Virus record (IMG/VR): IMGVR_UViG_3300037420_001136
Coordinates: 27,891 to 91,890 of that record
Reading direction: 5' to 3' (one strand)
DNA length: 64,000 bases
Source of the DNA: a virus
How positions within the stretch are numbered: position 1 is the first letter of the stretch; every line of letters starts with the position of its first letter. Positions 1 to 64,000 of this stretch are shown here, piece by piece. A program made the translations under genes and the position numbers. Below the pieces are notes generated by a model, which had not been told where the DNA came from, did not search any database, and saw nothing but the letters and a program-made list of their open reading frames with translations.

Positions 1-1302
1 CGCGTAGACGTCGCGGGCATAGAAGTGCAGCAGCGTATTCTCGTAGCTGCGGAGGACGAGGCTCGAAAGTTCATCAGAGATAAGACCGGCATCACAGTCG
101 GTAGCTGGGACAATGCTAATGAACTCTCTCGCATCTTCGACAAGCTCGGCATCAAGTACGGTCTTACCGAGAAAACCGAGCAGCCGAGTATCACTGCTGA
201 CTGGCTGCGCTCGCTACAGCACCCCGTCTCAGACGCTATTCTTCGTGGTCGTAAGACGAACAACATCAGATCCACCTTCCTAGAAAACAATCTCTTGAAC
301 TTGCAGGAAGGTGGACGCATCTTCCCGAACTTCAATCCTCTGAAGAAGGACGACGAGTCTGGCGGCGTTCTGGGCAAGGAGCTGAAGGCTGGCGTCAAGG
401 GCGCGCTGTCGGGCCGGTTCAGTTCCTCGCAGCCGAACTTCCAGAACTTTCCCTCTCCCGAGAAAGATCCTGAGCTCGGACTGATGGTTCGCAGCATGAT
501 CTTACCCGAGGAGGGTGAGTTCTGTCACGTCATGGACTACTCCTCGCAGGAGCCTCGCCTGACGGTTCACTTCGCCGAGGTCACCGGCTGTCACAAGGCG
601 TTCGAGATGGCCGAGCGCTTTAGGCAGAATCCTTACACCGACTTACACGACGAGACGCGCAAGAACGTGGCCTCGCTTCTTCAGGAGTGGTCTGATCCCA
701 AGTATCGCAAGAAGGCGAAGATAATTAATCTCGGCGTGGCCTACGGGATGGGTGGCGGAAAGCTGGCACTCTCCCTAGGTCTTCCGTACACCGAGGCCTC
801 CTTCATGAAGGGAGATCAGGAGTTTCAATATCTCAAGGCAGGCCCCGAGGCTCAGGAGCTGATGGCTGTCTTCGACGAGGCTGCGCCGTTCATCAAGCAG
901 CTCGCGCGAAAGGCCCAGAACGCAGTCAAGCAGAAGGGTTACATCAGGACGCCCATCGGACGACGATTCCGCTTCCCGAAGGAAGACGACGGTCGCACGT
1001 ACAAATTCCTGAACAAAGCTCTCAACCGACTTATTCAGGGCAGCGCCGCGGATATGACGAAGCTCGCGCTGCGGGACATGTATCGGGAGGGTATTCTTCC
1101 GATGGGAACCGTGCACGATGAAATTGACATCAGCTCCGCCTCTGTGAAGGAAGTTCATCGCGTGCAGGAAATCATGGAGACCGCGATGGAGCTGACGATT
1201 CCCATCAAGATCGACGTCGCGTCTGGCCGGAATTGGGGTGAGGCGTCCCAGGAGAAGGCCGGTGCAGAGAACTATAAGAAGTTTCTAGAAGGAGCACTAT
1301 AA
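1..1302 (+). CDS. polA: DNA polymerase, family A (C-terminal part; runs off the window start)
   Basis: Motifs SGRFSSSQPNFQN, DYSSQEPR (motif A), KAKIINLGVAYGMG (motif B), NRLIQGSAAD, VHDEI (motif C); frame open from base 1. Confidence 0.95.
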   Translation, partial: RVDVAGIEVQQRILVAAEDEARKFIRDKTGITVGSWDNANELSRIFDKLGIKYGLTEKTEQPSITADWLRSLQHPVSDAILRGRKTNNIRSTFLENNLLNLQEGGRIFPNFNPLKKDDESGGVLGKELKAGVKGALSGRFSSSQPNFQNFPSPEKDPELGLMVRSMILPEEGEFCHVMDYSSQEPRLTVHFAEVTGCHKAFEMAERFRQNPYTDLHDETRKNVASLLQEWSDPKYRKKAKIINLGVAYGMGGGKLALSLGLPYTEASFMKGDQEFQYLKAGPEAQELMAVFDEAAPFIKQLARKAQNAVKQKGYIRTPIGRRFRFPKEDDGRTYKFLNKALNRLIQGSAADMTKLALRDMYREGILPMGTVHDEIDISSASVKEVHRVQEIMETAMELTIPIKIDVASGRNWGEASQEKAGAENYKKFLEGAL

Positions 1303-1793
1303 TGGCTGAGTCTGGTATCGTTCCCGGAGAGGGAATTCTCTCGGAAGAGTATCGCTACGAGGATCTGTCAGTCTTTCCCGTCAACATCACTCCGTTGCGC
1401 GAGGGTGTGATAATTCCGAAGAAGGGGTCTATTCAGGCGGCGGGCTACGACTTAGTCGCCGTTGAAGATGTGACGATTCATGTTGGCGAGATCACGAAGA
1501 TCCCACTCGGCTTTGCGACCGCTCTGCATCCCGACATTCACTGCCGAATCGAGTCCCGCTCCGGCATGGCTCTCAAGGGTGCCGTCGTCGTCACTGGAGT
1601 GATAGACGCAGACTATCGCGGCGAGTGGAATGTAATCATGATCAATCTCGGCAAGAGTGTGTTGAATATTGCCAAGGGAGACCGCGTGGCCCAAGCTGTG
1701 TTTAGGCCCACGGTGCGGGCGCATTTTGAGCCTACGGTAGAGCTCTCAGAAACTCGCAGGGGCGTCGGTGGCTTTGGTAGCACAGGCAGGTGA
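1302..1793 (+). CDS. dut: dUTPase (trimeric type)
   Basis: AAGYDL, SRSGMA, GVIDADYRGE, GDRVAQ, RGVGGFGSTG motifs. Confidence 0.97.
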   Translation: MAESGIVPGEGILSEEYRYEDLSVFPVNITPLREGVIIPKKGSIQAAGYDLVAVEDVTIHVGEITKIPLGFATALHPDIHCRIESRSGMALKGAVVVTGVIDADYRGEWNVIMINLGKSVLNIAKGDRVAQAVFRPTVRAHFEPTVELSETRRGVGGFGSTGR

Positions 1794-1839
1794 GGTTTGC
1801 GCCGCCTGTTAGCTTAGGAGCGCTTAGAAAGGGCTTGAT

Positions 1840-2700
1840 GTGCAGCGACCTGCTCTCGTAGTAGACGGACTCTCCGTCTTCCACTCCACCGCTGGACCAG
1901 CGGCGAGATTGACGAATGGCTATACGTACTCGTTCGTCGTCTCTCTGACCTCAGCAGTCAAGAAATTCGGCCCCAAGGGAATCTTTGTCTGCTGGGATCG
2001 CAAGTCGAAGAAGCGACTAGAGCTTCATCCTGGATACAAGGCCGACCGCCCCTCCTCTATGAACGAGGACAAGGCGAAGATGATGGAGGACGTGAAGCGT
2101 TTCCTTCGCGTCATCGGTGCTGATCAGGTGTGGGCCGAGGACCACGAGGCTGACGACGTCGGAGCCATGCTGGCGAACACACTCGGCGTAGCGATTCTGG
2201 TCAGTAATGACAAGGACTGGCTGCAACTCGTACGTGATGGAGTCTCCGTCTACACGCGATGCCAGATCGCAGGACGCAAGGCCGAGAAGAAGCTCGTCAC
2301 GACGCACAACTTCGCGGAACTCACTGGATGGAATAGTCCTGAGCACCTAGTTCAAGGTCTCTGCGCGATGGGCGACGGAGTTGACAGAATCAACGGTCTC
2401 GAGGGCGTCGGCGAGATCACCGTGAAGAAGTACCTTCTTGGTATGTCAGTCGGACCTGTTCTTCAGGAACGACTCGAGACTTTCTTCGCCGGAGACCCTC
2501 TGTACGTCAGAAACCGTAAGCTGATTGAACTTCGGGACGTTAAGGAGATTCCTAACCTACAGGCGGACTGCGGTCGGTTTGACGAGCGATCAGTAAAGAG
2601 CTTGCTCGAGGAACTAGGCTTTGCTAGTATGCTTAAGAATTTCCCCGAGTGGGTGCGACCCTATAAGGAGGCTTATGCAGACATTTCTACCCTTTCGTAG
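1840..2700 (+). CDS. 5'-3' exonuclease / flap endonuclease (PolI N-terminal-like)
   Basis: VVDG, YKADR, EADD, SNDKDWLQL, GDGVDRINGLEGVG motifs. Confidence 0.9.
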   Translation: MQRPALVVDGLSVFHSTAGPAARLTNGYTYSFVVSLTSAVKKFGPKGIFVCWDRKSKKRLELHPGYKADRPSSMNEDKAKMMEDVKRFLRVIGADQVWAEDHEADDVGAMLANTLGVAILVSNDKDWLQLVRDGVSVYTRCQIAGRKAEKKLVTTHNFAELTGWNSPEHLVQGLCAMGDGVDRINGLEGVGEITVKKYLLGMSVGPVLQERLETFFAGDPLYVRNRKLIELRDVKEIPNLQADCGRFDERSVKSLLEELGFASMLKNFPEWVRPYKEAYADISTLS

Positions 2701-3121
2701 CTTCACGGCCTCGGCGCAAGTCTTAGACTATCGTCGGCTCGGCAAGCAGCGCGTTGAGTGTAGGCAGCTCCTCAGCGCGCTTCACTACGAGATTCAGGAC
2801 GGGGTTCTCGTAGCGACCCCCGACAGTAAGGCCGGTTGGCAGAATCATCCCGCTGCGAAGATGTGGCGTGGCTACGAGATGGCTCTCGCCGAGTACCAGC
2901 TCGTCATGATCCAGGAATGGATTCAGCGGGGCTACAAGAATACGATACAGGCAATCAATCCATCACAAGTCGGCGACCACTACCCCGATCCACCTTGGCT
3001 CGGTGACGAGGCTTTTCACGCTAGCCATCGCAGCAATCTTCTCCGCAAAGACCCTAAGCACTACGGACAGTTCGGCTGGACGGAGTCTCCCGATCTCGAG
3101 TACGTGTGGCCGGTACCGTGA
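2675..3121 (+). CDS. Pyrimidine-dimer DNA glycosylase / endonuclease V-like (MSMEG_6728 family)
   Basis: MQTFLP..LDYRRLGKQRVE, HPAAKMWRGY, PPWLGDEAFHASHRSNLLRKDP; AGGAGG RBS before ATG 2675. Confidence 0.85.
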   Translation: MQTFLPFRSFTASAQVLDYRRLGKQRVECRQLLSALHYEIQDGVLVATPDSKAGWQNHPAAKMWRGYEMALAEYQLVMIQEWIQRGYKNTIQAINPSQVGDHYPDPPWLGDEAFHASHRSNLLRKDPKHYGQFGWTESPDLEYVWPVP

Positions 3122-4566
3122 ACGCTGTCGCAGAAGTATCCGCTCCCTCGGCTGTGCGCGAGCTAACGTACGAAGATCTCAATGATCAGCAGAAGGCTGC
3201 GGTCGACGACATCGTTCGTGCGGTGCAGGCCGGACGCTGCGCCGAGGTTCCCTACATTCTTCAGGGCTACGCCGGAACTGGGAAGACTACTCTTCTTCGC
3301 ATTCTTATGCAGCGCCTTAGAATCCCGCTGTCTCGCATAGCTCTCTGCGCTCCGACAAATCGCGCCGCGAAGGTTCTCGCCAACAAGACTGGTCTCTTCA
3401 CCCAGACCATTCACAAACTGATCTACATCACGGTGTCGGAAGAGATTAACTTCCAGCGCGAGCGTCTGCGAATGTGGGAGGAGGCCAAGAGCTTCAACCA
3501 ACTCAGCGAGGCTCTCATTGTTCAGTCTGGGCAAGATCTTCGTCAGGAGTACGACGAGCTCCTTGAGCGTGACGGTCTGGCCTTCGACGAGCAGGAGTTC
3601 AAGACCTTCTGCTCCGAGCGCGAGGAAACCATCCTGAAGTTCGAGGGCTTGGAGCTGCCTGCCGATCCTCTCGCCAGACAAGACGTCTTCGACAAGATCA
3701 AGGCTGAGCGCATGACTCAGCACAAGCAGAATATTCGTGATCTGATGGCCGAGGATCTGCCGGTTCGCAAGAAGGAGCCGATGGAGCTCATCGAGAAGTA
3801 CTCGCTCATCATGGTGGACGAGTCCTCTATGGTCAACGAGGCCATCGGCAAGGACATTATGTCGTTCGGCATACCCGTCATCATGGTCGGTGATCCCTTC
3901 CAGCTTCCGCCTGTGAAGGCCAAGCCGTTCTGGCACAATCTCAAGCCGCAGACCGTCTTGACTCGCATCGAGCGGCAGAAGGGCGTCGGCGCGGGAATTC
4001 CTCTGGCTGGCGAGAAGCTTCGCAAGGGAGGCCAGATTGCTCGAAACGAATCCCTCTCAATCCATCCTCGCAATACGCTCGCCGACTCTGCTTGGGTGGA
4101 GACTGACCAAATTATCTGCGGAACGCACAAGACGAGAGAACGTCTATGTCGTTTCGTGCGAAATAAGCTGGGTCACAGCACAGCCCATCCGCAAGCTGGC
4201 GAAAAGATCGTAGCGGTCTTCAACGACAAGAAGCGCGGTATTATGAACGGTGAGCTCTACACCGTTCGTCGCAGCGAACTGACCCGTTCTGGCACAGTCA
4301 CTCGAATGGACATTGAGGATCCCTATGGTCGTGTCATCAATAACGTGGACGCCTGGACTCGTGGCTTCAGTGGACGTTCGCAGACTGATTTCCTCGATGA
4401 TCAGTTCGGTAAGTTCTGGTGGGGCTACGCGATTACCTGCCATCAGTCCCAAGGCTCCGAGTGGAAGCAGATTATCGTCTGCGACGACTGGCCGGGAGAC
4501 GGTCACGACCGTTGGCTATACACAGCCATCACGCGAGCCTCTCACCACTGCGACTTAGTGAGGTAG
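3118..4566 (+). CDS. SF1B helicase (RecD/Dda-like)
   Basis: Walker A GYAGTGKT, APTNRAA, TIHKLIY, VDESSM, GDPFQLPPV, YAITCHQSQGSEW, LYTAITRA. Confidence 0.92.
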   Translation: MNAVAEVSAPSAVRELTYEDLNDQQKAAVDDIVRAVQAGRCAEVPYILQGYAGTGKTTLLRILMQRLRIPLSRIALCAPTNRAAKVLANKTGLFTQTIHKLIYITVSEEINFQRERLRMWEEAKSFNQLSEALIVQSGQDLRQEYDELLERDGLAFDEQEFKTFCSEREETILKFEGLELPADPLARQDVFDKIKAERMTQHKQNIRDLMAEDLPVRKKEPMELIEKYSLIMVDESSMVNEAIGKDIMSFGIPVIMVGDPFQLPPVKAKPFWHNLKPQTVLTRIERQKGVGAGIPLAGEKLRKGGQIARNESLSIHPRNTLADSAWVETDQIICGTHKTRERLCRFVRNKLGHSTAHPQAGEKIVAVFNDKKRGIMNGELYTVRRSELTRSGTVTRMDIEDPYGRVINNVDAWTRGFSGRSQTDFLDDQFGKFWWGYAITCHQSQGSEWKQIIVCDDWPGDGHDRWLYTAITRASHHCDLVR

Positions 4567-4567
4567 T

Positions 4568-4726
4568 ATGGACTATCGTGAACTTCTCGTAAAGTACATG
4601 GCTCACATAGGCGAACAGGAAGGAATCTACTTCCTCGGATATCTCGGCAAAGGATTCTCCGAGGAAGAGAAAGCCGAGTTGCAAAAGCTCTCTAAGGAGG
4701 CAGACGAATGGCCGCAGACGTACTGA
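4568..4726 (+). CDS. Small hypothetical protein (52 aa, MDYRELLVKY...)
   Basis: Read by hand; fills the gap after the helicase; GAGG RBS. Confidence 0.55.
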   Translation: MDYRELLVKYMAHIGEQEGIYFLGYLGKGFSEEEKAELQKLSKEADEWPQTY

Positions 4727-4965
4727 CCTTCACTGGTGAGACTAAGCTTCCCGTGCCGGTGGACAGAGTTCTGCGACAGGCGCTTGAGGAACACGAACAG
4801 AATCCCTTTGGTAGAGTAATCGTGATCGCCATCTACGAGGATGGTATGAATGAATATTATGCTGCGAGCGAGTCTGACGCTAGTACGCACGTCTGGGATA
4901 TGCAACGATTCACACGTTATCTTCACGCGAGGGCAGATGAGCGACTTATTCCCAGTAGCGACTGA
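4708..4965 (+). CDS. Hypothetical protein
   Basis: AAGGAGG RBS; operon context. Confidence 0.6.
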   Translation: MAADVLTFTGETKLPVPVDRVLRQALEEHEQNPFGRVIVIAIYEDGMNEYYAASESDASTHVWDMQRFTRYLHARADERLIPSSD

Positions 4966-5485
4966 GTATTCTCCGTACGCGGGCATCGGTAGTCGAGAGA
5001 CTCCCGAGAGTATTCAGGGGCTGATGCGCGGCATCGCTCTGTACCTGTACGAGAGGGGCTACACTCTTCGGAGCGGCGGAGCTGAGGGAGCGGATACCGC
5101 TTTCGAGCTGGGAACTCCCGTGATGTCCCTAATGGAGATCTTTCTGCCGTGGGACGGCTTCAACGGAAAGCGAATGACGATTCCCGAGAAGAACCTAGCT
5201 CTTGGCGAGGCTCGCAGTCTGGCCGAGAAATATCACCCGAATTGGGCCGCGTGTTCCGAGGGTGCGAAGAAGATGCACATTCGCAACACCTTCCAAGTCC
5301 TCGGTGCTGATTGTCACTCGACGGTGAAGTTTGTAGTCTGCTGGACGAAGGATGGGAAGTCCTCCGGCGGAACAGGTCAGGCGCTGCGCATCGCTGAGGA
5401 TAGGAAGATTCCCATCTACAATCTTCACGATCAGTCGACGCGAGGCATGTTCTACGAACTGCTGGGCTGGGAGCACAATGTTTAG
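4937..5485 (+). CDS. DprA/SLOG-family (Rossmann-like) protein
   Basis: YAGIGSRETP, LRSGGAEGAD.AFE, SGGTGQALRIA motifs. Confidence 0.8.
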   Translation: MSDLFPVATEYSPYAGIGSRETPESIQGLMRGIALYLYERGYTLRSGGAEGADTAFELGTPVMSLMEIFLPWDGFNGKRMTIPEKNLALGEARSLAEKYHPNWAACSEGAKKMHIRNTFQVLGADCHSTVKFVVCWTKDGKSSGGTGQALRIAEDRKIPIYNLHDQSTRGMFYELLGWEHNV

Positions 5486-5759
5486 AGATCAAGTGGCTTT
5501 CGTATGCGGAACGGCAGCTTCTGCGAGAGATATGCAGAAGCGACTTTACGAAACTTCTGACGACTACCGCGAAGGATCTCTATACATAGGATTCGTTCTG
5601 CAACGCTGGGAGGGTTTCAGATTTAAGATGATCGTGATCTCTTCCGAAGCTCGTCAGTTCATGGAATTCAAGATGCGAACTGATGATAAGAGGGAAGTTA
5701 TCGAGGCTCTGACTCGACGACTGGATCGAGGAGGCCAGATCATCTGGCAAGAGCTATGA
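5478..5759 (+). CDS. Hypothetical protein
   Basis: Overlapping start/stop in operon. Confidence 0.55.
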   Translation: MFRDQVAFVCGTAASARDMQKRLYETSDDYREGSLYIGFVLQRWEGFRFKMIVISSEARQFMEFKMRTDDKREVIEALTRRLDRGGQIIWQEL

Positions 5760-5953
5760 GGCGCTTCCGTCTCATAGCTCCTGGGAACCAGCTAGCCGGT
5801 TCCTTCGAGATAGACGGACCTCTAGAACACGCGACTCCTTCGTGGCGTGAGCTCGCCGAGGCGGCTGACACTGACAAGACGTTCACCTTCGAGATTAACG
5901 ACCAGCGCTGGACTGGCGTTGCTGTGAGAGAAGTCCCTGGATGCGGTTCCTGA
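5756..5953 (+). CDS. Hypothetical protein
   Basis: ATGA overlap with upstream gene. Confidence 0.55.
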   Translation: MRRFRLIAPGNQLAGSFEIDGPLEHATPSWRELAEAADTDKTFTFEINDQRWTGVAVREVPGCGS

Positions 5954-5964
5954 GCATTTTGTGC

Positions 5965-5993
5965 TTGCCGCGCGAGCAGCGCCGTGGCACCTA
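5965..5993 (+). promoter_or_regulatory. sigma70-like promoter with spacer GA, upstream of the structured RNA
   Basis: TTGCCG-cgcGA(17 bp)-CACCTA. Confidence 0.6.
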
Positions 5994-5999
5994 GGCCCT

Positions 6000-6460
6000 A
6001 GGCGGCGCTGGCAGAGCGCATCACAAGCCTCCCGATGTTTTCCTCGCGGACTTCTGACGGGAACTCGAATACTCTGCAAGAGAGCAAGGCATTGAAGTTT
6101 GAAGCGTGGACCTCGGTCACTCTCCTGTAACAGGGATTGAGCGTTTCTTACGGAGCCGCGATGGACAATGGCGAGGGTTTGGGAGCGCACTAGCTGCGCT
6201 CTGCAGAATAGTCCTCCGGAAGCTTCGGCTGAAGGAAATGCATCCTCCGCTCTCGAACCGGCCCTGGAGGGAAACTTCCGCGAAGCCTCGGCGACGCAGT
6301 AGGAAGCGGTACCTCTAGGGCCTTCTCTCTTCTTCTCTCGTCGTGTGTCTAGCCCCGCACATGACCACGATGGGAGGCCCGGGAGCTTTCCTCGTCCCGC
6401 GAGGAACTTGAGTGCAGGGATTCACTCTTGGCGCACAGTGTCGTAGCTCCCGCTTCCTCT
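6000..6460 (+). ncRNA. Candidate large structured non-coding RNA
   Basis: No credible ORF; own promoter; nested helices 6027-33/6372-78, 6041-47/6171-77, 6183-89/6195-6201, 6260-70/6312-22, 6381-87/6445-51. Confidence 0.55.
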
Positions 6461-6472
6461 CTAAAATAAAAC

Positions 6473-6501
6473 TTGTCCAGCGAGCTGTGCTGAGCTAGAG
6501 C
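6473..6501 (+). promoter_or_regulatory. sigma70-like promoter with spacer GA (exonuclease-terminase operon)
   Basis: TTGTCC-agcGA(17)-TAGAGC. Confidence 0.6.
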
Positions 6502-6540
6502 TCACTAGTCTAGACTGATCAGACTAGGAAGAGAGTACTC

Positions 6541-7098
6541 ATGCTCGCGTGTCTGTTTGACACCGAAACCACCGGCATCTACGACTATCGCGCTCCGGCT
6601 GGGGCCGATCATCAGCCGGACGTAGTCCAGCTCTGTGCTATGCTCTGCGATAAGGAGAGAATCTACAGCGCAGTCAATTTGTTCATTCACGCCGACACCG
6701 AGATTCCCGACGCCGCGTACGAAGTTCATCGCATCGATCGCGCTCTGACCGCGCGAGTTGGAGTAAGCCGTCTCCGCGCCTGTCAGCTCCTGGACAGCAT
6801 GGCCGCGAAGGCGGACGAGCTGGTTGGTCACAACATCGACTTTGACGTCAATATGATGATGACCGCCATGATGCGCGAGGGCGGAAAGGGAGCTAATCTC
6901 AAGAAGCCTCGGTTCTGCACCATGAAGTCGGCGGTGGAGCACTGCAAGCTTCCCAATCCGAAGCGTCCTGGAACCTACAAGTGGCCCTCTCTTCAGGAGG
7001 CTTACCAGATCTTGGTAGACTCCAAGGGCTTCTCCGGCGCTCACGACGCTATGGCCGATGCGAGAGCAACGTATGAGCTCTACCGCATTCTCCGTTAA
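6541..7098 (+). CDS. DEDDh 3'-5' exonuclease (DnaQ-like)
   Basis: FDTETTG, VHRI, VGHNIDFD, AHDAMAD motifs. Confidence 0.9.
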   Translation: MLACLFDTETTGIYDYRAPAGADHQPDVVQLCAMLCDKERIYSAVNLFIHADTEIPDAAYEVHRIDRALTARVGVSRLRACQLLDSMAAKADELVGHNIDFDVNMMMTAMMREGGKGANLKKPRFCTMKSAVEHCKLPNPKRPGTYKWPSLQEAYQILVDSKGFSGAHDAMADARATYELYRILR

Positions 7099-7582
7099 CG
7101 AACTTACCGAGGAGCTTGCTCTTCAGGTCGCCGAGGCCTTCGTTCTGTGTGACCGAGATCCTACGCGCATGGCGCGAAAGCTCGGCGTAGATCGCTTCGA
7201 TCTCAATATCGTCATGCATCCGATGGTGAGGAGCTACATCGTCAAGATGGAGCGGATGACTGTCGTCAGCTGCACGCTGGAAGATCACATGAAGCAGCTC
7301 GCGAAGATTCGTGACGCGGCAATGGATGACGAGAACTACAAGGTTGCTCTGGCAGCCGAGACGCAGCGAGGAAAGGCGGCGGGACACTACGACCCCAAGA
7401 AGCTGGATGATCCTGCTGACGACGGTAAGCCGATTGACGCCACCAAACTCTCCAGCGAGGAGCTGAGGCGTCGTCTCGCTAAATTCATCGGGGCAAGCAT
7501 CACCGATCCGAATGCTCTTCCTCCTCCCGAGCCTGGATCTCTCGAGGGTCAGGCGGCGTTGGACGACGACGATCAGATATGA
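7073..7582 (+). CDS. Putative terminase small subunit
   Basis: Helical protein directly upstream of and overlapping TerL; AALAAE.QRGKAAG.Y segment. Confidence 0.6.
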   Translation: MSSTAFSVNELTEELALQVAEAFVLCDRDPTRMARKLGVDRFDLNIVMHPMVRSYIVKMERMTVVSCTLEDHMKQLAKIRDAAMDDENYKVALAAETQRGKAAGHYDPKKLDDPADDGKPIDATKLSSEELRRRLAKFIGASITDPNALPPPEPGSLEGQAALDDDDQI

Positions 7583-9015
7583 GCCTAGATGAAGAAGTCC
7601 TAATCCGAGAACTGCTTCGCCGCGAGGAGGCGAAGATCCACATGGAGAACTTCGTTCCCTATGTGACTGAAGGCATTCATACTCCGGCTCCGCATCACCT
7701 CATCGTCTGCCGTGCTCTTGACGCCGCTCTTCGCGGACAGAAGAAGCGTCTCATCATCGCGATGCCTCCGGCACACGCGAAGTCCGTCTACTCTTCTCAC
7801 AACTTTCCGGCCTTCTGGCTCGGCAACAAGCCGAAGGATAAGATCATCGCCGCCTCGCACACGCAGCCGTTCGCGGCTGAGATCGGTGCGAAGGTCAGGA
7901 ATCTCATCAACAACGAGATGTATCGGCGTCTGTTCGAGATTCAGATCAGTCCGGACACCCGAGCCAAGGACAGATGGGACACCACGGCTGGAGGCGAGTA
8001 CTACACCACCGGCGTCGGCGGAACTGTCGTCGGTCGCCGCGCGAACTTGATCTTGGTGGACGACCCGTACAAGTCCAAGCTGGTAGCCTACTCCGCCACT
8101 GAGAGGAAGAAGATCTCCGAGTGGTTCTTCGTCGACGTGGTTCCGCGACTTCTTCCCGGCGGTGTCATCGTCATCATCGCTACCCGCTGGCACGAGGATG
8201 ATCTCACCGGCGAGGTTCTGAAGAAGTCGGCTGCCGGAGAGATTGAACCCTTCGAACTGATTAGCCTTCCGGCGCTGTGCGAGGATCCCACCCTGCCGTT
8301 AGAGATGGAGCTTGGTCGCAAGTACGGCGATGCTCTGTGGCCGGACATGTATCCCTCGGACAAGCTCATGGAGATCAAGGGCGGTATGTCCGCCGACGGC
8401 AATCTCGACGAGTGGAACGCTCTGTATCAGCAGCATCCGCGTCCCGCCGAGACCGGCGAGGTCAAGGCCGACTGGTTCGAGTACTACGATCGTCTTCCCA
8501 CTGACGAGCCACTCATGAACGTGGTGTCGTGGGATACTGCCGGAACTGCTAACGAGCGCTCGGACTTCACGGTGGGTCTAGCCGCCGCTATGGGTCTCAA
8601 GAGCCGCCGCTTCTGGATGCGGGGAATGTATCGCAAGCAGGCAGAGTTTCACACTCTGATGCGCGACATTCCCTACTTCAACTATCAGCATCAGGCTCAC
8701 GCAGTTCTCATCGAGAACAAGGGCACCGGAACTTCGCTGATTCAGGTTCTTCGCAACTCTGGGCAGAACATCATCCCCATCGCGCCGCAGAAGCTCGGCG
8801 ACAAGGAGATGCGTTTTGAACTCGCTATTCCAGCGATGGAGGCCAAGCGTGTTCTTCTCCCGAAGCGGGCCGACTGGGTTCCTCAGTTCCTCGAGGAGCT
8901 CCTCACATTTCCCGCTGCTGTCCACGACGATATTCCCGACGCATTCTCACAAATGATTAACCACTTCTCGGAGAGAAATGTTCGGCGCGGGGTGCGGCCT
9001 CTCGTTGGGGCGTAA
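7579..9015 (+). CDS. terL: Terminase large subunit
   Basis: MPPAHAKS Walker A variant, ILVDDPYK, TRWHEDDL, ALYQQHP, SWDTA, HDDIPDA nuclease motif. Confidence 0.93.
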   Translation: MSLDEEVLIRELLRREEAKIHMENFVPYVTEGIHTPAPHHLIVCRALDAALRGQKKRLIIAMPPAHAKSVYSSHNFPAFWLGNKPKDKIIAASHTQPFAAEIGAKVRNLINNEMYRRLFEIQISPDTRAKDRWDTTAGGEYYTTGVGGTVVGRRANLILVDDPYKSKLVAYSATERKKISEWFFVDVVPRLLPGGVIVIIATRWHEDDLTGEVLKKSAAGEIEPFELISLPALCEDPTLPLEMELGRKYGDALWPDMYPSDKLMEIKGGMSADGNLDEWNALYQQHPRPAETGEVKADWFEYYDRLPTDEPLMNVVSWDTAGTANERSDFTVGLAAAMGLKSRRFWMRGMYRKQAEFHTLMRDIPYFNYQHQAHAVLIENKGTGTSLIQVLRNSGQNIIPIAPQKLGDKEMRFELAIPAMEAKRVLLPKRADWVPQFLEELLTFPAAVHDDIPDAFSQMINHFSERNVRRGVRPLVGA

Positions 9016-9019
9016 GTGC

Positions 9020-9049
9020 TTGTCTTTAGAGGGCAAAACCGGCTAGGCT
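9020..9049 (+). promoter_or_regulatory. sigma70-like promoter with spacer GA (nrdJ)
   Basis: TTGTCT-ttaGA(18)-TAGGCT. Confidence 0.6.
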
Positions 9050-9085
9050 GGTACCCTTGGCGAGCAAACAAGAGGAATTAGACGG

Positions 9086-11044
9086 ATGCTTCAGAAGCAG
9101 CTCCCGACGCCGTATCAGAACTTCATTCACAAGTCGCGTTACGCAAGATTCTTAGACGAGTACGGCAGGCGGGAGGACTGGGATGAAACCGTCTCTCGCT
9201 ACTTCGACTACTTCGAGCAAGATCTCGCCGAGCATCACAACTACGTCGTTCCACGAACTCTTCGCTCCGAGCTGGAGGACGCGGTCTCCAATCTGCACGT
9301 GATGCCGTCCATGCGGGCGATGATGACGGCGGGGGAGGCTCTTCGCCGAGAGAATATCTCTGGCTTCAACTGCGCCTATCTCCCAATCGATCGCCCGAGA
9401 GCCTTCGCAGAAGTTTTGTACATCTTGATGTGCGGAACGGGCGTGGGCTTCAGCGTCGAGCGGCAGATCATCAAGCAGCTTCCGGAAGTGCCGAACGAGT
9501 TCTCCGACGTTCAGGACGAGATTGTAGTCGGCGACAGCAAGCGCGGTTGGGCCGAGGCCTACGAGGAGCTCATCAGACACCTGTACGGCGGCAGGGTGCC
9601 TAGGGTAAACACCAGCCTAGTCAGGAAGGCTGGGGAGCGTCTGAAGACGTTCGGAGGACGGGCCAGCGGCCCCAAGCCCCTGCTACAACTGTTTGATTTT
9701 ACCATCAAGATGTTCAAGGACGCCTCGGGACGTAAACTTAACTCCCTGGAAGTCCATGAGATCTGCACCAAGATCGGCGAGGTCGTTGTAGTCGGCGGCG
9801 TTCGTCGCAGTGCGGAGATCAGTCTTAGCAATCTCTCCGATCTTCGTATGCGCGATGCCAAGTCGGGCAACTGGAGTAACGAGAAGCCTCATCTTGCTCT
9901 CTCCAACAACTCGGTCGCCTACACCGAGAAGCCCGAGGTCGGAGCCTTCATGGAAGAGTGGCTCAGCATCTTCAAGTCCAACAGCGGCGAGCGCGGCATC
10001 TTCAATCGCTACGGCGCGATCGAGAAGATTCAGCGCTTGGGGCGTCGCGACCACAACTATGAGTTCGGCACCAATCCGTGCGGCGAGATTATTCTGCGGC
10101 CCCGTGGCCTCTGCAATCTTTCGGAGGCGGTAATTCGCGAGAACGATAGCGCCAAGGATATTCGCGAGAAGATTCGTCTCGCGGCCATCATCGGAACTTG
10201 GCAGTCTACCCAGACGCGCTACAACTTCGTAGAACCGGATTGGGCGAAGAATGCCCTGGAGGAGCGTCTCCTCGGCGTCAGCCTGACCGGCATTTACGAC
10301 AATGCTCTCATGCGCGGCGAGCAAGGTCTGGACAAGCTGGCGAACAATCTTCAGCACATGAAGCAGACGGCCATCAAAGCTAATCGCGTCGCGGCCAGCG
10401 AAATTGGGATTAATCCCAGCGTCGCTGTGACGACCATCAAGCCGAGTGGAACGGTCAGCCAGCTCGTGAACTGCCCCTCGGGGATTCACCAAGGTCATGC
10501 TGCGTACTACATTCGTCGCATCTCGCAGGATAACAAGGATCCGGTTACACGGTTCATGGGCGACGCGGGAATTCCAAACGAGCCGCACGACGCCAAGCCG
10601 CAGGATATGACAGTCTTCAGCTTCCCGATGCGTCTGGGAAGCACGACGGTCACTCGCGATCAGATCACAGCCATCGAGCATCTGGAGCTGGTCAGGACGT
10701 ACAATCTCAACTGGTCTGAGCATGCAGTCAGCTGCACCATCTCCGTCAAGGAGCACGAGTGGCCCGAGGTCGGTGGATGGGTCTACAAGAACTTCGACCT
10801 TCTCGCCGGCGTCAGCTTCCTGCCGCACTTTGAGGCGAGCAGCACCTATACTCAACTTCCGTACGAGACTATCGACAAAGCAACGTACGAGATGCTTGCA
10901 GCCGAGATTCCGGACGACATTGACTGGACTCAGCTGGAACTTTACGAGAAGGGTATCGACACCGTAGAAGGAACACGAGAATTTGCCTGCGTCGGCAACA
11001 TCTGCGAGATTGTCGAGCGCACCACTCCTATCGCAGCGGAGTAA
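9086..11044 (+). CDS. nrdJ: Class II (adenosylcobalamin-dependent) ribonucleotide reductase
   Basis: PSMRAM, FNCAY, GTGVGFSVE, VVGGVRRSA, GTNPCGEI, CNLSE, TIKPSGTVS, C-terminal CVGNIC; no small subunit nearby. Confidence 0.92.
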   Translation: MLQKQLPTPYQNFIHKSRYARFLDEYGRREDWDETVSRYFDYFEQDLAEHHNYVVPRTLRSELEDAVSNLHVMPSMRAMMTAGEALRRENISGFNCAYLPIDRPRAFAEVLYILMCGTGVGFSVERQIIKQLPEVPNEFSDVQDEIVVGDSKRGWAEAYEELIRHLYGGRVPRVNTSLVRKAGERLKTFGGRASGPKPLLQLFDFTIKMFKDASGRKLNSLEVHEICTKIGEVVVVGGVRRSAEISLSNLSDLRMRDAKSGNWSNEKPHLALSNNSVAYTEKPEVGAFMEEWLSIFKSNSGERGIFNRYGAIEKIQRLGRRDHNYEFGTNPCGEIILRPRGLCNLSEAVIRENDSAKDIREKIRLAAIIGTWQSTQTRYNFVEPDWAKNALEERLLGVSLTGIYDNALMRGEQGLDKLANNLQHMKQTAIKANRVAASEIGINPSVAVTTIKPSGTVSQLVNCPSGIHQGHAAYYIRRISQDNKDPVTRFMGDAGIPNEPHDAKPQDMTVFSFPMRLGSTTVTRDQITAIEHLELVRTYNLNWSEHAVSCTISVKEHEWPEVGGWVYKNFDLLAGVSFLPHFEASSTYTQLPYETIDKATYEMLAAEIPDDIDWTQLELYEKGIDTVEGTREFACVGNICEIVERTTPIAAE

Positions 11045-11049
11045 CGCCA

Positions 11050-11886
11050 ATGAAATGTGTTCTTCACTCAGAAAGCAACCGTGGCCTCGGCTGGCGTCCA
11101 GATCTACCCGACTTCCGAGATCATCGCTACAGCGCGTCGGCGCACGGACAGGTGGAGCTTTCACAACCTCTCCCCGTTCGACACGAGGCTCCACGATTCC
11201 GCAAGCTTGAGATCAAGAACCAACGCAATATCGGAAGCTGTACTGGTCAGGCTTGGTCTCGGGAAGCTGCTCGCGAGCGGAAGCTGACACCGCAGTCAGC
11301 ACTCGCCATCTACTACGAAGAGCGTCGCATCAACGGAGAGACCGAGATCGACGCTGGCGCCTACATTCGCGACGGAGCCAAGGTCGTGACCAGCTACGGC
11401 GTTCCGACCGAGAAGCTGTGGCCCGACGTTGACGACAACGTCTTCCGCGACCCCAGCGCCAAGGCCGACAAGGATGCCTCGCGGAAAGTCTTCGGCGAGT
11501 ATCTTCGCGTCGGCCCCAGCCAGCAGGAGATGTGCGCCGTCATCGCCAGCGGGCATGGATTCGTGATGGGTATCTCCTGCTACGACTCGATGTTCACCTC
11601 GATCACGGATCGTACCGGCATCATTTCCTATCCTCAGCCCGGAGAATCTCTCCAGGGCGGACATGCTCTTCAGTACGGCGGCTACGATCTTAAGTTCCGC
11701 GAGTCTGAGGCAGCACAACGCTTTCGCGCGATGGGCTTCCCGGACAGCGTCATCCCCGAGCAGGTGCTCATCTTCGCGAATAGCTGGGACGTCTCGTGGG
11801 GAGACGGTGGCTACGGCTATCTTGACATGCGCTTCGCCGTCGACGAGAATCTCGCTGACGACCGTTGGACGATTCGGGTAAAATAA
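11050..11886 (+). CDS. Papain-like C1 family cysteine peptidase
   Basis: GWRPDLPDFRD N-terminus; NQRNIGSCTG (Gln/Cys), GGHAL (His), NSWDVSWGDGGYG (Asn). Confidence 0.9.
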   Translation: MKCVLHSESNRGLGWRPDLPDFRDHRYSASAHGQVELSQPLPVRHEAPRFRKLEIKNQRNIGSCTGQAWSREAARERKLTPQSALAIYYEERRINGETEIDAGAYIRDGAKVVTSYGVPTEKLWPDVDDNVFRDPSAKADKDASRKVFGEYLRVGPSQQEMCAVIASGHGFVMGISCYDSMFTSITDRTGIISYPQPGESLQGGHALQYGGYDLKFRESEAAQRFRAMGFPDSVIPEQVLIFANSWDVSWGDGGYGYLDMRFAVDENLADDRWTIRVK

Positions 11887-11903
11887 CGCAATTTTGGAGC
11901 ATC

Positions 11904-11937
11904 TACAGTGGGTTAGGCCGTAGGCCAGCCCACTGTA
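11904..11937. terminator. Hairpin between convergent gene blocks
   Basis: TACAGTGGG...CCCACTGTA inverted repeat between + and - blocks. Confidence 0.5.
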
Positions 11938-11995
11938 CCGCCCGCCAGCACGCTCAGAGAGCTTCCAAAACAGCTCCTCGAGCAGCATCCCACAG

Positions 11996-12301
11996 CTACA
12001 GCAGCACGTACCGGCGCACTAGGTCAATAGACGCTGTGGCGGGTTTCAGCCGACCATCGCTTTGACGACCTACGATGAGCGTGGGTCCCCAGATTATACT
12101 CTTCGCGAAGTACCACGTCCTCAATTTCTTCTGAATCCCGTAGAGATCAACGAAGGCGTCGTGATCTGGGAGAACACTCTGGAAAGTGATGTGCCCCAGC
12201 ACCGGCTCCTTAATGAACTCCTGGATCTGTGCTAGATCAGCCCAGTCCGCCGACACTTCCGTGATCGTAGAATTATTCGGATTTATGTGAATTGCTCTCA
12301 C
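11996..12301 (-). CDS. Hypothetical protein
   Basis: GGAG RBS; downstream of promoter 12402-12430. Confidence 0.6.
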   Translation of the reverse strand: MRAIHINPNNSTITEVSADWADLAQIQEFIKEPVLGHITFQSVLPDHDAFVDLYGIQKKLRTWYFAKSIIWGPTLIVGRQSDGRLKPATASIDLVRRYVLL

Positions 12302-12401
12302 TCTAGAACTCCGTATGAGGTTCCGCCATCTCGGGGGTCTTCAACGACGGAACCTCAACTTGTGCGGCAAGCAGCAAGAGCGGGCAAGTGGCCCTAGGCC
12401 C

Positions 12402-12430
12402 TTGGTACCGCGCCGCGCCTCTTTGAGCAA
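12402..12430 (-). promoter_or_regulatory. sigma70-like promoter with spacer GA
   Basis: TTGCTC-aaaGA(17)-TACCAA on - strand. Confidence 0.6.
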
Positions 12431-12438
12431 GCATCAGT

Positions 12439-12708
12439 TTAGCCGCGAAACGTGTAGTGATGTTTGCGAGCAGTAACCTCCACGACGTTCTCCGCCGGAA
12501 TGGTTCTGAACGCCTCCTTCTCCATGTCGAAGACGGTCAAGAGATTCTTGCTCGCAGCGTCGTAGGCCGCACCCTTTCCTGTGATGCCTTTGTGAACTCC
12601 TGTTCGGCAGAGCATCTTACGCTCAGTCCCGTCCGATCTCTTGATGAACGTGACGCTAGCGATCTTTCCGCCGCCGATCAGCTCTTTTAACCTCGAGAGT
12701 TCCATCAT
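12439..12708 (-). CDS. Small SH3/WYL-like beta-barrel phage protein
   Basis: SVTFIKRSDGTERKM and VFDMEKEAFRTI pattern; GGAGG RBS. Confidence 0.65.
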   Translation of the reverse strand: MMELSRLKELIGGGKIASVTFIKRSDGTERKMLCRTGVHKGITGKGAAYDAASKNLLTVFDMEKEAFRTIPAENVVEVTARKHHYTFRG

Positions 12709-12928
12709 CCTCCCTCGTAATCTTGGCTACCACGTCTCGCTCGCCGTTACGCAGCACGAGACGATCAGTACCGTATTCCTTCTCTACCGAGAACTCTCTA
12801 CGAGAGCCGTGGTAGTAGACGCAGCGATCACGGGTGCACTCTTCTCGCAAACGGAGAGTGTCCTGCGCCGCCGCAGCAGTGGGATACCCTAGGGTAAGTC
12901 CCAGCACAAGCAGAAACTTACGTCGCAT
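12656..12928 (-). CDS. Small exported protein (signal peptide)
   Basis: MRRKFLLVLGLTLGYPTAAAA-Q signal peptide; GGAGG RBS. Confidence 0.55.
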   Translation of the reverse strand: MRRKFLLVLGLTLGYPTAAAAQDTLRLREECTRDRCVYYHGSRREFSVEKEYGTDRLVLRNGERDVVAKITREDDGTLEVKRADRRRKDR

Positions 12929-12929
12929 C

Positions 12930-13103
12930 TTATCCTCCTCCGTGATCTTGAATGAAGCACTCCACCGCTGCCCTGCGGTGTTTCTCCTTATTGGCCGCAG
13001 GATGCTGACCCTCATGGGGATAAGCTCGTAGCTGACCATCCCCCTCACGCTGATCAATCGTGTAGCGAAATCCTGCGTACTCGTATTCTGCCGGTATGAT
13101 CAT
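12930..13103 (-). CDS. Small hypothetical protein (57 aa, MIIPAEYEYAG...)
   Basis: Read by hand; ATGA overlap with the upstream gene, fills gap. Confidence 0.5.
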   Translation of the reverse strand: MIIPAEYEYAGFRYTIDQREGDGQLRAYPHEGQHPAANKEKHRRAAVECFIQDHGGG

Positions 13104-13579
13104 CGATCCATTCCCAATCCACTGAAGGAGAACACGTTGAGACCATTCTTCGGCTGCGGGACTCCGGAGACCTCGAACTGTTTGGCCTCCTCCTCACTGA
13201 GATGCCAGAGCTTGAAAGCTGGCATCTGCATGATGGCGAGAGCAACGTAACGATGATGTCCGTCTAGCATTAGATCCCACGGTTCTGCGCCGAACTTGTC
13301 AAGAACGGTGCCTCGATTAATTCGCATCATCATGCAGGGATTAAGGCAGCGCTCTGGATTTTGTAGAAGTAGATCGATGCGGTGCTGCTCGATTCCACGA
13401 TTGGCGATGAACCACTCAGCACGGTCAGAGTCTACCTGACTGTGGAACACCTGACGATTCGTCTCACGGCACCAGTCCTCCATGCGATTGACGCACCACA
13501 TGCGAACAGTATTCTTCTCGTCTGGGTTCTCCCAGGTGTAGACGACCTCTTTATCGTCTAGCGTCAGAAAAGGAATCAC
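13100..13579 (-). CDS. ParB/Srx-like fold protein
   Basis: LMLDGHHRYVAL motif. Confidence 0.55.
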   Translation of the reverse strand: MIPFLTLDDKEVVYTWENPDEKNTVRMWCVNRMEDWCRETNRQVFHSQVDSDRAEWFIANRGIEQHRIDLLLQNPERCLNPCMMMRINRGTVLDKFGAEPWDLMLDGHHRYVALAIMQMPAFKLWHLSEEEAKQFEVSGVPQPKNGLNVFSFSGLGMDR

Positions 13580-13826
13580 TTACTCTTATCCTTCTCATGT
13601 GACCTATGAAGGTCTTACGATCACACTCAATCGCACCGTTGGCAATTGCCTGAACTCGTCTTCCCTTCGCCACGTCGTAGTGTGGGAAGGATCTTGGCTG
13701 AAACCACTCTCGCCTCATGCCGATTCTGCTCGCCATGAGATGAAGTTCCTCCGGCGTATCAGCGATCATGTGACACATCTTCATGCGTCTAAATCCATTC
13801 TCTGCTTTGTCGATGTAGACAGGCAT
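13551..13826 (-). CDS. DUF4031-family protein
   Basis: MPVYID..MCHMIADTPEELHLMA.RIG..REWFQ...PHYDV..RR..AI. Confidence 0.8.
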   Translation of the reverse strand: MPVYIDKAENGFRRMKMCHMIADTPEELHLMASRIGMRREWFQPRSFPHYDVAKGRRVQAIANGAIECDRKTFIGHMRRIRVSDSFSDARR

Positions 13827-14383
13827 CAGCTAGCCTTTATAGTGCCACAATCGTCCTCGTGCTGCAAGCCGTGACTGCTCTGCTTGTACACGGGAAATCC
13901 CTTCTCCGCTGCCGCCTTATTCTCTCTGTGCACGTACCATCTCTTTCGCCAGTTGATGTGGAAGTTCGTGGGTGAAGTCCCAGAAGCCTCGGCGATCTTC
14001 TCCAGGAGTGCGTAGTTCGCCTTTCCCAGACGAAGAAGAGAGTGCGCGGTCTTGTGATGCACTCCTAGGATCTTGCTTAATTCTCGCGCGTTGTTTCCGC
14101 TTAGAAGTTTGCAGAACTCGCGGACGAGCTCGTTGTCCACCTGGAACTCGTACCACGGTCTCTTCAGGAGGAACTTCTCTATGTTTATGTCCAGATATTC
14201 CGCGATGGATAGTATCGTCTCGAAGTCTTTGAGACGCTCGCCTTTGATAAGACGATAGATAGCTTTGTGATCTATTCCCGCGCGAGTGTGAAGCTGATAG
14301 GCAGCGCCTTCAGCCTTCCCTAGTCTCGCTAGAGCAACTTCGCGAAACTTCTGGTGATTTAATCTAACGGCCTTCTTGAGCAG
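13826..14383 (-). CDS. Tandem XRE-type HTH protein, probable CTG start
   Basis: Frame open from 14395 to 13826; two HTH-like repeats (AGIDHKAIYRLIKGE...LSIAEYL; LGVHHKTAHSLLRLG...LEKIAEAS). Confidence 0.6.
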   Translation of the reverse strand: MLKKAVRLNHQKFREVALARLGKAEGAAYQLHTRAGIDHKAIYRLIKGERLKDFETILSIAEYLDINIEKFLLKRPWYEFQVDNELVREFCKLLSGNNARELSKILGVHHKTAHSLLRLGKANYALLEKIAEASGTSPTNFHINWRKRWYVHRENKAAAEKGFPVYKQSSHGLQHEDDCGTIKAS

Positions 14384-14395
14384 AGCACAGAGTAC

Positions 14396-15550
14396 CTACT
14401 GAGCCGGAGCTAGTCCCTCCAGGCAGTCGCTGAACAGATAGAGACCAACCGTCTCCGTCGAGTTGTACGGAACGCCTACGAGAAGATACGCTCCCTCAGG
14501 ATGAGGATTCGGCGAGACATCCACATCTGCCTCGCTACGATACGGCGTCCAGCCCCAAGCATTCGGCAGAAGAGTGAAAACGTCTCCCTGATTTATGACT
14601 TGCCCCTCCTGAAGCGTGCACTGCTTCATAGCTCTCGCGTACTGCGCTCCCTTCAATGGCACGACCGTCCAGCCGGATGGCGTCGGTTCGGGCGGCGGTT
14701 CCGGAACTGCATCATCGTCAGCGATGGTGATGATGCCTGAGCGGCTCACCTGAGCGTTTGTCACAGGGGTGATGGTGATGTTGAAGTTCTCTGGATCTTC
14801 ATGCTCGGCATCGTTGATGATAGTCACAGGAATGTAGAATCCCGTGGCACCGGCTGGCACCGTGATATCGCCGGAGGAAGCCACGTAATCTACTCCCGGC
14901 ACGGCTGTCCCATGCCCCGGATTGATCTCGTAGTGAACAATGGACAAGAGACCATTGTCTCCGGTCTTGGGCACGAAGTACTGGAAGCTTCCGACACTCT
15001 CCTGCACCGTCTGGTCTGGGGGACCGAACGTCGGCGGAGGAGTTGGCTCTGGCGGTTGAGCAACGTCGGAGTCTGTAATCGTACCAATCGCGCTTCCGGT
15101 GCCGATCTGTGCGTTCAACGACGCGGTAATCGTCGCCTGAAGGGTTTCGGTTCCCTCCGGCACATCGTCGTTCACGAGACTGACGACCTGATTCTTCACA
15201 GCCTCACCAGTACCGAACTGAACGCTGGAGGTGAGAGGAACGAAGTCCGAACCCGCCAGAGCCGTCTGGCCGGAGACTGTGAACTGAACGGTCGAGATGT
15301 TCGTCAGGTCACCCGTTCTGCTGAGCTGAAAGATGAGCTGCCCCTCGTTCTCGTCAGCCGTGGCGGACGAGATAGAGATTGTAGGAGCGACGGGCGTCGG
15401 CGTGGGAGTCTGCTTGACGCAATGGTTCCCTTGACGAATATACCCGCTGGGACAGTTCACCACAGGCTTCGCTGCGGCAACTACCGAGTCTGTGTCAGTC
15501 GTACAGGCAGTCGTCGCCAGAAGGATGCCGACTATAAGAGAAATTCGCAT
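14396..15550 (-). CDS. Lipoprotein with two Calx-beta domains
   Basis: Lipobox LATTAC; TA.AGSDF/TA.PGVDY and NDD..E..E Calx-beta signatures; Pro/Thr linkers. Confidence 0.8.
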   Translation of the reverse strand: MRISLIVGILLATTACTTDTDSVVAAAKPVVNCPSGYIRQGNHCVKQTPTPTPVAPTISISSATADENEGQLIFQLSRTGDLTNISTVQFTVSGQTALAGSDFVPLTSSVQFGTGEAVKNQVVSLVNDDVPEGTETLQATITASLNAQIGTGSAIGTITDSDVAQPPEPTPPPTFGPPDQTVQESVGSFQYFVPKTGDNGLLSIVHYEINPGHGTAVPGVDYVASSGDITVPAGATGFYIPVTIINDAEHEDPENFNITITPVTNAQVSRSGIITIADDDAVPEPPPEPTPSGWTVVPLKGAQYARAMKQCTLQEGQVINQGDVFTLLPNAWGWTPYRSEADVDVSPNPHPEGAYLLVGVPYNSTETVGLYLFSDCLEGLAPAQ

Positions 15551-15606
15551 GAGAGGTCTCCCGCCGAATATTCTCTGTTAGCACGGCCTAGCTCAGTTGA
15601 ACAGGG

Positions 15607-15777
15607 CTACAGCTTGCGCCAGACGTTGATGACTCTGCTGTTCGGGATGCCCTTCTTCACCAGCTGATCCTTGGCGTCCGTCATCCCAGTCGCCGTCAGG
15701 TCCATGAACATAAGCTGACCGTTATCGTCGATGTACTTCGCAGTGTAGATCTGCGTCCTGTTAATTTCCACCGGCAT
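15607..15777 (-). CDS. Small hypothetical protein (56 aa, MPVEINRTQI...)
   Basis: Read by hand; AAGGAG RBS. Confidence 0.55.
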   Translation of the reverse strand: MPVEINRTQIYTAKYIDDNGQLMFMDLTATGMTDAKDQLVKKGIPNSRVINVWRKL

Positions 15778-15789
15778 TCTTCTTCTCCT

Positions 15790-15978
15790 TTAGACGCAGC
15801 GCGCCTGTCTGTGATCTATCTGATTGGACAAGAACCAAAACTGGTTCCGATAATTCTTCGCGGCGGCGAAGCACTCCAAGCTGTCGGGAATCATCTCCCA
15901 ACTCTCCACAAGAGTGCGTCCGCAGAAGCTGATCCAGCGCCAGCGCCATCCGTTCCCGTGAGGAATGACCTCAAGCAC
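15790..15978 (-). CDS. Hypothetical protein
   Basis: Overlaps ligase stop; GAGG RBS. Confidence 0.5.
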   Translation of the reverse strand: MLEVIPHGNGWRWRWISFCGRTLVESWEMIPDSLECFAAAKNYRNQFWFLSNQIDHRQARCV

Positions 15979-17002
15979 CGAGGACCTCGCGGCGAATTGC
16001 GAGCAGCGCCTCGAGCTGATCGGCCGGGACCTCGTTGTCCTGCACGAGCCCCATGTACTTCGGCTGACGAGGCCTGATCTTGCCGCCGACCTCCTGATAC
16101 TCGTACTTCAGGAAGCCGCCTAAGAACTTAGGACGATTAGCCCAGACCTCATCCCGAAGGTCGAACGTGAGTCCGACGCCCATTCCGACGCCAAACGTCT
16201 CTGTGAAGCCCGGAGACCTAGTGATGAACTTGCCGAGTGTTCCCTTGGGGACCATGTTCTCCTTGAGCCCTGCTCGGCTGGCGTAGCCCCGCTCGTTTGT
16301 GGTGAGCTCATTCTGGTTCTCCAGCATCTCCTCGTACCCGACGATGACTCCCCATGCGTCCATGTAGGGTTTCAACGCCCAGAGCCACGACTCTCGCAGG
16401 GTGCTGCGACCATACTTGTACGGCGCATCCGGGTGACGACCCATGACGCCCTCAAGTCCGCGAGCAATGATCCCGTCGTAGTAAGTGAAGAGCTCTTCCT
16501 GATTGCGGACTAGCACATGCTCCACCGGCTGGATATCTACCGGCGCTCCCTCCAGCTTAGTCCAACCCATGCCACGAAGCTTCCAGACAGCGTCAGTTGC
16601 GTACTTCAGTCGCTCGCTGAAGGGCTTGTCCGCGTATTGATACGAGTCGAACACGTAGAAGCCGAACGGTGCCTCACGATGGTTGCAATTGAATGCTGAG
16701 GTACACGCCTGCATCGCGTTGTGGTCGAACGGATCTCCTGGGATGGCCTCGCCGTCCAGACCCTTCACGCCTATCTTGGCTGCGTCCGCGAAAAGCTCGC
16801 GCATGACCTTCTGAGTCCACGTGTTCTTCGGTGGCTTCAGCGAGCGAAGCTTGACTTCTCCGGCGTACTCAAACATTCGCCATCCGTCGTACTTGATGGA
16901 TGCCAGCGCCGGATATTTGATCAGCGCTAGGTTCTTCGGCGTATCCTCCGGTCTGCCAGAGAAGATTTTGGCCGACGCCATCGCGTCGAAGCGTCTGCTC
17001 AT
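15971..17002 (-). CDS. lig: ATP-dependent DNA ligase
   Basis: KYDGWR (motif I), LDGE, FYVFD, EGVM, YKYGRST, LKPYMDA. Confidence 0.93.
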   Translation of the reverse strand: MSRRFDAMASAKIFSGRPEDTPKNLALIKYPALASIKYDGWRMFEYAGEVKLRSLKPPKNTWTQKVMRELFADAAKIGVKGLDGEAIPGDPFDHNAMQACTSAFNCNHREAPFGFYVFDSYQYADKPFSERLKYATDAVWKLRGMGWTKLEGAPVDIQPVEHVLVRNQEELFTYYDGIIARGLEGVMGRHPDAPYKYGRSTLRESWLWALKPYMDAWGVIVGYEEMLENQNELTTNERGYASRAGLKENMVPKGTLGKFITRSPGFTETFGVGMGVGLTFDLRDEVWANRPKFLGGFLKYEYQEVGGKIRPRQPKYMGLVQDNEVPADQLEALLAIRREVLGA

Positions 17003-17427
17003 TGGGTGAGATTCCTCCTTAGCCACTCGCGAAATCTAGGGTCATCTAACCGACAGAACGTAGTCCAACCAGCGCCTCCCGTGCGAAGAGAGGTTGCGAA
17101 GTGGTAAGTGTTCCACAGGAAAGCTGTACCCTGTGCGTAGCATAAGGCAAAGCGCCTCGTACCGCCAGCCGCATAGTAATCCAGAAGAGCAGGCTTCTGC
17201 GGTCCCTTCATCGCGGTACAGAGATTCGGCAGCTTGCTGTCGCAGTGCTTCAACTCTATCGTACCCTCGGTCTTGAGAGCAGCACCTCGTGCGACGAAGT
17301 AGATGTCGGGAAAGCCAGACTCGTTGGAGGGCTCTATTCGCTCGTAGTAGAAGTCTCCGAGCGTGAGCTTACGAATACAGGCGTAGAACTCGGATTCATT
17401 CTCGGGTTGGAGGGATTCCAGTCGCAT
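16999..17427 (-). CDS. PD-(D/E)XK nuclease (VRR-NUC / Holliday-junction resolvase-like)
   Basis: ESEF...RIE...GFPDI...IELK...Q motif order. Confidence 0.7.
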   Translation of the reverse strand: MRLESLQPENESEFYACIRKLTLGDFYYERIEPSNESGFPDIYFVARGAALKTEGTIELKHCDSKLPNLCTAMKGPQKPALLDYYAAGGTRRFALCYAQGTAFLWNTYHFATSLRTGGAGWTTFCRLDDPRFREWLRRNLTQ

Positions 17428-17678
17428 TTAACATCCAACTCTAGGAGACTCATTTCTCCGGTTGCGAGATCCTTGGCGTAGACCTCATAGCCTAGATTCA
17501 TCAGAACCCGTGCACTCGGCTTCTTGAAAGAAGTTCCGATTCTGTTGAGATAAGCGAAGCTGAGACCACAGCGCTTCTGGCAGTAGTCGTCCCGTTCTGC
17601 GCTCGGCAGCATCTTCGCCTCGGCAACAATCGCCTGAGCCTTTTCTATGATTGCGTCGTTGTAGAAGGCCCCTATCAC
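17334..17678 (-). CDS. Hypothetical protein, possible HTH
   Basis: CGLSFAYLNRI...KPSARVLMNLG. Confidence 0.5.
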   Translation of the reverse strand: MIGAFYNDAIIEKAQAIVAEAKMLPSAERDDYCQKRCGLSFAYLNRIGTSFKKPSARVLMNLGYEVYAKDLATGEMSLLELDVKCDWNPSNPRMNPSSTPVFVSSRSETSTTSE

Positions 17679-18256
17679 AGAGACGGTTCCTTCGGCCGTG
17701 GCGTGCGGCGGAAAGCTAGCACGTTGCCACCCGCCTGCGCGGAGCCAGTCACGAGGCCCTCAGATGCCTCAGAGAGCTTCTCCGGCGGGGCGCTGGCTAC
17801 AGGGGTAGCCGCCGCCGCTGGCAGTGTCTGAGAGCGCTGCATACGGCCCGTGACTTTATACCACAGCCACTCGACAGAACTCCACCAGTCGTAGAATCTT
17901 CCCGGAGGAGCGAAGGTGTCGCAGAACCTCAAGACCGACGCTCGCAGACGCCTCTTCAGCCAGACGTAAGAATCTCGACGTGTGATGTCGAGGCCCGGAG
18001 CCCTGCGAACGTGAACTACTCCGTTGCTCTCCAGGAAGACGCTCGCGATGATCTCACTTCCGTCGCTGGACATCAGCCACTCGGCCATCTCAAGGGCGAG
18101 ATAAGAAGCCTCTGCTCTGTCGACAGACTCTCCGTTGGCGCTCTTGAGAGACCATCCCAGCTTTCCCGACTCGTACTTCCACATCTCGACGTGGAAGTAC
18201 TGGTCAACCTTCTCCAGCTCGGACACTAGAGTCTCGCGGCTTGGAAGTGCATCCAA
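17675..18256 (-). CDS. Hypothetical protein
   Basis: 193-aa ORF in operon downstream of endolysin. Confidence 0.6.
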   Translation of the reverse strand: MDALPSRETLVSELEKVDQYFHVEMWKYESGKLGWSLKSANGESVDRAEASYLALEMAEWLMSSDGSEIIASVFLESNGVVHVRRAPGLDITRRDSYVWLKRRLRASVLRFCDTFAPPGRFYDWWSSVEWLWYKVTGRMQRSQTLPAAAATPVASAPPEKLSEASEGLVTGSAQAGGNVLAFRRTPRPKEPSL

Positions 18257-18984
18257 TCGTAGTTACGGGCGCGGCCCAGATTCACCCAGCCCTCGTCTTC
18301 CCAGAAGTCGATGAAGGGTGCGTAGATCGAGGATGCGAACGCAGCTTCGTCGTTATCCTCATTCATCTGATTGTGCGCCGCGTCGATGTCGACCGCGATT
18401 CCCCATGCGTGCATGGAGAGAGTTGAGCTCCCCGTCGTCGCACGATAGTTGTAGCAGCCGGAGAAGATGTCCAGATTCAGCTTGCGGATCTGTGTCAGCC
18501 CGTAGTGATCGAGTGTTCGGCCAAAGATGCGCTTCAGAGAGGCCTCGACCTTCGCGTGCGCCTGAAAGGCAGTGACCTTGATCCTACGATCGTAGTCACC
18601 GTACATCATGTACGGAAGCTCGACCATCGTCTGGTTCGTGCCGGGAGCTCCGAAGATGCTGTTTCTCGCACGAACTTCCGTCTGACGAGGCCAGAAGTTC
18701 GTCACGTCGCGAAGTTGAACAGTGCTGTAGATGTAGAGAGCGTCGCTGGTCTTGGAGCCGTACAGACCGTCGATCACGAGACCAGCGTCGTTGACTTTGT
18801 TGAGAAAGAGCTGATTGAGAGCCACGAAGACTCGTGAGTTCGACCAATAGGTCGCGTTTACTCCGGCTTGCTTCAGCGCGGCTCGCGAAGCGGCGTAGCT
18901 CTTCGGACCGAAGATGCCGTCAATGTTTCCGGTGTAGAAACCTTCGGTCTTGAGGAAGGTTTGCAGAGTCTTGTTATCGATCAC
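18226..18984 (-). CDS. Modular endolysin: peptidoglycan-binding repeats + M15 Zn peptidase
   Basis: LQ..L...GFYTGNIDGIFGPKS and IDGLYGSKT PG-binding repeats; SMHAWGIAVDID and DWMHFQ catalytic motifs. Confidence 0.9.
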   Translation of the reverse strand: MIDNKTLQTFLKTEGFYTGNIDGIFGPKSYAASRAALKQAGVNATYWSNSRVFVALNQLFLNKVNDAGLVIDGLYGSKTSDALYIYSTVQLRDVTNFWPRQTEVRARNSIFGAPGTNQTMVELPYMMYGDYDRRIKVTAFQAHAKVEASLKRIFGRTLDHYGLTQIRKLNLDIFSGCYNYRATTGSSTLSMHAWGIAVDIDAAHNQMNEDNDEAAFASSIYAPFIDFWEDEGWVNLGRARNYDWMHFQAARL

Positions 18985-19008
18985 CGACTGTCTCCTGCAG
19001 AGCCCTCA

Positions 19009-19037
19009 CAGCTAGCAGGAGACAGTTCAGTTGACAA
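19009..19037 (-). promoter_or_regulatory. sigma70-like promoter with spacer GA (endolysin operon)
   Basis: TTGTCA-actGA(17)-TAGCTG. Confidence 0.55.
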
Positions 19038-19043
19038 TAGAGC

Positions 19044-19370
19044 TTAGCGCGACCACCACGGCTGATTTTGCCAGTAGACCGCGTTGGAGACGTCTACGAA
19101 CTCCAACTCGTCGTCGTTCAGGCCATCCTCACCCGCCATCGGCAGATGAATTCGCTCGCAGTTAGCGATGCTGAAGAACATCTCCTCGCTGAGCTCGACG
19201 ATGGAGAGGGGCTTCATGATCTCGCGATGCTCTGGTGCCAGATCATTCAAAACTAGAAGTCCCTCCTTCTTGGCCTCCTCCGGCGTCTTGGCCTCGATGG
19301 CCTCGGGTACAGAGATCAACTTCCGCTGGCCGAGCTCTGGATCAGCGTGGGCAAAAATCGCAGCATACAT
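19044..19370 (-). CDS. Hypothetical protein
   Basis: AAGGA RBS; 108-aa ORF. Confidence 0.6.
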   Translation of the reverse strand: MYAAIFAHADPELGQRKLISVPEAIEAKTPEEAKKEGLLVLNDLAPEHREIMKPLSIVELSEEMFFSIANCERIHLPMAGEDGLNDDELEFVDVSNAVYWQNQPWWSR

Positions 19371-19402
19371 ACTCGTACTTCCTTTGCTTGCTTTGGACTA
19401 AC

Positions 19403-19711
19403 TTACTTGTCGCGCCACACGACGACGTCGCCCTGCACGAACGCTTTGCCCTCCGACTCGTCGTCCTTCTCCATGACGGCGGCGGTGAACTCCATACGAT
19501 CTTCATCAGGCTTACGGTTTCTGCGTGCGTACTCCCGAGCCGACTTGTAGACGCGCTCGCGGAACTTGTCCGCCGTCTCGCCCTCGCGCATCTCGCTGTA
19601 GGGCACGACGAAGCTGTCGCCGACCTGCATGTCAGCAAACGGGTACTTGGAGTCGCCCGCACGCTTGGCCGGAAGATTGTCCGGCTTGGGGATCTTGGTA
19701 ATCTTAAACAC
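19403..19711 (-). CDS. Small putative DNA-binding phage protein
   Basis: KYPFADMQVGDSFVVP motif common in phage proteins; AAGGAG RBS before GTG. Confidence 0.65.
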   Translation of the reverse strand: MFKITKIPKPDNLPAKRAGDSKYPFADMQVGDSFVVPYSEMREGETADKFRERVYKSAREYARRNRKPDEDRMEFTAAVMEKDDESEGKAFVQGDVVVWRDK

Positions 19712-19757
19712 TGCCTTGCTCCTTGCTATTGTAGAAAACGCCTTGGGCGCTTTGGCC

Positions 19758-19786
19758 CTTATGGCACCTTGGCGCTCCGGACGCAA
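19758..19786 (-). promoter_or_regulatory. sigma70-like promoter with spacer GA
   Basis: TTGCGT-ccgGA(17)-CATAAG. Confidence 0.6.
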
Positions 19787-19805
19787 CTCATTTGCACCTG
19801 TGCGC

Positions 19806-19834
19806 TTGCATCTTGGCCTAACTTGCGCTAGGGT
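19806..19834 (+). promoter_or_regulatory. sigma70-like promoter without spacer GA (primase)
   Basis: TTGCAT-17-TAGGGT. Confidence 0.45.
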
Positions 19835-19876
19835 TGACAGGCTGCGATTATTAGTCTGACGAGAGCCTGGAGTTCC

Positions 19877-22348
19877 ATGGCAGAGAGCCTGTTTGCCGAT
19901 TTTCTGAAGTCCTCCCTGGACGTTAAGTCCATCAACGACTTCTTTGTCCAGAACCGCAACAAGACGCAGGAAGTACTCCAGCGACTTAGACCAGAAGGTC
20001 GAGTAGACGGTGGACGATTCAAGCTAGCCTCTGTTGAGGGTGGCGCAGGCTCCAGCTTCGACTACAATCTTCAGAACGGTCACTGGGGCGACTGGGCCGC
20101 GAACGACTCGCACCACGGGCTCGTGGGCTTCGTCTGTGCGACGATGAAGTGTTCCTCGGCACAGGCGATCCAATTCCTCATTGACGAGAAGTATCTCGAT
20201 GCCAAAGAAGTCAAGAAGGTTCTCGCTGCCTCGGAAGGCGATCCTCTCGTATTTCCAATACCGGAGGACCAGCAAGACTGGGAGTTTGTTCTACAGTCAG
20301 ATCCGCTTCGAAAAGATCGCGGCATCCTTCGCGAGCACTGGACCTTTCGTGACGTTGACGGATCCCTTCTCGGGTACAAGTATCGTGTAGACTCCCGTAA
20401 TACGAATAAGGAAGTCTACACCCTCACATATCGCGGACACTCCGGCTGGGTGAAGAAGGATTGGGCTAAGAAGATCGTACCACCATACGGACTCGAGCAG
20501 CTCGGCGACGGTACCCCGACGGTTCGTATTCTCTTCGTGGAGGGCGAGAAGGCTAAGGACAAGGCGCAGGAACTCTTCGGCGAACGCTGGAAGGTTCTCT
20601 CCTACAGCGGCGTCAAGGGCAGTCACGATCTATGGCTTCCTGACGAGGCGTTCTGGCAGGACGCAGAGGTCGTCATCTGGCCAGACAACGACACACCGGG
20701 AAGAGAAGCATCTCGTCGCATTCAACTTCTTCTCCAGGGACAGAAGTTCAAACCACGCGAGATCCGTATCGTACGAGTTGAGACGATTCCAGGATTATCT
20801 CCGGGCTGGGATCTTGGCGACTACGACGACTCTACTCCAATAGATCCGGACGTAGAGCTGGAGCGCGCCGAGGCGGTAGACTCCTTTGAGCACGTATGTC
20901 GCCAGTGGGTCTACGTCGCCAAGGAAGATAAGTTCTACAATCTCGAAGATCGCGAGATTATTCTCACACCCGCCGCCTTCGATCGTTATCTCACTCGCTA
21001 CGGCGATAAGTCCGGTTCCGCCAGCAAGAAGTTTCTCTCTGACTTGGACACTCACAAGTGCGAAGATCTGGACTTTCTCCCAGGCGTCGGCACCTTCATC
21101 AAAACTCCGGCTGGTAAGGTTCTTCTCAACGAATGGTATCCCTCGGCTGTATATTCTCGCGCGACGGAACTTGCTGGAGATCTCAGCGTCTCGGACGAAG
21201 AGATCGAAGAGAAGGCGAAGTACTTCATCGCACATCTCAACCGAGTAAGTGGGAACGAAGTCGTAGAACCTGAGAAGAATGCTGACGGACTACCAATCCT
21301 AGGTACGGAGCAACGGCTTCTCAGAGACGCTCTGGCGTTCTACTTTCACAACGTAATCTCACGTCCTATGGACAAGCAGGGTTGGTTCCCTGTTCTCGTG
21401 TCGGAGCACAACGGCACCGGCAAATCGTACTTCCGACGTGTCATGGCCGCGCTTCTTGGCGGGAAGCGCGTTCAGGAGCTAACTGTCCAGGAATACGTCT
21501 CTGACTACCAAGACTGGATGGATGGGACACTCTTCTACGAGTTGGGCGAGGTTAAGAGTCACGACTCGGCTGAGGTTTACGAGCTGCTGAAGAAGAATCA
21601 CAGCTACCTTCCATTCAACGACACCGATCTTCGCGACCGCTCTCAAGGCAATCGCCACATCAACATCAAGGGCACGAAGAAAAAGCTCCAGCGTAACTTC
21701 CTCAACGGCTTCATGACTTCCAACGACTTGTTCCCGCTGGCGCTGGCGAATAGCTCCGGTCTGGAGGGCAGCGATCGTCGCCTGTTAGCTGTGAACTGCG
21801 AGCAAATCTTAACCGAGGTGGAGGCCGATCAGCTCTTCGACGAGCTTAACGAGAATGCGGCATACATCGGCGCTTGGCTGCTGAGATTTAAGTCACCCTG
21901 CCCTTGGAATCCTGGCTGGGCACCAATCACGAAGCACAAGCGGCGCATGCTCGAGAAGGATCGCGAGCGCAGTGAAAATCGTGCCGACAAGTACGAGCTC
22001 GGCAAGTTCGATGAATTCTACCATCTCGTCAGGTGGGCCATAGAAGAGAAGATTGGGTTGTTCGCGCGACGAGTTCAGACGGCAGAGGGTATTCGCGAGT
22101 TGTGCGAGGCTAGACGGGTTAAGTTCCCGTGGGACATGGGACGATTCGAGCGCATTCTAGAGAAGGCTGGTCTCTTCAAAGGCCCCGTAATCGTGGTGGA
22201 GGGCCAGATGAAGAAGACCTACTCAGCCAATCCAGAGATGGAGGGTAAGCCGGCGACTGATTGGATCAAGGCTTCCAAGGAGCCTATCAACTCCACGAAG
22301 CCTCAGCGCGGCAAGGACAAGGATAACTCAGGCGGGGGCCACTTCTAA
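19877..22348 (+). CDS. Primase-helicase (TOPRIM + C-terminal P-loop NTPase)
   Basis: FVEGEKA, IWPDNDTPG, GWDLGD TOPRIM motifs; NGTGKS Walker A. Confidence 0.85.
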   Translation: MAESLFADFLKSSLDVKSINDFFVQNRNKTQEVLQRLRPEGRVDGGRFKLASVEGGAGSSFDYNLQNGHWGDWAANDSHHGLVGFVCATMKCSSAQAIQFLIDEKYLDAKEVKKVLAASEGDPLVFPIPEDQQDWEFVLQSDPLRKDRGILREHWTFRDVDGSLLGYKYRVDSRNTNKEVYTLTYRGHSGWVKKDWAKKIVPPYGLEQLGDGTPTVRILFVEGEKAKDKAQELFGERWKVLSYSGVKGSHDLWLPDEAFWQDAEVVIWPDNDTPGREASRRIQLLLQGQKFKPREIRIVRVETIPGLSPGWDLGDYDDSTPIDPDVELERAEAVDSFEHVCRQWVYVAKEDKFYNLEDREIILTPAAFDRYLTRYGDKSGSASKKFLSDLDTHKCEDLDFLPGVGTFIKTPAGKVLLNEWYPSAVYSRATELAGDLSVSDEEIEEKAKYFIAHLNRVSGNEVVEPEKNADGLPILGTEQRLLRDALAFYFHNVISRPMDKQGWFPVLVSEHNGTGKSYFRRVMAALLGGKRVQELTVQEYVSDYQDWMDGTLFYELGEVKSHDSAEVYELLKKNHSYLPFNDTDLRDRSQGNRHINIKGTKKKLQRNFLNGFMTSNDLFPLALANSSGLEGSDRRLLAVNCEQILTEVEADQLFDELNENAAYIGAWLLRFKSPCPWNPGWAPITKHKRRMLEKDRERSENRADKYELGKFDEFYHLVRWAIEEKIGLFARRVQTAEGIRELCEARRVKFPWDMGRFERILEKAGLFKGPVIVVEGQMKKTYSANPEMEGKPATDWIKASKEPINSTKPQRGKDKDNSGGGHF

Positions 22349-22352
22349 ATCC

Positions 22353-22799
22353 TTAGGTGGTCTGGAATCTCCCTAAGAATTCTCTAAGTGACTGCTCGAT
22401 AAAGAGTTTATTAGCGTAGGAATTATAGTAACGATTACGTCCGCTAGGATGTGGAATGATCAGCACATCCTTGTGGGCGTACCCGAAGGGCTGATAACGA
22501 AAGTTCTGTGGTAGAGCCATCGCAGCATCTCGCCCGAGGACGATGAACCTAGCTTCGTTCACACAGCGAAGCTTCTCCAAGCGCTTCTTCATACGCTCGC
22601 GAACTTCGGGTGCCGTCGTGGGAGTCGTGTGGTCGTCCACCACGTTGTAGCGTATCGTCTCGTTGAGGTACTCTTCCTGAGACATTCCCAGCATCTTCAT
22701 CAGTCTCGCCGCCGCTCCCGTCGTCGTATGTGGAAACAGTGGCCGAGCTGGATCCGTGTTCGGCCCCGGACGCTCGCCGAATATGATTATCTTAGTCAT
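22353..22799 (-). CDS. Uracil-DNA glycosylase superfamily protein
   Basis: IIIFGERPG, IVLGRDA, IPHPSGRNRYYN motifs. Confidence 0.7.
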   Translation of the reverse strand: MTKIIIFGERPGPNTDPARPLFPHTTTGAAARLMKMLGMSQEEYLNETIRYNVVDDHTTPTTAPEVRERMKKRLEKLRCVNEARFIVLGRDAAMALPQNFRYQPFGYAHKDVLIIPHPSGRNRYYNSYANKLFIEQSLREFLGRFQTT

Positions 22800-22814
22800 A
22801 GTGCACAGAAACAC

Positions 22815-23156
22815 CTACAGAGTTCCCTTGATCTTTCTGAAGCGCGGCTGTGTCACAGACGAGGCTGACGGACTCACCGCACTGTTGAACTCCGTCTCGG
22901 GGCGAAGCCAGACCTGCCGTTCGTGTGGATAGCAGTGCATGTACGCGACTAAGAACTGGCCTCGTCCATTTCTCGCCTGCTGGCCGGTCTCGGCATCCAT
23001 CGCCGGTCCAAGATAGCGATAAAGTCCGCCCTTGTAGTGCTGATGCGTGGCGTCAGGCGCTAAGACTCTTAGTCGGTCGTCGCTCATTCCAACGAGCTCT
23101 GAGTGATGCACGAAACTCCTCCTGATCTGCATTGGTAGGTTCTCTCGTTGACCCAA
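22815..23156 (-). CDS. DUF1653-like protein
   Basis: HQHYKGGLYRYL...ET...V.Y...WLRP..EF. Confidence 0.7.
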   Translation of the reverse strand: MGQRENLPMQIRRSFVHHSELVGMSDDRLRVLAPDATHQHYKGGLYRYLGPAMDAETGQQARNGRGQFLVAYMHCYPHERQVWLRPETEFNSAVSPSASSVTQPRFRKIKGTL

Positions 23157-23358
23157 GTTCCGAGGTAGCTTGAGCCATGCGTCTTCCAGGCTCGTTCACC
23201 TCGAACCCATAGTACGTGTAGTAGATCCGTGCTCCGTAGCGCGTGTGCATCTTCTGCCAGGACTTCTGCATCTCCACGTAGATTTCCGCCTTCCACTCAA
23301 CGTCGAAGACGCAGTCCGGATAGTCGTTAGACATTACGACGAAGATCTTAGCCATCAA
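23053..23358 (-). CDS. Hypothetical protein
   Basis: Operon context; GGAGG RBS. Confidence 0.5.
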   Translation of the reverse strand: MMAKIFVVMSNDYPDCVFDVEWKAEIYVEMQKSWQKMHTRYGARIYYTYYGFEVNEPGRRMAQATSELGSTREPTNADQEEFRASLRARWNERRPTKSLSA

Positions 23359-23644
23359 TCATACCCTCCGGCACCTGCTCTAAGCGATAGCTGGTTCCCG
23401 CGTAGCCCACTTGCTCTTGTGTTCCTGCCCAGATCTTCGCAGCGGCGACGACGTCCTCGTCACGACCTCCCGAGATTTTAACATCGAGAGCTTTGAAGAG
23501 TACCTCGAGGCTGGGCTTCTCCGACCACCACGCCACCAGATTATTATCCGGCTGATCGTAGTTGTTGTCTACGCTGAAGAGACACCAGATGGTCTTCTCA
23601 TCAGCTGCGATGACGCGCTCGCGCTTTCTTGACTGCCTTGCCAT
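23348..23644 (-). CDS. Hypothetical protein, likely leaderless
   Basis: ATG 6 nt after the -10 box. Confidence 0.6.
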   Translation of the reverse strand: MARQSRKRERVIAADEKTIWCLFSVDNNYDQPDNNLVAWWSEKPSLEVLFKALDVKISGGRDEDVVAAAKIWAGTQEQVGYAGTSYRLEQVPEGMIDG

Positions 23645-23650
23645 ATACCT

Positions 23651-23679
23651 AGGCTAGTGCCGCGGCATTCGCACCGCAA
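23651..23679 (-). promoter_or_regulatory. sigma70-like promoter with spacer GA
   Basis: TTGCGG-tgcGA(17)-TAGCCT. Confidence 0.65.
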
Positions 23680-23682
23680 GCA

Positions 23683-24144
23683 TCATGTGCTCTGGGCGCA
23701 CACGTCCGGATGGTAGAAGAGAGGAAACTGCGTAAGTCTTACGAGCAAGATCTCGCCCATCTTGATCTCGTGCTTGAGTCTACACGGATAGCCGCACTCC
23801 CCGCATCTCCCCTCCATGGTTCCCTCGCTCGAGTGCTTGATGGAGCCGAAGTACTTCCAGGCGCTTGGACTCATGGGATGGCCCGTGACCTGAATACCGC
23901 AGGCGGGACACTTAATCTCGTTGGCGATGGTGCGAATAGGATCAGCGAAGGCTGCGAGATATCGTTCAATCGCCTCGAACCAGTCCGGATGCTGGCGGAG
24001 CTCGTCCATACCCTTCGGCCACAAATGCTCGGGCCGACAGATGGTCATCTCGTGAGCGAGGACGACTCCGTTAAAAGTCTTGACTGGATGCTCTTCTTCC
24101 CTGGACGGGATCTCGAGGTGATCAGGTATTTTTGCTTCTGTCAT
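23683..24144 (-). CDS. Zn-ribbon-containing hypothetical protein
   Basis: CPAC...CGEC. Confidence 0.6.
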   Translation of the reverse strand: MTEAKIPDHLEIPSREEEHPVKTFNGVVLAHEMTICRPEHLWPKGMDELRQHPDWFEAIERYLAAFADPIRTIANEIKCPACGIQVTGHPMSPSAWKYFGSIKHSSEGTMEGRCGECGYPCRLKHEIKMGEILLVRLTQFPLFYHPDVCAQST

Positions 24145-24580
24145 AGTATCCCGGTGGTATCTTCTGTAGGGTTATAGGGTCTCGCCCCTGCTCACGCCAG
24201 AAGTTCTGACACGTGGCTACAAATCGCGCCATGTGAAATTCTTCCTGACGAAGCTGGCACAGGAAGTTTTGAATTATCAGACACACAATGTCGTCTGAGG
24301 AGCCGATGCCAAAGCGTCTCATATAATGACGAGGAAGAGGGAAGGATCTATCCTCGAGATACCAGCTTCTCTTGAGATGATCTCCCAAGGGACGATGGAG
24401 ACTCTTCAGCGTCGACACCCCGTAGAGCTCCTTCTTCATCACGTCCGACCAAGGTGCGTGATGAAGACACCACAGAGCATTCTCGTGAGTGAGTGGGAAG
24501 GTGTGCGAGAAGTCAACGGACATTACAACCTCCGTCGCGCCCAAGTGCTCCACACTACGCTCATGAGCAGGCATTGACAA
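24122..24580 (-). CDS. Hypothetical protein
   Basis: 152-aa ORF in operon. Confidence 0.55.
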   Translation of the reverse strand: MSMPAHERSVEHLGATEVVMSVDFSHTFPLTHENALWCLHHAPWSDVMKKELYGVSTLKSLHRPLGDHLKRSWYLEDRSFPLPRHYMRRFGIGSSDDIVCLIIQNFLCQLRQEEFHMARFVATCQNFWREQGRDPITLQKIPPGYYDRSKNT

Positions 24581-24581
24581 G

Positions 24582-24866
24582 CTACTCCGACTTCTGAAAC
24601 AGCCTGCCGGTGCCGAACTGACGGGCTACCTGCACGGCCGACTTTATGCTTCTAATGAAGCGAGGCGTCGTCATTCTCTTTGTGGTCTTCTCGGCCACAG
24701 CGTTGAGATGATTCAGGGACGCAATGATGACGATCATCTGGTCACGAATGGGGAGATCTTTGGTAGCCTCGACCTGCATCTGCTGGAAGGCTATCATGAG
24801 ACGATTCGTGACGGGCTGAAGCCTCTCTAAATCCTTAGTATCACAGTCTAAAAAGAGATCAGCCAT
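24582..24866 (-). CDS. Hypothetical protein
   Basis: ORF adjoining next gene. Confidence 0.5.
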   Translation of the reverse strand: MADLFLDCDTKDLERLQPVTNRLMIAFQQMQVEATKDLPIRDQMIVIIASLNHLNAVAEKTTKRMTTPRFIRSIKSAVQVARQFGTGRLFQKSE

Positions 24867-25048
24867 GCTAGCGAGCTTGTTTGGAGCAGCTGTCGAGCTG
24901 CCGCCCGTAGGGTAGGCCAAGGGCGGGCAGTTTGGAGGGTTTCCGAAGCCCCGTAGATGCGTCTCTAAGCGCGTCGCCTAGGGCGCGGGTACCTAGGGCA
25001 GCGGCCAGCGTTGCGTAAGGGTCTACGAGCATTCTACGCGCCTCGCTT

Positions 25049-25345
25049 TTAGGCATCGATGATCTGCTGGATCCAAGGACAGTGCGGTCCATGGACGCGC
25101 AGCACTTCCTCGTTTGGACGATTCTTGAGATCTTCATACCACGACTCAGCCTCCTCGGTGAAGATCTCCTCGTGTTCGTCGGTCTCCATCAGATGGCCGG
25201 CGAAGTTGCACACCGAGCTTCGCGGGCTGGCGTACCGATCATCTTGGAATGGAGGCTCCGAGATGTGAGCGGGAACCGCGTGTCCCATATTGCTGATAGC
25301 GAACGCGGCCGACAGACGACAAAGCTTCCCGTGGGGCAGATCCAC
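25049..25345 (-). CDS. Hypothetical protein
   Basis: AGGAG RBS. Confidence 0.5.
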   Translation of the reverse strand: MDLPHGKLCRLSAAFAISNMGHAVPAHISEPPFQDDRYASPRSSVCNFAGHLMETDEHEEIFTEEAESWYEDLKNRPNEEVLRVHGPHCPWIQQIIDA

Positions 25346-25358
25346 CTGACTTCTCCTA

Positions 25359-25853
25359 CTAGACTAATGACAGACGTAAACGCTCGTACTCTTCGAGCTG
25401 GTCGTCTTGCAGCCCCATCCCGCTCTCTGTACGAATGGACTCCAGCCACTCTAGGCGACGCTGGTTGGCTACGTTCTGCGGACTGGTCTTCTCGTCGTCT
25501 CCTGTGAGGATCCAGTCCTCAAAGAAGTCGTTTAGGAACAACGAGGCCAGACCGAGGTCTGAGTTGCGATTCTCTATCGCCTTCATCTCGTGATACTCGC
25601 CGTTGCAGAAGCTATATAGCTCGCTGTCAAGATAGGCGTCTGGCCTCACGTGTGCGGGCAGTGGCTCCGACTCTGGCGCTCGTTCCGTCGCGCTGAGAGT
25701 ACCGATGGCGGCGTTGATCTTTTCCAGATGTGCGCTCCAGCGATCAGGAACTTCTCGCACAGGCTGAGGAATAGCCATCACGCCTCGAGTCTCCTCGTCG
25801 ACGCAGTTCATAGCCTTGATTATATGCGGGTGAGTCTCAGCGTTGATTATCAT
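25359..25853 (-). CDS. Hypothetical protein
   Basis: 164-aa ORF; ATGA overlap. Confidence 0.6.
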   Translation of the reverse strand: MIINAETHPHIIKAMNCVDEETRGVMAIPQPVREVPDRWSAHLEKINAAIGTLSATERAPESEPLPAHVRPDAYLDSELYSFCNGEYHEMKAIENRNSDLGLASLFLNDFFEDWILTGDDEKTSPQNVANQRRLEWLESIRTESGMGLQDDQLEEYERLRLSLV

Positions 25854-26083
25854 GCCACCTTATCCTTCGGGGAACTAAGTAGTCTCTCCATCTGCGTCTG
25901 GAGATCGCACCACCCGTGGAACGCGATGATAGCTCCATCGGGCCACCGTTCGCACTCTGCGAGAATTATGTACTTCTTGTCCTCGGACCTCCGGATATAG
26001 CTTCCCTCGTCTCGCGCCATCTCGCGACACTTACCTCGAGCCCTATCCTCCTCAGGGGTTCTCTGTCCCCGCCTCGTCCTCAT
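25850..26083 (-). CDS. Hypothetical protein
   Basis: Operon context. Confidence 0.45.
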   Translation of the reverse strand: MRTRRGQRTPEEDRARGKCREMARDEGSYIRRSEDKKYIILAECERWPDGAIIAFHGWCDLQTQMERLLSSPKDKVA

Positions 26084-26356
26084 CGTCTTCTTCTTCAGCC
26101 TGCTCGGCTAGGCGAATTCTGTCCAACTCGCTCATAGCCTTAGCAGAAGGTTCAGTCATCTTATCTCGCTGGAACCTCTCGCTCTCAGCAAGTCTCTTCG
26201 CCTCCTCGGCAGCGTCGCGATGCGTACGGAGAGGCGTGTTGCGAAGATCCCCAGCCAACCGAACGCCAGTATCCAGGCGATCAGCTCTGCGATTAGCCAC
26301 TCCGGAGGAATCCCTAGGCGCTCTTTTAGGGAGGGGTCGAGCATCCTCGGGATCCT

Positions 26357-26662
26357 TCACGACTCGCTCTCTTCCGGAGGACCCATCCCACGAAACCATC
26401 TGCTCTTCTCCGGAGTCTCGCGAAATGTACTCTCCTCGCGATATCCTGGTCGCTGATCTTCCTGCTCGCTGTAGTCGACGACCTCCATGGAGGCGATCAG
26501 ATCGACTGGAAACACGAGCTCCTTGGACTCGGCCCCTGTTGGAATTAGATCGTGCGGAAGCTCGAGACGAACGAACGATCCTTCAGCCGACCACAGCTCG
26601 ACCTCTGTCTTCAGAGGCTCCCGCGACTCGTCTCGCCAGACGATGGTAATCTTCGTAGGCAT
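26357..26662 (-). CDS. Hypothetical protein
   Basis: TGATG coupling with upstream gene. Confidence 0.55.
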   Translation of the reverse strand: MPTKITIVWRDESREPLKTEVELWSAEGSFVRLELPHDLIPTGAESKELVFPVDLIASMEVVDYSEQEDQRPGYREESTFRETPEKSRWFRGMGPPEESES

Positions 26663-27156
26663 CAGTGCCCTCGCGCCAGAAAGGCCAGAAGATCTTCCGG
26701 ACTGTCGAAGCTGAGAACGTCGCCCAGACCCGGAATGTGGGTGCGATGAACTCCTCCGCGAATCTCGTCACGATTCCGATCTGCTGCGGCCTTGTTCAGC
26801 CTCTCAATTAGGAACGGCTCCTTCGTCTGGGAGCAGCTCGTCACGAACGTCTTCGTAGGCTCGTGCGCTCCGGCCAGACAAACAGTCAGTCCCTTCAGGA
26901 CGCCTTGGATGACGGGGTCGCTGTCGTAGGAGCCGCTCAGCACAGCGTGGATCTGCATCCTGTCGGTGGGATGCTCGGGCTGGCCTTGCTCGTAGGCCGT
27001 CTGCATTATCTGCTGATGAATGTTGCCTGCCAGCACTCGAACGAAGTTCATCACTTCTTCGTTCGTCACCAGCTCCTGCATCGCTTGACGATTCGCCTTG
27101 GCCTGAGGGCTGTCTCCATGAGAGAGGCAGTTAGGATTTCCGCAACTGTGCGACAT
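26662..27156 (-). CDS. Hypothetical protein
   Basis: AAGGAG RBS; first gene after promoter. Confidence 0.65.
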   Translation of the reverse strand: MSHSCGNPNCLSHGDSPQAKANRQAMQELVTNEEVMNFVRVLAGNIHQQIMQTAYEQGQPEHPTDRMQIHAVLSGSYDSDPVIQGVLKGLTVCLAGAHEPTKTFVTSCSQTKEPFLIERLNKAAADRNRDEIRGGVHRTHIPGLGDVLSFDSPEDLLAFLARGH

Positions 27157-27185
27157 GGGAAGACTCTCCTTTACCTACAGCCTAC

Positions 27186-27214
27186 AGCATAAGGGCGCGT
27201 TGCTCCAGCCGCAA
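27186..27214 (-). promoter_or_regulatory. sigma70-like promoter with spacer GA
   Basis: TTGCGG-ctgGA(17)-TATGCT. Confidence 0.7.
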
Positions 27215-27231
27215 GGCTGGACTTGTCAAGG

Positions 27232-27804
27232 CTAGCTGGGACGAGCGTCGCTGCTGCGGCCTAGCTTCTGGAAAAGGGGAATTCGGCCTCCCTTAAGCGC
27301 TGGGCCATCCATCTCACCGCATCCACGTCCCGGAACATTCTCGTTCTCAGATCGGAAGCCGACAAAGTCCTTCCAATGACGCCAGCCGCTCCGACAGTGG
27401 AAGCCCCAGTGACGCCACACCGGTCCGGTGAAGAACAGGGTAATAACTGGTTCATCTTGCCGGACAACGAGGCGATGTGCTGCCGAAGGGCCGCGAACTC
27501 GTAGATGTCCCTCTGTGAGTGGTGCCGTCTGCTCAACTCCGCCAGCCGCGATTGTAACTTCCTGATACGCTCCTCGTACGAGCAGCGACATATTGATCCA
27601 TGGATGGTCATGGAGAGCCTCGTCCCTGTCACTCTTGATGATCTTGTGGAGATAAAGGTTGAACCACTTGTTTCGCGGGATCACCCACCATCTAATGAGG
27701 TACGGATCCTCGCGGCCACCGATGAAGAAGTCGGCCTCACGACTACTCATGACGTGATCACACCAACGCTGGATACGAGATAGCATGAAGCGAGGAATTC
27801 TCAT
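27232..27804 (-). CDS. Cupin-fold phage protein
   Basis: YL.RW...NLYLH.I..SD.D.ALHDHPW...G.Y.E...HRL...TLFFTGP..R.WGF. Confidence 0.75.
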   Translation of the reverse strand: MRIPRFMLSRIQRWCDHVMSSREADFFIGGREDPYLIRWWVIPRNKWFNLYLHKIIKSDRDEALHDHPWINMSLLVRGAYQEVTIAAGGVEQTAPLTEGHLRVRGPSAAHRLVVRQDEPVITLFFTGPVWRHWGFHCRSGWRHWKDFVGFRSENENVPGRGCGEMDGPALKGGRIPLFQKLGRSSDARPS

Positions 27805-27953
27805 TGCTATTTTCCCTTATTGAAGTCCTGCTCAGAGCGACGAACAAGCTCGCGCTCGATCATCTCTGCCGTCGCGTGCGCTCCCAACTCAATTGCTCTG
27901 TGCATCTGCTCACGGAGTTCCTCCGTCGAGCGTTCCGTTATTCCAAAGCGCAC

Positions 27954-28256
27954 TCATACCCCCACTCGTATCGTTCTAGTGTCGCCTCCGCACCGAGGAC
28001 ATTTTGCTTCCATTTCTTGCTGCGGCGTCTGTACCTCGTCGCTGTACTGAGCGTTCCACCCGCAGAACTTCTCTCTGAGCTGGGTGACGTGACGGCACTT
28101 GCGACGGAACATGAAGCCGTCGCACTCGCAGCTATCCATCGTCTCGTCGTTCGTTACGACGACGTGATAAGTTCTGTCACCCTTGGAGCTCGGTACGTCC
28201 TCGCTCAAACCGTCGAGGGCGCAGATCTGCACATACTCTATCGTGAGATCAGGCAC
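27954..28256 (-). CDS. SWIM-type zinc finger protein
   Basis: CECDGFMFRRKCRH plus CPRCGG. Confidence 0.7.
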   Translation of the reverse strand: MPDLTIEYVQICALDGLSEDVPSSKGDRTYHVVVTNDETMDSCECDGFMFRRKCRHVTQLREKFCGWNAQYSDEVQTPQQEMEAKCPRCGGDTRTIRVGV

Positions 28257-28518
28257 CGATCGCGTCCAGGTCGTTTCGAGTGACTTGAGAGCCGTTCACA
28301 CACTTCGCGGCGTCGATGCGGACGGTCAAGTCGTCGATCGCCTGCTGAATACCTTTCTTCCCCGCCGGATACTTCTTACCCGTGATGTTACCCGCCGTTC
28401 GGCGACAGTTGGTCGAGGTATAGGCTCGATTCAGCTTAAAACCCTTCTGCAGAGCTTTGAGGCCGCTCCGGACTGCCAGAGCCTGATAGAGCCGAGGCCC
28501 GTCTAGTACTTCACTCAT
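28249..28518 (-). CDS. Hypothetical protein
   Basis: AAGGAGG RBS after promoter. Confidence 0.65.
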   Translation of the reverse strand: MSEVLDGPRLYQALAVRSGLKALQKGFKLNRAYTSTNCRRTAGNITGKKYPAGKKGIQQAIDDLTVRIDAAKCVNGSQVTRNDLDAIGA

Positions 28519-28542
28519 GGGGTTATCCTCCTTTGCACCGCC

Positions 28543-28571
28543 AGTATGGCGCGGGGTTGCTCCTAACGCAA
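28543..28571 (-). promoter_or_regulatory. sigma70-like promoter with spacer GA
   Basis: TTGCGT-tagGA(17)-CATACT. Confidence 0.7.
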
Positions 28572-28811
28572 CGGGCGTTTAGTCTGCCGACCACCTACGT
28601 TGTCGCCAAGATCCTCGTCACGGATTGTGTAGCGGCTGTTGGAGATGCTGTCGAGAATAGTCTCCACAGCATCGTCCCTCGCCTGCTTTGAGTTGTATGC
28701 CTCGGCAGAGTCGCCCATGACGTTTCCGTTGATGTGGCGAAATCTCCAGTACCAGCGACGAGGGCCGATTCCACCGACGCGACGACTGTACTTCTCAATC
28801 TTCAGAGGCAT
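28563..28811 (-). CDS. DUF1508 (YegP-like) protein
   Basis: WYWRFRHINGNVMGDSAEAYNSKQA. Confidence 0.7.
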   Translation of the reverse strand: MPLKIEKYSRRVGGIGPRRWYWRFRHINGNVMGDSAEAYNSKQARDDAVETILDSISNSRYTIRDEDLGDNVGGRQTKRPLR

Positions 28812-29070
28812 ACAACTCTCCCTGCTTTCCTGACTTGACGAGATTTAAGATCTTGAGACCTGCGTGCTGTGTGCAGAGCCTCTGATCTCCCACTATCCAG
28901 CGAGCATGTCGCATACAGGTTCGCGGGTCGAGACCATTCTGACGACTGCGAGTCTCGCGATAACCAGCCCAATAAATCTCCTTCAGCTCGACCTGCGGAA
29001 GCTCGCACTGAATCTTCTCGTACGGAGGTCCGTCCAACTCTATGACGGTTGGAAGGCGAAGATCACCCAC
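28795..29070 (-). CDS. Hypothetical protein (Cys/His cluster)
   Basis: C...C...LCTQH. Confidence 0.5.
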   Translation of the reverse strand: MGDLRLPTVIELDGPPYEKIQCELPQVELKEIYWAGYRETRSRQNGLDPRTCMRHARWIVGDQRLCTQHAGLKILNLVKSGKQGELYASED

Positions 29071-29390
29071 GGATGAGCTTCCCGAGACCGAAGAAGACGA
29101 TCATCAGGAACCATCCGAAGAAGAGTAGTACGACGATTCCCAGGAACCAGTGGACTGTGAACCAAGCGAGGAGTATCTCCAGACGTCCCGGAGGGCAGGT
29201 GTAGAGATCGCTGACGTAATCGTTCATGCCTTGTGACTTTCACAGATAATGACCTTACCCGAAGATGCTTTGATCTTGGCTGGCACGAATTCGGTGCCGT
29301 CGGCACGGCGTATGAAGACGTCGGGTTCTCGCCGACCTATCATCGCCAGGATCGTAGCATCCTTAAGCTCGTTCATGAAGCGAAGCATTC

Positions 29391-29624
29391 TCACTCGTCG
29401 ATGCTCCCATCCGCTCCGCGGAACGAGCGCACTGCGTCTCGGGCATTCATCCGCGCAATTCTCGCCGGCTCGCCCTTCTCGCGCTCGCTACGATAGATTG
29501 AGTTGTACACCATCGCCTCGGCGACAGCCTCCATCATGAGTGTCCAACCTTCAGTGATCTCGAAGCTCTGCTCACCCAGAAAGCCTCGCACCTTGACGGG
29601 TCGCTTCTTCTTTTCGCTCGCCAC
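29391..29624 (-). CDS. Hypothetical protein
   Basis: AGGAGG RBS after promoter. Confidence 0.6.
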   Translation of the reverse strand: MASEKKKRPVKVRGFLGEQSFEITEGWTLMMEAVAEAMVYNSIYRSEREKGEPARIARMNARDAVRSFRGADGSIDE

Positions 29625-29652
29625 GGGGATATCCTCCTGCTGCTACCCTGCC

Positions 29653-29681
29653 AGTATGGCGGCAGTTTCCTCGCACAGCAA
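29653..29681 (-). promoter_or_regulatory. sigma70-like promoter with spacer GA
   Basis: TTGCTG-tgcGA(17)-CATACT. Confidence 0.7.
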
Positions 29682-29828
29682 GCCGCGACTTATCTAAGCG
29701 AGGCTGTGATGCCGAAGATCAGAACCAGTAATAAGATCAGTGGCGTTGGTATAATGAGGCGCACTAGAATCTCCGTAGACCAGCGGATAAACCTTCCTCG
29801 TCTATCTCCCCTCGGAGGCCAAGTAGAA

Positions 29829-30089
29829 TCAGGACGAGGTATCAGCCTTCGCAGCATAGACTGTGACGACAGGGTGGCGAGTTCCGTAGACTCCAAGATA
29901 GATCGAGCCTCCGTTGTTGAGGCACTCCAGGTCCTCAGGATCTGGCTTCCACTTCGAGAGCATCATGGGAAGATCGTCAACTCCCGTGCAGACGTGGACG
30001 CTAAGAGCTCCGCACTCTCCCTTCTCGTGATCCCAGTCGCGAGGAGCACCAATACTGAGGGTTTCTTCTTCAATCGTTACGGGCTTCAC
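29829..30089 (-). CDS. Phage hypothetical protein
   Basis: GAPRDWD...C.AL.V...S.WKP..EDL..LN.GG.I.L.V.G..HPVV pattern; AGGAGG RBS. Confidence 0.7.
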   Translation of the reverse strand: MKPVTIEEETLSIGAPRDWDHEKGECGALSVHVCTGVDDLPMMLSKWKPDPEDLECLNNGGSIYLGVYGTRHPVVTVYAAKADTSS

Positions 30090-30342
30090 TTAGCACCTCC
30101 TGAATCTCAAAGTCTCTCTTCGTCTTCCATATGTAGATCGCCCAATAGAGTCCCATGATCGAGAGACTAGCTCGTCCCAGACGAGAGTTCCAGGCCCACT
30201 CCCAACGAAGCTCGATGAAGCTGAACATCAGGCTTATGAGGAGAGTGCATCCGAGCATAAGTATGAGCCATACAATACTCGCAGCCGCGCCAGTTGTGAA
30301 GCCCTCCCAGAAGCCCTCGGTGAAGTCTGTCTTCCTACTCAT
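30070..30342 (-). CDS. Small membrane protein (2 TM)
   Basis: Two hydrophobic segments. Confidence 0.5.
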   Translation of the reverse strand: MSRKTDFTEGFWEGFTTGAAASIVWLILMLGCTLLISLMFSFIELRWEWAWNSRLGRASLSIMGLYWAIYIWKTKRDFEIQEVLSEARND

Positions 30343-30631
30343 CACGAGTCCTCTTCTCAGTCGAGCCCAGACGAACGAAGCGGTCAGTTTGACGGAACTG
30401 CATCTGCACCTTCCGGTCTGCGTAAGCCTCACCGAGAAAGTCCGTGCGACGAGTGATGGTAGGGTTCGACTTATTCACGTCAAGAAGCATCAGGGGAGGA
30501 ATGGCGTTCTTAGGATCGAGGCTGGCGTGACTAAGACAAGTAGTGTAACCTAGATCCGCTCGGCGTGGGTTAATCTCGTCACCACATCCTCTTACTCGGC
30601 AGATGGGCCACGGCTCTAGCTCTGTCTTCAT
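30335..30631 (-). CDS. Hypothetical protein (Zn-finger-like)
   Basis: CRVRGC...RRADLGYTTCLSH. Confidence 0.55.
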   Translation of the reverse strand: MKTELEPWPICRVRGCGDEINPRRADLGYTTCLSHASLDPKNAIPPLMLLDVNKSNPTITRRTDFLGEAYADRKVQMQFRQTDRFVRLGSTEKRTRDE

Positions 30632-30816
30632 GCCGCCGTGCTCAAGAGTCGCAGGAGTATCGCCTCAGCTATGACCGTCTGCCAGTTCTGCAAACCAGAG
30701 GATCCCAGACTGTGGGGATCTAGTTGTCGCATGAAGCATAGCGAGCAGGCAGCTTGATAAGCGGGTCCTCCCACCGGGACGGCATAGACCGCGTTCACAA
30801 TCTCTATTGGCAGCAT
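30628..30816 (-). CDS. Hypothetical protein
   Basis: GAGG RBS; ATGA overlap. Confidence 0.5.
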   Translation of the reverse strand: MLPIEIVNAVYAVPVGGPAYQAACSLCFMRQLDPHSLGSSGLQNWQTVIAEAILLRLLSTAA

Positions 30817-30825
30817 CTCGTCGCC

Positions 30826-31254
30826 TCAGTTCGAAGCATACTCAGCCCTATCCTGCTCGTGGAGTGCCAGCACCCTCCGCACAGCTTCGCTCTGATCTCG
30901 CGTGTCGAGAGAGCGGAACGTTGCGAAGTAACCCTCACGGTGTCGCAGCTCGTCCCATCTTCCCTCGGTGTCGCGATAGACTATCGGCATATCTCCGTGC
31001 GTGTTGAACACCAAGTCCACCACGAACTCGGCGTCGTTAGTCACCGACTTGGTCGGCCATCTCTCGTCGTACAGATCATACACGCACACGACGCTAAGCT
31101 CCTCCCCAGAGCTCTCGTGAAACGTAGTGAATTTCTGGAAGAAGCAGTTCGCGTGACCAGTGCGCTGTGCCCATCGAATCTGCTCGCGGAGACGATCTGC
31201 CTCGATCGTCCACCCTGCGGCGTCCACCGCCGCAACCGCTGAGAGATCATCCAT
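30826..31254 (-). CDS. Hypothetical protein
   Basis: SVTNDAEFVV...IVYRDTEGRWD; AGGAGG RBS. Confidence 0.65.
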   Translation of the reverse strand: MDDLSAVAAVDAAGWTIEADRLREQIRWAQRTGHANCFFQKFTTFHESSGEELSVVCVYDLYDERWPTKSVTNDAEFVVDLVFNTHGDMPIVYRDTEGRWDELRHREGYFATFRSLDTRDQSEAVRRVLALHEQDRAEYASN

Positions 31255-31286
31255 GGGGCGAGCCTCCTAGCTTCTGCTAACGTGCC

Positions 31287-31315
31287 ATTATGCGGCGGCA
31301 CAGCTCTTAGCGCAA
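31287..31315 (-). promoter_or_regulatory. sigma70-like promoter with spacer GA
   Basis: TTGCGC-taaGA(17)-CATAAT. Confidence 0.75.
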
Positions 31316-31630
31316 GCGCCGAAGGCTCTCAGCGAGCTGTACGATTTGCTCGCGCTGACTCTTCATGAGCTCGGCGGCGTAAGGATTCTGCCTCACCAGG
31401 ACAACTTGTCGCTTGGTACCACGCTCCGTTGTCGTGACGCCCTTTCTCAGCTGCTCCTCCAGCGTCATCATGTGGCGCGAGGCCGCAGCTAAATTCCCGT
31501 GACGAAGTGCGTTCAGACGAAGCTTCTTCGTTCTCAGTTTGGTCCCGTGCGGAAGCGACTTTCTCACGGCTTCGCGAAATGCCTTGGCGGTGAGACGAGA
31601 CTTCTCGGTGGTGTTGCGACGATTGGACAT
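31307..31630 (-). CDS. Basic hypothetical protein
   Basis: AGGAG RBS; R/K rich. Confidence 0.55.
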   Translation of the reverse strand: MSNRRNTTEKSRLTAKAFREAVRKSLPHGTKLRTKKLRLNALRHGNLAAASRHMMTLEEQLRKGVTTTERGTKRQVVLVRQNPYAAELMKSQREQIVQLAESLRRLR

Positions 31631-31641
31631 TCTTGCTCCTA

Positions 31642-31671
31642 GAAAAGAGGGGCCGACATGCACGGCCCCTC
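31642..31671 (-). terminator. Intrinsic terminator
   Basis: GAGGGGCCG-loop-CGGCCCCTC-TTTT on - strand. Confidence 0.7.
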
Positions 31672-31878
31672 ACCTTCAACTGTTGGGCTTCTCGAAACCT
31701 AGCTACGGCCAAGTCATAGTCGGGTCTCCGAGCAGTTGCGTGCGCCGGCGATCAGGCGCCGCGGCCGATGGCGATCGGGATGGAAGTGCTCAAAGAAATA
31801 TCACGAGTAGGCTCGTGATAGATCACGTGCTGTACCTCATTTTCTTCTCCTTCGCTGGTTGATGCTACCAACACAAGC

Positions 31879-31907
31879 AGTATGGGGCGGTGCAGCTCGT
31901 CAGACAA
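31879..31907 (-). promoter_or_regulatory. sigma70-like promoter with spacer GA
   Basis: TTGTCT-gacGA(17)-CATACT. Confidence 0.7.
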
Positions 31908-32964
31908 GCTCAGATTGTTCAGACGACAAGTCCACTACGTTCTGCGTTGACATATTCGTGACTCGAATATTCTCGGTTCCCAGAGTCTCCGCTACGGCGC
32001 GGGCTACGTCCATCAGCTCGTTCTCCGTAACCTCCGGTCGTCCGACGGAGATCTGCAACGTCACGCTCGTCTGCACCGAGACTGTGTGATTCTTGATGTA
32101 CTCGCGCGCCGTGGGATTGCTTGACGAAGAGGCTATTCTCCGATACGTAGAAGAGGGTGCGCTGTACGAGTAACCGAAGTTCAGCCCAGAACCCTCCCAG
32201 CGATGGGTTCTACTTACACGATCTACGAAGACCTCGTCCTCGGAGCCTACGATCTGGTCAGCGATGATCTGCTCCACCTGGAAGGCGTACTTCGCGGTGC
32301 GGTCCTCCGTGAGATCGATCGTGCGAAGAATGTTGTAGGTGTACTCGGACTCCTGCTTTAGATCCATGATGCGAACGCCGCGATAATAGACGTGATTGCT
32401 GGGGCGATCGATGACTTGAACAGACTCATCCTCTCGCACCGTCTTGCCATCCACGAGAAAGTGACGATCCATGTCGAGATACTCGTCCACGAACTTATCG
32501 CCGAATACGTAGATGTAGGTCGTCCCAGGATCATGCGCGCTGTAGTGATCTACGTCGACGTCAATCAGAGAAGTCACGCCTTTCTCGTCTCGTGTGTTCG
32601 TCTCCAGCTCCCGGAATGCCTGCCAGAGCTCCCAGTTCTTGCCAAGCTCGGTCGTAAACGGAAGCTTGGTGTAGCTGATGCGAGATAACAGACTGTTCTG
32701 CTTCTTCATGCGTACGAAGGCGAACTCCCTACCACGGAAGTCCTGCTTGGCAACGTAGAACTCGTAACGCTGAGCGTCGCGCCAGAGAACGACCTTGCAT
32801 CCGTTCCGAAGAAGGACGGCGATCGCATACTTCAGACCGGTGCCGAAGTAGCCGAAGGGAGACGTGCTGTTGGGCTTGGCGTTAACGCCGAAGGTGGTGA
32901 ATGACTCCAGCGGTATGAGATCTGGAGTACGGAAGGCTACGCAACGGGTCATAAAAACCTCCAC
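31900..32964 (-). CDS. GHKL/HATPase-like domain phage protein
   Basis: TFGVNAK..PFGYFGTGLKYAIAVLLR and WELWQAFREL..N..DE. Confidence 0.65.
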   Translation of the reverse strand: MEVFMTRCVAFRTPDLIPLESFTTFGVNAKPNSTSPFGYFGTGLKYAIAVLLRNGCKVVLWRDAQRYEFYVAKQDFRGREFAFVRMKKQNSLLSRISYTKLPFTTELGKNWELWQAFRELETNTRDEKGVTSLIDVDVDHYSAHDPGTTYIYVFGDKFVDEYLDMDRHFLVDGKTVREDESVQVIDRPSNHVYYRGVRIMDLKQESEYTYNILRTIDLTEDRTAKYAFQVEQIIADQIVGSEDEVFVDRVSRTHRWEGSGLNFGYSYSAPSSTYRRIASSSSNPTAREYIKNHTVSVQTSVTLQISVGRPEVTENELMDVARAVAETLGTENIRVTNMSTQNVVDLSSEQSELV

Positions 32965-33233
32965 TTCGTCAGATCTACTGCGCCAGAAATTTCGGCCTCG
33001 ACGTCTCGCGTGTCGAGACTGAAGTTTAGATCACCGATAGTCAGCGAGATGTGAGCCATCAAGTTCTTGTACGCGGGGCGATGAGAAATACTCACTAGAA
33101 GATCCATCGCTGTGTCTAGCGACTTAGTGCGAAAGTCGTACTTAGAACTTTCCTCGTCTTCGAAGTAGATGAATCCCTGGATGCGATAGAGTTCTAGGCT
33201 ATCCTCAGTAGCGTTCTCGTCAGCTGACATCAT
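32949..33233 (-). CDS. Hypothetical protein
   Basis: Operon context. Confidence 0.45.
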   Translation of the reverse strand: MMSADENATEDSLELYRIQGFIYFEDEESSKYDFRTKSLDTAMDLLVSISHRPAYKNLMAHISLTIGDLNFSLDTRDVEAEISGAVDLTKWRFL

Positions 33234-33411
33234 TTGGGTCTGCCCTATCCTCTTTACGAATTTCGCCTTGGGTCTTGGGGAATTTGCCGTGCCACTTTCC
33301 TGTGTCGCACTCCGAGCAGAGGACAGGCTTCCCCTTCGCCTTGTTGTACCAATAGGCTCCAAGCGCGGTGTTCTCGATGCAGCCGCATTGCGAGCAATGA
33401 AATAGAGGCAT
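33220..33411 (-). CDS. Small Zn-finger phage protein
   Basis: CSQCGCIENTA...LCSECDTGKWHGKF. Confidence 0.7.
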   Translation of the reverse strand: MPLFHCSQCGCIENTALGAYWYNKAKGKPVLCSECDTGKWHGKFPKTQGEIRKEDRADPNDVS

Positions 33412-33686
33412 CAGTCATTATTCTTTCTTCGCCAGACGTAGTTGTCCCAGTGGACGTACTTGCCGTCGATCCACGTGTACCAATTTCGCACCCACGACGC
33501 GACGTTGTCGGGACCCACTGTGTCGTAGGTGTACTTGAAAGAGCTTAGTGGCTCGGCAGGTCTCTGAAGACACTCCACGCATATCGCGTGCGAGATAGCT
33601 CCAAAGACGCTGGCGCAGACGGCGACGTCTCGGTTACGACTACAGACGTCGCAGGTGCCGGGACGGAAGAGACCTGAGACGCTCAT
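33411..33686 (-). CDS. Cys-rich hypothetical protein
   Basis: CDVC...C.S..GAIS.A.C.ECL. Confidence 0.6.
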   Translation of the reverse strand: MSVSGLFRPGTCDVCSRNRDVAVCASVFGAISHAICVECLQRPAEPLSSFKYTYDTVGPDNVASWVRNWYTWIDGKYVHWDNYVWRRKNND

Positions 33687-34003
33687 GCGGGCACTAGCTC
33701 CTTCGTCTTGGGGCGATGCTGGTGCATCATCTGACTCCAGGCATCCTCGTCACCATCTATCTCGCGAAACTGACAGGAGCAATGATACCATCGCTTGGGA
33801 TGCTCGTACTCCCAAACACGGATCCCGCAGCCGGTGAATCCTTCTGGAAGATCTATGTGATCAGTCTCACGCACCGTGTAGGCGCGTCCTTTCACGAGCT
33901 CGGTGACGTCGTCCCAACTATTCGGGTAGTTCTGCCTAACGCACTCACAGAACGGGCAGGTGCCGCCGACGAATACGACCTTTGCTCCCGGTTTGAACAT
34001 CAT
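33683..34003 (-). CDS. Hypothetical protein
   Basis: GAGG RBS; overlap coupling. Confidence 0.55.
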   Translation of the reverse strand: MMFKPGAKVVFVGGTCPFCECVRQNYPNSWDDVTELVKGRAYTVRETDHIDLPEGFTGCGIRVWEYEHPKRWYHCSCQFREIDGDEDAWSQMMHQHRPKTKELVPA

Positions 34004-34085
34004 CCACCTCTACCGAGGAACCACCAGACGAAGGCCAGCCAGAAGAGCAGCAGGCCGAGCGACATCAGCGAGTACGACAGGCATC

Positions 34086-34526
34086 TCATCTGTGATACCA
34101 GCGCTTCTGCTTCGGAGAGCCGTAGCCAGACGACACAGCCTCATACGACGAGTAAGAATCACTCAGCGGCTGAGGCTCTCGACGCGAGGTCTTCTCCTCC
34201 GGCACCATTCTCGGCGGCCTCGAGTCTTCCAAGCCATCCAGATAGCCGTTGAGACGATTCACTGCCGCCTCAGACTTGTGCAGGAGATCACGCGTCTCGT
34301 TATGAGACTCGATCTCAACTACCCACTTCTTCTCGTACTCGTCGCGCTGACTTCTCGCCTGCTTCAGCTGATCGCTGAGGTACGTGAGGTCAGACTGCAT
34401 CTTCGCCATCTTATCTCGATGGGACTGCTTCTCGTCGGCAAGTTCTAACCTCAGCTTGGTCAGCTTCTCCAGCTCCTCGACCGTTGCTCTCGTACGACGC
34501 TTCGTAGTCTTAGCTGCCCTCGCCAC
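34086..34526 (-). CDS. Coiled-coil hypothetical protein
   Basis: Heptad-rich 146-aa ORF. Confidence 0.6.
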   Translation of the reverse strand: MARAAKTTKRRTRATVEELEKLTKLRLELADEKQSHRDKMAKMQSDLTYLSDQLKQARSQRDEYEKKWVVEIESHNETRDLLHKSEAAVNRLNGYLDGLEDSRPPRMVPEEKTSRREPQPLSDSYSSYEAVSSGYGSPKQKRWYHR

Positions 34527-34704
34527 TCTCCAACTCCTTCATCACGTTTCTCAGCGCCAAGGCTCTGTCCTGAGCCACGGCGCAGTCCGGGTCCAGGAAC
34601 TCGTACTTCCTCGCGTTGTAGAGCTTGTACTTCCCCGAGGCCAGCCCCTCGTAGAGCTGAGCGGCCTTCAGGAGAGTCTCTAGCCGGTAGGCGGTGGACG
34701 ACAT
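34510..34704 (-). CDS. Hypothetical protein
   Basis: Operon context. Confidence 0.45.
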   Translation of the reverse strand: MSSTAYRLETLLKAAQLYEGLASGKYKLYNARKYEFLDPDCAVAQDRALALRNVMKELESGEGS

Positions 34705-34706
34705 CT

Positions 34707-34904
34707 TCACCATCGCGAGCTCGGTATAACCTGAACCTCGGCCACTAGGTCGAGGGGTATCGCAATCTCCTTGTACCACTCGTCCGTCACGACGACGACG
34801 CTGCTTTCGTATCTGACCTTCTTCTCGTACGAGCCTCCCGGACGCGGGGTATCCTTGAACTCTCGCTGAGTTCCGTCGCGCATCTTGATGCAGATGTATG
34901 CCAT
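34707..34904 (-). CDS. Hypothetical protein
   Basis: TGATG coupling. Confidence 0.55.
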   Translation of the reverse strand: MAYICIKMRDGTQREFKDTPRPGGSYEKKVRYESSVVVVTDEWYKEIAIPLDLVAEVQVIPSSRW

Positions 34905-35743
34905 CAGCCGCCGACTCCCGCTAAGTGAGACCACGCCGGATGCTGGTTGGCGCGTCGCCAGAACATATGTTCGTCGCCACGCATCAGGGAGAGATGAGCT
35001 ATGATGTCGTCGGTCGGGCACATCGCGCCTGCCCACGAGCCGTGATAGTATGCAATCGGGTGCATACAGAGAGCGGCTAGGATCTTCACGGACGATTCCT
35101 GGTCCGAGCCGGGACGATTCGCGGAGAGTGCCAGAGTTGGTCTCAGCCGCCGGAAGACGTACTGCACGTGAGATCGCTGCGACTTTTCCATGAACATACC
35201 GGTGAGAAGATACTGCTTGAACTGTCGATGCCGCAACATTCCGCCGAGCGTCTTCAGCGCAGCCTGCTCCTGATCTACTCCCCAGACGTCGGAGGCGAAC
35301 AAGGTCGCCAGAACCTCGTCCATGTGATTACCCTTCTGATAGACGAGTGACCTTGTGCGACCCGTCTCGGGATTCTCCACTACGAGAACGTTGGCCGACT
35401 TCTTGCCGCAGTAGAACTGGTTCCTGATCTTCCAGTCGCCGTACTTCTTCATCACCTCGGTCGGTGGACGATCTGGCTGTATCTCCTCGTCCACCTTCCG
35501 GTAGGCGTTGTGGAAGGAGAAGCTCTCGTCGACCACCAGAGAGATGCCCTCCAGCGGTATCGGCATTCCGGAGTACTCTCCTCGCTGGAAGCCCAGCTTT
35601 GTAAGCTGAACCCTCAGCGTGTGAAACGGGTCTAGATCGCGGCAGAGAGTTCTGCCGTCGGCCTCATCCGCCCGCTGTTCTGGGGACTGCGACGGCCTTG
35701 GCTCGTCCGGCCGGGACTCTTCGGGTAGATCCTCGTCGAGCAC
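34904..35743 (-). CDS. Hypothetical protein (start uncertain)
   Basis: Long ORF; YLLTGMF.E.S.RS...Y.FRRLRPT, LCMHPIAYY..SWAGAMCPTDD. Confidence 0.65.
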   Translation of the reverse strand: MLDEDLPEESRPDEPRPSQSPEQRADEADGRTLCRDLDPFHTLRVQLTKLGFQRGEYSGMPIPLEGISLVVDESFSFHNAYRKVDEEIQPDRPPTEVMKKYGDWKIRNQFYCGKKSANVLVVENPETGRTRSLVYQKGNHMDEVLATLFASDVWGVDQEQAALKTLGGMLRHRQFKQYLLTGMFMEKSQRSHVQYVFRRLRPTLALSANRPGSDQESSVKILAALCMHPIAYYHGSWAGAMCPTDDIIAHLSLMRGDEHMFWRRANQHPAWSHLAGVGG

Positions 35744-36107
35744 TCTTACCTCCCTTCGTCTTCTTGGGTGCGTTGCTCTCGGCAGGAGCTTTGACCCTTG
35801 TTCTGCCGGTGTGCGTCTCCGGTGCCATCAGATCCTCGGGCAGGCCGGCGACGATGTACTCGGTGGTCTCCTCGTCGAAGTCGAGAGCGCGACGATAGAG
35901 CGGCCCCTTGTCGTCTTTGCCGACCTCCACGAGCACCGCGTAGCCTCGCCTAATCATGTCCTTGACGAGTGCCGCCGCCGTGGCGCGATCCTCCGGTGGC
36001 CCCTCGGGGTCGAAGCTGATCTTCGTGTCACCCGTGCCTACGTTCAGGAGAGAAAGCTCTCCGATCTGCTCGTGCTCAGCCACGCGCTCTCTCCTTATGT
36101 CGCTCAA
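35664..36107 (-). CDS. Hypothetical protein ending in Gly-Gly
   Basis: LLNVGTGDTKISFD...DMIRRGYA; C-terminus AVPRTAGG. Confidence 0.65.
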   Translation of the reverse strand: MSDIRRERVAEHEQIGELSLLNVGTGDTKISFDPEGPPEDRATAAALVKDMIRRGYAVLVEVGKDDKGPLYRRALDFDEETTEYIVAGLPEDLMAPETHTGRTRVKAPAESNAPKKTKGGKSARRGSTRRVPAGRAKAVAVPRTAGG

Positions 36108-36229
36108 AGATGTCTATGAGATCTCCGCAGAGGTTCTTCTCGCCTCCCGTTGGAAGTGTGCTGTAGTGCTTCTCAAGCGCAGTCTGTATGAGAGCGTACG
36201 AGCGACGAGTGAGTCCGTCGAGTGAGCCA

Positions 36230-36481
36230 TCAGCCATAGATGATTGTGTCCCTCTCATAGCGGCGCTGCTTCAGACGAAGTCGTGGGCCGGTGTGCGGAA
36301 GACCGCTCCAGTCCATCCAGGGCGACATTCCGCGAGGGAGATGTGGCATCTCCGCGTTGATCATGTCGATGGCGACCTTAACGTTCTCGATCGCCTCCTG
36401 CTCGCGAAGCTCGCGGAGTTCCTCGGGCGTGGGCGGCTCTGGCTCAGGAGCTGAGGGTCGGCGACGAAGGAAGTTGAACAT
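36230..36481 (-). CDS. Hypothetical protein
   Basis: AAGGAG RBS after promoter. Confidence 0.6.
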   Translation of the reverse strand: MFNFLRRRPSAPEPEPPTPEELRELREQEAIENVKVAIDMINAEMPHLPRGMSPWMDWSGLPHTGPRLRLKQRRYERDTIIYG

Positions 36482-36510
36482 GGGACGATTCTCCTTACTG
36501 GCTTAGGTAC

Positions 36511-36539
36511 AAGGTGCCACAGGGGCGCTCCAGCCGCAA
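36511..36539 (-). promoter_or_regulatory. sigma70-like promoter with spacer GA
   Basis: TTGCGG-ctgGA(17)-CACCTT. Confidence 0.6.
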
Positions 36540-36567
36540 CAACAGACCACCCTCGAGGCCCGTCAGA

Positions 36568-36954
36568 CTACTCCGCAGGGTTGGCGGGTGCCGTGGGTGC
36601 GGCGGCGTCCTCAGGTAGCGTAGGAGCCTGCCAAGCGCCTCTGTGCCACCAGTGGTTGGGACTCGGCGCTGGCGGCACGTCCTCGCGAATGTAGCCGCTC
36701 CCCGTCGCGGGATCGAACTCGTACGCGATTCCGTAGTGAGGAGCGATTGACATAAGGTCGTTGTCCCAGTGCGTCAGGAGCGGTAGCGTCGCTCCCACGA
36801 GCTCGTCTCCACCCGATAGGCGGGCATAGGTCTGCTCCATGCTCTCCTGCTCGCGGGCCTCCGGCGACATCTCTTCGCGTACCTGCCATCCCTGAAAGAT
36901 GGAGAGAAGAAGCTCGCGTATAAGATGTCGCATGTTTTGATTCTCAGAACTCAT
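36568..36954 (-). CDS. Hypothetical protein
   Basis: GGAG RBS. Confidence 0.55.
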   Translation of the reverse strand: MSSENQNMRHLIRELLLSIFQGWQVREEMSPEAREQESMEQTYARLSGGDELVGATLPLLTHWDNDLMSIAPHYGIAYEFDPATGSGYIREDVPPAPSPNHWWHRGAWQAPTLPEDAAAPTAPANPAE

Positions 36955-37675
36955 GTCTCCCACTCTCCTTTCGATAGTCCGGCGAAAACTCGGAGACTAG
37001 AGACTCCTCGCGCATCTTCATCTCGGGCTCCAAGATGTCGCACAGGTTCTCTAAATCCTCCTGCTCCTCCAATATCTCAGCCACGGCGCGCAAGAGACGA
37101 ATAGGGTCGTATCTCTGAGCTAGCTCTAACAGCCTGTCCATCGGTGGCACTCTGTGTCTCTCCTCGAGATCGTCTTCTTCCTGCTTCTTCATGACGTGTT
37201 CGTAGAGCCTACGCTGCTCCTGAGAAAGAAGAGCCTCTGCGTAGTCGAAGCGAGAAACTGCTCGCAGAAACGCGTCTCGTACGGCGCGCTCGTCACGACC
37301 CAGAGCTCGCGAATTCTTACCTCGAAGCTGCTTCTCAAACTCCTCGCCCTCCCTCGTGGCATAGCGAGACTTGGGGTTGCTCGGAATCCAATAGTTCTGG
37401 AATATGTGATCACTCATCAGCGCTTGTACAGATTCTAAGTATAGTCGGAACTCGTCGCGAGGGCAGATGATCTGGTCACCAAACTTGAGAAAACCGCCCT
37501 CCTCGACGAGAGAGTCTGCGAAAGACTTGAAGTACTTCTTCCCTGCATACGAGGTAAGAGGAATACTAGTCACCTCCTCGCGATCCTGCTGCTCCTGACG
37601 AGTGCGACTCTGGCGCGCGGCCTGCTGTTGCTCGTACTGGCGGCGTTGAAAACGCTTCTCGGCCTTACTCGGCAT
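36944..37675 (-). CDS. Hypothetical protein
   Basis: 243-aa ORF; GAGG RBS. Confidence 0.6.
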   Translation of the reverse strand: MPSKAEKRFQRRQYEQQQAARQSRTRQEQQDREEVTSIPLTSYAGKKYFKSFADSLVEEGGFLKFGDQIICPRDEFRLYLESVQALMSDHIFQNYWIPSNPKSRYATREGEEFEKQLRGKNSRALGRDERAVRDAFLRAVSRFDYAEALLSQEQRRLYEHVMKKQEEDDLEERHRVPPMDRLLELAQRYDPIRLLRAVAEILEEQEDLENLCDILEPEMKMREESLVSEFSPDYRKESGRHEF

Positions 37676-37880
37676 AAGGGCCTCTCATCGCCCGCTCGGC
37701 GGCCTCGTCTGCTCGCTTTGCTGTGCTGCTCAGCTCCTGGAGTATCTCCACGACGTCCGTCAGAAAGGTCTTGAGATTACGTGTCGTCACGAGTACTCCC
37801 GGCTGGTCGCTGAGAAGCAGTGCCCGCCGCTCCAGCGAGCGGATCTTGGCGATCGTGCTGTGCTTTCTACCTCTTGACAT
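37665..37880 (-). CDS. Hypothetical protein
   Basis: Overlap coupling. Confidence 0.5.
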   Translation of the reverse strand: MSRGRKHSTIAKIRSLERRALLLSDQPGVLVTTRNLKTFLTDVVEILQELSSTAKRADEAAERAMRGPYAE

Positions 37881-38559
37881 CGGTCTGCTCTAGTCTACGA
37901 ACCTCCGCGATGGCCTCCAACATGACTTCCTCGGGTAGCTCGTGGTATCCGTCGACAGAGTCGAGTAGATCGCACAGAAGCTGGTGATCCGTGTAGGAGC
38001 GAAGGACGTCGTGGCCATTCTCGCGAGCATTGCGAATTTCCCCTCGCAACTCCGCCACCAGATCGCGATTGTTCTCGACCTCCCACAGTCGCAGAGGCGA
38101 GGGCTTGAAGTCTGGAGGGAGCTGCATCTCCTCGGTGAGTTCGAGGGTCGCCGGCTGACCTCGGCCGCGGAAGTCGCTCGGTGCGCGCTCACTCTGCTCC
38201 ATGAGCCAGAGCACTAGGTCGGCGTGATCTGGCCACACGAGATCGCTCTCTGGATGGGTCTCCTGCCAGCGCTTCGTCGCGCGTCTGTCCGCACTCCAAC
38301 GGAGATCAAACACCTGCTGAAGCTCTCCGGCTCGATCCTCTAGAGCCTCTAGGCGGTCGGCGACGTCTAAGAGACGATTCGCAACCTCTTCGTTACCTGC
38401 GGATCTCTGATACGCGGCCTCTTGACGAAGAAACTTCACGTCACTCTTGTCTGGCTCGGCGACGTACTCGGAGTCGTCTGGGGCGTTGGTCAGCGGCACG
38501 GCGTCATCCTCTATCACTAGGTGTCGGGTCGAGCGAAGATTCTTCTCTACAGGCCACAC
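37867..38559 (-). CDS. Hypothetical protein
   Basis: FDLRW.AD.RA..RWQ....VWPDHADL..WL segment. Confidence 0.6.
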   Translation of the reverse strand: MWPVEKNLRSTRHLVIEDDAVPLTNAPDDSEYVAEPDKSDVKFLRQEAAYQRSAGNEEVANRLLDVADRLEALEDRAGELQQVFDLRWSADRRATKRWQETHPESDLVWPDHADLVLWLMEQSERAPSDFRGRGQPATLELTEEMQLPPDFKPSPLRLWEVENNRDLVAELRGEIRNARENGHDVLRSYTDHQLLCDLLDSVDGYHELPEEVMLEAIAEVRRLEQTDVKR

Positions 38560-38896
38560 GAGAGTTCTCCTCCCTCCTTAGAATTCTCTGCATAGCCGAG
38601 ACGGGGACGAAGCCCATCTCAATCAGGTCGCACAACGAGGCGAGATAATACTTCATCTCGTCCACGGTGAATCCCCGATAGCCTCCGAAGATGTGAGACA
38701 CTCCGCGATGCGTCGCGCGAAGGTAGTAGCGCATGACGAAGGACGTGGGATGCTGGACGGAGTACACTCGCCTCTCACGGAGCACCTCGAATCTCGTACC
38801 GGTGAGATCCGAGAGCTTGCTCGCCAGAGCATCGACCAAGGAGGGTTGGTAGGGTCGATATCGCGGCGAGCGGGAGATGGGTCTGACCTCTGGCAT
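38504..38896 (-). CDS. Hypothetical protein
   Basis: TGATG coupling. Confidence 0.55.
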   Translation of the reverse strand: MPEVRPISRSPRYRPYQPSLVDALASKLSDLTGTRFEVLRERRVYSVQHPTSFVMRYYLRATHRGVSHIFGGYRGFTVDEMKYYLASLCDLIEMGFVPVSAMQRILRREENSRVACREESSLDPTPSDRG

Positions 38897-39138
38897 CAGT
38901 TGTTCTCTATTCCCTTACGGCGCGCTTCCTCGATCGCGGGCCAGTCCTCCGGTGCCCTGACCTCGCGAATACTCTCGCGCGGCCAGACGCGACCGTAGGT
39001 GTCGAGACCACAGCGCAGACATAGACTTGCGTCGTCCATTCCACCGAGACCGTAGATAACCTCGCCGTGCAGACCGTGAGGCCAGCCGGGACGACACTGG
39101 TGAGGTTTGAGGCCAGCGAGTAGGGACAGTATTCCCAT
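38896..39138 (-). CDS. Hypothetical protein
   Basis: TGATG coupling; GGAGG RBS. Confidence 0.5.
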   Translation of the reverse strand: MGILSLLAGLKPHQCRPGWPHGLHGEVIYGLGGMDDASLCLRCGLDTYGRVWPRESIREVRAPEDWPAIEEARRKGIENN

Positions 39139-39347
39139 CAGAGATACCTCCGTCCGGCGAGGTACGCGGCGGCGGCGTTCGTCAGCGCGTAGCAGAGGAG
39201 GAAGACGTTCGCACCGAGCAGACTCTCGTCCTGCGTGCAGTGGGAGATGTAGTCTCCCGTAACGAGCGTACCTACGCAGAGTATCAAGACTCCGACGTTC
39301 AGCACGAAGGCTAGGCCGACTACGAGCTTCTCGAGACTACGCATCAC
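39138..39347 (-). CDS. Small membrane protein (2 TM)
   Basis: Two hydrophobic segments. Confidence 0.55.
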   Translation of the reverse strand: MMRSLEKLVVGLAFVLNVGVLILCVGTLVTGDYISHCTQDESLLGANVFLLCYALTNAAAAYLAGRRYL

Positions 39348-39793
39348 TCCCCGAACTCCTCCTCGCCGCCGAACATGGTGACGGTGTTGATGCGGACGTC
39401 ATACTCCGAGGGCTGCTCGGTAACTGCGTCTGACTCGGCCGTGATGATGCTCAAGTAGCGTCGTCCAGCGGCGAGCAGAGCCTCGTTCGGTAGCTGAACC
39501 TTGTGGTCGCCGAAGAGAACGTCAACGCCTCCACTTGAGCCAGCAGAGCCGATCTTCACCGCGACGAAGACCGTCTGTCCCTGCGTGGAGGGATCGAACG
39601 GCGGGACGTCCTGACGAGACTCTTCTCGCTCCTCGACTCGGCGAGGCACGGCGTCGTCGTAGCCCAGCAGCCAGTCTTCCTTCTGACGACCCTTCAGCCA
39701 CCAGCAGTTGCGGCGCTCTCCACGAAGAGCAGCGTCCTGCCCCTGAAGGTAGCAGGTCTTGTGCTCGACGCTCTCCGGGACTAGGTTGCTCAT
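39344..39793 (-). CDS. Hypothetical protein with RMF-like N-terminus
   Basis: YLQGQDAALRG..R.C.W......DWLLGY. Confidence 0.5.
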   Translation of the reverse strand: MSNLVPESVEHKTCYLQGQDAALRGERRNCWWLKGRQKEDWLLGYDDAVPRRVEEREESRQDVPPFDPSTQGQTVFVAVKIGSAGSSGGVDVLFGDHKVQLPNEALLAAGRRYLSIITAESDAVTEQPSEYDVRINTVTMFGGEEEFGE

Positions 39794-39984
39794 GGGTGCA
39801 CCGGAACGAGGTTGAGGACACCGTCGAGGATGTCCCACTTCACCTGAACGCAGCCCTCGCGAGGCTCGTCCCACAGGGTGAGCTTGGTTCCGTCGACGAT
39901 ATTCATGTAGACGACTCCGTAGAGCTCGTCAAATTCTTCGACTGACTGCTCGTCCGGCTCGGCTTGACTCTGAGGATGTGGCAT
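39790..39984 (-). CDS. Hypothetical protein
   Basis: AAGGAGG RBS after promoter. Confidence 0.6.
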   Translation of the reverse strand: MPHPQSQAEPDEQSVEEFDELYGVVYMNIVDGTKLTLWDEPREGCVQVKWDILDGVLNLVPVHP

Positions 39985-40016
39985 GGGGTGGACCTCCTTT
40001 GCGTTGCTTACGGTGT

Positions 40017-40045
40017 ATTGTACGCGGGCGCTACTCCGCGGGCAA
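40017..40045 (-). promoter_or_regulatory. sigma70-like promoter with spacer GA
   Basis: TTGCCC-gcgGA(17)-TACAAT. Confidence 0.75.
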
Positions 40046-40075
40046 GCGCGGACAGGTCCTGTAGAGGGTGCGTTG

Positions 40076-40447
40076 TTACGCCGAGGACGCTGCTTCACTG
40101 ACCCTAAGTGATCTCGTCTCGTCGCGAAGGGTCTGGGCTATGTGGCGATTCAGTCGCGCCTGCACGGCGGTACGAAGACGTCGACGCTGTCGCCAACTCA
40201 GATTCGAGACGGGAACGCTCTTCTCCACGACTGTAGACTTCTTCATGTCGGGCCAGATGGGCTCGCGATAGCATGAGTATATCTGGCCTCGGTACAGATC
40301 AAAGATGAAGTTGTAAATCCTCAGATACTCCTTGTCGATTCTCGCCGGCATTAAGTCATCCTGGAGCACAGAGATCATCAGATCCACCAACGCGTCGTTC
40401 GCTCTATAGACGGCGCGCCCTGCTCGATAGTGTCCCAGCAGGCTCAT
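40076..40447 (-). CDS. Hypothetical protein
   Basis: ATGA overlap. Confidence 0.5.
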   Translation of the reverse strand: MSLLGHYRAGRAVYRANDALVDLMISVLQDDLMPARIDKEYLRIYNFIFDLYRGQIYSCYREPIWPDMKKSTVVEKSVPVSNLSWRQRRRLRTAVQARLNRHIAQTLRDETRSLRVSEAASSA

Positions 40448-40722
40448 CCGCCCATCTCCAGTCCCTTCTCCGTCTGCATGTACTCTCGTCGCTCCTGGAG
40501 CCAGAGGTCAAGAATCTCCTCGAGAGCCGACAGCGACACCCCGAGAGAGTTGACGTAGGAGACGAAGAAGTAGACGAGGTCGTCCACCTCCACCGGCAGA
40601 TCCTCCTCGTGCCCGAGGCGCTGCATGATCTGTCGCCGGCAGACGTCCTCTGGCGACTCTGTGACGTTCGGTAGTGCTTGGTCAGCCACCGTAGTTCTCC
40701 CCGAAGAATGCAGCGTTGGCAC
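40444..40722 (-). CDS. Hypothetical protein
   Basis: Operon context. Confidence 0.5.
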   Translation of the reverse strand: MPTLHSSGRTTVADQALPNVTESPEDVCRRQIMQRLGHEEDLPVEVDDLVYFFVSYVNSLGVSLSALEEILDLWLQERREYMQTEKGLEMGG

Positions 40723-40957
40723 GACGCACCTGCTCGTCGGTTCTATCCTCCTCGAACATGATCTGCGTCTGCACTCCCGGAGCGAACAACTCCGGATGAC
40801 GTCGCGTGAGAATCGCTACGGCGTCGGCGGGACTGGGAGCTCCGCGCTCCCATCGCGGCGCGTCCGAGACTCCCGCCACCAAGAACATCCACTCTCGGTT
40901 GGAGCTCGCGATCCACTCTCGGCGGAAGCGAACGACTCGTATCTTGTAGCGCGGCAT
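40682..40957 (-). CDS. Hypothetical protein
   Basis: TGATG coupling; AGGAG RBS. Confidence 0.55.
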   Translation of the reverse strand: MPRYKIRVVRFRREWIASSNREWMFLVAGVSDAPRWERGAPSPADAVAILTRRHPELFAPGVQTQIMFEEDRTDEQVRRANAAFFGENYGG

Positions 40958-41229
40958 CAGTTCTTGATCTCCTCCCGGACGGCCTCGAGTATCTCGTCGC
41001 GCGTCGGCTGGTAGTCCTCCTCGCCGATGCTGTCCGCGACGCGGGTGCAGGTCTTGCAGAGATGTAGGTCGTGCTGGACGCTGGACTGGAGATCGTCCCT
41101 AAGGGCCTCCTCCGCCGCGTCGTGCAGAGACGCTCCGCTGAGCTCGAGAGCTGGATCCAAGAACATCTGCGGTATGCTCGTGCCGCAGCCGTCGCACTCG
41201 AACTGAGCGATGATGTAGCGTAAGGTCAT
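40957..41229 (-). CDS. Zn-finger hypothetical protein
   Basis: CDGC...HLCKTC; AGGAG RBS. Confidence 0.6.
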   Translation of the reverse strand: MTLRYIIAQFECDGCGTSIPQMFLDPALELSGASLHDAAEEALRDDLQSSVQHDLHLCKTCTRVADSIGEEDYQPTRDEILEAVREEIKN

Positions 41230-41368
41230 ACTCGATCTGCTCCTGAGGTTGTCGAAGTCCCGGATCGCGAGTAATCGCCGTTGCTCAAGTGATCGCGCGC
41301 GATCAAAAATCGACCGAGACTTGACTGATTGCTCGTGAGACTCCGAGCTAGAGGCGCGGAGACTGAGG

Positions 41369-41569
41369 TCACTCGAGATTCTCCGCCGCCTCGCGGACGA
41401 GGCTGATCAGGTACTCGTGGAGATTCCGAGGTCTCGGCTGAAGCAGAGCTACGGAGTACTCGTACACCGCCTCGGGACTGTGTCCAGAGATCGTGATGTG
41501 GAGCGAGCCGTCCGACTCTCGGAAGAGGTTCATCGTCGCCAGATGGGTGCCGATGCTAGAGGTTCTCAC
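41369..41569 (-). CDS. Hypothetical protein
   Basis: GTGA overlap. Confidence 0.45.
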   Translation of the reverse strand: MRTSSIGTHLATMNLFRESDGSLHITISGHSPEAVYEYSVALLQPRPRNLHEYLISLVREAAENLE

Positions 41570-41760
41570 GACTCGAACTCTATGACGATTCGACGAGTTC
41601 GACTGATCGTGGTGCCGCCGAATCCAGCCACGGAGATCTCCTCGTCCTGGAAGAGCTGGCGAATGAACTCGTGGATGATGTCCTGGTTCAGGTCACCCGA
41701 GAGAGTACGATCCGGCGTCTCGAGGTCGGACGAGGAGTACGTCTTGATGCTGGCCTTCAT
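41566..41760 (-). CDS. Hypothetical protein
   Basis: ATGA overlap. Confidence 0.5.
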   Translation of the reverse strand: MKASIKTYSSSDLETPDRTLSGDLNQDIIHEFIRQLFQDEEISVAGFGGTTISRTRRIVIEFES

Positions 41761-42161
41761 GGTCTCTGATCCAGTCCGTCGAGCAGCTGGCCGAGGATGC
41801 CCTGCTCGAGAGCCGCGTCTCGTATGTCGTCGAGTAGGTCGCGCCAGGACTTCCACTGGAGGATGGTGCTCGCCCAGCGGCTGAAGAGCTTGGCGTCCTC
41901 GGGCGGCTCCTCGACGAAGTTGAAGACGTAGCCGTCGTGAGCTCTCAGGAGCTCCTCCAACTCGAGATGCAGAGTGCACGGCGGCGGAGAGTCGCGGCTG
42001 GCTGGGTCTACGTCGTAGACTCTCCACTCGGGCGTACCGACGGAGGGCTCGTAGGCGTGACCTCGGTAGTTGGTGGGGTCGGTGACGACTCCCTTGACGA
42101 CCCAGATCTCGGGTCGTTGGGCAAGGCGCTCGCCGGTGGAGATTTGGTTGGCGGCTGACAT
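41757..42161 (-). CDS. Hypothetical protein
   Basis: AGGAG RBS. Confidence 0.6.
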   Translation of the reverse strand: MSAANQISTGERLAQRPEIWVVKGVVTDPTNYRGHAYEPSVGTPEWRVYDVDPASRDSPPPCTLHLELEELLRAHDGYVFNFVEEPPEDAKLFSRWASTILQWKSWRDLLDDIRDAALEQGILGQLLDGLDQRP

Positions 42162-42180
42162 GGGACGATTGTCTCCTGTT

Positions 42181-42495
42181 CTACGACGCTGTTCCGCAGC
42201 GGATGGTGTGGAGTGGAAATGGCGCGCCGCACACGATGCAGTGGGCGAGAGGGCCTCCGTTCCCAGGATGCATGTCGCGCACCAGGATTTCCTCGAACAC
42301 CCAGCCGCAGACGACGCGATTCCCGTATCCCGGTGGGAGAGGTTTGAGAGGGCCGACGTGATGGTACTCTCGGTTGTCGTACCGGAGGTAGTGGTTGAAG
42401 AGAGAAGCCGGGGCGATCACCTCGATCGGCTCCTCGGCCTCCGTTGAGTGGAAGCGGAAGAGGGCCTGAGGTGGAGTGTGGTGGGACGATTCCAT
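42181..42495 (-). CDS. Hypothetical protein
   Basis: AGGAGG RBS after promoter. Confidence 0.55.
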   Translation of the reverse strand: MESSHHTPPQALFRFHSTEAEEPIEVIAPASLFNHYLRYDNREYHHVGPLKPLPPGYGNRVVCGWVFEEILVRDMHPGNGGPLAHCIVCGAPFPLHTIRCGTAS

Positions 42496-42528
42496 CGGGG
42501 ATAAACCTCCTGTCCAAGCTAGGCTTAC

Positions 42529-42557
42529 AGTATAAGGCGGGGTTGGTCGCGTGCCAA
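42529..42557 (-). promoter_or_regulatory. sigma70-like promoter with spacer GA
   Basis: TTGGCA-cgcGA(17)-TATACT. Confidence 0.75.
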
Positions 42558-42599
42558 GCGGGGATTAGTCCAGCGAAGGGCGAGAAGTGATGGTGATCC

Positions 42600-43020
42600 A
42601 GTCGTAGGCAATAGCTTGGGAGTTTTGGTGAGACTAGATCAGTGGTTAGCCTAGGAGATAAGCGGTCGTGCTACTCCCAAGGTATGCTTCTGCATATTCC
42701 TTGTCTGTGCGCTAAATGCTTGTAATTGTTATGTTTTGAGTGTCTCTCGATAGTACTCTATTACTTACTTTAGGAGAATATATATAGAGGTAGTAGAGGG
42801 TACTGTAGATATACATATAGTGCTATCGCACATCAATATGGGTATCACATCAACGTATTGTAATCGGTAGTGGGCTGGCTGGCAGCGGTCGACGCATACT
42901 CCTAAGGTAAACTTGCGATCCTGGGCTGAGGCTAAGCCTTTGGTTCTGCGGTGGATTTAAGCTTAGGAGAAATAGCTTAGGAGCTGCGCTGGAATTTTAG
43001 GTGGTGCGGATAAAATACTG
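42600..43020. other. Candidate replication origin (AT-rich core + iteron-like repeats)
   Basis: Non-coding; AT-rich 42700-42860; seven YYTRGGAG copies in both orientations. Confidence 0.45.
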
Positions 43021-43021
43021 C

Positions 43022-43050
43022 TTGTCACTAGAGCAACCGGCTGCTATATC
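43022..43050 (+). promoter_or_regulatory. sigma70-like promoter with spacer GA
   Basis: TTGTCA-ctaGA(17)-TATATC (alphaproteobacterial GCTATATC -10). Confidence 0.7.
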
Positions 43051-43140
43051 TGAGAATGCCTCCAAGGCCCTCAGCCTGGAATCGCAGCAAGGAAAAGGCC
43101 CCGTTGTGTCTCCCGGGAGACGCGGCGGGGCTGATTCCGT

Positions 43141-43827
43141 TTAGGGAGCTCCGTCTTCCGGTGGACCATAGAGTTCCACGAGGGAGGTACGCATCCAAGG
43201 ACGATTTTCCAGGATCTCATTCCGCGTATCAGGGCTCCCGTAGCGATAGAGCTCGTTCCAATCCGGAGCCTCGTGCTCGTGACGATCCACTACATCGCCA
43301 TCCTTGGTGACCTTGAAGTCTTGGTCGTACTTCTGTAGCTTACTCAGTGGGACGGGGTTCGAGCTGAAGTTTAGATCAGAACGGCGACCGAGATCGCATT
43401 TTTCGATCCGACTATTGAGCTTTTTCAGACTGAGACTTGACGGTTCGTCCACCCAGCTTCCTGACCGGAGCAGTTGGATTACCTTCCCTCTGATCTCCAG
43501 TTGGAAGAACTTTCGACTCTCCTCCGTCTCCCCGTGAACTTCGTTATAAATCGCCTCTCGAAGCATCATTCTCAGGACCGGCATGTAGTCTGGGGACACG
43601 AGACAGGACTCGAGGGCTCCCAGAATGTCCATTCTGTCGGCTGGGACGTAGATCTGCGGAAGACTTCTACTCCGATAACTGTCGCGCCCACGCGGCGGCA
43701 TGTTGATCAACACATCGTCGGGATACGCTCGTCCAGCGCTCAAGATCTCCTCGCGAGTCTCTCCGAGGACCGAGATGTACTCTCTACCTCGCTTTCGAAC
43801 CGGAATAGGGGAGTGAAAATAGGCCAT
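43141..43827 (-). CDS. Hypothetical protein
   Basis: 228-aa ORF; GAGGG RBS. Confidence 0.6.
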   Translation of the reverse strand: MAYFHSPIPVRKRGREYISVLGETREEILSAGRAYPDDVLINMPPRGRDSYRSRSLPQIYVPADRMDILGALESCLVSPDYMPVLRMMLREAIYNEVHGETEESRKFFQLEIRGKVIQLLRSGSWVDEPSSLSLKKLNSRIEKCDLGRRSDLNFSSNPVPLSKLQKYDQDFKVTKDGDVVDRHEHEAPDWNELYRYGSPDTRNEILENRPWMRTSLVELYGPPEDGAP

Positions 43828-43957
43828 CTAGACCCTCTCGATCTTAATCTGGACGGAAACTTCGTACTCTCCGCCCTCGAAGCGGGTCGTCGTACGTCTT
43901 CCGATGGTACGTTGCTCGCCGGGAGTCAGCCCGCTCTCCAGCGACCGCTCTACGACC

Positions 43958-44416
43958 TCAGCTACCTTCTGGGCCACCTCGGTCGCGGCGTCTCTTCGCC
44001 CTCTCTTCCTCTCTGGCGAGTCTAGCGGCACGGTATTCCTCCCCTTTGGCGATTGGCGATATGTTACCGCCCAAAATCTCGCCGGACAACTTCTGCTTGG
44101 TCCGTCCTCTTGGGTAGATCTGACCAACGACCTTCCCAGTTTCTGGGTGGTGTATCATAATCGCGCTGTGATCCAGCTTTCGCCAGAATACGAACCAATC
44201 CCAGTTGATCTCGGTGTCCGTCTCGCGAAGAAGATCAATCAACCACTCGTCGTCGCTGTCGTACCAGAGCCCAAAGTCGGCCCTGAACTCTCGCCTGACG
44301 ACTTTTCCGGGGATTATCGCGTGTCCAGACACGACGAAGACTATTTCTCGCCTGACGGATCGGAATCGATCACCGTCCCAGCAGCTCTCCTCGGCGAACG
44401 ATAGGACTTGGGACAT
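43958..44416 (-). CDS. Hypothetical protein
   Basis: 152-aa ORF. Confidence 0.55.
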   Translation of the reverse strand: MSQVLSFAEESCWDGDRFRSVRREIVFVVSGHAIIPGKVVRREFRADFGLWYDSDDEWLIDLLRETDTEINWDWFVFWRKLDHSAIMIHHPETGKVVGQIYPRGRTKQKLSGEILGGNISPIAKGEEYRAARLAREEERAKRRRDRGGPEGS

Positions 44417-44417
44417 C

Positions 44418-44546
44418 CTATCCGAGGAAGATGTAGAGGAGGAAGAAGATCGCGAGGACGATGACCCACCACGCTGGCCTATTGTCCCTTAGATTGCCGT
44501 CCTTGAGCATGTTGATCCCAAGACGGACGTCTGTAAGTCGTGACAT
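44418..44546 (-). CDS. Small single-TM protein
   Basis: WWVIVLAIFFLLYIFLG; follows promoter. Confidence 0.5.
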   Translation of the reverse strand: MSRLTDVRLGINMLKDGNLRDNRPAWWVIVLAIFFLLYIFLG

Positions 44547-44576
44547 AACCGAGTGCCCTACCTTGCTAACACAGCT

Positions 44577-44606
44577 ATAATGCGCCGCCACCCCTCCAGG
44601 TTGCAA
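44577..44606 (-). promoter_or_regulatory. sigma70-like promoter with GA 12 nt before -10
   Basis: TTGCAA-cctgGA(18)-CATTAT. Confidence 0.55.
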
Positions 44607-44732
44607 GTGCAGACTGGTCTCTGGAGAAAAGACTGCTCTCCGGAGTGCGGAGAGCTTCACACCCTATAGTTACGCGCGTAGGCTCTCAAGACGAGGTCCG
44701 CAAAATACTGCTCCGCGCGGATCAGGTAGGGG

Positions 44733-44761
44733 TTTACCTTTGAGAGACGCTTTGGCATATA
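44733..44761 (+). promoter_or_regulatory. sigma70-like promoter with spacer GA
   Basis: TTTACC-tttGA(17)-CATATA. Confidence 0.55.
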
Positions 44762-44825
44762 GGGGTTGCTGGCAAGGGGCCAGTCCGCCACGGCAAGGGC
44801 GGTCATCAAGCAGGAGTACTCAGCA

Positions 44826-45482
44826 ATGAGCAAAAATCGTAACAAGGGCGGAGCTCGCCCGCAGAACGACGGCAGCGGCGGCGCGCTCACCGTCAGCGAC
44901 AGCACTGGCTCGGCCGAGGGCAAGGCGCCCGAGGGTGGCGAGTCCGGCGCTGCCGAGGCGGCTGCACCCGACCCGTTCGCCGACGTGCCGGTCACCAAGA
45001 TCGGCGACGACGTGGAGTTCAGCGACTTCTCGGACACGCCCACGGCGGATCCGCGCAAGTATGCCAACGTCCACGCGGCTGCGGTCGGCGATCGCCTTCC
45101 GACGGTCAAGGGCTGGAAGCACGAGCGTGCCATGCTCGTTCCGGGTACCAACCGGAAGGAGTTCAAGCAGGGCTCGGTGTACGGCACCATCCAGCAGATC
45201 GTCAACGCTGCTGGCCGCACCGGAATCCCGGCGTACGTCGTGGCTACCAAACTGCGTCGGCTCCAGGTCGGCAACAAGCGGTCGCACTACTGCGGCACCG
45301 GCGAGGTCGCCCAGCTCCCGCCCATCGGTTGGGCCGAGGGCTGGCTGAACACGGCGATTACCAAGAACATCGCCGGCGTCCACCCGACCAAGCAGGCTCC
45401 GGCCCTCCGCGAGGAGGTCACCGAGGGCGAGGCCAACGTCAACAAGGCCGAGTCGCAGGGCAAGCTCGCAGCCAACGGCTGA
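44826..45482 (+). CDS. Hypothetical protein, stand-alone transcription unit; possible paralog of island protein 51955-52473
   Basis: AGGAG RBS, own promoter and terminator, strongly GC3-biased codons; IGWAEGWLN motif. Confidence 0.75.
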   Translation: MSKNRNKGGARPQNDGSGGALTVSDSTGSAEGKAPEGGESGAAEAAAPDPFADVPVTKIGDDVEFSDFSDTPTADPRKYANVHAAAVGDRLPTVKGWKHERAMLVPGTNRKEFKQGSVYGTIQQIVNAAGRTGIPAYVVATKLRRLQVGNKRSHYCGTGEVAQLPPIGWAEGWLNTAITKNIAGVHPTKQAPALREEVTEGEANVNKAESQGKLAANG

Positions 45483-45502
45483 CGCTCCCCGCGACAAAGG
45501 GT

Positions 45503-45542
45503 CCCCGCCGAGGCTTGCTTGCCCTCGGCGGGGATTTCTTTT
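45503..45542 (+). terminator. Intrinsic terminator
   Basis: CCCCGCCGAGG...CCTCGGCGGGG followed by ATTTCTTTT. Confidence 0.75.
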
Positions 45543-45776
45543 GCCTCGGCGTCGTGATCACGCTGAGATCCCATCTTGAGACGCGAGAGAAGAGAGAGAA
45601 GAGCGGTGAGTACGCCCCGCTGCGGCTGGCCTAGGGCGGCTGCTCCAAAGCCCCTCGAGGACCCCACAAACCGCTCCTACAGCACGTCTACGGGTGCGGG
45701 CGCTACACGGGTACCCGTGTGGGCGAGATGCGCTGTAGGATGCCTCTCAGAAAGCTCCAGTGGCTAACTCAAACTG

Positions 45777-45805
45777 TTGCGCGTGGAGCAGGGCGCGGCT
45801 AACCT
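45777..45805 (+). promoter_or_regulatory. sigma70-like promoter with spacer GA
   Basis: TTGCGC-gtgGA(17)-TAACCT. Confidence 0.7.
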
Positions 45806-45834
45806 ACGTAGGTAGGCAAAGGAGGATCTCCACA

Positions 45835-46101
45835 ATGCAGGCCGCATTACTCAGCAGCGTCTTCCAAGGCGCTATTCCGCACTTCCCAGCGAGCACGGGG
45901 TTCGGGATTATTAACTTCGTGCAGTCGTGCCGTCATCCGCGCGACGCCGTCGTGCTGTGCTATCGGAACGAGTCCGGCGTAGACGAGTTCGTCGTGTGGA
46001 CCGCCAACATGATCGAGGGCGGTTGCCACGTCGGCTCGTACTGCTCGACGTTCGATCAGGCGTGGACGGAGTTCCAACGTCGCGTGGGGAGTCTGAGCTG
46101 A
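45835..46101 (+). CDS. Hypothetical protein
   Basis: AAGGAGG RBS. Confidence 0.65.
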   Translation: MQAALLSSVFQGAIPHFPASTGFGIINFVQSCRHPRDAVVLCYRNESGVDEFVVWTANMIEGGCHVGSYCSTFDQAWTEFQRRVGSLS

Positions 46102-46286
46102 TGCCTCTCACCCGCGAGCAAGTCATCGTCACGCGCTTCTGCGTCGAGGCCGAGATCAAGCGCGTGGAGAAATTCGTCGAGGAGCACGGCGGATTAGAAG
46201 ATCCTCTGAACAATCCGTTTAAGTTCTGGCTGGAAGTCGCGCGCGATGCTCAGCAAGAGCTCATTAATCAGCAAGAAGGGAAGTAA
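46101..46286 (+). CDS. Hypothetical protein
   Basis: TGATG coupling. Confidence 0.55.
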   Translation: MPLTREQVIVTRFCVEAEIKRVEKFVEEHGGLEDPLNNPFKFWLEVARDAQQELINQQEGK

Positions 46287-46288
46287 TC

Positions 46289-46564
46289 ATGGGTTCAATG
46301 CGTTTCATGTCCACGATGGACGGTCGCCCGCCGAAGCTCTTCAGCTTCGACTCGTCTCCTGGTCACGCGATTGCGGTCGCGCTCGGCGATCTGGACGAGA
46401 AGTCCTACCAGAGCGAGCTCAAGGAAGTCCTTCCCGACGGCGAGGAGGTCTATGAGATCCGTATGCGTCGCGCGCAGACCGACGTCAATCCCGGCCCCCA
46501 TCCGCTCTGCAAGGTGGGAGTAATCCACTACAAGCAGCCGTCGTACATGAGCAATCTGCGCTAG
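46289..46564 (+). CDS. Hypothetical protein
   Basis: Operon context. Confidence 0.55.
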   Translation: MGSMRFMSTMDGRPPKLFSFDSSPGHAIAVALGDLDEKSYQSELKEVLPDGEEVYEIRMRRAQTDVNPGPHPLCKVGVIHYKQPSYMSNLR

Positions 46565-46590
46565 GCGCTGGAGGAAGGCCGCGCTATTCT
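46562..46590 (+). promoter_or_regulatory. sigma70-like promoter with spacer GA
   Basis: TAGGCG-ctgGA(17)-TATTCT. Confidence 0.55.
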
Positions 46591-46616
46591 GAAGGGGTAA
46601 GGCAAAGGAGGCGGTT

Positions 46617-46841
46617 ATGTTTCTGCAGTCCTTCCGACCCCCTCGCGGGGTCAGTCGGCAGCCCGTTCCAAATCAGAGGGCGCGCTGGGCGTTCCTGTGC
46701 GGCATCGGACCGCTGGAGAATCCGTATCCAGTCGGCTCGGCCGAGGCTATTGCCTGGACGGCCAACTGGTTCCAGGAGAAGCAAGACATGGACGAGATGA
46801 TCATCGCTCTGTGTCACGAGAGAGGGAGGTTAGGCAAATGA
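46617..46841 (+). CDS. Hypothetical protein
   Basis: AAGGAGG RBS. Confidence 0.6.
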   Translation: MFLQSFRPPRGVSRQPVPNQRARWAFLCGIGPLENPYPVGSAEAIAWTANWFQEKQDMDEMIIALCHERGRLGK

Positions 46842-47566
46842 GCGAGAAGAGCAAGGCGGATTTGGAGCGCGTCAAGCGCGTAATCCAGGCTCTGCAAGCC
46901 AAGACGCAGGACAACGGCTGCACGGAGGAGGAGGCGCTCGCCGCCGCCGAGAAGCTCGGTCAGCTGCTGGAGGAGCACAACCTCAACATCGACGAGGTCG
47001 GCGTCCGTGACGAGACGGCTGAGTGTCGCAAGAACGAGGTCTTCGCGGCTGACGACTTCGCCGGTACGCTGGTGGTCGGCATCAAGCACTTCTGCGGCAT
47101 CATCGCTTACCGCGAGCACGGCTCGGGTCACGCGGGCAAGTACGTGTTCTTCGGCACGGCGCACGACGTGGAGATCGCTCTGTATCTCTACGAGATTTGC
47201 GCCGAGGCGATGGACAACGACTGGCAGTCCTTCATGGACAGGCACGGCTACTCCATGAAGAAGCGTATGTCGTTCCGCGCTGGCTTCGCGCATCGCGTGT
47301 ACGATCGCCTGATGCAGATGAAGCGCGAGCGCGACGAGCGTAGTCGCAAGGCGACCGGAACGGCGCTAATGGTCCTCAAGGATCAGCTCGTAACCGAGGC
47401 GTTCCAGCGTCAGCTCGGCATCAAGCTGGTGAAGTCTCGCGAAAGTCGCAATATGGCGGCAGATCCCAACGCGTACCGCGAGGGTATGGCGGCCGGAGCT
47501 CGCGTCAATCTTAACAATCCGCTCGGTAATCCGGCCGGGAACAATCAGGCTTTGGCGGGCGACTGA
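46838..47566 (+). CDS. DUF2786-domain protein
   Basis: RVIQALQAKT.DNGCTEEEALAAAEK..QLL..HNL N-terminus; SF..GFA.R...RL; AYREG.AAG..V.L. Confidence 0.8.
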   Translation: MSEKSKADLERVKRVIQALQAKTQDNGCTEEEALAAAEKLGQLLEEHNLNIDEVGVRDETAECRKNEVFAADDFAGTLVVGIKHFCGIIAYREHGSGHAGKYVFFGTAHDVEIALYLYEICAEAMDNDWQSFMDRHGYSMKKRMSFRAGFAHRVYDRLMQMKRERDERSRKATGTALMVLKDQLVTEAFQRQLGIKLVKSRESRNMAADPNAYREGMAAGARVNLNNPLGNPAGNNQALAGD

Positions 47567-47580
47567 TGCGCGGGTACAGT
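47552..47580 (+). promoter_or_regulatory. sigma70-like promoter with spacer GA
   Basis: TTGGCG-ggcGA(17)-TACAGT. Confidence 0.65.
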
Positions 47581-47607
47581 GGGGCATTGGCAGCAGGAGA
47601 ATAGTCA

Positions 47608-47958
47608 ATGCCCCGCTCAGTTCTCACGCCCGAAATGATCGCCCATGCAGACTCAGTCTACGCTAAGGCGGGCTTTGTTCCTCGCCGCAAGGGTCAGCGC
47701 TACCCTGCGCTCGCGTGGGGCCTCTGCGACTTCTACGATCAACAGGGTCGGGCGCACAAGACAGTCGCCAATCCAGTCATCTCTCTGGTGGAGTATCTCG
47801 GCACCTTTCAGGGCTGGGATCATTACGGCAGCATCACCACCTACCGCGCCTTCGCGGTTCGTCTCAAGGATGGGTCGGTGGTCGCTGGGTACAGCCGTGA
47901 CGAAGACTCCTACGTGCTGTGTCAGCATCAGGGCTACCTCCGCAACCGCCCGAGTTAA
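47608..47958 (+). CDS. Hypothetical protein
   Basis: AGGAG RBS. Confidence 0.6.
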   Translation: MPRSVLTPEMIAHADSVYAKAGFVPRRKGQRYPALAWGLCDFYDQQGRAHKTVANPVISLVEYLGTFQGWDHYGSITTYRAFAVRLKDGSVVAGYSRDEDSYVLCQHQGYLRNRPS

Positions 47959-47983
47959 AAGGCGGTAATCATGACCACCTAGG

Positions 47984-48012
47984 TTGTAGCTTGACCCAAT
48001 CTGGTGTATAAG
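47984..48012 (+). promoter_or_regulatory. sigma70-like promoter with spacer GA
   Basis: TTGTAG-cttGA(17)-TATAAG. Confidence 0.6.
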
Positions 48013-48051
48013 TTGTCTGTTGGGTACAGGGGCAACTGAAGGAGCACCCAC

Positions 48052-48270
48052 ATGACGCAGTTCAGTAGAGACGGTCTAGTAGTCGCACGACACCCCGGAT
48101 CGAGGCTCTTCCTCGCAGGAGGAGTAAGGTCTCATCCGGCCTTCGAGGGTCCGTCCGAGCGGACCATCTTCTTCAAGAGCGAGACGGCTGAGGCAGAGCT
48201 CAAGGCGATGCACATCCCGCCGAGCTCCGTGGAACTAGTCGGCGCCAAGCTCTCGCTCGCGATCGGCTGA
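48052..48270 (+). CDS. Hypothetical protein
   Basis: AAGGAG RBS. Confidence 0.6.
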   Translation: MTQFSRDGLVVARHPGSRLFLAGGVRSHPAFEGPSERTIFFKSETAEAELKAMHIPPSSVELVGAKLSLAIG

Positions 48271-48377
48271 GGCCCGTCTGGACTAGTCTCGGGGGCATAG
48301 CTAGTCCAGGCCCGGAGGCGGCGGTGACGGACCCACCTCCCTCGTCTCACCGCCGCCTCGCAGGGATCAGTCCACCG

Positions 48378-48406
48378 TGGTGCCACGACTAAAGCGACTG
48401 TATGCT
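48378..48406 (+). promoter_or_regulatory. sigma70-like promoter with spacer GA (weak -35)
   Basis: TGGTGC-cacGA(17)-TATGCT then GTAAGGGTAGGC. Confidence 0.55.
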
Positions 48407-48435
48407 GTAAGGGTAGGCAGCAACAGGAGTCGCAC

Positions 48436-48807
48436 GTGGCACAGCAGTTCAAACAACGCTCCGATCTTCTTCTCGCCGTCCAGGACGTCTTGGATCCCGA
48501 CGGCACTACGCAGGCGCCTGAGTTCACAGCCATCGCTTACGCCGTCAACTCCCTCAAGATGGACGTTGCGTACACCATGTTCGACGATCAGGTTGACGTG
48601 ATGCCCGCCTGCTTTGAGATGCTACCCGAGGAGGTATGCTCCTCGTGGTCGGGCTCGGCCGAGAAGTCGCTCGGTTACGGCGGCTGCGCGATTCTGCGGA
48701 CCCAGCATGGCAACGGTCTTCGCGTGTGGCTAGGTGGCTCGCATCTCGCCTCCGCCACGGGCTTCGTCATTCTGCCGTCCGCTTGCGTAGAGGTACTCGG
48801 TCTGTAG
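48436..48807 (+). CDS. Hypothetical protein
   Basis: AGGAG RBS. Confidence 0.6.
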   Translation: MAQQFKQRSDLLLAVQDVLDPDGTTQAPEFTAIAYAVNSLKMDVAYTMFDDQVDVMPACFEMLPEEVCSSWSGSAEKSLGYGGCAILRTQHGNGLRVWLGGSHLASATGFVILPSACVEVLGL

Positions 48808-48821
48808 CGATCAGTCCGTAC

Positions 48822-48850
48822 TTGCGCTTTGAGCAAAGGCGTGGCAGAGT
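48822..48850 (+). promoter_or_regulatory. sigma70-like promoter with spacer GA
   Basis: TTGCGC-tttGA(17)-CAGAGT. Confidence 0.55.
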
Positions 48851-48883
48851 TCTTGTGTTGGTTGCATCAAGGAGGAACGCCCC

Positions 48884-49165
48884 ATGCCAAGTCAATTTCC
48901 GCAGATGTTCGGTGCGCCGCAACCCTCGTTCGAGCTCGTCGGGCAGGACGGCAGCATCGAGGTCTCGCGCACGTCGATGTTCACGCGGCAGCGGAACACG
49001 ATGCGTCTACCGATAACTCGCGAGCAGTTCGGTCGCTGGCAGGCCGGAGCGTTGATCCAGGACGCGTTCCCGCATCTCACGCCCGACCAGCGCGAGTTCA
49101 TTCAAACGGGCGCGACGCCCGAGGAGTGGGCGAAGGTGTTCCCGCCCGAGGAGGAAGACGAATGA
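48884..49165 (+). CDS. Conserved-type phage hypothetical protein
   Basis: W..GALIQDAFPHLTPDQREFI.TG.TPEEW...F pattern; AAGGAGG RBS. Confidence 0.75.
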   Translation: MPSQFPQMFGAPQPSFELVGQDGSIEVSRTSMFTRQRNTMRLPITREQFGRWQAGALIQDAFPHLTPDQREFIQTGATPEEWAKVFPPEEEDE

Positions 49166-49485
49166 TTACGCTTCTCGCACTCGCCGTAGCGGCGGCAGCG
49201 TCTCCCACGACGACGCTTCTCTGCCAGACGTCCGGCTTTCAGGACGTCACGCTCTCGCTCAACGAGCAGCGAGGAGAGGCCTCCTGGGAGGTTCCCTCTC
49301 GCGGGACGTCGGGAGTCTCGCCGGCTGTCTTCGCTCCCTCCACCGTCGTGATCGAGGGAGCCGCGACGAGAGTGGTGGATCGTAGCACGCTGGACTATAC
49401 CGTCGGTGCGATGCAATACGGTCAGTTCATTCCGTTCTCTCGCGGCCACTGCACGGTCGTCTCCGCTCCGGAGCGTAAGTTCTAG
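49162..49485 (+). CDS. Small exported protein
   Basis: MITLLALAVAAAA signal peptide; paired Cys. Confidence 0.6.
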   Translation: MITLLALAVAAAASPTTTLLCQTSGFQDVTLSLNEQRGEASWEVPSRGTSGVSPAVFAPSTVVIEGAATRVVDRSTLDYTVGAMQYGQFIPFSRGHCTVVSAPERKF

Positions 49486-49497
49486 AGCAGTCCACGC

Positions 49498-49526
49498 TTG
49501 GCGCGCGACGGAAGCCACCGCATACT
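49498..49526 (+). promoter_or_regulatory. sigma70-like promoter with spacer GA
   Basis: TTGGCG-cgcGA(17)-CATACT then GCAAGGGTAGGC. Confidence 0.7.
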
Positions 49527-49765
49527 GCAAGGGTAGGCGGCAGTAGGAGTTAGGGCCGTGTTTCTCTGTACCATCGGGTGTGTCTGACAGGTCGCCCGCC
49601 CAAAAGTCAGCCGAGGGATGGCGGTGCGCGTCCATCTCCCGCAGCGGGCGCTATGTCCGCTCAGGCATTCCGCGAGTCAATCGCTGCTGCCGTCCGGACG
49701 CGGCTCAACGTCCGGCTTCGCAAGCCGTGGTTCTCACCACGGTTTCCGTTGAGAAAGGGGAAGAT

Positions 49766-49999
49766 ATGATTGGCGAGGCAATACGGGCGGAACTCCGCCG
49801 CCCGCTGGAGGGAGACCGTCGCTTCGTCCACACCACGCAGGTCGCGTCGTGGGACAGGGCGGGGTACTTCGTCGTCCGGCATCATCCGGAGCACATCGCA
49901 GCCGTTCTGGCCGAGAAGGCTCGCATCCGCGTCCAGGAGGACGTCGCGGCGTACCGTCGTCTGCTGACGCTGGAGCGCAACATGCGGTTGTTCGGCTGA
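49766..49999 (+). CDS. Hypothetical protein
   Basis: AAGGGG RBS. Confidence 0.5.
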   Translation: MIGEAIRAELRRPLEGDRRFVHTTQVASWDRAGYFVVRHHPEHIAAVLAEKARIRVQEDVAAYRRLLTLERNMRLFG

Positions 50000-50094
50000 T
50001 GTGCAGGGCAGCGAAGATCTTACTCTGCGTCGCGTGGGTCTTGGCGTGCTGCCTCCTGGTGCTCGTCGTCGGCCCAGGATAGAGGCGTCCGCGC

Positions 50095-50123
50095 TTGCGC
50101 GCCGAGAAGCCCGAGCGTATCCT
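50095..50123 (+). promoter_or_regulatory. sigma70-like promoter with spacer GA
   Basis: TTGCGC-gccGA(17)-TATCCT then GCAAGGGTAGC. Confidence 0.7.
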
Positions 50124-50151
50124 GCAAGGGTAGCAAGCAAAGGAGCTCACA

Positions 50152-50496
50152 ATGCACCTAGTTGATCGCCCCGCCATCGGCGAGGTCAACGGTCTGCCCT
50201 ACGGCACGGGCGTGGCGTACCACGATCAGTGGCGCGACGCTCGCACGGTGGACTGGGCCGAGCCTCACCTCAGGGTAGTCCGGTTCCGGCTGCTCAGCGA
50301 TCCGGGCCTTCCGTTCTGGGACGTCTCGTACTGTCTGGGCGTCCTGGCTCACACGGACGAGCACGTTCGCGTGGAGTTGCCGTTCAGTCAGCTTCCCAAG
50401 CGCGGCTGGAAGCGAGCCGTTGTCGAGCACGCGATTCGCGACGGAGTCCACGCTGCTCGGCTCGGCATGTTCGACAACGCGAGCACTCTCTGCTAG
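50152..50496 (+). CDS. Hypothetical protein
   Basis: RLLSDPG.PFWDVSYC.G...V.LPF.QL; AAGGAG RBS. Confidence 0.7.
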   Translation: MHLVDRPAIGEVNGLPYGTGVAYHDQWRDARTVDWAEPHLRVVRFRLLSDPGLPFWDVSYCLGVLAHTDEHVRVELPFSQLPKRGWKRAVVEHAIRDGVHAARLGMFDNASTLC

Positions 50497-50506
50497 GAGA
50501 AGTCCA

Positions 50507-50752
50507 ATGCTAGAACCTCAGTGGCAGCACGACTGTAGCGGCTGCATCTTCCTCGGCCAAGTCGGGAGCAAGGACGTCTGGCAGTGCGACGGGATCGACT
50601 TGATCCTCCGTCACGGGTCGTCGCCGGAGGAGAACGCATCTCTGCCGGTGGACATCGTTCGCCTGCATCGCCGTCACATTCCGGAGTGGAACATGGCACT
50701 TCAGCTCTTCGACGCCTACATGCTCGGTCGCGAGCGGGCGCTGGTTCGGTAG
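50507..50752 (+). CDS. Hypothetical protein
   Basis: P.W.HDC..C.FLG....DVW.C; AGGAG RBS. Confidence 0.65.
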   Translation: MLEPQWQHDCSGCIFLGQVGSKDVWQCDGIDLILRHGSSPEENASLPVDIVRLHRRHIPEWNMALQLFDAYMLGRERALVR

Positions 50753-50762
50753 GGAGGTAGGA

Positions 50763-50981
50763 ATGACTCAGGGTATATTCCACGTGACGCTCCGCGGCGA
50801 GGACGGATCCATCTTCACTCGCGAGTTCAGCGGATCGCCGGAGTACATTCTGGAGAAAGCTCGAGAGCTCTGGCCAGAGGCCGAGGTTCTGGATTGGTTC
50901 GACCCCGTGGAGAGGGAGGAGGAGATCTATCGTCGCGTCTGTCGGCGTATGGACGACGAGGACGTTTACCACGACGACTAG
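50763..50981 (+). CDS. Hypothetical protein
   Basis: GGAGG RBS. Confidence 0.6.
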   Translation: MTQGIFHVTLRGEDGSIFTREFSGSPEYILEKARELWPEAEVLDWFDPVEREEEIYRRVCRRMDDEDVYHDD

Positions 50982-50994
50982 GATCAGTCTGCGC

Positions 50995-51023
50995 TAGGTG
51001 CGCGAGCAGGATCGAGGCATACT
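50995..51023 (+). promoter_or_regulatory. sigma70-like promoter with spacer GA (weak -35)
   Basis: TAGGTG-cgcGA(17)-CATACT then GCAAGGGTAGGC. Confidence 0.6.
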
Positions 51024-51053
51024 GCAAGGGTAGGCAGTAAAAGGACTTGGGCC

Positions 51054-51371
51054 ATGTCGGCACCTCAAGAGCTCATTGATTTACTCCGCGCCAGCAACGT
51101 GCCGGTCTTCGTAAAGACCGACAACTACGTGCCCGCGCACATCGGCCTCGTCCCAGGGTCGCGCACAATCGGGGACGATTGGGACGAAGAGCGTATGCGC
51201 GACTATCTGTACGGCGAGGCGTCCCTCAACAATCGCGGCGGCTACGCTCAGCGCGGCTACGTCATGATCTTCTTGGGCGACGCCAAGTATCACTCATGGG
51301 TGCGCGCCTATCGCGTCACGTTCACAGGCGACGTCGCCACTGGCTCTTATCTCTGGGAAAGGATTGACTAA
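51054..51371 (+). CDS. Hypothetical protein
   Basis: AAGGA RBS. Confidence 0.6.
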   Translation: MSAPQELIDLLRASNVPVFVKTDNYVPAHIGLVPGSRTIGDDWDEERMRDYLYGEASLNNRGGYAQRGYVMIFLGDAKYHSWVRAYRVTFTGDVATGSYLWERID

Positions 51372-51649
51372 TGCGTACGATCACTCACAGCAACGGTCTC
51401 ATGTTCTTCGTCGGCATCGTCGCGCTCGCCAGCGGATTTCTGCTCGGCTCGCGCGTCGCGCCTCAGCCGCTCAACAGCGAGCTCGCCGACGCTCAGGTCG
51501 TCGCACAGAACCGCGACGTGCGCTGGATTGCCTACGGCTGCGAGGGCAACTCCACGATCATCGCCCGCGACATGCCGGACGTCATGCAGTGCCGCGAGGC
51601 TCGCCGGCTGAGCGAGGTTCAGTCGTTCGGCGTTCCTCCGCGGTACTGA
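51371..51649 (+). CDS. Small membrane-anchored protein
   Basis: N-terminal TM; TAATG coupling. Confidence 0.55.
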   Translation: MRTITHSNGLMFFVGIVALASGFLLGSRVAPQPLNSELADAQVVAQNRDVRWIAYGCEGNSTIIARDMPDVMQCREARRLSEVQSFGVPPRY

Positions 51650-51800
51650 GTCGCTCGTCGTTTGACGGGACGGATCTGATATACGATCAGCTCCGTCCTC
51701 ATCTCGTCTCTCTGCGTCGTGATCACGTCCGGAGGTAGAGGGCGATCTGGACGAAGATCTAGGCGCTTCTCTGCACTCCTCTCGGCGTCCTTTTGCTGCG

Positions 51801-51838
51801 GCGCCAAACACTCGGTTCACCGCGCCAAACACTCGGTT
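51801..51838 (+). repeat. Tandem 17-bp direct repeat at the left edge of the island
   Basis: GCGCCAAACACTCGGTT at 51801 and 51822 (21-bp period). Confidence 0.85.
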
Positions 51839-51872
51839 TGCCGCAAATCTGGTCCGCGCCGCCGCGCCAAGG

Positions 51873-51901
51873 TTGCCATGCTGCCAAGGTGCGCGCATAT
51901 A
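51873..51901 (+). promoter_or_regulatory. sigma70-like island promoter (no GA)
   Basis: TTGCCA-17-CATATA. Confidence 0.65.
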
Positions 51902-51954
51902 CAGGCCAGCCGTTGCCATTGGGGCAGCGGCCAGCAAGCAAAGGTACAAACAAC

Positions 51955-52473
51955 ATGGCAAACCGTAACAACAGCAAAACCGCCGCCACTGCCAACGCCA
52001 AGGTAGCGCCCGCCTTGCGCGCCGCTGCCATTGTGGCGCGGCACGGCATGGCAGGGCAGGCGCGCGCCATTGCCGCTACTGGCGCAGCCGCCGCTAGCGC
52101 CAAGCGTTACAGCGCGCGCCTTGGCAGCCTTAACCCCGCATTTGCGGCCGCCACCTTTACGCTAACGCCACTTGGCAAACAGGCAGTGGCGGCCAACGGT
52201 TGTATTGGCAGCAAGGGCCAGCCAACAGTTATGGGCTTGTTTGCCGTAGCGTTGGCTAACGCCACAGCGGCCAACAATGGCGCGCCCGCCACAGGGCAGC
52301 AAGTTTGCTTGGCAATGCTTGGCAACCCGCAGCTTATGCAAGCTGCCTTGGCAACTAAGGCAGCAGGCACGCACCTAATACCCGCCAACACAACGGCAAT
52401 GGGCTGGGCGCAGGGCTATGTTAACGGCTTGTGCCGTAGCGCGCACGGCCTAGCCAAAAAGGCACTAGCCTAA
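51955..52473 (+). CDS. Island protein 1: 172 aa, Ala-rich, basic, no Asp/Glu
   Basis: GA-free SD AAAGGT 9 nt before ATG; TAA stop; MGWAQGYVN motif. Confidence 0.75.
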   Translation: MANRNNSKTAATANAKVAPALRAAAIVARHGMAGQARAIAATGAAAASAKRYSARLGSLNPAFAAATFTLTPLGKQAVAANGCIGSKGQPTVMGLFAVALANATAANNGAPATGQQVCLAMLGNPQLMQAALATKAAGTHLIPANTTAMGWAQGYVNGLCRSAHGLAKKALA

Positions 52474-52535
52474 CGCCTAGGGGCGCGGCTAACCGCCGCG
52501 CCCCAACCCGCCACACAAGCAAAAGGTAACGCAAC

Positions 52536-52769
52536 ATGTACACGCCAACACAAGCCAAGCCAGCCGCCGCGCCAACCCGCGCAAGCTACATGCGCGCCGC
52601 CCTGTACCATTACGCGCCCGCGCCCTATGCGCCGCGCCGTTACGGCAAGGTGCGCAGTATGGCCGCAATGCTGGCAAGCTATAGCCCCAAGGTACGCCAA
52701 GCTTACATGGCGCGGCAGTGGGCGCGCATTGCCAACGGCCAAGCGCCTAATTGGCCGCGCAAAAGCTAG
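52536..52769 (+). CDS. Island protein 2: 77 aa, Ala/Arg/Tyr-rich, no Asp/Glu
   Basis: Leader AAGCAAAAGGTAACGCAAC resembles that of protein 1; TAG stop; terminator follows. Confidence 0.7.
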   Translation: MYTPTQAKPAAAPTRASYMRAALYHYAPAPYAPRRYGKVRSMAAMLASYSPKVRQAYMARQWARIANGQAPNWPRKS

Positions 52770-52802
52770 GCCGGTTTTAAGCGCCACACAGGGCCGCAAC
52801 CC

Positions 52803-52836
52803 GCGCCCGCTACCTAGGTAGCGGGCGCTTTGCTTT
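52803..52836 (+). terminator. Intrinsic terminator closing the island operon
   Basis: GCGCCCGCTAC-CTAG-GTAGCGGGCGC-TTTGCTTT. Confidence 0.8.
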
Positions 52837-52986
52837 GCGCCTGTACGTGCACGCTAGGTGGCATAGCGGCCAAGGCGCTATGGTACCTAGGCCCCATATA
52901 CCCCACGCCCACCACGCGGGCCTCAGTCACTGTAGGCGCAGAATTCTCTCGAAAATTCGAAGAATTCTCACTCCTCTCATCGTCAC

Positions 52987-53016
52987 TTGTCAACCGACCT
53001 CCCTCCATGCTACATC
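52987..53016 (+). promoter_or_regulatory. sigma70-like promoter with spacer GA (portal)
   Basis: TTGTCA-accGA(18)-TACATC. Confidence 0.55.
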
Positions 53017-53047
53017 GGCCCCTAACCCTTAGACTGGGACATTCAGC

Positions 53048-54691
53048 TTGGCCGATCCCACCACAAACGCCTACGCTCGTGCTCAGCGAATCGGCACTCC
53101 TCGCTCGCACCTCGCCACGACTCTCGCCATCCCGGGAGCCATGGACCTCGCCCCCGATCTCTCCTACTCAAACAAGTTCGACATGTGGGCGACTCTCCGC
53201 GACTGCTACGACGGAGAATCCACGATCAAGAACGCCGGACAGCAGTATCTCCCGAAGCTGGCCGCGCACAAGGACGGTGACTACGACGTCTACAAGTCGC
53301 GAGCCTACTTCTACAACGCCGTTCGCCGCACCCATCGCGGACTCATGGGAAGTCTTTTCCGGAAGCCAGTCGAGTTCACCCTACCGGCATCTCTCAAGTC
53401 GCGACTCAATCTAAATCGCATCAGCATCGACGCCAAGTCGGCCGCCGACTTCTGCAGGATCCTCGGTCACGAGGTACTCCTCACAGGACGATTCGGCATT
53501 CTGGCCGACTTCAAGGACTCCAACTGGCAGTCGCCGTATCTCGCGGGCTACATCGGCGAGAATATCTTCTCGTGGCGCACGAGGGTCTGGAAGGATCGCG
53601 AGGTAGTCGATCGCGTAGTCCTCCTGGAGCAGGAGCCGATTCTCAGCGACTACGGCTTCACCACTCAGCTGCTCGTTCGCATTCTTCGCCTGGATCCCAA
53701 CTCCGAGGGTACGGATCTCGTCTACAGTCAGACCGAGATTCGTCCCGTGATCAATCCCACGGCGTCGGAGTCCGGTGTTCAGCCGACGGTGACTCAGATT
53801 CCCATCAAGGTGCGCGCCGGTCGCACTCTCAACTACATTCCCTTCGTGTTCGTCAACGCGACCAACACCCGACCAGACGTGGGGCCTGCGCCTCTCGAGG
53901 ACATCGCGACGATCAACATCTCGCACTACCAGAGCACGGCGCATCTGGAGCACGGACGATTCTACGCGGGTATGCCGACCTACGTCACGTCGGGCAGCGC
54001 CTCGGCGCAGATGCCCGGACTTCCCGAGGGGGTCGCGAACCCCTCACCGCTCACGGTCGGCCCCAGCTACGTCTGGGAGCTGGAGGAGAACGCGAAGGCG
54101 TGGCTGCTGGAGTTCAACGGTCACGGGCTGACGTTTCTGGAGAACGCTGTCGACTCGAAGCAGCTCCAGATGCAGTCGCTCGGTGGTCGCCTCATCTCCT
54201 CGACCCGCAGAGCCGCTGCCCTGAGTGACGAGGCATGGCAGCTTCTCGAGACGGGGGATGAGGCGACCCTGATGGACGTGGCGTGCACGGCCGACGAGGC
54301 GATGAGCACTGCGATCGCCTACATGGGCGACATCATGGGGCAGATTCCAGACATGAGCGATCACGGCGTGGTCGTGGAGTTCAACAAGGAGTTTGTTCGC
54401 TCGGAGCTCACGGCTCGCGAGCTTCGTGCTCTTCAGGCTCTTCGCGAGCGCGGTCACATTCCCGAGGACGTGATGTACTACGCGCTGCGGGAGGTCGGGG
54501 TCATCCCGATCGAGTACACGCTGGAGGACTTCAAGGCGCTGATGGCTCGGAAGGATCAGCAGTACGAGCCGCCGCTGCCGCCCGCCTCGGGAGGCCTCGA
54601 CACAGGACCGGCCGGAGGCCCCACTCCGGGAGTTCGGCCTCAGACTAAGCCTAATCCTGCAAACAATCCCTCTGGAGGAAGTCCGGACTAA
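53048..54691 (+). CDS. Portal protein (DUF4055 type)
   Basis: W...RDCYDGE..IK.AG..YLP.....Y..Y..RA.FYN...RT..GL.G..FRKP; IPFVF; PL.DIA.INISHYQ..A.LEHG. Confidence 0.88.
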   Translation: MADPTTNAYARAQRIGTPRSHLATTLAIPGAMDLAPDLSYSNKFDMWATLRDCYDGESTIKNAGQQYLPKLAAHKDGDYDVYKSRAYFYNAVRRTHRGLMGSLFRKPVEFTLPASLKSRLNLNRISIDAKSAADFCRILGHEVLLTGRFGILADFKDSNWQSPYLAGYIGENIFSWRTRVWKDREVVDRVVLLEQEPILSDYGFTTQLLVRILRLDPNSEGTDLVYSQTEIRPVINPTASESGVQPTVTQIPIKVRAGRTLNYIPFVFVNATNTRPDVGPAPLEDIATINISHYQSTAHLEHGRFYAGMPTYVTSGSASAQMPGLPEGVANPSPLTVGPSYVWELEENAKAWLLEFNGHGLTFLENAVDSKQLQMQSLGGRLISSTRRAAALSDEAWQLLETGDEATLMDVACTADEAMSTAIAYMGDIMGQIPDMSDHGVVVEFNKEFVRSELTARELRALQALRERGHIPEDVMYYALREVGVIPIEYTLEDFKALMARKDQQYEPPLPPASGGLDTGPAGGPTPGVRPQTKPNPANNPSGGSPD

Positions 54692-55191
54692 TGTCTATGC
54701 AGCGATATCTGCTCGACGTCCCTCCGGGATTCGAGAACCAGCCCATCCTGTTTATGCTCACGATGTTCTCGCTTCTCATGGTCACCCTGCTCTCTCTGGA
54801 GTGGCTGTGGCGCATCTCGTGGGGATGGTTCGAGAATCCTTACCCGACGCGTCATCCCATCACTGTTCTGCGCATCATCCTGTTCTGCATCGCCATCAGC
54901 ATTCTGATGCGCGTCGGGCCGCTGGTTGCTCGGTTCGCGCTCTGGAAGTCTCTCGACTTCGAGGGACGAATGATCCTCTATCAGTGGAGTCACGGCCTGG
55001 ACGTCGTCTCCTTCTTCCCGTGGAGCTTCGCTTGGCTCGTCGGCTACCTGACGATGCCCATGCTCCACTATCAGCTGGACAAGAAGCCGCTGCCGATGCA
55101 TCTGTGGCCGACCGCCTCTCAGCTGAAGCGCCCGCTCAAGATTGGTGTAGCTGCGTTCCTGATCGCGATGGCGATCACCTTCTACGGGTGA
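54691..55191 (+). CDS. Multi-pass membrane protein (about 4 TM)
   Basis: Four hydrophobic segments; TAATG coupling to portal. Confidence 0.65.
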   Translation: MSMQRYLLDVPPGFENQPILFMLTMFSLLMVTLLSLEWLWRISWGWFENPYPTRHPITVLRIILFCIAISILMRVGPLVARFALWKSLDFEGRMILYQWSHGLDVVSFFPWSFAWLVGYLTMPMLHYQLDKKPLPMHLWPTASQLKRPLKIGVAAFLIAMAITFYG

Positions 55192-55194
55192 GCC

Positions 55195-55743
55195 GTGCTG
55201 CTCGCCCGCTATACTCACATAGACTATCATCTTGTGGCGCTTTCGTCAGGGGTAGTGGGCGTGACCAGCGGGATTCCAGACGGGATGGTCTCACTGGGAG
55301 TAGGGCTTTTGGGCGTGGCTCTTGCTCGGTGGGTCTTCGTAAACAAGCAGTATCGTGAGACGAATCGTCAGCCGAGGCTAGGCGAGACGCTTCCTCTCAC
55401 TCTAGTGGCGATGCTGGTCGCAGGAGTACTGATTTGGGATCGAAAGTTCAGCGTATCTACAAGCGCGTTCGTGGGGCTTGGCGTCGGTTGGACGGCCGTC
55501 CTTCTTCTCGACATTCTCGGAGACTTTGTGCTCACGAAGATGAAGATCATGTTCAGTGCGGGGCCGGCGAGTCCGAACTTCCCGAAGAAGGGTGATCTCT
55601 CGGGACACGACGGAAGAGTAATCTCCAACGACGTTAATCTCCCGGAGGATATGATTCAGAAGCTCGCGCAGCTCGACGAGGAGGATCCGGTGTATCTTCC
55701 TCCCAACGTGCCGAGAGGAGGCGATCGTGGGTCAGGTGAGTAA
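55195..55743 (+). CDS. Membrane protein (about 3 TM), holin-like
   Basis: Three hydrophobic segments with charged C-tail. Confidence 0.5.
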   Translation: MLLARYTHIDYHLVALSSGVVGVTSGIPDGMVSLGVGLLGVALARWVFVNKQYRETNRQPRLGETLPLTLVAMLVAGVLIWDRKFSVSTSAFVGLGVGWTAVLLLDILGDFVLTKMKIMFSAGPASPNFPKKGDLSGHDGRVISNDVNLPEDMIQKLAQLDEEDPVYLPPNVPRGGDRGSGE

Positions 55744-56152
55744 GTATCTTCGCAGAGGAGACTACGGTCCGGGTGGAGTGAGCTACTACTTCTGGTGTCC
55801 GGGCTGCGAGGAGCTGCACTGCTTCGTGACGCAGCGCTCTCTCGACTTTCGTCCTCAGGGTCCCTGCTGGGACTTCGACGGCAACGTGGACTGTCCCACG
55901 TTCAACCCGTCGCTCATCATGTGGACTGGGCACTACGCAGATCAGCGCCACGGGATTCAGAAGGAGTCCTGCTGGTGCACCTACAACGAGAAGCTGATCG
56001 CGGAGGGTAAGGAGCCCTCCGGCTTCAAGTGCGGAATCTGTCATCTGTTTCTGCACGGCGGTATGCTTCAGTTTCTCGGCGACAGCACTCACGCGCTAGC
56101 TGGGAAGACGGTGTCTCTTCCAGAGTTGCCTCCCGAGCATCAGGACGAGTAA
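55727..56152 (+). CDS. DUF6527-like Cys/His protein
   Basis: FWCPGC..LH, W.FDGN.D.PTF.PS, CH.F...G..QFL.DSTHALAG.TV.LP. Confidence 0.75.
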   Translation: MGQVSKYLRRGDYGPGGVSYYFWCPGCEELHCFVTQRSLDFRPQGPCWDFDGNVDCPTFNPSLIMWTGHYADQRHGIQKESCWCTYNEKLIAEGKEPSGFKCGICHLFLHGGMLQFLGDSTHALAGKTVSLPELPPEHQDE

Positions 56153-56159
56153 AAAGGGC

Positions 56160-56188
56160 TTGTCAGGGCCTGCGTCACCTGCTATATG
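56160..56188 (+). promoter_or_regulatory. sigma70-like promoter without spacer GA (scaffold)
   Basis: TTGTCA-17-TATATG. Confidence 0.65.
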
Positions 56189-56251
56189 ACGATTCGCTGC
56201 CGACGGGGTCGGTGGTCTTGGTCGGCGGGGTCGACCTAGCAGGAGACTAAA

Positions 56252-57049
56252 ATGCCCGAGTTGATCTACGACAAGGCCGAGGATGTTCCGGCCGCTCTCA
56301 AAGACATCGCTAAGGAAAAGGACGGCAAGTTCATCGCGAACGTCGTCGCCAAGGCGGAGCTGGACGACTTCCGCCAGCGGAACATCAACGTCTCGCAGGA
56401 GCGAGACAATCTCCAGAGCACCATCGGCCGACTGACGACGGATCTAGCTCTCGACCCGCAGAACCTGGACGGGTTCGTAGACGAGGTCAAGGAGCTTCGC
56501 GATGTGAAGCAGCAGGTGGACGACGGCAAGCTCGTCAAGGACACCTCGCTCGCTCAGGCGGTGGAGTCCAAGACCGCCGAGATGCGTCGCTCGTACGAGG
56601 AGCGCATTCGCGGACTGGAGCATTCCAACAAGACGCTCACCTCGGACAACGAGAAGCTGAAGAGCGACGTCAACCGCTCCATCATCGATCGCGAGGTTAT
56701 GAAGGCCATCGGCGACCCCAAGTCTGGCGCGCGGCCGGAGGCGACGCAGCACATTCTCCGCGAGGCCTACGAGGTCTACAAGGTGGAGGACGGGAAGCTC
56801 GTTCCGAAAGACGCCAGCGGCAACGTGATCTACGGTACGGACGGTGCCTCCCCGATGAGTCCGAAGGAGTGGCTCGTCAAGCAGCAGGAAGCGACGCCCT
56901 TCTTCTTCAAGGAAGCGCAGGGCGGCGGAGGCGGAGGCGGCGGCGGAAACGGCGCAGGACCTCTCTCGCCCGCAGCCATCGCCGAGATGTCGCCGGAAGA
57001 AAAGATGAACTATGGCCGCGAGCACGGCCTGGACGGCCGTTCCCGATAG
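56252..57049 (+). CDS. Capsid scaffolding protein
   Basis: Coiled-coil, position before MCP, FFF...GGGG C-terminal linker. Confidence 0.7.
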   Translation: MPELIYDKAEDVPAALKDIAKEKDGKFIANVVAKAELDDFRQRNINVSQERDNLQSTIGRLTTDLALDPQNLDGFVDEVKELRDVKQQVDDGKLVKDTSLAQAVESKTAEMRRSYEERIRGLEHSNKTLTSDNEKLKSDVNRSIIDREVMKAIGDPKSGARPEATQHILREAYEVYKVEDGKLVPKDASGNVIYGTDGASPMSPKEWLVKQQEATPFFFKEAQGGGGGGGGGNGAGPLSPAAIAEMSPEEKMNYGREHGLDGRSR

Positions 57050-57108
57050 AAGGAGGTAGGGGTCGCCTAATCCTCGTCGGGCGACCCTCCTCATAGAAGG
57101 CGAGAGTC

Positions 57109-57330
57109 GTGTCTAGTGAAGGCTACGTCATCTCAAACCCTAAAGGGAATAATCGGGATCTCGAGATTCACTTCCGGGGAAGAAACGGCTCTCAAAAGAA
57201 GTTCAAGACTCTACGGCCTGGAGAGGCGTGCCGCTGTGACAAGCGACTCGTCACTATAATGGAAAAGGCACGCCCTCCACGGCTTCAGCTCCTCAAGAAC
57301 GGTCAGCTCGTCAAAGATCGGAAGAGGTAA
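57109..57330 (+). CDS. Small basic hypothetical protein
   Basis: 73-aa ORF between scaffold and MCP. Confidence 0.4.
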   Translation: MSSEGYVISNPKGNNRDLEIHFRGRNGSQKKFKTLRPGEACRCDKRLVTIMEKARPPRLQLLKNGQLVKDRKR

Positions 57331-57519
57331 GTGTCCGAGAGGGTGCGCCCCGCTCTCTGCACCCTGTTTCTCGTAGTGCTGGTCATTGGCTTCTGTAGCC
57401 ACTCTCAGAACACGGCGCACCGCCAGCTAACCCGCACAAGCCAAGGCACCCACGCACGCGCTCGATGAGGCATCTGAGGCCTCCCAGGTTGGTCGCAAAA
57501 GTTTTTTGCCAACGGGGGC

Positions 57520-57548
57520 TTGCCAAACCCTCAGATCTGCGGTATAGA
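57520..57548 (+). promoter_or_regulatory. sigma70-like promoter without GA at spacer 4-5 (major capsid)
   Basis: TTGCCA-17-TATAGA. Confidence 0.6.
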
Positions 57549-57616
57549 GCTGTGAGTAGAGCTTCACGGAGCTCTGCCTCCGCGGCCGAGCCGCAGCACA
57601 GACGAGGAATTTGACC

Positions 57617-58567
57617 ATGCCCATGACTCTCGTGGAGGCCGCGAAGCTCGAGACCCGCAATCTCGTGCGCGCTGGCGTCATCGAACAGTTTGCTCGCACT
57701 TCGGAAATTCTCCGCGTCCTTCCGTTCCAGAATATCCAGGGTAACGCTCTCGCCTACAACCGCGAGGAGCAGCTTCCTGGTGTCGCCTTCCGCGCGGTGA
57801 ACGAGGGATATCCGGAGAGCGTCGGCGTCATCAATCCGGCGACCGAGACCCTGTACATCGCCGGCGGCGATCTGGACGTCGATCGCTTCATCATCCAGAC
57901 GATGGGTGCGGGAGTTCGCTCCACCCACGAGAACATGAAGATCAAGGCGCTCGCTCAGGCATGGACGACCAAGTTCATCAAGGGCGACACCACGCTTCAG
58001 CCACGCGAGTTCGACGGCCTTCAGGTTCGCCTGACGGGCTACAATCTGCTCTCGGCGGGTACGGACGGTCCCACGGGAACGAACGCTGCGGGCGGCGATG
58101 CTCTCTCGCTCGACGTGCTCGATCAGGCGATCGACAAGGTGCCGAACGCCAACGCGATTCTTATGTCGCGCGCGCTGCGTCGCAAGTTCAAGGCGGCGCG
58201 GAACAACGTCAACATCTCGGGCCAGATCGGCCTGGAGAAGGATGACTTCGGTCGTCCCGTCCAGACCTACGCCGGTCTTCCCATTCTCACCACCTACGGC
58301 GATGCTGTCACGCCCGACCCGCTCGGCTTCAACGAAGTCAGTCCGGGCGGCGGCGCGAACACGAGCACGTCGGTCTATGTTCTGAACTTCGGCATCGACG
58401 GTGTCGCAGGCATTCAGAACGGCGGCATGGACGTGCGAGATCTCGGCGAGCTTCAGTCGCTCCCGGTCTATCGCACTCGCGTCGAGTGGTACTCGGGATT
58501 CGGTATCTTCAACGGCTCGGCCGCGGTCCGAATCCAGGGCATCAAGAACGCCGCTCTGGTCGCCTAA
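57617..58567 (+). CDS. Major capsid protein
   Basis: TLVEAAKL, LPF.NI.GNA..YNRE..LP.VAFR.VNE.Y, GGDLDVDRF, FDGL..RL, YRTRVEWY.G; highly biased codons. Confidence 0.88.
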   Translation: MPMTLVEAAKLETRNLVRAGVIEQFARTSEILRVLPFQNIQGNALAYNREEQLPGVAFRAVNEGYPESVGVINPATETLYIAGGDLDVDRFIIQTMGAGVRSTHENMKIKALAQAWTTKFIKGDTTLQPREFDGLQVRLTGYNLLSAGTDGPTGTNAAGGDALSLDVLDQAIDKVPNANAILMSRALRRKFKAARNNVNISGQIGLEKDDFGRPVQTYAGLPILTTYGDAVTPDPLGFNEVSPGGGANTSTSVYVLNFGIDGVAGIQNGGMDVRDLGELQSLPVYRTRVEWYSGFGIFNGSAAVRIQGIKNAALVA

Positions 58568-58591
58568 CGAGAGCGGAAAGGAGATTCTGCA

Positions 58592-59041
58592 ATGGGAACT
58601 CAGCGTAACGTCATGAACGCCACGATGGATGCGTCTCTTCAGCTGAAGGACGCGGGCGTTCTCACGGCCTCGGGTGCCGGTCAGGTGGGCGGCGTCAATC
58701 GCGTCGTCAATCTCGGTACGGGTGTCGTCAGCGGCGCGTTCGTCGTGGACATCTCGGCTCTGGACGTCACCAGCGCGGACGAGACCTACGACATTCGCCT
58801 CCAGGTGTCCTCGGACGCCACGTTCGCGACGGACGTGACGATCGCGGCTCGCGTGGTCGGTGGGGCGTCGGCAGCCACGGCTGGTCAGGACGTCCAGGGA
58901 GTCGGTCGCCGCACCGTGCCGTTCAACAACATCGGCGAGGATGGGGCTCCGAAGCCCTATGCTCGGGCGTATCTGGCGGCGGGCGGCACCACGCCCTCCA
59001 TCAACTTCGCCGCGATGATCACGCAGAATCCGCTTCCGTAA
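58592..59041 (+). CDS. Capsid decoration / minor capsid protein
   Basis: Follows MCP with AAGGAG RBS; beta-rich 149 aa. Confidence 0.6.
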   Translation: MGTQRNVMNATMDASLQLKDAGVLTASGAGQVGGVNRVVNLGTGVVSGAFVVDISALDVTSADETYDIRLQVSSDATFATDVTIAARVVGGASAATAGQDVQGVGRRTVPFNNIGEDGAPKPYARAYLAAGGTTPSINFAAMITQNPLP

Positions 59042-59069
59042 TCGGGGCGGCGGAAAGGAGTGAATTGAC

Positions 59070-59537
59070 ATGACGGTACGTGAAGGAATGCTCCCCTCTG
59101 CGATGGTCCCGGGATTGGTGACCGTTGAGGACAAGAAGGGTCGTCGCCAGAACCTCTATCCGGTGGACGCGAAGGAACTTCTCAACGCGCAGGGCGACGA
59201 GTACAAGCTCGTCGAAAACGGTGCCATCGAGGCGGCTCGTCTCGCGGCAACGCCTCTTCGCTCCGGCATGGCGGCGAACATTCCCGACGATCACATCGTC
59301 GCGGAAGTCTCCGGCATCGCTGGCCGCGTCGTCGTCGGCGAGAATGCCAAGGACGCGGAGAAGATCCGTCAGTCGGGCGAGAACGACGGCGAGCCTGTGA
59401 AGGCCAAGGGTCCGACCTCCGCCTCGGAGCAGGACGCCGAGAAGGCCAAGCAGTCGGCCGCTCAGGGCGACGGCAAGAAGGCCGAAGGTCAGGGCGACGG
59501 CAAGGCAGGTCAGTCGGGCGCTTCCGGCCAGAAGTAA
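59070..59537 (+). CDS. Hypothetical (virion-associated?) protein
   Basis: AAGGAG RBS; low-complexity C-tail. Confidence 0.6.
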   Translation: MTVREGMLPSAMVPGLVTVEDKKGRRQNLYPVDAKELLNAQGDEYKLVENGAIEAARLAATPLRSGMAANIPDDHIVAEVSGIAGRVVVGENAKDAEKIRQSGENDGEPVKAKGPTSASEQDAEKAKQSAAQGDGKKAEGQGDGKAGQSGASGQK

Positions 59538-59560
59538 TCAGTTCCGCCAGCCAGCGGACT

Positions 59561-59600
59561 GAGCGCCCGTCGCAGTCGTCGCGCTGCGGCGGGCGCTTTC
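59561..59600 (+). terminator. Hairpin terminator after capsid operon
   Basis: GAGCGCCCGTCGCAG...CTGCGGCGGGCGCTTT. Confidence 0.6.
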
Positions 59601-59621
59601 ATTAGAAGGGGTGTTCTAGAA

Positions 59622-59945
59622 GTGCCGACAATCCCAGCTCCGGTGGACTCAGATGGGAACATCACGCTACCGCGAGCTGGGGCGGTCGTGATTCCCGTGC
59701 GGATGCAGCAGGCTGACGGGACTCCCATCGACGCCTCTGCTCTCACTCTTCGCTTCGTCGCCGGCACTCGTCTCAACAAGCTTCTGACGGACGACGCGTC
59801 GTTCGCAGGTGGAAAGGTTCTCACAATCGAGGAGGCTGAGGCGGCTGAGTTTTCTTCGCACTGGATCAACTTCTCGGTGCTAGACGAGACGAACGACCCA
59901 GCCGTTGAGATCTGGCCTGGAAAGATTCGGCGAGGTGATCAATGA
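59622..59945 (+). CDS. Structural protein (BppU N-terminal-like adaptor)
   Basis: About 107 aa; ITLPRAG...Q.DGTPID.S...G.I pattern. Confidence 0.5.
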   Translation: MPTIPAPVDSDGNITLPRAGAVVIPVRMQQADGTPIDASALTLRFVAGTRLNKLLTDDASFAGGKVLTIEEAEAAEFSSHWINFSVLDETNDPAVEIWPGKIRRGDQ

Positions 59946-60295
59946 CCGACGCGGTCATCCTACGCCAGCAGTCAGTCGTCACCTTGGTTCAAGGCGATCC
60001 TACGCCCGTCGTTACTCAGGTGCAGGCTCCGACTGTTCTGATTCAGCGCGACGGTGTTCCCGGAATTCAAGGTCCTCAGGGACCGGAGGGCAACGGGATT
60101 CAGACGACCTTCGTCTACAATCAGGCCTCGGCTGACACAATTTGGAACATCTCCCACAATCTCGGTAGATTCCCGTCCACCACGATTGTGGATAATCTCG
60201 GCAGGGAGCTTCTCGCAGAGGTCACGTATCTCGACGCGAACCTCCTCAGCGTGGCGTTCGATGTTCCCGTCTCCGGAACGGCGTATTTGAATTGA
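59942..60295 (+). CDS. Structural protein with short collagen repeat
   Basis: GVPGIQGPQGPEG; W.I.HNLG.FPS.T.VD..G...V.Y.D.N...V.F....SG.AYLN. Confidence 0.7.
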   Translation: MTDAVILRQQSVVTLVQGDPTPVVTQVQAPTVLIQRDGVPGIQGPQGPEGNGIQTTFVYNQASADTIWNISHNLGRFPSTTIVDNLGRELLAEVTYLDANLLSVAFDVPVSGTAYLN

Positions 60296-60308
60296 GGAGT
60301 ACCAGACC

Positions 60309-61403
60309 ATGAAGATGGTTGTCAATCTCGACCTCAACAAGCTCCAGATCCAGAATCCGGTTCTGCATCCTCTCGCTTCTGCTCCCGGGACTCCGGTCAC
60401 GGGTCAGATGTACTACGACACGGCTCTCGGAGCTCCCCGCTGGTACGACGGCACGGCCTTCACCAACAAGGCCACGGACTCAGCTCTGCTCGGCGGAAGT
60501 TCTCTCGCGAATGTTCTCAATCGCGCGAATCACACCGGAACACAGCTCGCCGCTACGATCAGTGACTTCGGCACAGCTGTTCAGGCCACGCGTCTGGATC
60601 AGCTGACGGCTCCTACAGCCGCCGTTAATCTCAACGGTCAGAAGATCACCAATCTAGCGACTCCGACGAATCCGGGCGACGCGGCGACGATGGGGTACGT
60701 CGACAGCTCAGTTCAGTCAGCTGCGGCTGGGATCGACGGCAAGCCATCAGTTCGTGCCGCCTCTACGGCGAACGTCACGATCTCCGCACCAGGAACAGCT
60801 ATCGACGGCGTCACTCTGGCTAACGGTGATCGTGTTCTTCTGAAGAACCAGACTACGGCGTCGCAGAATGGCGTCTACGTCTTCAATGGCTCTGGCTCTC
60901 CTCTGACTCGCGCCGCCGACGCTGACCAGAACAATGAGCTGACTCCAGGCGCCTTCTGGTTCGTCGAGGAAGGCACGACTAACAGCAAGACTCAGTGGCG
61001 TATCGAGAACACGGGCACGATCACCGTCGGTACGACCGCCATCACCATCAATCAGTTCGGTGCCGCCGCTGGATACACTCAGGGCAACGGCATCACCATC
61101 AGCGGCAACAGCATCGCAGTCAACGCTGCCGCTGGTGGCGGAATCTCGGTGGCCGCTGGCGGCGTGTCGGTTGACACTGCCGTAGTCGTCCGTAAGTACG
61201 CGTCGGACATCGGCGACGGTACGAGCACGACTATTACCGTGACTCACAATCTCGGCACTCAAGACGTGACGGTATCCGTGCGAGAGAAGGCCACGAACGC
61301 GATGGTCACAGCGGACGTCGTCGCCAACGGTGTCAATACGGTACAAGTCACGTTTGCCTCAGCTCCGGCTGCGAATAGCTATCGCGTAGTCGTTCACGCA
61401 TAA
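60309..61403 (+). CDS. Fibre-like structural protein
   Basis: RANHTGTQLA.TISDF, KITNLATPT...DAAT..YVD, IDGVTL..GDRVLLKNQT.ASQNGVY, THNLGT.DV.V. Confidence 0.75.
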   Translation: MKMVVNLDLNKLQIQNPVLHPLASAPGTPVTGQMYYDTALGAPRWYDGTAFTNKATDSALLGGSSLANVLNRANHTGTQLAATISDFGTAVQATRLDQLTAPTAAVNLNGQKITNLATPTNPGDAATMGYVDSSVQSAAAGIDGKPSVRAASTANVTISAPGTAIDGVTLANGDRVLLKNQTTASQNGVYVFNGSGSPLTRAADADQNNELTPGAFWFVEEGTTNSKTQWRIENTGTITVGTTAITINQFGAAAGYTQGNGITISGNSIAVNAAAGGGISVAAGGVSVDTAVVVRKYASDIGDGTSTTITVTHNLGTQDVTVSVREKATNAMVTADVVANGVNTVQVTFASAPAANSYRVVVHA

Positions 61404-61412
61404 GGAGTCGTT

Positions 61413-62123
61413 GTGAAGGTCCTCGGGCCTCTAGTTCTCCCACACAGAACGGCTCCAGGCTCTCCCGCGGATGGAGAGCTGTGGACGACTACGACGGGTC
61501 TCTTCGTAAGAATAAATGGAGCTACCGTAGGTCCTCTCAGCACCGGAGGAGGAGGCTCGGCAACTCCGGGCTGGACCACGACGGCTACTGGAACAGGTAC
61601 TTCGCAGGATGTCACTCTTCCCGAGTCTGGTCTAACTGTCAACGACGTCTTCGTCTTCGTGAGGGGTGTGTTTCAGCGTCCCACGACCGACTACACCATC
61701 GTTGGAGCGACTCTAACTCTCACGAGCTACGCTAGTGGCGACTCCATCACGATAATCAAGCCCGCCACTAATCCCTCCATTCTAGGATGGGACGGTGGTA
61801 TCGACGGGTTGATGGCTGACGCCGAGACTATCAATCTAGGCTTCGCTCCGAAGGCCATCAATCTCACCACTGCTAATTGTCAGGTGTGGGCACTCACGGG
61901 GGCCACGGCGTCGACAGTTCTGACTCTGTGGAAGAAGACCTCGGTCGGCGCTACCCCTGTGCAAATTCTCACCGCCACCTTCGCCGCAGGAGGTTCTGGA
62001 GGAGCTCAGGCGGCGACTATTAGCATGACGAACGCAGCGATAGAGAGCGGAGCTATGGTCTACTGGACCGGCCCTGCGACTGCCGACGCGACGCTTGCTA
62101 ATATAGCCTATATGATCAGGTAG
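61413..62123 (+). CDS. Structural/fibre-associated protein
   Basis: V.V.GVFQRP..DYTI.G.TLT module; Thr/Gly-rich. Confidence 0.6.
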   Translation: MKVLGPLVLPHRTAPGSPADGELWTTTTGLFVRINGATVGPLSTGGGGSATPGWTTTATGTGTSQDVTLPESGLTVNDVFVFVRGVFQRPTTDYTIVGATLTLTSYASGDSITIIKPATNPSILGWDGGIDGLMADAETINLGFAPKAINLTTANCQVWALTGATASTVLTLWKKTSVGATPVQILTATFAAGGSGGAQAATISMTNAAIESGAMVYWTGPATADATLANIAYMIR

Positions 62124-62128
62124 CCGCG

Positions 62129-63541
62129 ATGTTTACCTTCGCGGCAGCACAGCGTTTTTCAAATGCCTACGGTTCTTCCGTAGTGAGTCGTAGCTTCAGC
62201 TTCGCCTCAGGCTATAGAATTATTTGCATCTGGTTCGCCGATAATTCCACGCGGACAATCTCCAGTGTGGTTTGCAACGGTAACTCGTGCGTCAGGATAG
62301 ATACTGGTTCTACTTCGGACGCTGTTCAAATATGGGCTGATACTTCTGGTTCTCGCACCGCAGCGAGTGAGACAGTAACTGTAACCTTCAATCTTACTGT
62401 AGATCTAGTCATGCTGGGCGGGGTTACGGCTAACTCTTCTCTAGACATTAGTCCCATCTTCACTACTCGACTGAGTGGATCAATAGCAGACCCGAAGGTC
62501 TACCCATCTCCGATCAATGTACCGGACGCCGGTGCTGCTCTGAGCTTTAACGTATTCTCCGCGAGTGGGGGAATAACCCCGAAGAACGGCACAGAGATCG
62601 GAGAGCTAGTTGACGTCAGTAGCTATGAGTGGGTAGAATTCGGACAGGGAATCTACAATGTAACGTGGAACTCTGGATCTCAGAGTACTACGGACGGCGT
62701 TACGATTGTCTTTGAACCGATTACACCCTCCAGCACGGTCACTGAGACAGCCATCTATAATTTCAACGGAGCTACTCCCGGGGCAGCTACGATCTCCGGA
62801 AGTCACATCACTGCGGATGTAATTTCTCTCGGCTCTACAATCATAGCAACGGTGGGTGACAGCAGCGTCGGCTATCCAACACCTGAGTTGAGAGCTATTC
62901 CCGCTGTGGCGACGACTGCCGCAGCAGCGGTGACTAGCAACGACTATTTTCAATTCACTATTCACGGCGGTGCGGGTCTATTCCTCAAGCGCATCCAGCT
63001 CAGGGCAGCGCGCGGTGGATCTTCAACGCCTCGCGGGTTCATTATTCGTTCTAGCATTGACGGGTTCGCTAGTGATCTCATACCCGATAATCCTGTACCC
63101 ACGATCAGAACGACTTACACGGAGTATGACTTCTCTACCAACTTAGACCTTACCTCGCCTGTTACAATTCGCTTCTACATCTACGGTCCGATCGCCGGAG
63201 GCTCGTCCATTGAGTTTGACGACTTCATCTTCTCTGTACCAGTCGCGGGAAGTGATACGACTGCTCCCGTCATCACAAATCGCACTACCGTCAACCTGAA
63301 GCCCAAGACACCTTTATCGCTCACCCTAACCTCCGACGATCCTGCGGCGGTTTGGACTAAGACGGGCGGAGCAGATCAGGCGCTCTTCACTCTAAGCGGA
63401 AATACTCTAACTCTTCCAGCGCAGAATGCGAGAGTGACTCGGCAAGTTCAGATCACTGCCACCGATGCTGCGAGTAACTCAAGCAACGCGACCATCACGG
63501 TAAAGACGACTGATTTTAAGCGGAGATCGAGGGCCTACTGA
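62129..63541 (+). CDS. Putative receptor-binding/fibre protein with C-terminal cadherin-like domain
   Basis: Ser/Thr-rich beta protein; DTTAPVIT...GGADQALFTLSG..L...V.ITATDAA.N; lower GC than neighbours. Confidence 0.6.
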   Translation: MFTFAAAQRFSNAYGSSVVSRSFSFASGYRIICIWFADNSTRTISSVVCNGNSCVRIDTGSTSDAVQIWADTSGSRTAASETVTVTFNLTVDLVMLGGVTANSSLDISPIFTTRLSGSIADPKVYPSPINVPDAGAALSFNVFSASGGITPKNGTEIGELVDVSSYEWVEFGQGIYNVTWNSGSQSTTDGVTIVFEPITPSSTVTETAIYNFNGATPGAATISGSHITADVISLGSTIIATVGDSSVGYPTPELRAIPAVATTAAAAVTSNDYFQFTIHGGAGLFLKRIQLRAARGGSSTPRGFIIRSSIDGFASDLIPDNPVPTIRTTYTEYDFSTNLDLTSPVTIRFYIYGPIAGGSSIEFDDFIFSVPVAGSDTTAPVITNRTTVNLKPKTPLSLTLTSDDPAAVWTKTGGADQALFTLSGNTLTLPAQNARVTRQVQITATDAASNSSNATITVKTTDFKRRSRAY

Positions 63542-64000
63542 TGAACCAGCTATCAATTCAGCAGATCTTCTCGGCTACGGGTGTGATCTATGGTCGCAGC
63601 TCTGCCGGAACGGGTCAGGGAGAGGAGCTCACTCCTGCCGCCGCGAGAACGCTCCTAGGAGTCTCGTCAGGAAGCATCACGTTCGTCCTCGACGGAGGCG
63701 GAGCAGTCATTGCGGCTGGACAAACTCTCGATCTTCCCGACTTTCCCTATGCAGCGAACATCACAGGCTGGACCATCACAGGCGATGTATCCGGCTCGGC
63801 CGTAGTTACGATCTCTAAGGCTACCTACGCCAACTATCCGACCTTCACGGCAATCTCGGGAACGGAGAAACCGACGCTCTCGTCAGCCCAGAAGAATCAA
63901 GATCTAGCCATCTCAACCTGGACCACCGCTCTAGCTCAGGGAGATGTTCTGAGGGCTAGTGTGGACAGCGCTTCCACCGTGAAGCGTCTGACGGTCACTA
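63541..64000 (+). CDS. Structural protein (partial, runs off window end)
   Basis: TGATG coupling; GRSSAGTGQGEELT, ITFVLDGGGAVI, I.GWTI..D.SGS.V. Confidence 0.6.
   Translation, partial: MNQLSIQQIFSATGVIYGRSSAGTGQGEELTPAAARTLLGVSSGSITFVLDGGGAVIAAGQTLDLPDFPYAANITGWTITGDVSGSAVVTISKATYANYPTFTAISGTEKPTLSSAQKNQDLAISTWTTALAQGDVLRASVDSASTVKRLTVT

What the first reader, a model, noticed from the sequence alone, without database searches (positions are those of the whole stretch)
1..64000. Genome-wide GA/TC excess with GA/TC-free clearings around -10/TSS and intergenic hairpins
Three hand-counted 60-nt lines (9841, 30121, 37021) gave 10, 13 and 13 GA+TC against about 7 expected. Codons such as GGA, CGA, AGA, TCT and CTC look unusually common for a GC-rich phage. 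In contrast, 30-50-bp GA/TC-free tracts sit over promoter melting and initially transcribed regions or intergenic DNA (5976-6014, 9031-9062, 11905-11953, 12380-12420, 19736-19776, 57410-57461). This is the pattern expected if the mark is protective in bulk DNA but obstructs open-complex formation. The sample is small, so a full count is needed.
Basis: partly seen in the sequence, partly recalled or inferred. Interest (0 to 1): 0.7.

Follow-up and report, generated by a model that had tools for sequence, protein, structure and literature searches.

The report
Phage genome shaped around TC/GA steps
An uncultured tailed phage that carries genes for chemically decorating its thymines is unusually rich in the two-letter step TC/GA, yet it has removed that step from its core promoters and from one whole 1.07-kb two-gene unit, most likely because TC is where the decoration sits.

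Summary
Symmetrised rho(GA/TC) is 1.376 in the window and 1.365 in the whole 91.9-kb circular phage record. With proteins and codon usage fixed, GA+TC is still 11.6% above expectation (z = +36).

All six cited tracts are GA/TC-free and intergenic. Their lengths alone are within chance. Their placement is not: 26 of 49 long GA/TC-free tracts lie in the 11.7% of DNA that is intergenic (P = 2e-12), and no other dinucleotide behaves this way. At least 10 sigma70-type promoters are free for 31-43 nt after a conserved spacer GA.

The strongest evidence is not in this finding. Window 51854-52923 has no GA/TC where 120-179 are expected, and holds two conserved genes without Asp or Glu. Diverged relatives (53-75% DNA identity) keep this island.

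The genome has no dpdA, TET or DNA methyltransferase. It does have a 5-hydroxymethyl-dU module with a glycosyltransferase, 1.3-5.6 kb upstream of the window. I infer that T in 5'-TC-3' is hypermodified, which has not been shown.

The bulk excess may be partly ordinary, since Pam3 and PhiJL001 reach 1.34. This scan has already noted GA/TC-free islands in other phage genomes.

The parts
1..64000 (.). Bulk GA/TC-rich DNA of a siphophage. The window is bases 27891-91890 of a 91,890-bp circular assembly.
   Evidence: rho(GA/TC) is 1.376. Codon-shuffle z = +36. 39% of all T lie in TC. The bases flanking TC are neutral, 0.92-1.18.
51854..52923 (.). GA/TC-free island: 1070 nt with no GA and no TC on either strand, with sharp edges against GA/TC-dense flanks.
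   Evidence: Expected 120 (own composition) or 179 (genome rate); observed 0. It is the only such outlier among the 10 symmetric dinucleotides. It is conserved in G003, G001/G002 and L034-L037.
51873..51901 (+). Island promoter: TTGCCA, a 17-nt spacer, then CATATA. This is a GA-free version of the -35 element and lacks the spacer GA seen in the other promoters.
   Evidence: Sequence. Conserved in G003, L034 and G001 in alignment A4. The promoter function is inferred.
51955..52473 (+). Island gene 1: 172 aa, no Asp or Glu, Ala/Gly/Thr-rich and basic. The C-terminal half resembles a winged helix.
   Evidence: The family has 83 clusters with 0 Asp and 2 Glu in about 14,000 residues. No Pfam or PHROG hit. 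AF2 pLDDT 87.6. Winged-helix hits reach only Z <= 4.7. Recoding the same protein with genome codon usage gives 44 +/- 5 GA/TC; observed 0.
52536..52769 (+). Island gene 2: 77 aa, no Asp or Glu, rich in Arg, Tyr and Pro.
   Evidence: 40 clusters, found on the same contigs as gene 1. Recoding gives 17 +/- 3 GA/TC; observed 0.
52803..52828 (+). Perfect 13+13-nt palindrome followed by a T-rich run. Likely the terminator of the island unit.
   Evidence: Inverted repeat I11. Sequence.
5975..6014 (.). It starts right after the conserved GA of a CTTG-N6-GA promoter.
9030..9062 (.).
11903..11954 (.).
12379..12420 (.). 41 free nt follow the spacer GA.
19735..19776 (.).
57409..57462 (.).
27168..27204 (-). 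Cleared core of an early-type promoter: CTTG-N6-GA, then 36 free nt that include a TATGCT -10, ending at the AGGAG ribosome site.
31274..31305 (-). Cleared promoter core (31 free nt after the GA).
31862..31897 (-). Cleared promoter core (35 free nt).
39996..40035 (-). Cleared promoter core (39 free nt).
42514..42547 (-). Cleared promoter core (33 free nt).
44552..44595 (-). Cleared promoter core (43 free nt).
49512..49547 (+). Cleared promoter core with a CATACT -10 and a conserved leader.
51015..51044 (+). Cleared promoter core with a CATACT -10 and a conserved leader.
1302..1793 (+). dUTPase. This is the only part of the nucleotide and modification module inside the window. The rest lies upstream at genome 22315-29192: a Pplase1-like helical protein, a glycosyltransferase, a ThyA-like hydroxymethylase, an HD nucleotidase and PolA.
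   Evidence: Pfam. PHROG.
44826..45482 (+). 218-aa conserved early gene with normal Asp/Glu content. A possible ordinary-coded relative of island gene 1 through a shared winged-helix-like domain and a GWA[EQ]G[WY]xN motif.
   Evidence: The support is weak.

Best explanation
The step 5'-TC-3' (GA on the other strand) is the site of the phage's own post-replicative thymidine hypermodification.

Proposed pathway: a ThyA-like dUMP hydroxymethylase, helped by the dUTPase and an HD nucleotidase, puts 5-hydroxymethyl-dU into new DNA in place of T. A TAGT/phrog_842-type glycosyltransferase, perhaps guided by the helical Pplase1-like protein, then decorates those in TC context, probably with a sugar. 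About 39% of T would carry the group, one every 6 bp.

DNA that unaided host proteins must read has been purged of TC/GA by selection. This covers:
- the core of a family of sigma70-type promoters, from about -24 to the ribosome site;
- several hairpins;
- one complete two-gene transcription unit, at the price of all Asp and Glu in its proteins.

Elsewhere, site density is high.

Shown: the statistics, the conservation, and the gene content. Inferred: that the mark exists, that it sits on T of TC, and that it hinders RNA polymerase. How much of the bulk excess is selected for protection is open.
For: 1. Purging works at the DNA level and on both strands.
- Only GA/TC of the 10 symmetric dinucleotides gives a giant gap. 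There is exactly one per genome in four related genomes and four metagenome contigs.
- NTC, NGA and TCN codons, codon junctions and non-coding flanks are all free of it.
- The islands differ at 245-470 positions between lineages, and one third of possible substitutions would create GA/TC.

2. Clearings are specific.
- 26 of 49 long GA/TC-free tracts are intergenic (P = 2e-12). For other dinucleotides the share is 0-28%. G003 gives 18 of 37.
- In 20 promoters, the 30 nt after the spacer GA hold 21 GA/TC. Column shuffles give 49.6 +/- 5.1, minimum 30.

3. The only DNA-modification genes found are thymidine-type: PF18723 (E = 4e-43), TAGT (1.6e-12) and phrog_842 (3.7e-39), and a thymidylate synthase homolog (3.5e-21). 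G001 and G003, which also carry the island, have PF18723 too.

4. Literature gives dinucleotide contexts for thymidine hypermodification: TG/TC in M6, ViI and PhiW-14 (PMC6449724); TG more than TC in SH-Ab 15599 (PMC13458397); and sugar-type groups at TG in Pbunaviruses (PMC12191111). Bulky major-groove groups block bacterial RNA polymerase at promoters (PMC11550810).

5. The bases flanking TC are neutral, so the unit is a plain dinucleotide.
Against: - There is no chemical evidence. The phage is uncultured.
- PhiJL001 has the most similar module (Pplase1-like, glucosyltransferase, hydroxymethylase). It shows no island, and none of its 21 long GA/TC-free tracts is intergenic.
- No P-loop 5-hmdU DNA kinase or amino-acid:DNA transferase was seen among the proteins scanned, so the chemistry differs from the characterised pathways.
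- The bulk excess is not tied to the island. G001/G002 have rho 1.13, and the flanks of L034-L037 have about 0.9-1.1.
- AG/CT is also raised (1.17) and CC/GG lowered (0.78). Part of the signal could therefore be a general avoidance of CC/GG.
- Three GA/TC steps at fixed positions inside the promoters are conserved. The mark is therefore not simply excluded from promoters.
Confidence: 0.55

Rival explanations
1. Two separate phenomena. The clearings and the island are selected, but the genome-wide GA/TC excess is only the usual signature of GC-rich coding DNA (NTC and GAN codons, avoidance of CC/GG) and is not selected for protection.
For: rho(GA/TC) is 1.34 in Pam3, 1.34 in PhiJL001, 1.22 in M6 and 1.24 in part of PaMx11. 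Relatives that carry the island have only 1.00-1.13. CC/GG is at 0.78, and CC across codon borders at 0.51.
Against: In G000 and G003 the excess at fixed protein and codon usage is 1.12. In PhiJL001, M6, Pam3 and G001 it is 1.03-1.08. NNT|CNN is at 2.0. NGA beats NGG only in this codon class. All the comparison phages also carry thymidine-modification genes, so they are not clean controls. No host genome was available.
Confidence: 0.4
2. A host factor, not transcription, drives the purging. Either a modification-dependent nuclease of the END/type IV kind attacks marked DNA early in infection, or a TC-reading nuclease or deaminase attacks unmarked DNA. The mark-free or site-free island is then a safe house for early counter-defence genes.
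For: END nucleases restrict hypermodified phages early in infection, and phage inhibitors are needed for plaquing (PMC12191111). The island is a self-contained unit with its own promoter and terminator. Its proteins have no known family.
Against: A safe house does not explain promoter cores being cleared at many genes whose coding parts are full of TC. A TC-specific attack on unmarked DNA should deplete TC genome-wide, and the opposite is seen. The island products look like DNA binders rather than known inhibitors, though that evidence is weak.
Confidence: 0.2
3. The mark sits on another base of the step. Candidates are G of GA as a 7-deazaguanine (as in phage CAjan, which the reader's suggested genes imply), C of TC as 5mC/5hmC-sugar, or A of GA as m6A.
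For: CAjan carries preQ0 at GA and GGC (title and abstract of PMC7544227). The glycosyltransferase also matches the TET-associated family. G001 and G003 have a small gene with cytosine-methyltransferase-like motifs beside the island.
Against: Six-frame searches of the complete circular record found no TGT/DpdA, no Tet_JBP, no C5, N4/N6 or D12 methyltransferase, while the positive controls were detected. The methyltransferase-like gene is absent from G000 and has no Pfam hit.
Confidence: 0.08
4. There is no biology beyond chance, plus a promoter and terminator consensus that happens to lack GA/TC.
For: Single tracts of 30-54 nt are within the expected maximum. The genome has fewer tracts of 30 nt or more (48) than my rough geometric estimate of about 76. 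GC-only hairpin stems cannot contain GA/TC.
Against: The island has log10 P of about -85 and is conserved across diverged lineages. Column shuffles that keep the promoter consensus give 49.6 GA/TC against 21 observed. The intergenic enrichment is unique to GA/TC.
Confidence: 0.02

Closest known systems
Dinucleotide-context thymidine hypermodification from 5-hmdU (Pseudomonas phages M6 and PaMx11, Salmonella ViI, Delftia PhiW-14, Acinetobacter SH-Ab 15599)
   Same: A dUMP hydroxymethylase homolog sits next to PolA, and a Pplase1-like (PF18723) gene is in the same place as PaMx11 gp50. A partial, context-dependent replacement of T is expected: 39% of T are in TC here, against reported levels of 14-50%. 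Published contexts are T followed by G or C (PMC6449724, PMC13458397).
   Different: No P-loop kinase or amino-acid/diamine transferase was found. A glycosyltransferase is present instead. The implied context is TC alone, since TG/CA is abundant in the island. No dinucleotide-free island or intergenic clearing is seen in M6, Pam3 or PhiJL001.
Sugar-type thymine hypermodification at TG in Pbunaviruses F8 and 14-1, and the END nucleases that sense hypermodified DNA (PMC12191111)
   Same: A sugar-like group on thymine in a two-letter context. Hypermodified phages need early counter-defence.
   Different: The context differs (TG against TC), as do the phage family and the genes. No genome-architecture effect is reported there.
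Alphaproteobacteria phage PhiJL001 (Keylargovirus)
   Same: Same gene order: Pplase1-like gp19, glucosyltransferase gp22, hydroxymethylase gp24, PolA gp28. Amino-acid identity is 28-37%. rho(GA/TC) is 1.34.
   Different: No island genes, no GA/TC-free island and no intergenic clearing.
preQ0 7-deazaguanine at GA/GGC in phage CAjan (PMC7544227)
   Same: A short context that contains GA.
   Different: It needs DpdA and preQ0 synthesis genes, and none is present.
Restriction-site avoidance, and the leading early regions of T7 and T5 (from my own knowledge, not checked here)
   Same: Selection removes short words from phage DNA, and a first-expressed unit has special status.
   Different: Here a single dinucleotide is removed completely from one unit while it is enriched elsewhere. 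Entry order is unknown for this phage.

Membership tests
5-hmdU-derived thymidine hypermodification systems | dUMP hydroxymethylase (thymidylate synthase homolog) that supplies 5-hmdU | tested here: met
   Genome 24993-26057: PF00303, E = 3.5e-21. It is 36% identical to PhiJL001 gp24, whose record annotation likens it to the SPO1 dUMP hydroxymethylase. Homology only. The methylase/hydroxymethylase distinction was not tested at residue level.
5-hmdU-derived thymidine hypermodification systems | P-loop 5-hmdU DNA kinase (5-HMUDK) | tested here: inconclusive
   Only the helical PF18723 protein (297 aa, covering the whole 281-position model, with no kinase domain) was found. The neighbouring small ORFs gave no hit. 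Not every ORF of the genome was scanned.
5-hmdU-derived thymidine hypermodification systems | aGPT-Pplase2 / amino-acid or diamine:DNA transferase | tested here: inconclusive
   No such hit among the roughly 70 proteins scanned. No dedicated search was run.
5-hmdU-derived thymidine hypermodification systems | A modified thymine present in virion DNA in a defined sequence context | not testable with these tools
   Needs LC-MS, restriction digests or single-molecule sequencing of virion DNA.
7-deazaguanine (DpdA/preQ0) DNA modification | TGT-family DpdA transglycosylase | tested here: not met
   PF01702 six-frame search of the complete record found no match at E <= 0.1. All 14 control genomes were positive.
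Methyltransferase-TET-glycosyltransferase cytosine hypermodification | C5 cytosine methyltransferase plus a Tet/JBP dioxygenase | tested here: not met
   PF00145 and PF12851 gave no match. Only the TAGT-like glycosyltransferase is present.
Sigma70-type promoters | -35 and -10 hexamers about 17 nt apart, upstream of genes | tested here: met
   At least 15 copies of CTTG(C)-N6-GA-N10-12-TAnnnT-like, 25-35 nt before AGGAG-ATG. This is based on sequence only. No transcription start data exist.

The most novel reading that the evidence does not exclude
The phage uses its own thymine decoration as a positional code for transcription. The core promoter and one bootstrap unit are kept mark-free so that naive host RNA polymerase can start on the incoming, fully decorated genome. 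Three conserved TC/GA steps at fixed positions flank the -35 element: about 22 nt and about 16 nt upstream of the spacer GA, plus the spacer GA itself, with the outer pair two helical turns apart. These would act as mark-dependent recognition points, possibly read by the acid-free winged-helix-like island protein. Promoter activity would then report whether the DNA is parental (marked) or newly made (unmarked).
Probability: 0.15. Interest if true: 0.9.

Novelty: new variant of a known kind. Interest (0 to 1): 0.72.

Why it matters
The papers read here describe the sequence context of thymidine hypermodification as unknown or inferred indirectly from restriction digests (PMC5889632, PMC6449724, PMC13458397).

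This genome suggests the context can be read from sequence alone. The word the phage removes from its promoters, and from one whole transcription unit, points to the modified step.

This gives a concrete, testable prediction: T of TC carries the mark, about 39% of T are modified, and a 1.07-kb stretch is unmodified. It also provides a natural experiment on how a bulky DNA mark interferes with host RNA polymerase, and an example of a DNA-level constraint strong enough to strip Asp and Glu from two conserved proteins.

If the rule is general, dinucleotide-free islands could be used to predict modification contexts in uncultured phages.

Tried and rejected
- **Relatives and host.** Megablast of 10 kb against 50,697 phage records found no near relative. 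Two genome-contig scans, with the island protein profile and the ribonucleotide reductase, found no bacterial relative, so there is no host and no host signature. 'Relatives' cannot be drawn for a virus record.
- The contexts of most of the 83 island-protein clusters could therefore not be read. Only 8 loci were examined.
- **Island gene 1 as a recoded twin of 44826-45482 (scan lead).** BLASTP aligns 9 residues (E = 0.013). Profile-profile comparison gives 8% probability over 14 columns. The two AF2 models share helix order, and at least 14 of the same weak winged-helix PDB hits, all with Z <= 5.3. This is suggestive, not shown.
- **Foldseek.** The island protein model found nothing in PDB at E <= 0.001.
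- **GGYACCYWGG as a second motif.** 26 matches with one mismatch against 16.4 +/- 4 expected. Only the 4 exact copies sit in clearings. Not pursued.
- **Start-codon-anchored profile.** It showed only a mild upstream dip. The effect belongs to one promoter family, not to all genes.
- **Generality.** A search for dinucleotide-free islands in M6, Pam3 and PhiJL001 found none.
- **Wasted query.** One literature search on aGPT-Pplase1 returned nothing useful.

Full report
**What the window is**

The window is bases 27891-91890 of a 91,890-bp IMG/VR virus record. Its 127-bp end repeat probably reflects a circular assembly. GC content is 57%.

My own gene call gives 149 genes and 88% coding. Pfam and PHROG scans show a siphophage:
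- a 1846-aa tape measure, a tail chaperone, an adaptor and a DUF4055 portal;
- PolA, an SF1 helicase, a class II ribonucleotide reductase, a ligase, a large terminase, a primase/helicase and an endolysin.

No phage RNA polymerase was seen. No near relative exists among 50,697 phage records.

By protein identity it forms one lineage with three other IMG/VR contigs (G003 at 57-91%, G001/G002 at 42-80%). It is a distant relative of the Mesyanzhinovviridae PhiJL001 and M6 (24-38%).

**The bulk excess is real**

The window averages 10.07 GA+TC per 60 nt, against about 7.2 from base composition.

Symmetrised odds ratios for the window are:

| Dinucleotide | rho |
|---|---|
| GA/TC | 1.376 |
| AG/CT | 1.17 |
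| CC/GG | 0.78 |
| TA | 0.69 |

The genome-wide value for GA/TC is 1.365, and 1.20-1.49 in every 4-kb block.

Coding DNA holds 13,734 GA+TC. Three nulls give lower counts:
- 12,311 +/- 40 when synonymous codons are permuted within each gene (ratio 1.116, z = +36);
- 11,092 when proteins are kept and codons drawn from position-specific base frequencies (ratio 1.24);
- 10,412 from position-specific composition alone.

The surplus at fixed codon usage lies wholly at codon borders. NNT|CNN is at 2.0 times expectation, while CC is at 0.51 and TT at 0.57.

Within codons, GGA, CGA and AGA outnumber GGG, CGG and AGG by 1.4-2.35 fold. All ten other A/G-ending pairs favour G by 2-8 fold.

The bases next to TC are neutral (0.92-1.18), so the unit is a plain dinucleotide.

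**How unusual the excess is**

Other GC-rich phages give 1.34 (Pam3), 1.34 (PhiJL001), 1.22 (M6) and 1.24 (part of PaMx11).

The same codon-permutation test gives 1.12 for G003. It gives only 1.06 for G001, 1.08 for Pam3, and 1.03 for PhiJL001 and M6.

So G000 and G003 are at the top of the range but not outside it. Every comparison phage also carries thymidine-modification genes. No host genome could be found.

**The clearings**

All six cited tracts are GA/TC-free and intergenic.

Length alone proves nothing. The expected longest gap under a geometric model is 53 nt, and the longest ordinary gaps are 54, 52 and 52.

Placement does carry signal. Of 49 GA/TC-free tracts of 29 nt or more (excluding the island), 26 lie in the 11.7% of the genome that is intergenic (P = 2e-12). 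For the other nine symmetric dinucleotides, at matched thresholds, the intergenic share is 0-28%.

Comparison across genomes:

| Genome | Intergenic tracts | Total long tracts |
|---|---|---|
| G003 | 18 | 37 |
| PhiJL001 | 0 | 21 |
| Pam3 | 1 | 13 |

Reading the upstream regions shows a promoter family: CTTG(C), six bases, GA(G), 10-12 bases, a TAnnnT-like -10, and a 25-35-nt leader ending in AGGAG.

In at least 10 copies, the 31-43 nt after the spacer GA are free of GA/TC. Only 2% of all intergenic GAs are followed by 25 or more free nt.

The promoter consensus does not explain this. In 20 such sites (mean pairwise identity 36%), the 30-nt core holds 21 GA/TC. Shuffling each alignment column gives 49.6 +/- 5.1, with a minimum of 30 in 2000 shuffles.

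The effect is confined to this family and to some hairpins. Averaged over 50 upstream regions anchored on the start codon, density falls only from about 0.17 to about 0.13.

**The island**

Window 51854-52923 (1070 nt) has no GA and no TC. This is not part of the finding I was given.

Its own base composition predicts 120 and the genome rate predicts 179. log10 P is about -85. No other dinucleotide gives anything comparable in any of the genomes checked.

The island is a complete unit:
- a TTGCCA-17 nt-CATATA promoter, conserved in relatives;
- two genes with AAGG-type ribosome sites;
- an intercistronic hairpin;
- a perfect 13+13 palindrome followed by a T-rich run.

Neither protein (172 and 77 aa) has Asp or Glu. 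Ser is coded only by AGY, Phe only by TTT, and no NTC or NGA codon is used. Recoding the same proteins with the genome's codon usage gives 44 +/- 5 (minimum 29 of 5000) and 17 +/- 3 GA/TC.

The unit is kept with 0-1 GA/TC in G003 (1102 nt), G001/G002 (570+682 nt) and four metagenome contigs.

These islands are only 53-75% identical between lineages (245-470 differences; only the near-identical pair L035/L037 reaches 91%). One third of all possible substitutions would create a GA/TC.

The 172-aa family has 83 clusters in a 5.8-billion-protein collection, with 0 Asp and 2 Glu in about 14,000 residues. The 77-aa family has 40 clusters on the same contigs.

Neither family has a Pfam or PHROG match. 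An AF2 model of the larger protein is confident (pLDDT 87.6). Its C-terminal half matches only winged-helix DNA-binding domains, and only weakly (Z <= 4.7).

**What could mark TC/GA**

Six-frame searches of the complete record found none of the following, while control genomes were positive:
- TGT/DpdA;
- Tet/JBP;
- C5, N4/N6 or D12 methyltransferases.

The only modification genes lie 1.3-5.6 kb upstream of the window:
- a 297-aa helical PF18723 protein (E = 4e-43), labelled aGPT-Pplase1 in some phage records and with no kinase domain;
- a TAGT/phrog_842 glycosyltransferase;
- a thymidylate synthase homolog;
- an HD 5'-deoxynucleotidase;
- DUF3310, PolA and the dUTPase.

PhiJL001 has the same order, including a gene annotated as a glucosyl transferase. 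G001 and G003 also carry PF18723.

Published work places thymidine hypermodifications in two-letter contexts:
- TG/TC in M6, ViI and PhiW-14 (PMC6449724);
- TG, and less so TC, in SH-Ab 15599 (PMC13458397);
- sugar-type groups at TG in Pbunaviruses (PMC12191111).

As of 2018 the motifs were 'not yet known' (PMC5889632). Bulky major-groove groups are reported to block bacterial RNA polymerase at promoters, while 5-hmU itself enhances transcription (PMC11550810).

**Reading**

The simplest account is that the T of TC carries a bulky group, probably a sugar on 5-hmdU. Selection has then removed TC/GA from DNA that must be read unaided. If so, 39% of T would be modified.

Four facts limit confidence:
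- There is no chemistry.
- PhiJL001 has the same module and no clearings.
- Relatives that carry the island do not show the bulk excess.
- Conserved GA/TC steps sit at fixed promoter positions: 22 nt and about 16 nt upstream of the spacer GA, and the spacer GA itself. The mark is therefore not merely excluded from promoters and might even be read there.

**Why a whole unit is purged**

This remains open. Two candidates are a bootstrap unit that is readable on a fully marked incoming genome, and a safe house from modification-dependent nucleases (PMC12191111).

**The 'recoded twin' lead**

A scan lead proposed that island gene 1 is a recoded twin of 44826-45482. It got only weak support:
- a shared GWA[EQ]G[WY]xN motif;
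- the same helix order;
- overlapping weak winged-helix hits.

Profile comparison gives only 8% probability.

**Prior notes in this scan**

The scan has reported GA/TC-free islands in at least seven other phage genomes, and a CA/TG-free island in another. I did not check those.

Noticed in passing
window 27205, 29672, 31306, 31898, 40036, 42548, 46571, 48831, 49507, 50104, 51004 (position of the spacer GA): Besides the spacer GA, 14-15 of 20 promoters have another GA exactly 22 nt upstream of it, about two helical turns away. They also have a (G)TC about 16 nt upstream. This gives three fixed GA/TC steps flanking the -35 element, next to a zone cleared of GA/TC.
   Followed up: partly
whole genome: TCGA is the most under-represented tetranucleotide under a second-order Markov model (0.66), even though both of its dinucleotide steps are enriched. 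GATC is near expectation (0.93).
   Followed up: no
window 5986, 19763, 24988, 52882: Exact GGYACCYWGG words, containing KpnI- or AvrII-like palindromes, sit at the -10 position of a subclass of the cleared promoters. CTAG-rich motifs are frequent in intergenic clearings.
   Followed up: partly
L004:5271-5858 and L006:9143-9907: In G001/G002 and G003, a roughly 195-aa gene lies directly downstream of the island. It has motifs that recall C5 cytosine methyltransferases (FSG, PPC, ENP) but no Pfam hit. It is absent from this genome.
   Followed up: partly
window 51801-51842: Two tandem 21-nt repeats (GCGCCAAACACTCGGTT...) lie just upstream of the island edge. G003 has a related sequence. They could be an operator.
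   Followed up: no
window 5954-6540: The largest gene-free gap in a tightly packed genome, downstream of a cleared promoter. Another reader of the scan proposed a structured RNA here. I did not test this.
   Followed up: no
window 2675-3121: A T4 endonuclease V-type pyrimidine-dimer DNA glycosylase (PF03013, E = 7e-21), in a phage predicted to replace thymine.
   Followed up: no
window 44826-45482: A 218-aa early protein of unknown family, highly conserved (95 clusters). It has a winged-helix-like domain at residues 114-191 and a disordered N-terminus.
   Followed up: partly
L003:8315-9208 (genome 22315-23208): Pfam names PF18723 '5-hmdU DNA kinase, helical domain'. Some phage records label its homologs aGPT-Pplase1. 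The protein here is the helical domain alone, placed like PaMx11 gp50.
   Followed up: partly

Follow-up and report, generated by a model that had tools for sequence, protein, structure and literature searches.

A GA dinucleotide at -26/-25 is a genuine third element of the predicted promoters of an uncultured soil phage: it is fixed in position, under selection and specific to the lineage. The phage genome is 91.9 kb, and the window analysed here is the 64,000-nucleotide part of it at positions 27,891 to 91,890 of IMG/VR record IMGVR_UViG_3300037420_001136. In nearly all predicted promoters of the phage and its relatives, the GA step lies 6 bp past the TTG of the -35 element and 12 bp before the -10 element, and ~76 promoters carrying it, as defined from their sequence, were found across four lineages of uncultured soil phages. 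The explanation that best fits the evidence overall, to which we give an even chance, is that GA would be a third fixed element read by a trans-acting factor and likely overlying a hypermodified thymine.

The promoter frame is of the sigma70 type, in which c-TTG occupies -36 to -33 and YATAcT -12 to -7, with a 17-bp spacer; YA at -12/-11 and a distribution of spacer lengths with a single 17-bp peak are both as expected for sigma70 promoters. In the -35 hexamer only the TTG is conserved (T, T and G at 28, 25 and 27 of 28 sites, respectively), and it is imperfect at four sites (Table 1). Most of the predicted promoters are located 53-68 nt upstream of a start codon; their leader carries a Shine-Dalgarno sequence and is shared (GGGTAGGCAGCA...AGGAGG). 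Each of the 28 GA promoters listed in the initial annotation is present where it was placed; with the T of TTG as the alignment point, +9 is G in 28/28 and +10 is A in 27/28. The sole exception, at 44606, has an 18-bp spacer with GA shifted 1 nt further, a deviation that had been reported for promoters of that spacer length. Spacer positions beside the GA are near background while GA itself is invariant, and the consensus of the element is cTTGnnnnnnGAgc.

Table 1. Predicted promoters with and without the GA element, and the GA/TC-free cassette (window coordinates).
Feature	Position	Strand	Remarks
GA promoter	5965..5993	+	TTG-N6-GA-N12-CACCTA; upstream of non-coding gap; ortholog in relative G001 keeps TTG/GA/-10
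GA promoter	6473..6501	+	upstream of RNase_T-like exonuclease gene 6541-7098 and terminase genes
GA promoter	9020..9049	+	upstream of ribonucleotide reductase; kept in three lineages; spacer may be read as 18 bp (TTG-N6-GA-N13-TAGGCT)
GA promoter	12402..12430	-	
GA promoter	12881..12909	-	absent from initial annotation
GA promoter	13839..13867	-	absent from initial annotation
GA promoter	19009..19037	-	-35 TTGTCA
GA promoter	19758..19786	-	
GA promoter	23651..23679	-	
GA promoter	27186..27214	-	
GA promoter	28543..28571	-	
GA promoter	29653..29681	-	
GA promoter	31287..31315	-	
GA promoter	31879..31907	-	
GA promoter	36511..36539	-	
GA promoter	40017..40045	-	
GA promoter	42529..42557	-	top-scoring site
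GA promoter	43022..43050	+	
GA promoter	44061..44089	-	absent from initial annotation
GA promoter	44577..44606	-	18-bp spacer; TTG-N7-GA-N12-CATTAT; layout identical in G001
GA promoter	44733..44761	+	TTT for TTG; serves gene 44826-45482 (possible winged-helix protein)
GA promoter	45777..45805	+	
GA promoter	46562..46590	+	TAG for TTG
GA promoter	47552..47580	+	
GA promoter	47984..48012	+	
GA promoter	48378..48406	+	TGG for TTG
GA promoter	48822..48850	+	
GA promoter	49498..49526	+	
GA promoter	50095..50123	+	
GA promoter	50995..51023	+	TAG for TTG
GA promoter	52987..53015	+	weak -10; upstream of portal gene; CG replaces GA in G001 ortholog
sigma70-like promoter without GA	19806..19834	+	TTGCAT-N17-TAGGGT; upstream of primase/helicase gene; by eye
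promoter without GA, of GA/TC-free cassette	51873..51901	+	TTGCCA-N17-CATATA; by eye
promoter without GA	56160..56188	+	TTGTCA-N17-TATATG; G005 ortholog likewise without GA
promoter without GA	57520..57548	+	TTGCCA-N17-TATAGA; upstream of major capsid gene
GA/TC-free cassette	51855..52922	.	promoter, two genes, hairpins; conserved in G001, G006 and G007

Hand-picking of promoters, a caveat attached to the initial list, does not account for the pattern, which was recovered by a neutral skeleton, a Gibbs sampler and a position weight matrix (PWM) trained on relatives only. The skeleton TTG-N20-YAnnnT matched 19 intergenic sites genome-wide, 15 of which carry GA at spacer positions 4-5, whereas offsets other than 9 carry GA only 0-2 times; over the whole genome, genes included, GA was found at offset 9 in 24/72 matches. 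An unbiased motif search of upstream regions had been proposed, and the Gibbs sampler, run on 60 such regions, yielded cTTG-N6-GAG de novo. A matrix of [CG]TTG-N(a)-GA-N(b)-YAnnnT matches over five contigs has a lone peak at a=6, b=12 (60 matches; remaining cells 2-26), and of the three promoter families whose spacer length differs, two keep GA 6 bp from the TTG. The PWM trained on relatives only gave 31 matches in the phage genome against 2.7 expected; these include 23 of the 28 listed sites and three further minus-strand sites in the window (12909, 13867 and 44089).

The relatives comprise four lineages from IMG/VR (portal identity 58-75%, GC 50-60%), and the whole architecture, including the GAGCAR box and its upstream copy described below, is kept in all four. 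With the GA columns masked, GA was present in 36/39 strong matches in the relatives vs 20/156 (13%) background matches. Across ten gap-free pairs of orthologous promoters, the TTG, the GA and the first two bases of the -10 element are identical in 10/10, the other spacer positions being 66% identical. Megablast against cultured phages gave no match, and protein-level relatives of the phage are only about 33% identical; by terminase and portal, the closest cultured relatives are phages that infect Alphaproteobacteria. The window sequence was found as contigs in eleven DNA runs from soil or rhizosphere and in no RNA run, and a host search that scanned genome contigs with the homologue P0087 (on a 293-kb contig) found nothing.

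Rather than standing as a bare 2-bp element, GA makes up the core of a degenerate box, GAGCAR, adjoining the TTG. Its flanks had been described as freely varying, but are not wholly so: 45/76 sites have G at +11 and 35/76 have C at +12. GA is followed by G/C, C/G/T and A/G in succession, and by no NTC. The same architecture includes a GA upstream of the TTG, at -13/-12 (63/76 and 62/76 sites, respectively), such that GAGCAR is directly repeated at positions -13 and +9 counted from the TTG, with a spacing of 22 bp, or two helical turns. The claim that ordinary protein recognition would need more than 2 bp is weak, both because GA lies within this box next to the TTG and because the TG of the extended -10 element is a 2-bp precedent. 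The promoter was also considered as a palindrome with TC...GA arms, which was rejected because its centre is asymmetric and relatives G006 and G007 do not retain the TC at -7/-6.

The GA/TC-free cassette extends for 1070 bp, vs 54 bp for the next longest stretch of this kind, which gives the GA/TC step a special status genome-wide. In promoter cores, fixed positions aside, no dinucleotides are more depleted than GA (0.49 of expectation) and TC (0.72), and the same two are the most depleted in the promoter cores of the relatives (0.60 and 0.66). Promoters without GA carry GA/TC elsewhere in their spacers, so that the step is not always avoided there; among these promoters, which were picked by eye, there is a hint of fuller -35 hexamers (TTGCCA, TTGTCA).

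The phage encodes a 5-hmdU DNA kinase (5-HMUDK; PF18723, E 4e-43) in a cluster with a thymidylate-synthase homologue (PF00303, E 3.5e-21), a TAGT-like glycosyltransferase, HD and DUF3310, so that both genes diagnostic of the 5-hmdU pathway (the kinase and a dUMP hydroxymethylase-type thymidylate-synthase homologue) are present, and the kinase was found in every relative covering that region. For the DpdA/7-deazaguanine route, there was no match in the phage to PF01702 (TGT) or PF06508 (QueC). Hypermodified T occurs in the TS context in phages M6, ViI and phiW-14 (PMC6449724) and in the TG context in phages F8 and 14-1 (PMC12191111), and dPreQ0 occurs at GA in phage iggy (PMC10484667). In this phage 39% of all T is in the TC context; for M6, ViI and phiW-14 the reported share of hypermodified T is 30-50%, a range that includes this value. 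M6, which has 5-HMUDK and served as a control, has no island free of a dinucleotide and no motif in the spacer. Judged from gene content and dinucleotide usage, the promoter GA is probably also the site of a chemically modified thymine; that the modified base is also read at the promoter is plausible, with a likelihood that we place between doubtful and evenly balanced. Of the initial interpretation, the fixed, selected and lineage-specific element and the sigma70-like frame stand and the link to base modification is plausible, whereas the 2-bp argument and an analogy with GcrA (see below) do not hold.

Searches for a protein that could read the element identified none. A six-frame search at E<=1 found no match to MotA (PF09158, MotCF) or AsiA (PF09010), a result that leaves room for a non-homologous analogue, and there was no match among phage-encoded proteins to GcrA (PF07750) or N6_N4 methyltransferase (PF01555). 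There was also no phage match to sigma r2/r4 (PF04542, PF04545), models that often miss divergent phage sigmas. A structural lead came only from the product of gene 44826-45482, which gave weak winged-helix-like rows in VIA-align (Z 4-5.5); it belongs to no Pfam family, had no Foldseek match at E<=0.001, and in Atlas was found in unnamed viral clusters only. Paralogy of this product with cassette protein 1 was considered and rejected as not significant (BLASTP, one 9-residue match, E 0.013; hhalign, 5% probability).

In the mechanism that we propose, host RNA polymerase with its primary sigma would use these promoters, and a trans-acting protein beside sigma region 4 would read the box; this protein would most likely be phage-encoded, a host-encoded reader being less likely, and act like MotA at the -30 box. 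The lineage would make a 5-hmdU-derived hypermodified thymine, probably at 5'-TC-3', and the template-strand T opposite A(-25) would be modified in virion DNA. If modification does occur at TC, then the T paired with A(-25) would be modified, and the reader would either see or have to accommodate a modified pair. The promoters without GA (cassette, major capsid, 56160) would be served by unaided host polymerase. A more elaborate form of this mechanism, which we put forward tentatively and regard as possible rather than probable, would have the hypermodified T of template 5'-TC-3' (opposite A(-25), with a second at -47) serve as an epigenetic mark read by a sigma70-bound phage protein, such that only modified phage DNA would be recognised as promoter. 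The GA/TC-free cassette, which would therefore be unmodified, would start the system, its GA-independent promoter driving two small acid-free candidate readers.

The modification could instead be irrelevant, with GAGCAR an ordinary sequence element that some phage or host protein recognises as plain DNA, and the match to the cassette coincidental or otherwise caused; we consider this somewhat unlikely. The element does exceed GA and does have an upstream copy, and 2-bp elements in fixed register can be read by ordinary contacts, as is the TG of the extended -10 element. MotA, too, functions on unmodified DNA (PMC2988021). Against this, both extra elements centre on the very step that is purged from a conserved cassette of 1.1 kb and depleted in promoter cores, and if TC is the modification context, all promoter GAs would be modified in virion DNA anyway. 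It is improbable that the element is set by the host, through a preference of its sigma, polymerase or a global regulator for GA at -26/-25, with the phage mimicking strong host promoters. Phage GA-less sigma70-like promoters precede the cassette and the capsid gene, and the element survives across phage lineages of 50 to 60% GC, both of which speak against such an origin, as does the fact that we know of no sigma70 or host-factor consensus with a conserved GA at -26/-25. In its favour, the frame cTTG-N17-YATAnT is similar to the sigma70 consensus of alphaproteobacterial promoters, Alphaproteobacteria are the hosts of the nearest cultured relatives by terminase and portal, and no phage-encoded reader emerged from the searches.

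Negative control is an equally improbable role, in which a phage protein on GAGCAR boxes flanking the -35 element would silence most promoters at some stage, like TF1 of SPO1 on hmU DNA. The two boxes do flank the -35 element on the same helix face, 22 bp apart, and the capsid gene and the cassette, being driven by promoters without GA, would escape shut-off. However, the weak -35 hexamers (TTGCGC-type) of the GA promoters better fit activation, and GA promoters also precede portal, terminase and nucleotide-metabolism genes, and so mark no clear temporal class. That GA has no function and was inherited through repeated duplication of one promoter cassette is very improbable: although the common leader (GGGTAGGCAGCA...AGGAGG) and the fixed distance to the start codon would suit such a history, neighbouring spacer positions are near background where GA is invariant, orthologs keep GA in 10/10 vs 66% identity elsewhere in the spacer, and a single sharp (6,12) peak extends across four lineages.

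Promoter boxes that are specific to a phage and read by sigma70 cofactors have been described in only a few model phages, such as T4. The phages described here, which encode a hypermodification pathway, have a sharply defined element at -26/-25 that coincides with the step purged from their cassette and promoter cores. If the mark is read, this would be the first case known to us in which host polymerase takes a hypermodified thymine as a positive promoter signal, and would give a testable account of how transcription of heavily modified phage DNA proceeds; if modification is irrelevant, the element still defines a clean new promoter class with an activator yet to be found.

Among known systems, the extended -10 element TGn is likewise a 2-bp spacer element in fixed register, and compensates for a weak -35 element; it is located at -15/-14 and read by sigma region 3.0, whereas the phage GA lies at -26/-25, which to our knowledge no part of the polymerase reads. 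Caulobacter GcrA, a cofactor of sigma70, recognises m6A within GANTC (PMC4647560, PMC9976885), and the resemblance lies in a monomeric cofactor on sigma70 polymerase reading a modified base near the promoter, and in the likely host group, here alphaproteobacterial. However, this analogy, drawn in the initial annotation, fails because the phage site is not GANTC; in addition, the phage has neither GcrA nor N6_N4 methyltransferase, and its element is position-fixed in nearly all promoters. As in the phages with dinucleotide-context hypermodification, a two-letter context would pick the bases, and this phage has the 5-hmdU kinase route; no role in promoter recognition has been reported for those marks in M6, ViI, phiW-14, F8, 14-1 or iggy (PMC6449724, PMC12191111, PMC10484667), M6 has no island or spacer motif, and the mark in this phage is predicted from genes and sequence. 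The non-virion RNA polymerase of AR9 has uracil-dependent late promoters, an example of base-dependent promoter use in which conserved promoter positions must carry a non-canonical base and the polymerase reads the template strand (PMC5449584); unlike AR9, with its own multisubunit polymerase and gp226, this phage has a sigma70-like frame and no phage polymerase was seen. T4 middle promoters also use host sigma70 polymerase, with a good -10 element and a box at ~-35 to -26 (PMC2988021, PMC6755090), the MotA box lying 12+-1 bp from the -10 element (PMC2988021), and they too number dozens per genome. The likeness to MotA that had been noted lies in the geometry, in that cTTG-N6-GA spans -36 to -25 and is followed by N12 to the -10 element; because MotA does not require modification, such geometry does not imply that modification is read. 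T4 DNA is itself hypermodified, and the modification tunes box activity in special cases (PMC2988021, PMC6755090). The T4 box, (a/t)(a/t)(a/t)TGCTTtA, is unrelated to TTG-N6-GA, the MotA consensus is not matched here and no MotA or AsiA homologue was detected; unlike T4, this phage retains the TTG of the -35 element and adds a second box 22 bp upstream.

All 28 promoters listed in the initial annotation, which had described a near-invariant GA at -26/-25 and proposed that a modified GA is read by a phage factor on host sigma70 RNA polymerase, are present in the window. Aligned on the T of TTG, from which offsets are counted, these sites carry G at +9 in 28/28 cases and A at +10 in 27/28, the sole exception being the 44606 promoter with its 18-bp spacer. 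The signal is also recovered without hand-picking: of the 19 intergenic sites that fit the neutral skeleton TTG-N20-YAnnnT, 15 carry GA at offset 9 and only 0–2 at any other offset, and an unbiased motif search (Gibbs sampler, 60 upstream regions) returned cTTG-N6-GAG, with TT and GA as the most informative columns. Across five contigs, the pattern [CG]TTG-N(a)-GA-N(b)-YAnnnT gives a single sharp peak at a = 6 and b = 12 (60 matches; other cells, 2–26). Further GA promoters were identified in the window (see table), and several more in the part of the genome that precedes it; in most GA promoters the distance from the site to the start codon is 53–68 nt. We regard the GA as an established promoter element of this phage lineage, under selection and fixed in position.

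The source record is 91,890 bp long with direct terminal repeats at its ends (the window being its bases 27891–91890), and encodes terminase, portal, GP7-type major capsid protein, DNA polymerase, a Dda-like helicase, ribonucleotide reductase, ligase, and endolysin. It has no DNA-level match among cultured phages; for terminase and portal, the closest cultured relatives are siphoviruses of Alphaproteobacteria, at only ~33% identity. The sequence was found in eleven DNA runs from soil or rhizosphere, and no RNA run was among the matches listed. IMG/VR contains four related lineages: G001, which is collinear with this genome (portal protein 75% identical, DNA ~72%); G002/G003 and G006 (terminase 77%, portal 66%; GC ~50–52%); and G007 (portal 58%).

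When these relatives were scored by a matrix with both GA columns masked, GA was present in 11/12, 4/5, 15/16, and 6/6 of their strong matches, against 20/156 background matches. Conversely, a matrix built from the relatives only and applied to this genome yields 31 sites (2.7 expected) and recovers 23 of the 28 listed sites. Ten orthologous promoter pairs align without gaps; all ten agree at the TTG, the GA, and the first two positions of the -10 box, against 66% identity over the remaining spacer. This shows that purifying selection maintains the GA, which is thus not a relic of the duplication of one promoter cassette.

The initial annotation regarded the element as a bare dinucleotide, which does not hold: in 76 GA promoters it sits in a longer GAGCAR-like consensus, the bases directly 3' of GA being G (45), C (35), A (35), and A (33). 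The same type of consensus recurs 22 bp upstream of the GA (G in 63/76, A in 62/76, fifth-position A in 63/76). With the -10 box set at -12 to -7, the upstream box starts at -48 and the GA box at -26; the TTG, the only conserved part of the -35 hexamer, occupies -35 to -33. Where spacers are 16 or 18 bp long, two promoter families, the (6,11) family (four lineages) and the promoter of ribonucleotide reductase (three lineages), keep the 6-bp distance between TTG and GA; the family at 44606 instead keeps 12 bp between GA and the -10 box.

Many GA promoters have in common a fixed TTG-to-start-codon distance (53–68 nt) and a conserved leader, GGGTAGGCAGCA followed by AGGAGG at ~+35 to +58 from TTG, possibly acting as a translational or RNA-binding signal. 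The 5965 GA promoter is followed by ~200–500 bp without a convincing gene, where sequence 3' of the promoter is kept in G001 (GGCGGCGCTGGCAGA); a non-coding RNA could be encoded here. Those few sigma70-like promoters that lack GA have TTGCCA, TTGTCA, or TTGCAT as -35; because they were picked by eye, the contrast between this fuller -35 and the TTG of GA promoters is only a hint.

Coordinates of promoter, cassette, and associated features in the window and in contigs of related phages
Feature	Sequence	Position	Remarks
Further GA promoters	window	12909, 13867, 44089	all minus strand
Promoter without GA	window	51873	GA/TC-free cassette
Promoter without GA	window	56160-56188	precedes gene 56252-57049 (no known family); GA/TC elsewhere in spacer
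Promoter without GA	window	57520-57548	precedes GP7-type major capsid gene; GA/TC elsewhere in spacer
Promoter without GA	window	19806	
Leader examples	window	49533-49556, 50130-50150, 51030-51052	
Possible non-coding RNA	window	5994-6455	
Best-conserved early protein	window	44826-45482	own GA promoter
GA/TC-free cassette	window	51855-52922	1070 bp
GA/TC-free cassette	G001	L003:8149-9251	1102 bp
GA/TC-free cassette	G006	L031:14845-16097	1252 bp, one TC
GA/TC-free cassette	G007	L034:11842-13056	1214 bp, one TC
GA/TC-dense cassette border	window	52923-52985	
GA/TC-dense cassette border	G006	L031:16097-16140	
GA/TC-dense cassette border	G007	L034:13056-13150	
254-residue ORF between cassette and portal gene	G001	L003:9143-9907	no Pfam match; absent from this genome

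Directly before the polymerase gene lies a cluster coding for a 5-hmdU DNA kinase (PF18723, E 4e-43; bases 22315–23208 of the genome), a TAGT-like glycosyltransferase (bases 23938–24753 of the genome), a thymidylate-synthase homologue, an HD nucleotidase, and DUF3310; every relative covering that region also has the kinase. Across the whole genome no dinucleotides are more over-represented than GA and TC, and 39% of all thymines are in TC context. Inside GA promoters, with fixed positions excluded, they are the most depleted, at 0.49 (GA) and 0.72 (TC) of the column-independent expectation in this genome and 0.60 and 0.66 in the relatives (51 sites). Both are absent from a two-gene cassette upstream of the portal gene that is kept in four lineages; the next longest such stretch is 54 bp, and no other dinucleotide has a comparable stretch in the genome. 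The cassette has all the parts of a transcription unit: a promoter, two genes, hairpins, and ribosome-binding sites that lack GA and are of AAGGT type in place of GGAG. Its proteins, which lack Asp and Glu, belong to no known family. Non-coding DNA very rich in GA/TC flanks it on both sides, and the downstream border has a motif common to the lineages (TCAGTGA ... AATTCTCGAAAAT-like) that resembles a boundary element.

Hypermodified thymine occurs in TS context in phages M6, ViI, and phiW-14 (PMC6449724), and in a sugar-type form at TG in phages F8 and 14-1 (PMC12191111). Phage iggy has a strict GA target for dPreQ0 (PMC10484667); this genome has no match to DpdA or QueC. The most economical reading is that the T of 5'-TC-3' would be hypermodified, in which case the template-strand T paired with A(-25) would be modified in virion DNA.

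As to what might read the element, no homologues of MotA, AsiA, GcrA, sigma regions 2 or 4, or an N6 methyltransferase were found in the genome. The best-conserved early protein (89% identity in G001) has a model of mean pLDDT 77, in which residues ~114–192 weakly match winged-helix-like structures (Z 4–5.5). Its N-terminus is acidic and disordered, its C-terminal domain of ~150 residues is well conserved, and none of its 95 homologues has a name; a proposed paralogy with cassette protein 1 is not significant. A weak MarR-like protein (bases 21572–22231 of the genome) adjoins the kinase gene.

The reading we favour, at roughly even odds, is that a phage-encoded factor would read the GA next to sigma region 4, much like MotA on T4 middle promoters, and would there meet a base pair bearing hypermodified thymine. 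The initial annotation goes further and has the modification serve as the very signal by which phage and host promoters are told apart; this seems less likely than not, and its argument that 2 bp are unreadable by ordinary contacts is not sound. Base-dependent promoter use is known in AR9 (PMC5449584) and, for certain cases, at MotA boxes (PMC2988021); 5-substituted pyrimidines affect bacterial polymerase (PMC9347353). In no such precedent is the base a hypermodified thymine, or -26/-25 the position that a host polymerase reads. The T4 MotA box occupies -35 to -26, 12 ± 1 bp from the -10 box (PMC2988021), a geometry matched by the cTTG-N6-GA unit of this phage, which extends from -36 to -25 and so leaves 12 bp to the -10 box.

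What the first reader, a model, noticed from the sequence alone, without database searches (positions are those of the whole stretch)
44826..52473. Island protein 1 resembles an Asp/Glu-free paralog of the stand-alone gene at 44826-45482
The C-terminal parts align by eye: ..GSVYGTIQQIVNAA..GIPAYVV.....PPIGWAEGWLNTAITKNIAG (44826) versus ..PTVMGLFAVALANA..GAPATGQQV.....TAMGWAQGYVNGLCRSAHG (51955). The GWAEG/GWAQG pair shows the E->Q swap needed to remove a GA. The 44826 gene has its own GA-type promoter, a terminator and codons suggesting high expression. Inference: a bootstrap copy made from unmodifiable DNA switches on a conventional copy of the same factor, making this family the best candidate for the reader of the mark. 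Similarity is short and could be chance.
Basis: partly seen in the sequence, partly recalled or inferred. Interest (0 to 1): 0.78.

Follow-up and report, generated by a model that had tools for sequence, protein, structure and literature searches.

The report
Two winged-helix phage proteins, doubtful paralogs
The acid-free protein made from this soil phage's GA/TC-free DNA island and the separate gene 7 kb upstream share a winged-helix fold and one short motif, but are not shown to be copies of one gene; the upstream gene turns out to be a free-standing copy of the front module of a bacterial anti-phage helicase-nuclease.

Summary
The quoted similarity is real, but it does not establish paralogy. 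BLASTP aligns only IGWAEGWLN with MGWAQGYVN (E 0.015). Five profile-profile comparisons give probability 1-19% (P 0.001-0.04). The motif score still lies about 6 SD above column shuffles, and the motif occurs in only these 2 of 735 genome ORFs.

AlphaFold models give both proteins a C-terminal winged-helix domain with the motif at the start of the third helix. Twenty structural templates are shared over the same ranges. The N-terminal halves differ. I read them as at most ancient relatives, not a recent recoded duplicate.

- **Acid-free state is derived.** Island protein 1 has distant relatives of its own that contain Asp/Glu.
- **The stand-alone protein has a bacterial counterpart.** Its domain is 43-53% identical to the N-terminal module of 2,000-residue Hhe/PDC-S37-type defence helicase-nucleases in Sphingomonadales.
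- **The island is real and conserved.** It is 1,070 bp with no GA/TC, kept in all related loci fetched. All 78 protein-1 relatives are acid-free bar one Glu, and all 24 protein-2 relatives are acid-free.
- **A modification pathway is present.** The genome carries a 5-hmdU kinase pathway, so a TC-directed thymidine mark is plausible.

The proposed bootstrap cascade is untested. The scan made the same by-eye pairing on another, related genome (e1-5901746).

The parts
44733..44764 (+). Promoter-like site upstream of the stand-alone gene: TTTACC, an 18-nt spacer with GA at positions 4-5, then ATATAG.
   Evidence: Read directly. It has the same layout as 14 other listed sites. The consensus scan did not report it.
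44826..45482 (+). Stand-alone gene P0001 (218 aa). It has an acidic disordered N-terminus (residues 1-75, pI 4.2), a basic winged-helix-type domain (about residues 95-191, pI 10.7) and an acidic tail.
   Evidence: GC3 is 0.86. The domain is 43-53% identical to the N-terminal module of Hhe/PDC-S37-type proteins.
45514..45542 (+). Weak terminator-like hairpin with a T-rich tail after the stand-alone gene.
51853..52923 (.). GA/TC-free island. It spans 1,070 bp between two flanking TC dinucleotides and has no GA on either strand.
   Evidence: the next longest gap in the 91.9-kb genome is 54 bp, and GA/TC are over-represented genome-wide (odds 1.29 and 1.44). The island is conserved in all related loci fetched. 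Thirty-one natural variants create no GA/TC, against 8.4 expected.
51873..51902 (+). Candidate island promoter: TTGCCA, an 18-nt spacer with TG where other promoters have GA, then ATATAC.
   Evidence: Read directly. This is an inference from layout only.
51955..52473 (+). Island protein 1, P0002 (172 aa, pI 11.4, 29% Ala, no Asp/Glu). It has a helical N-terminal part and a C-terminal winged-helix-type domain (about residues 88-172).
   Evidence: (pLDDT 91.5).
52480..52504 (+). GC-rich hairpin between the two island cistrons.
   Evidence: Read directly.
52536..52769 (+). Island protein 2, P0003 (77 aa, pI 11.1, no Asp/Glu). It carries an invariant HYAPxPY...RRYG core.
   Evidence: all 24 cluster representatives are acid-free.
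52803..52838 (+). Intrinsic terminator-like hairpin (11 pairs, 9 of them G-C) plus a T-rich tail. It closes the island transcription unit.

Best explanation
These are two different winged-helix proteins of one soil-phage clade. They may be anciently related through that domain, but they are not a recent recoded pair.

**Stand-alone protein (44826-45482).**
- It is probably an abundant early protein: a basic winged-helix-type domain flanked by acidic, disordered tails.
- That domain is a free-standing copy of the extra N-terminal module found on giant Hhe/PDC-S37-type defence proteins in Sphingomonadales. These combine DUF4011, an Upf1-like helicase and an MTES_1575 endonuclease.
- The module is therefore most likely a nucleic-acid or target-recognition unit. 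In the phage it would either bind the phage's own DNA, shielding or reading it, or act as a decoy that blocks the matching host defence protein. This step is inferred.

**Island protein 1 (51955-52473).**
- It belongs to a separate, well-folding and very basic family.
- Its lack of Asp/Glu is a by-product of a DNA-level ban on GA/TC across the whole promoter-to-terminator unit. This is shown directly.
- The acid-free state is derived, because more distant relatives carry Asp/Glu.

**Why GA/TC is banned.** The ban probably exists because the phage's thymidine hypermodification acts in a TC context. The pathway would comprise a 5-hmdU DNA kinase, a TET-associated glycosyltransferase, a thymidylate-synthase-like enzyme and an HD nucleotidase. 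The island would then be the one stretch that cannot be marked. This is inferred; the base and its sequence context were not measured.
For: **Fold and motif.**
- Both models are confident over the domain: P0002 pLDDT 91.5, and P0001 above 90 over residues 50-190.
- VIA-align lists for both are dominated by winged-helix domains. Twenty entries are shared, with matching template ranges. For example, 2ma3 residues 598-660 align to P0002 87-172, and 2ma3 600-661 to P0001 115-191. Likewise 5ehk_B 188-287 aligns to P0002 59-172, and 190-287 to P0001 97-188.
- The motif is the N-terminus of helix 3 in both models. It is unique to these two ORFs in the genome and scores about 6 SD above shuffles.

**Separate families.**
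- hhalign probabilities are 1-19%.
- A profile search of 1.84 billion representatives with the island family returns 16 proteins, none from the P0001 family. P0182, P0183, P0184 and P0187 carry 5-16 Asp/Glu.
- Where the acid-free members read GNPQL, P0183 reads GNAEL and P0182 reads GLPDV.

**Defence link.**
- Five bacterial loci carry the P0001-like domain at the N-terminus of ORFs of 1,117 to 2,085 aa. BLASTP gives E 2e-23 and 1e-27, and LPPIGWAEGWID is conserved.
- Pfam finds DUF4011, AAA_11/AAA_12 and MTES_1575. PADLOC finds PDC-S37 (7e-298) and Hhe (2e-198). Neighbouring genes are a Type III-like methyltransferase and a GajB/UvrD-like helicase.

**Island.**

**Modification genes.** HMUDK_hel 4e-43, TAGT 1.6e-12, Thymidylat_synt 3.5e-21 and a YfbR-like HD domain.

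**Precedents.** A phage T-dioxygenase prefers NTC (PMC13229309). Hypermodification is specific to sequence context (PMC8989533).
Against: - The two models could not be superposed directly.
- No experiment or read data show which base is modified or in which context. No RNA data were available.
- The function of the N-terminal module in Hhe-type proteins is unknown. 'Recognition module', 'shield' and 'decoy' are all inferences.
- The bacterial fusion is rare: 5 genomes in a scan of 185,579 species, and 1 of 301 sampled genomes of the order.
Confidence: 0.55

Rival explanations
1. Island protein 1 is an Asp/Glu-free paralog of the 44826 protein. It is expressed first from DNA that cannot be marked. 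It then switches on GA-type promoters, including that of the conventional copy, which then reads the mark genome-wide.
For: - The two share a fold and a motif at the same structural position.
- The swap is a one-base change, GAG to CAG.
- The two families co-occur in every related phage locus long enough to show both.
- The island has its own promoter-like site without the spacer GA, and its own terminator.
- The 44826 promoter has the GA.
- The 44826 domain is used as the front module of DNA-targeting defence enzymes.
Against: - No profile comparison is significant.
- The N-terminal halves have different architectures.
- The island family has its own acid-containing relatives distinct from the 44826 family.
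- There is no evidence on the order of expression, on promoter binding, or that the mark affects transcription.
Confidence: 0.15
2. The resemblance is chance or convergence. These would be two unrelated winged-helix proteins that happen to share a Gly-Trp-Ala-x-Gly start to the recognition helix.
For: - HH probabilities are 1-19%.
- hmmsearch E-values are 0.15 or worse against only 735 ORFs.
- The pair was chosen by eye from a whole genome.
Against: - The motif is invariant or nearly so in both families and unique to them in the genome.
- It sits at the same place in the same fold.
- Both domains have an unusually long helix 2 to helix 3 linker with a conserved Lys and His/Tyr.
- Distant island-family members add an LPP/LPC element, as in the 44826 family.
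- The score is 6 SD above the shuffle null.
Confidence: 0.3

Closest known systems
Hhe / PDC-S37-type defence helicase-nucleases (DUF4011, Upf1-like SF1 helicase, MTES_1575/Vsr-like endonuclease), in the variants found in Sphingomonadales
   Same: The N-terminal 60-205 residues of these proteins are 43-53% identical to residues 67-193 of the stand-alone phage protein, including LPPIGWAEGW.
   Different: The phage protein has no helicase or nuclease part and adds acidic tails. The module lies outside the PADLOC PDC-S37 and Hhe profiles: neither P0001 nor P0002 matches them. Island protein 1 was not found in those bacterial genomes.
Winged-helix DNA-binding domains (for example MCM C-terminal WH 2ma3, SAMD1 WH 6lui, cullin WHB 3o6b, MecI 1okr, and the RRE-like domains of MibB/TbtB)
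   Same: Both proteins show the same order of helices and strands, and both align to the same template ranges.
Thymidine-hypermodifying phages (M6, ViI, SP10, PhiW-14) and the NTC-preferring phage T-dioxygenase 5mYOX97
   Same: The genome has a 5-hmdU DNA kinase and a thymidylate-synthase-like enzyme. Modification in these systems is context-specific (PMC8989533), and a TC preference is documented for one phage enzyme (PMC13229309).
   Different: This genome pairs the kinase with a TET-associated glycosyltransferase. No motif-free island was found in the papers searched. The modified base and its context are unknown here.
Phage proteins that deal with the phage's own modified DNA (SPO1 TF1 on hmU DNA; T4 MotA/AsiA at middle promoters). 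This comparison is from general knowledge, not tested here.
   Same: The concept is the same: an abundant or early phage DNA-binding protein tuned to the phage's own DNA or promoters.
   Different: TF1 has an HU fold and MotA a double-wing fold. There is no sequence or fold relation, and no binding data exist for the proteins here.

Membership tests
One protein family containing both P0001 and P0002 (paralogs) | A significant profile-profile or profile-sequence match | tested here: not met
   hhalign probability is 5%, 19%, 2%, 1% and 6.5%. hmmsearch E is 0.15 or worse in 735 ORFs.
One protein family containing both P0001 and P0002 (paralogs) | The same fold, with the conserved motif at the equivalent position | tested here: met
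One protein family containing both P0001 and P0002 (paralogs) | The same overall architecture | tested here: not met
   P0001 has a disordered acidic N-terminus, a beta-hairpin and one helix. P0002 has four or five helices before the domain.
N-terminal module of Hhe/PDC-S37-type defence proteins | Significant sequence similarity over the whole module | tested here: met
   For P0001: E 2e-23 to 1e-31 at 43-53% identity in five loci. For P0002: not found.
Hhe / PDC-S37 defence system | DUF4011, SF1 helicase and endonuclease domains | tested here: not met
   P0001 and P0002 have no match to PADLOC or Pfam. Only the bacterial fusion proteins have these domains.
Winged-helix DNA-binding proteins | H1-S1-H2-H3-S2-wing topology | tested here: met
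   The order of secondary-structure elements fits, and the VIA-align lists are almost wholly winged-helix domains.
Winged-helix DNA-binding proteins | Binds nucleic acid | not testable with these tools
   There is only indirect support: the domains are basic, with pI 10.7 and 11.4.
Thymidine hypermodification system | A 5-hmdU DNA kinase plus a route to 5-hmdU | tested here: met
   PF18723 at 4e-43, a thymidylate-synthase-like protein at 3.5e-21, and an HD nucleotidase. Whether the synthase-like enzyme hydroxymethylates dUMP was not tested.
Thymidine hypermodification system | Modification placed in a TC/GA context | not testable with these tools
   Only contigs were available, with no raw long reads. 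The inference rests on the island and on the genome-wide GA/TC excess.

The most novel reading that the evidence does not exclude
The two proteins would be diverged members of one winged-helix 'reader' family for the phage's TC-context thymidine mark.
- One copy has been recoded without acidic residues, so that its gene sits in the only DNA of the genome that cannot be marked. It would act at the start of infection.
- The other copy is the abundant conventional form.
- Sphingomonadales hosts have captured that conventional module as the sensor of an Hhe-type helicase-nuclease that attacks marked phage DNA.
Probability: 0.12. Interest if true: 0.88.

Novelty: new variant of a known kind. Interest (0 to 1): 0.6.

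Why it matters
- **A family recoded by a DNA rule.** A whole protein family has been rewritten without Asp or Glu because its DNA must avoid one dinucleotide. It still folds with high confidence, which bears on protein design and on how DNA-level rules shape proteins.
- **A handle on the defence protein.** The link between the stand-alone gene and the front module of Hhe-type proteins gives a way to test what that poorly understood defence recognises. It also allows a test of whether phages counter it with a free copy of the module.
- **A possible host.** The link points to Sphingomonadales as likely hosts of an uncultured soil-phage clade.
- **Limits of the original claim.** The paralogy claim would be a modest point even if true. 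Its value lies in tying the island to a candidate reader of the mark.

Tried and rejected
- **Family and phage searches, all blank.** Pfam and PHROG scans of all three proteins found nothing. megablast and tblastn against GenBank phages found no match.
- **Structure and profile searches, nothing useful.** Foldseek against PDB for both models had no hit at E <= 0.001. Foldseek against BFVD for P0001 gave nothing clear. PDB profile searches gave only chance hits. ESM Atlas gave no usable hit for P0002 and only leads below 0.9 for P0001.
- **Complex prediction** of island proteins 1 and 2 returned no verdict, score 0.01.
The DNA of the Asp/Glu-containing relatives could therefore not be fetched. 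Scans for P0182 and P0184 in viral and metagenome contigs found nothing, and alignment A4 was too variable to scan with.
- **No RNA holder was listed**.
- **A third candidate was rejected.** Another reader proposed the MarR-like protein before the kinase gene (P0215) as a third family member. It shows no relation: P 0.25 and 0.57.
- **RNA-level explanation rejected.** An RNase that spares GA-less mRNA does not fit, because both strands and the non-coding parts obey the rule.
- **Restriction-site avoidance rejected.** A ban on a dinucleotide confined to 1 kb is far stricter and more local than any known site avoidance.
Full report
**Setting**

The window is bases 27891-91890 of a 91,890-bp circularly assembled phage genome. 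The genome encodes:
- DNA polymerase I, a Dda-like helicase, ribonucleotide reductase, a ligase and a primase;
- the large terminase, the portal at 53048-54691, a scaffolding protein and a head decoration protein.

Near-identical DNA occurs in at least 10 soil and rhizosphere metagenome runs.

Just before the window lies a thymidine-modification block:
- a 5-hmdU DNA kinase (PF18723, 4e-43);
- a TET-associated glycosyltransferase (PF20691, 1.6e-12);
- a thymidylate-synthase-like enzyme;
- a YfbR-like HD nucleotidase.

**The observation**

Both ORFs and both quoted strings are present. Direct comparison is weak:
- BLASTP aligns only IGWAEGWLN with MGWAQGYVN (E 0.015).
- I built family alignments A1 (78 relatives of island protein 1) and A2 (95 relatives of the stand-alone protein). 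Their hhalign comparison gives probability 5% over 13 columns.
- Restricting to the C-terminal domains gives probability 19% and P 0.0012.
- Widening the island family with distant members (A3, A4), or adding bacterial sequences to the other family, gives 2%, 1% and 6.5%.
- hmmsearch of each profile against all 735 six-frame ORFs of the genome does not single out the other protein.

The motif is nevertheless not noise:
- The domain score of 22.7 is about 6 SD above 150 column shuffles, whose maximum is 16.5.
- GW[AC]xG[WY][VIL] occurs only in these two ORFs among 74,301 ORF residues.
- It is invariant or nearly so in both families.
- The E to Q difference is GAG versus CAG.

**Structures**

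AlphaFold2 with the family alignments gives a confident model of island protein 1 (pLDDT 91.5, pTM 0.85). This is notable for a protein with no acidic residue and 29% alanine. The model of the stand-alone protein is good over residues 50-190, with a disordered acidic N-terminus.

Foldseek finds nothing in PDB for either model. The exhaustive VIA-align search returns lists made almost entirely of winged-helix domains:

Twenty entries are shared between the two top-50 lists, with the same template ranges. They include extended matches to the RRE-like domains of MibB and TbtB, which also cover an extra strand before the domain. In both models the shared motif is the N-terminus of the third (recognition) helix. 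In both, an unusually long linker precedes it.

**Island protein 1 has its own lineage**

A profile search of 1.84 billion cluster representatives with A1 returns 16 proteins, all of island-protein length and aligned end to end. None belongs to the stand-alone family.
- Nine of the thirteen new ones are acid-free.
- P0181 has 2 Glu.
- P0182, P0183, P0184 and P0187 have 5, 7, 13 and 16 Asp/Glu.

Where the acid-free members read GNPQL, P0183 reads GNAEL and P0182 reads GLPDV. The acid-free state is therefore derived within this family by acid-to-amide and other replacements. It did not arise by copying the stand-alone gene.

The distant members also show an LPP/LPC-xx-W-xx-G-[YW]-V element. This looks more like the stand-alone family's LPPIGWAEGW, which keeps an ancient relationship open.

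**What the stand-alone gene is**

A scan of one genome for each of 185,579 species found the domain in five Sphingomonadales or proteobacterial genomes, among them Croceibacterium mercuriale. In each it forms the N-terminus of a very long ORF: 2,045 aa, 2,085 aa, 1,117 aa followed by a 954-aa second half, or an ORF cut by the contig end.
- Identity is 43-53%, E is 2e-23 to 1e-31, and LPPIGWAEGWID is conserved.
- These ORFs carry DUF4011, AAA_11/AAA_12 and the MTES_1575 endonuclease domain. They match PADLOC PDC-S37 (7e-298) and Hhe (2e-198).
- Their neighbours are a Type III-like methyltransferase and a GajB/UvrD-like helicase.
- The PDC-S37 profile begins only at about residue 263, so the phage-like domain is an added front module.
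- No GA/TC-free island and no island-protein homolog lies in these bacterial loci or genomes.
- The fusion is rare: 1 of 301 sampled genomes of the order.

The stand-alone phage protein is thus a free copy of what is most likely the recognition module of a host defence enzyme. Its domain is basic (pI 10.7) and lies between acidic tails. Its codon usage resembles that of the scaffolding gene. Whether it binds phage DNA, blocks the defence protein as a decoy, or both, is inference.

**The island**

Between 51853 and 52923 there is no GA or TC. The next longest gap in the whole genome is 54 bp, and both dinucleotides are over-represented genome-wide. The unit contains:
- a promoter-like site with the genome's usual layout but TG in place of the spacer GA;
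- two cistrons with GA-less AAGGT ribosome-binding sites;
- a hairpin between the cistrons;
- a strong terminator.

Every related locus fetched has the same island with zero or one exception:
- 1,102 bp, 570+682 bp and 821+393 bp;
- 1,032, 1,107 and 1,454 bp, 588+474 bp, at least 680 bp, and 496+589 bp.

The exceptions are single TCs at different places: three at different codon junctions inside the protein-1 gene and one outside it.

All 78 relatives of protein 1 are acid-free bar one Glu, and all 24 relatives of protein 2 are acid-free. Thirty-one natural variants seen in other soil samples create no GA/TC. Random placement of the same substitutions would create 8.4 on average and never gave zero in 2,000 trials.

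The stand-alone family lies about 5.5-7.5 kb upstream in every locus long enough to show it.

**Reading**

The rule covers both strands and the non-coding parts, so it acts on DNA rather than on protein or mRNA. Three things make a TC-context thymidine mark the most economical explanation:
- the kinase pathway in this genome;
- the published context-specificity of such modifications (PMC8989533);
- a phage T-dioxygenase that prefers NTC (PMC13229309).

This remains unmeasured. The defence-protein link gives the 'reader' idea some indirect support and also raises a decoy alternative.

**Verdict**

I put about 55% on two separate winged-helix families, possibly anciently related, with the stand-alone one shared with host defence proteins. 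I put about 15% on the bootstrap-paralog model and about 30% on pure chance or convergence.

The same by-eye pairing was noted by the scan on a related genome (e1-5901746). That note is not independent evidence.

Noticed in passing
L021:9833-15970 (Croceibacterium mercuriale NZ_JTDN01000004.1); also L018:154-6411, L019:1989-8282, L020:5111-9696 and L017:4344-5101: These are Hhe/PDC-S37-type giant helicase-nucleases that carry a phage-like N-terminal module. They sit next to a Type III-like methyltransferase and a GajB/UvrD-like helicase, which looks like a defence island. In L019 the gene is split into two ORFs.
   Followed up: partly
window 51802-51839: A direct repeat of CGCCAAACACTCGGTT with a 21-bp period lies just upstream of the island's promoter-like site. 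Related loci have different direct repeats at the same place: period 33 in L003 and L012, and period 25 in L008.
   Followed up: partly
window 51747-51762; also L001, L009, L014 and L016, about 90-120 bp before their islands: A conserved element resembling GATCTGGACGAAGATC, with GATCT/AGATC arms, recurs upstream of the islands in several lineages.
   Followed up: no
window 46592-46610, 48408-48426, 49528-49546, 50125-50143 and 51025-51043: Several early promoters are followed by a near-identical leader, CTGCAAGGGTAGGCAGCAA.
   Followed up: partly
protein P0182 (Logan contig of 14,969 bp, DNA not fetched): This distant relative of island protein 1 has 5 Asp but no Glu. A P0001-family protein (P0163) is recorded on a contig of the same length. 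The banned motif may differ in that phage, for example GAR rather than GA.
   Followed up: no
L003:10237, L014:3265, L016:7519 and L008:12663: The only GA/TC exceptions inside related islands are single TCs, each at a different site. Three lie at codon junctions inside the protein-1 gene (GGT-CAG, CCT-CAG, CAT-CCG). The L008 one lies outside the matched ORF.
   Followed up: yes
L005:662-1534 and L005:9-572 (genome 20662-21534 and 20009-20572): These ORFs match the Pam3 gp34-like and gp33-like families (PF23977 and PF23984), first described in a cyanophage.
   Followed up: no
window 52940-52975: The GA/TC-dense flank right after the island contains the palindromic stretch GAATTCTCTCGAAAATTCGAAGAATTCTC, ahead of the portal promoter-like site at 52987.
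   Followed up: no
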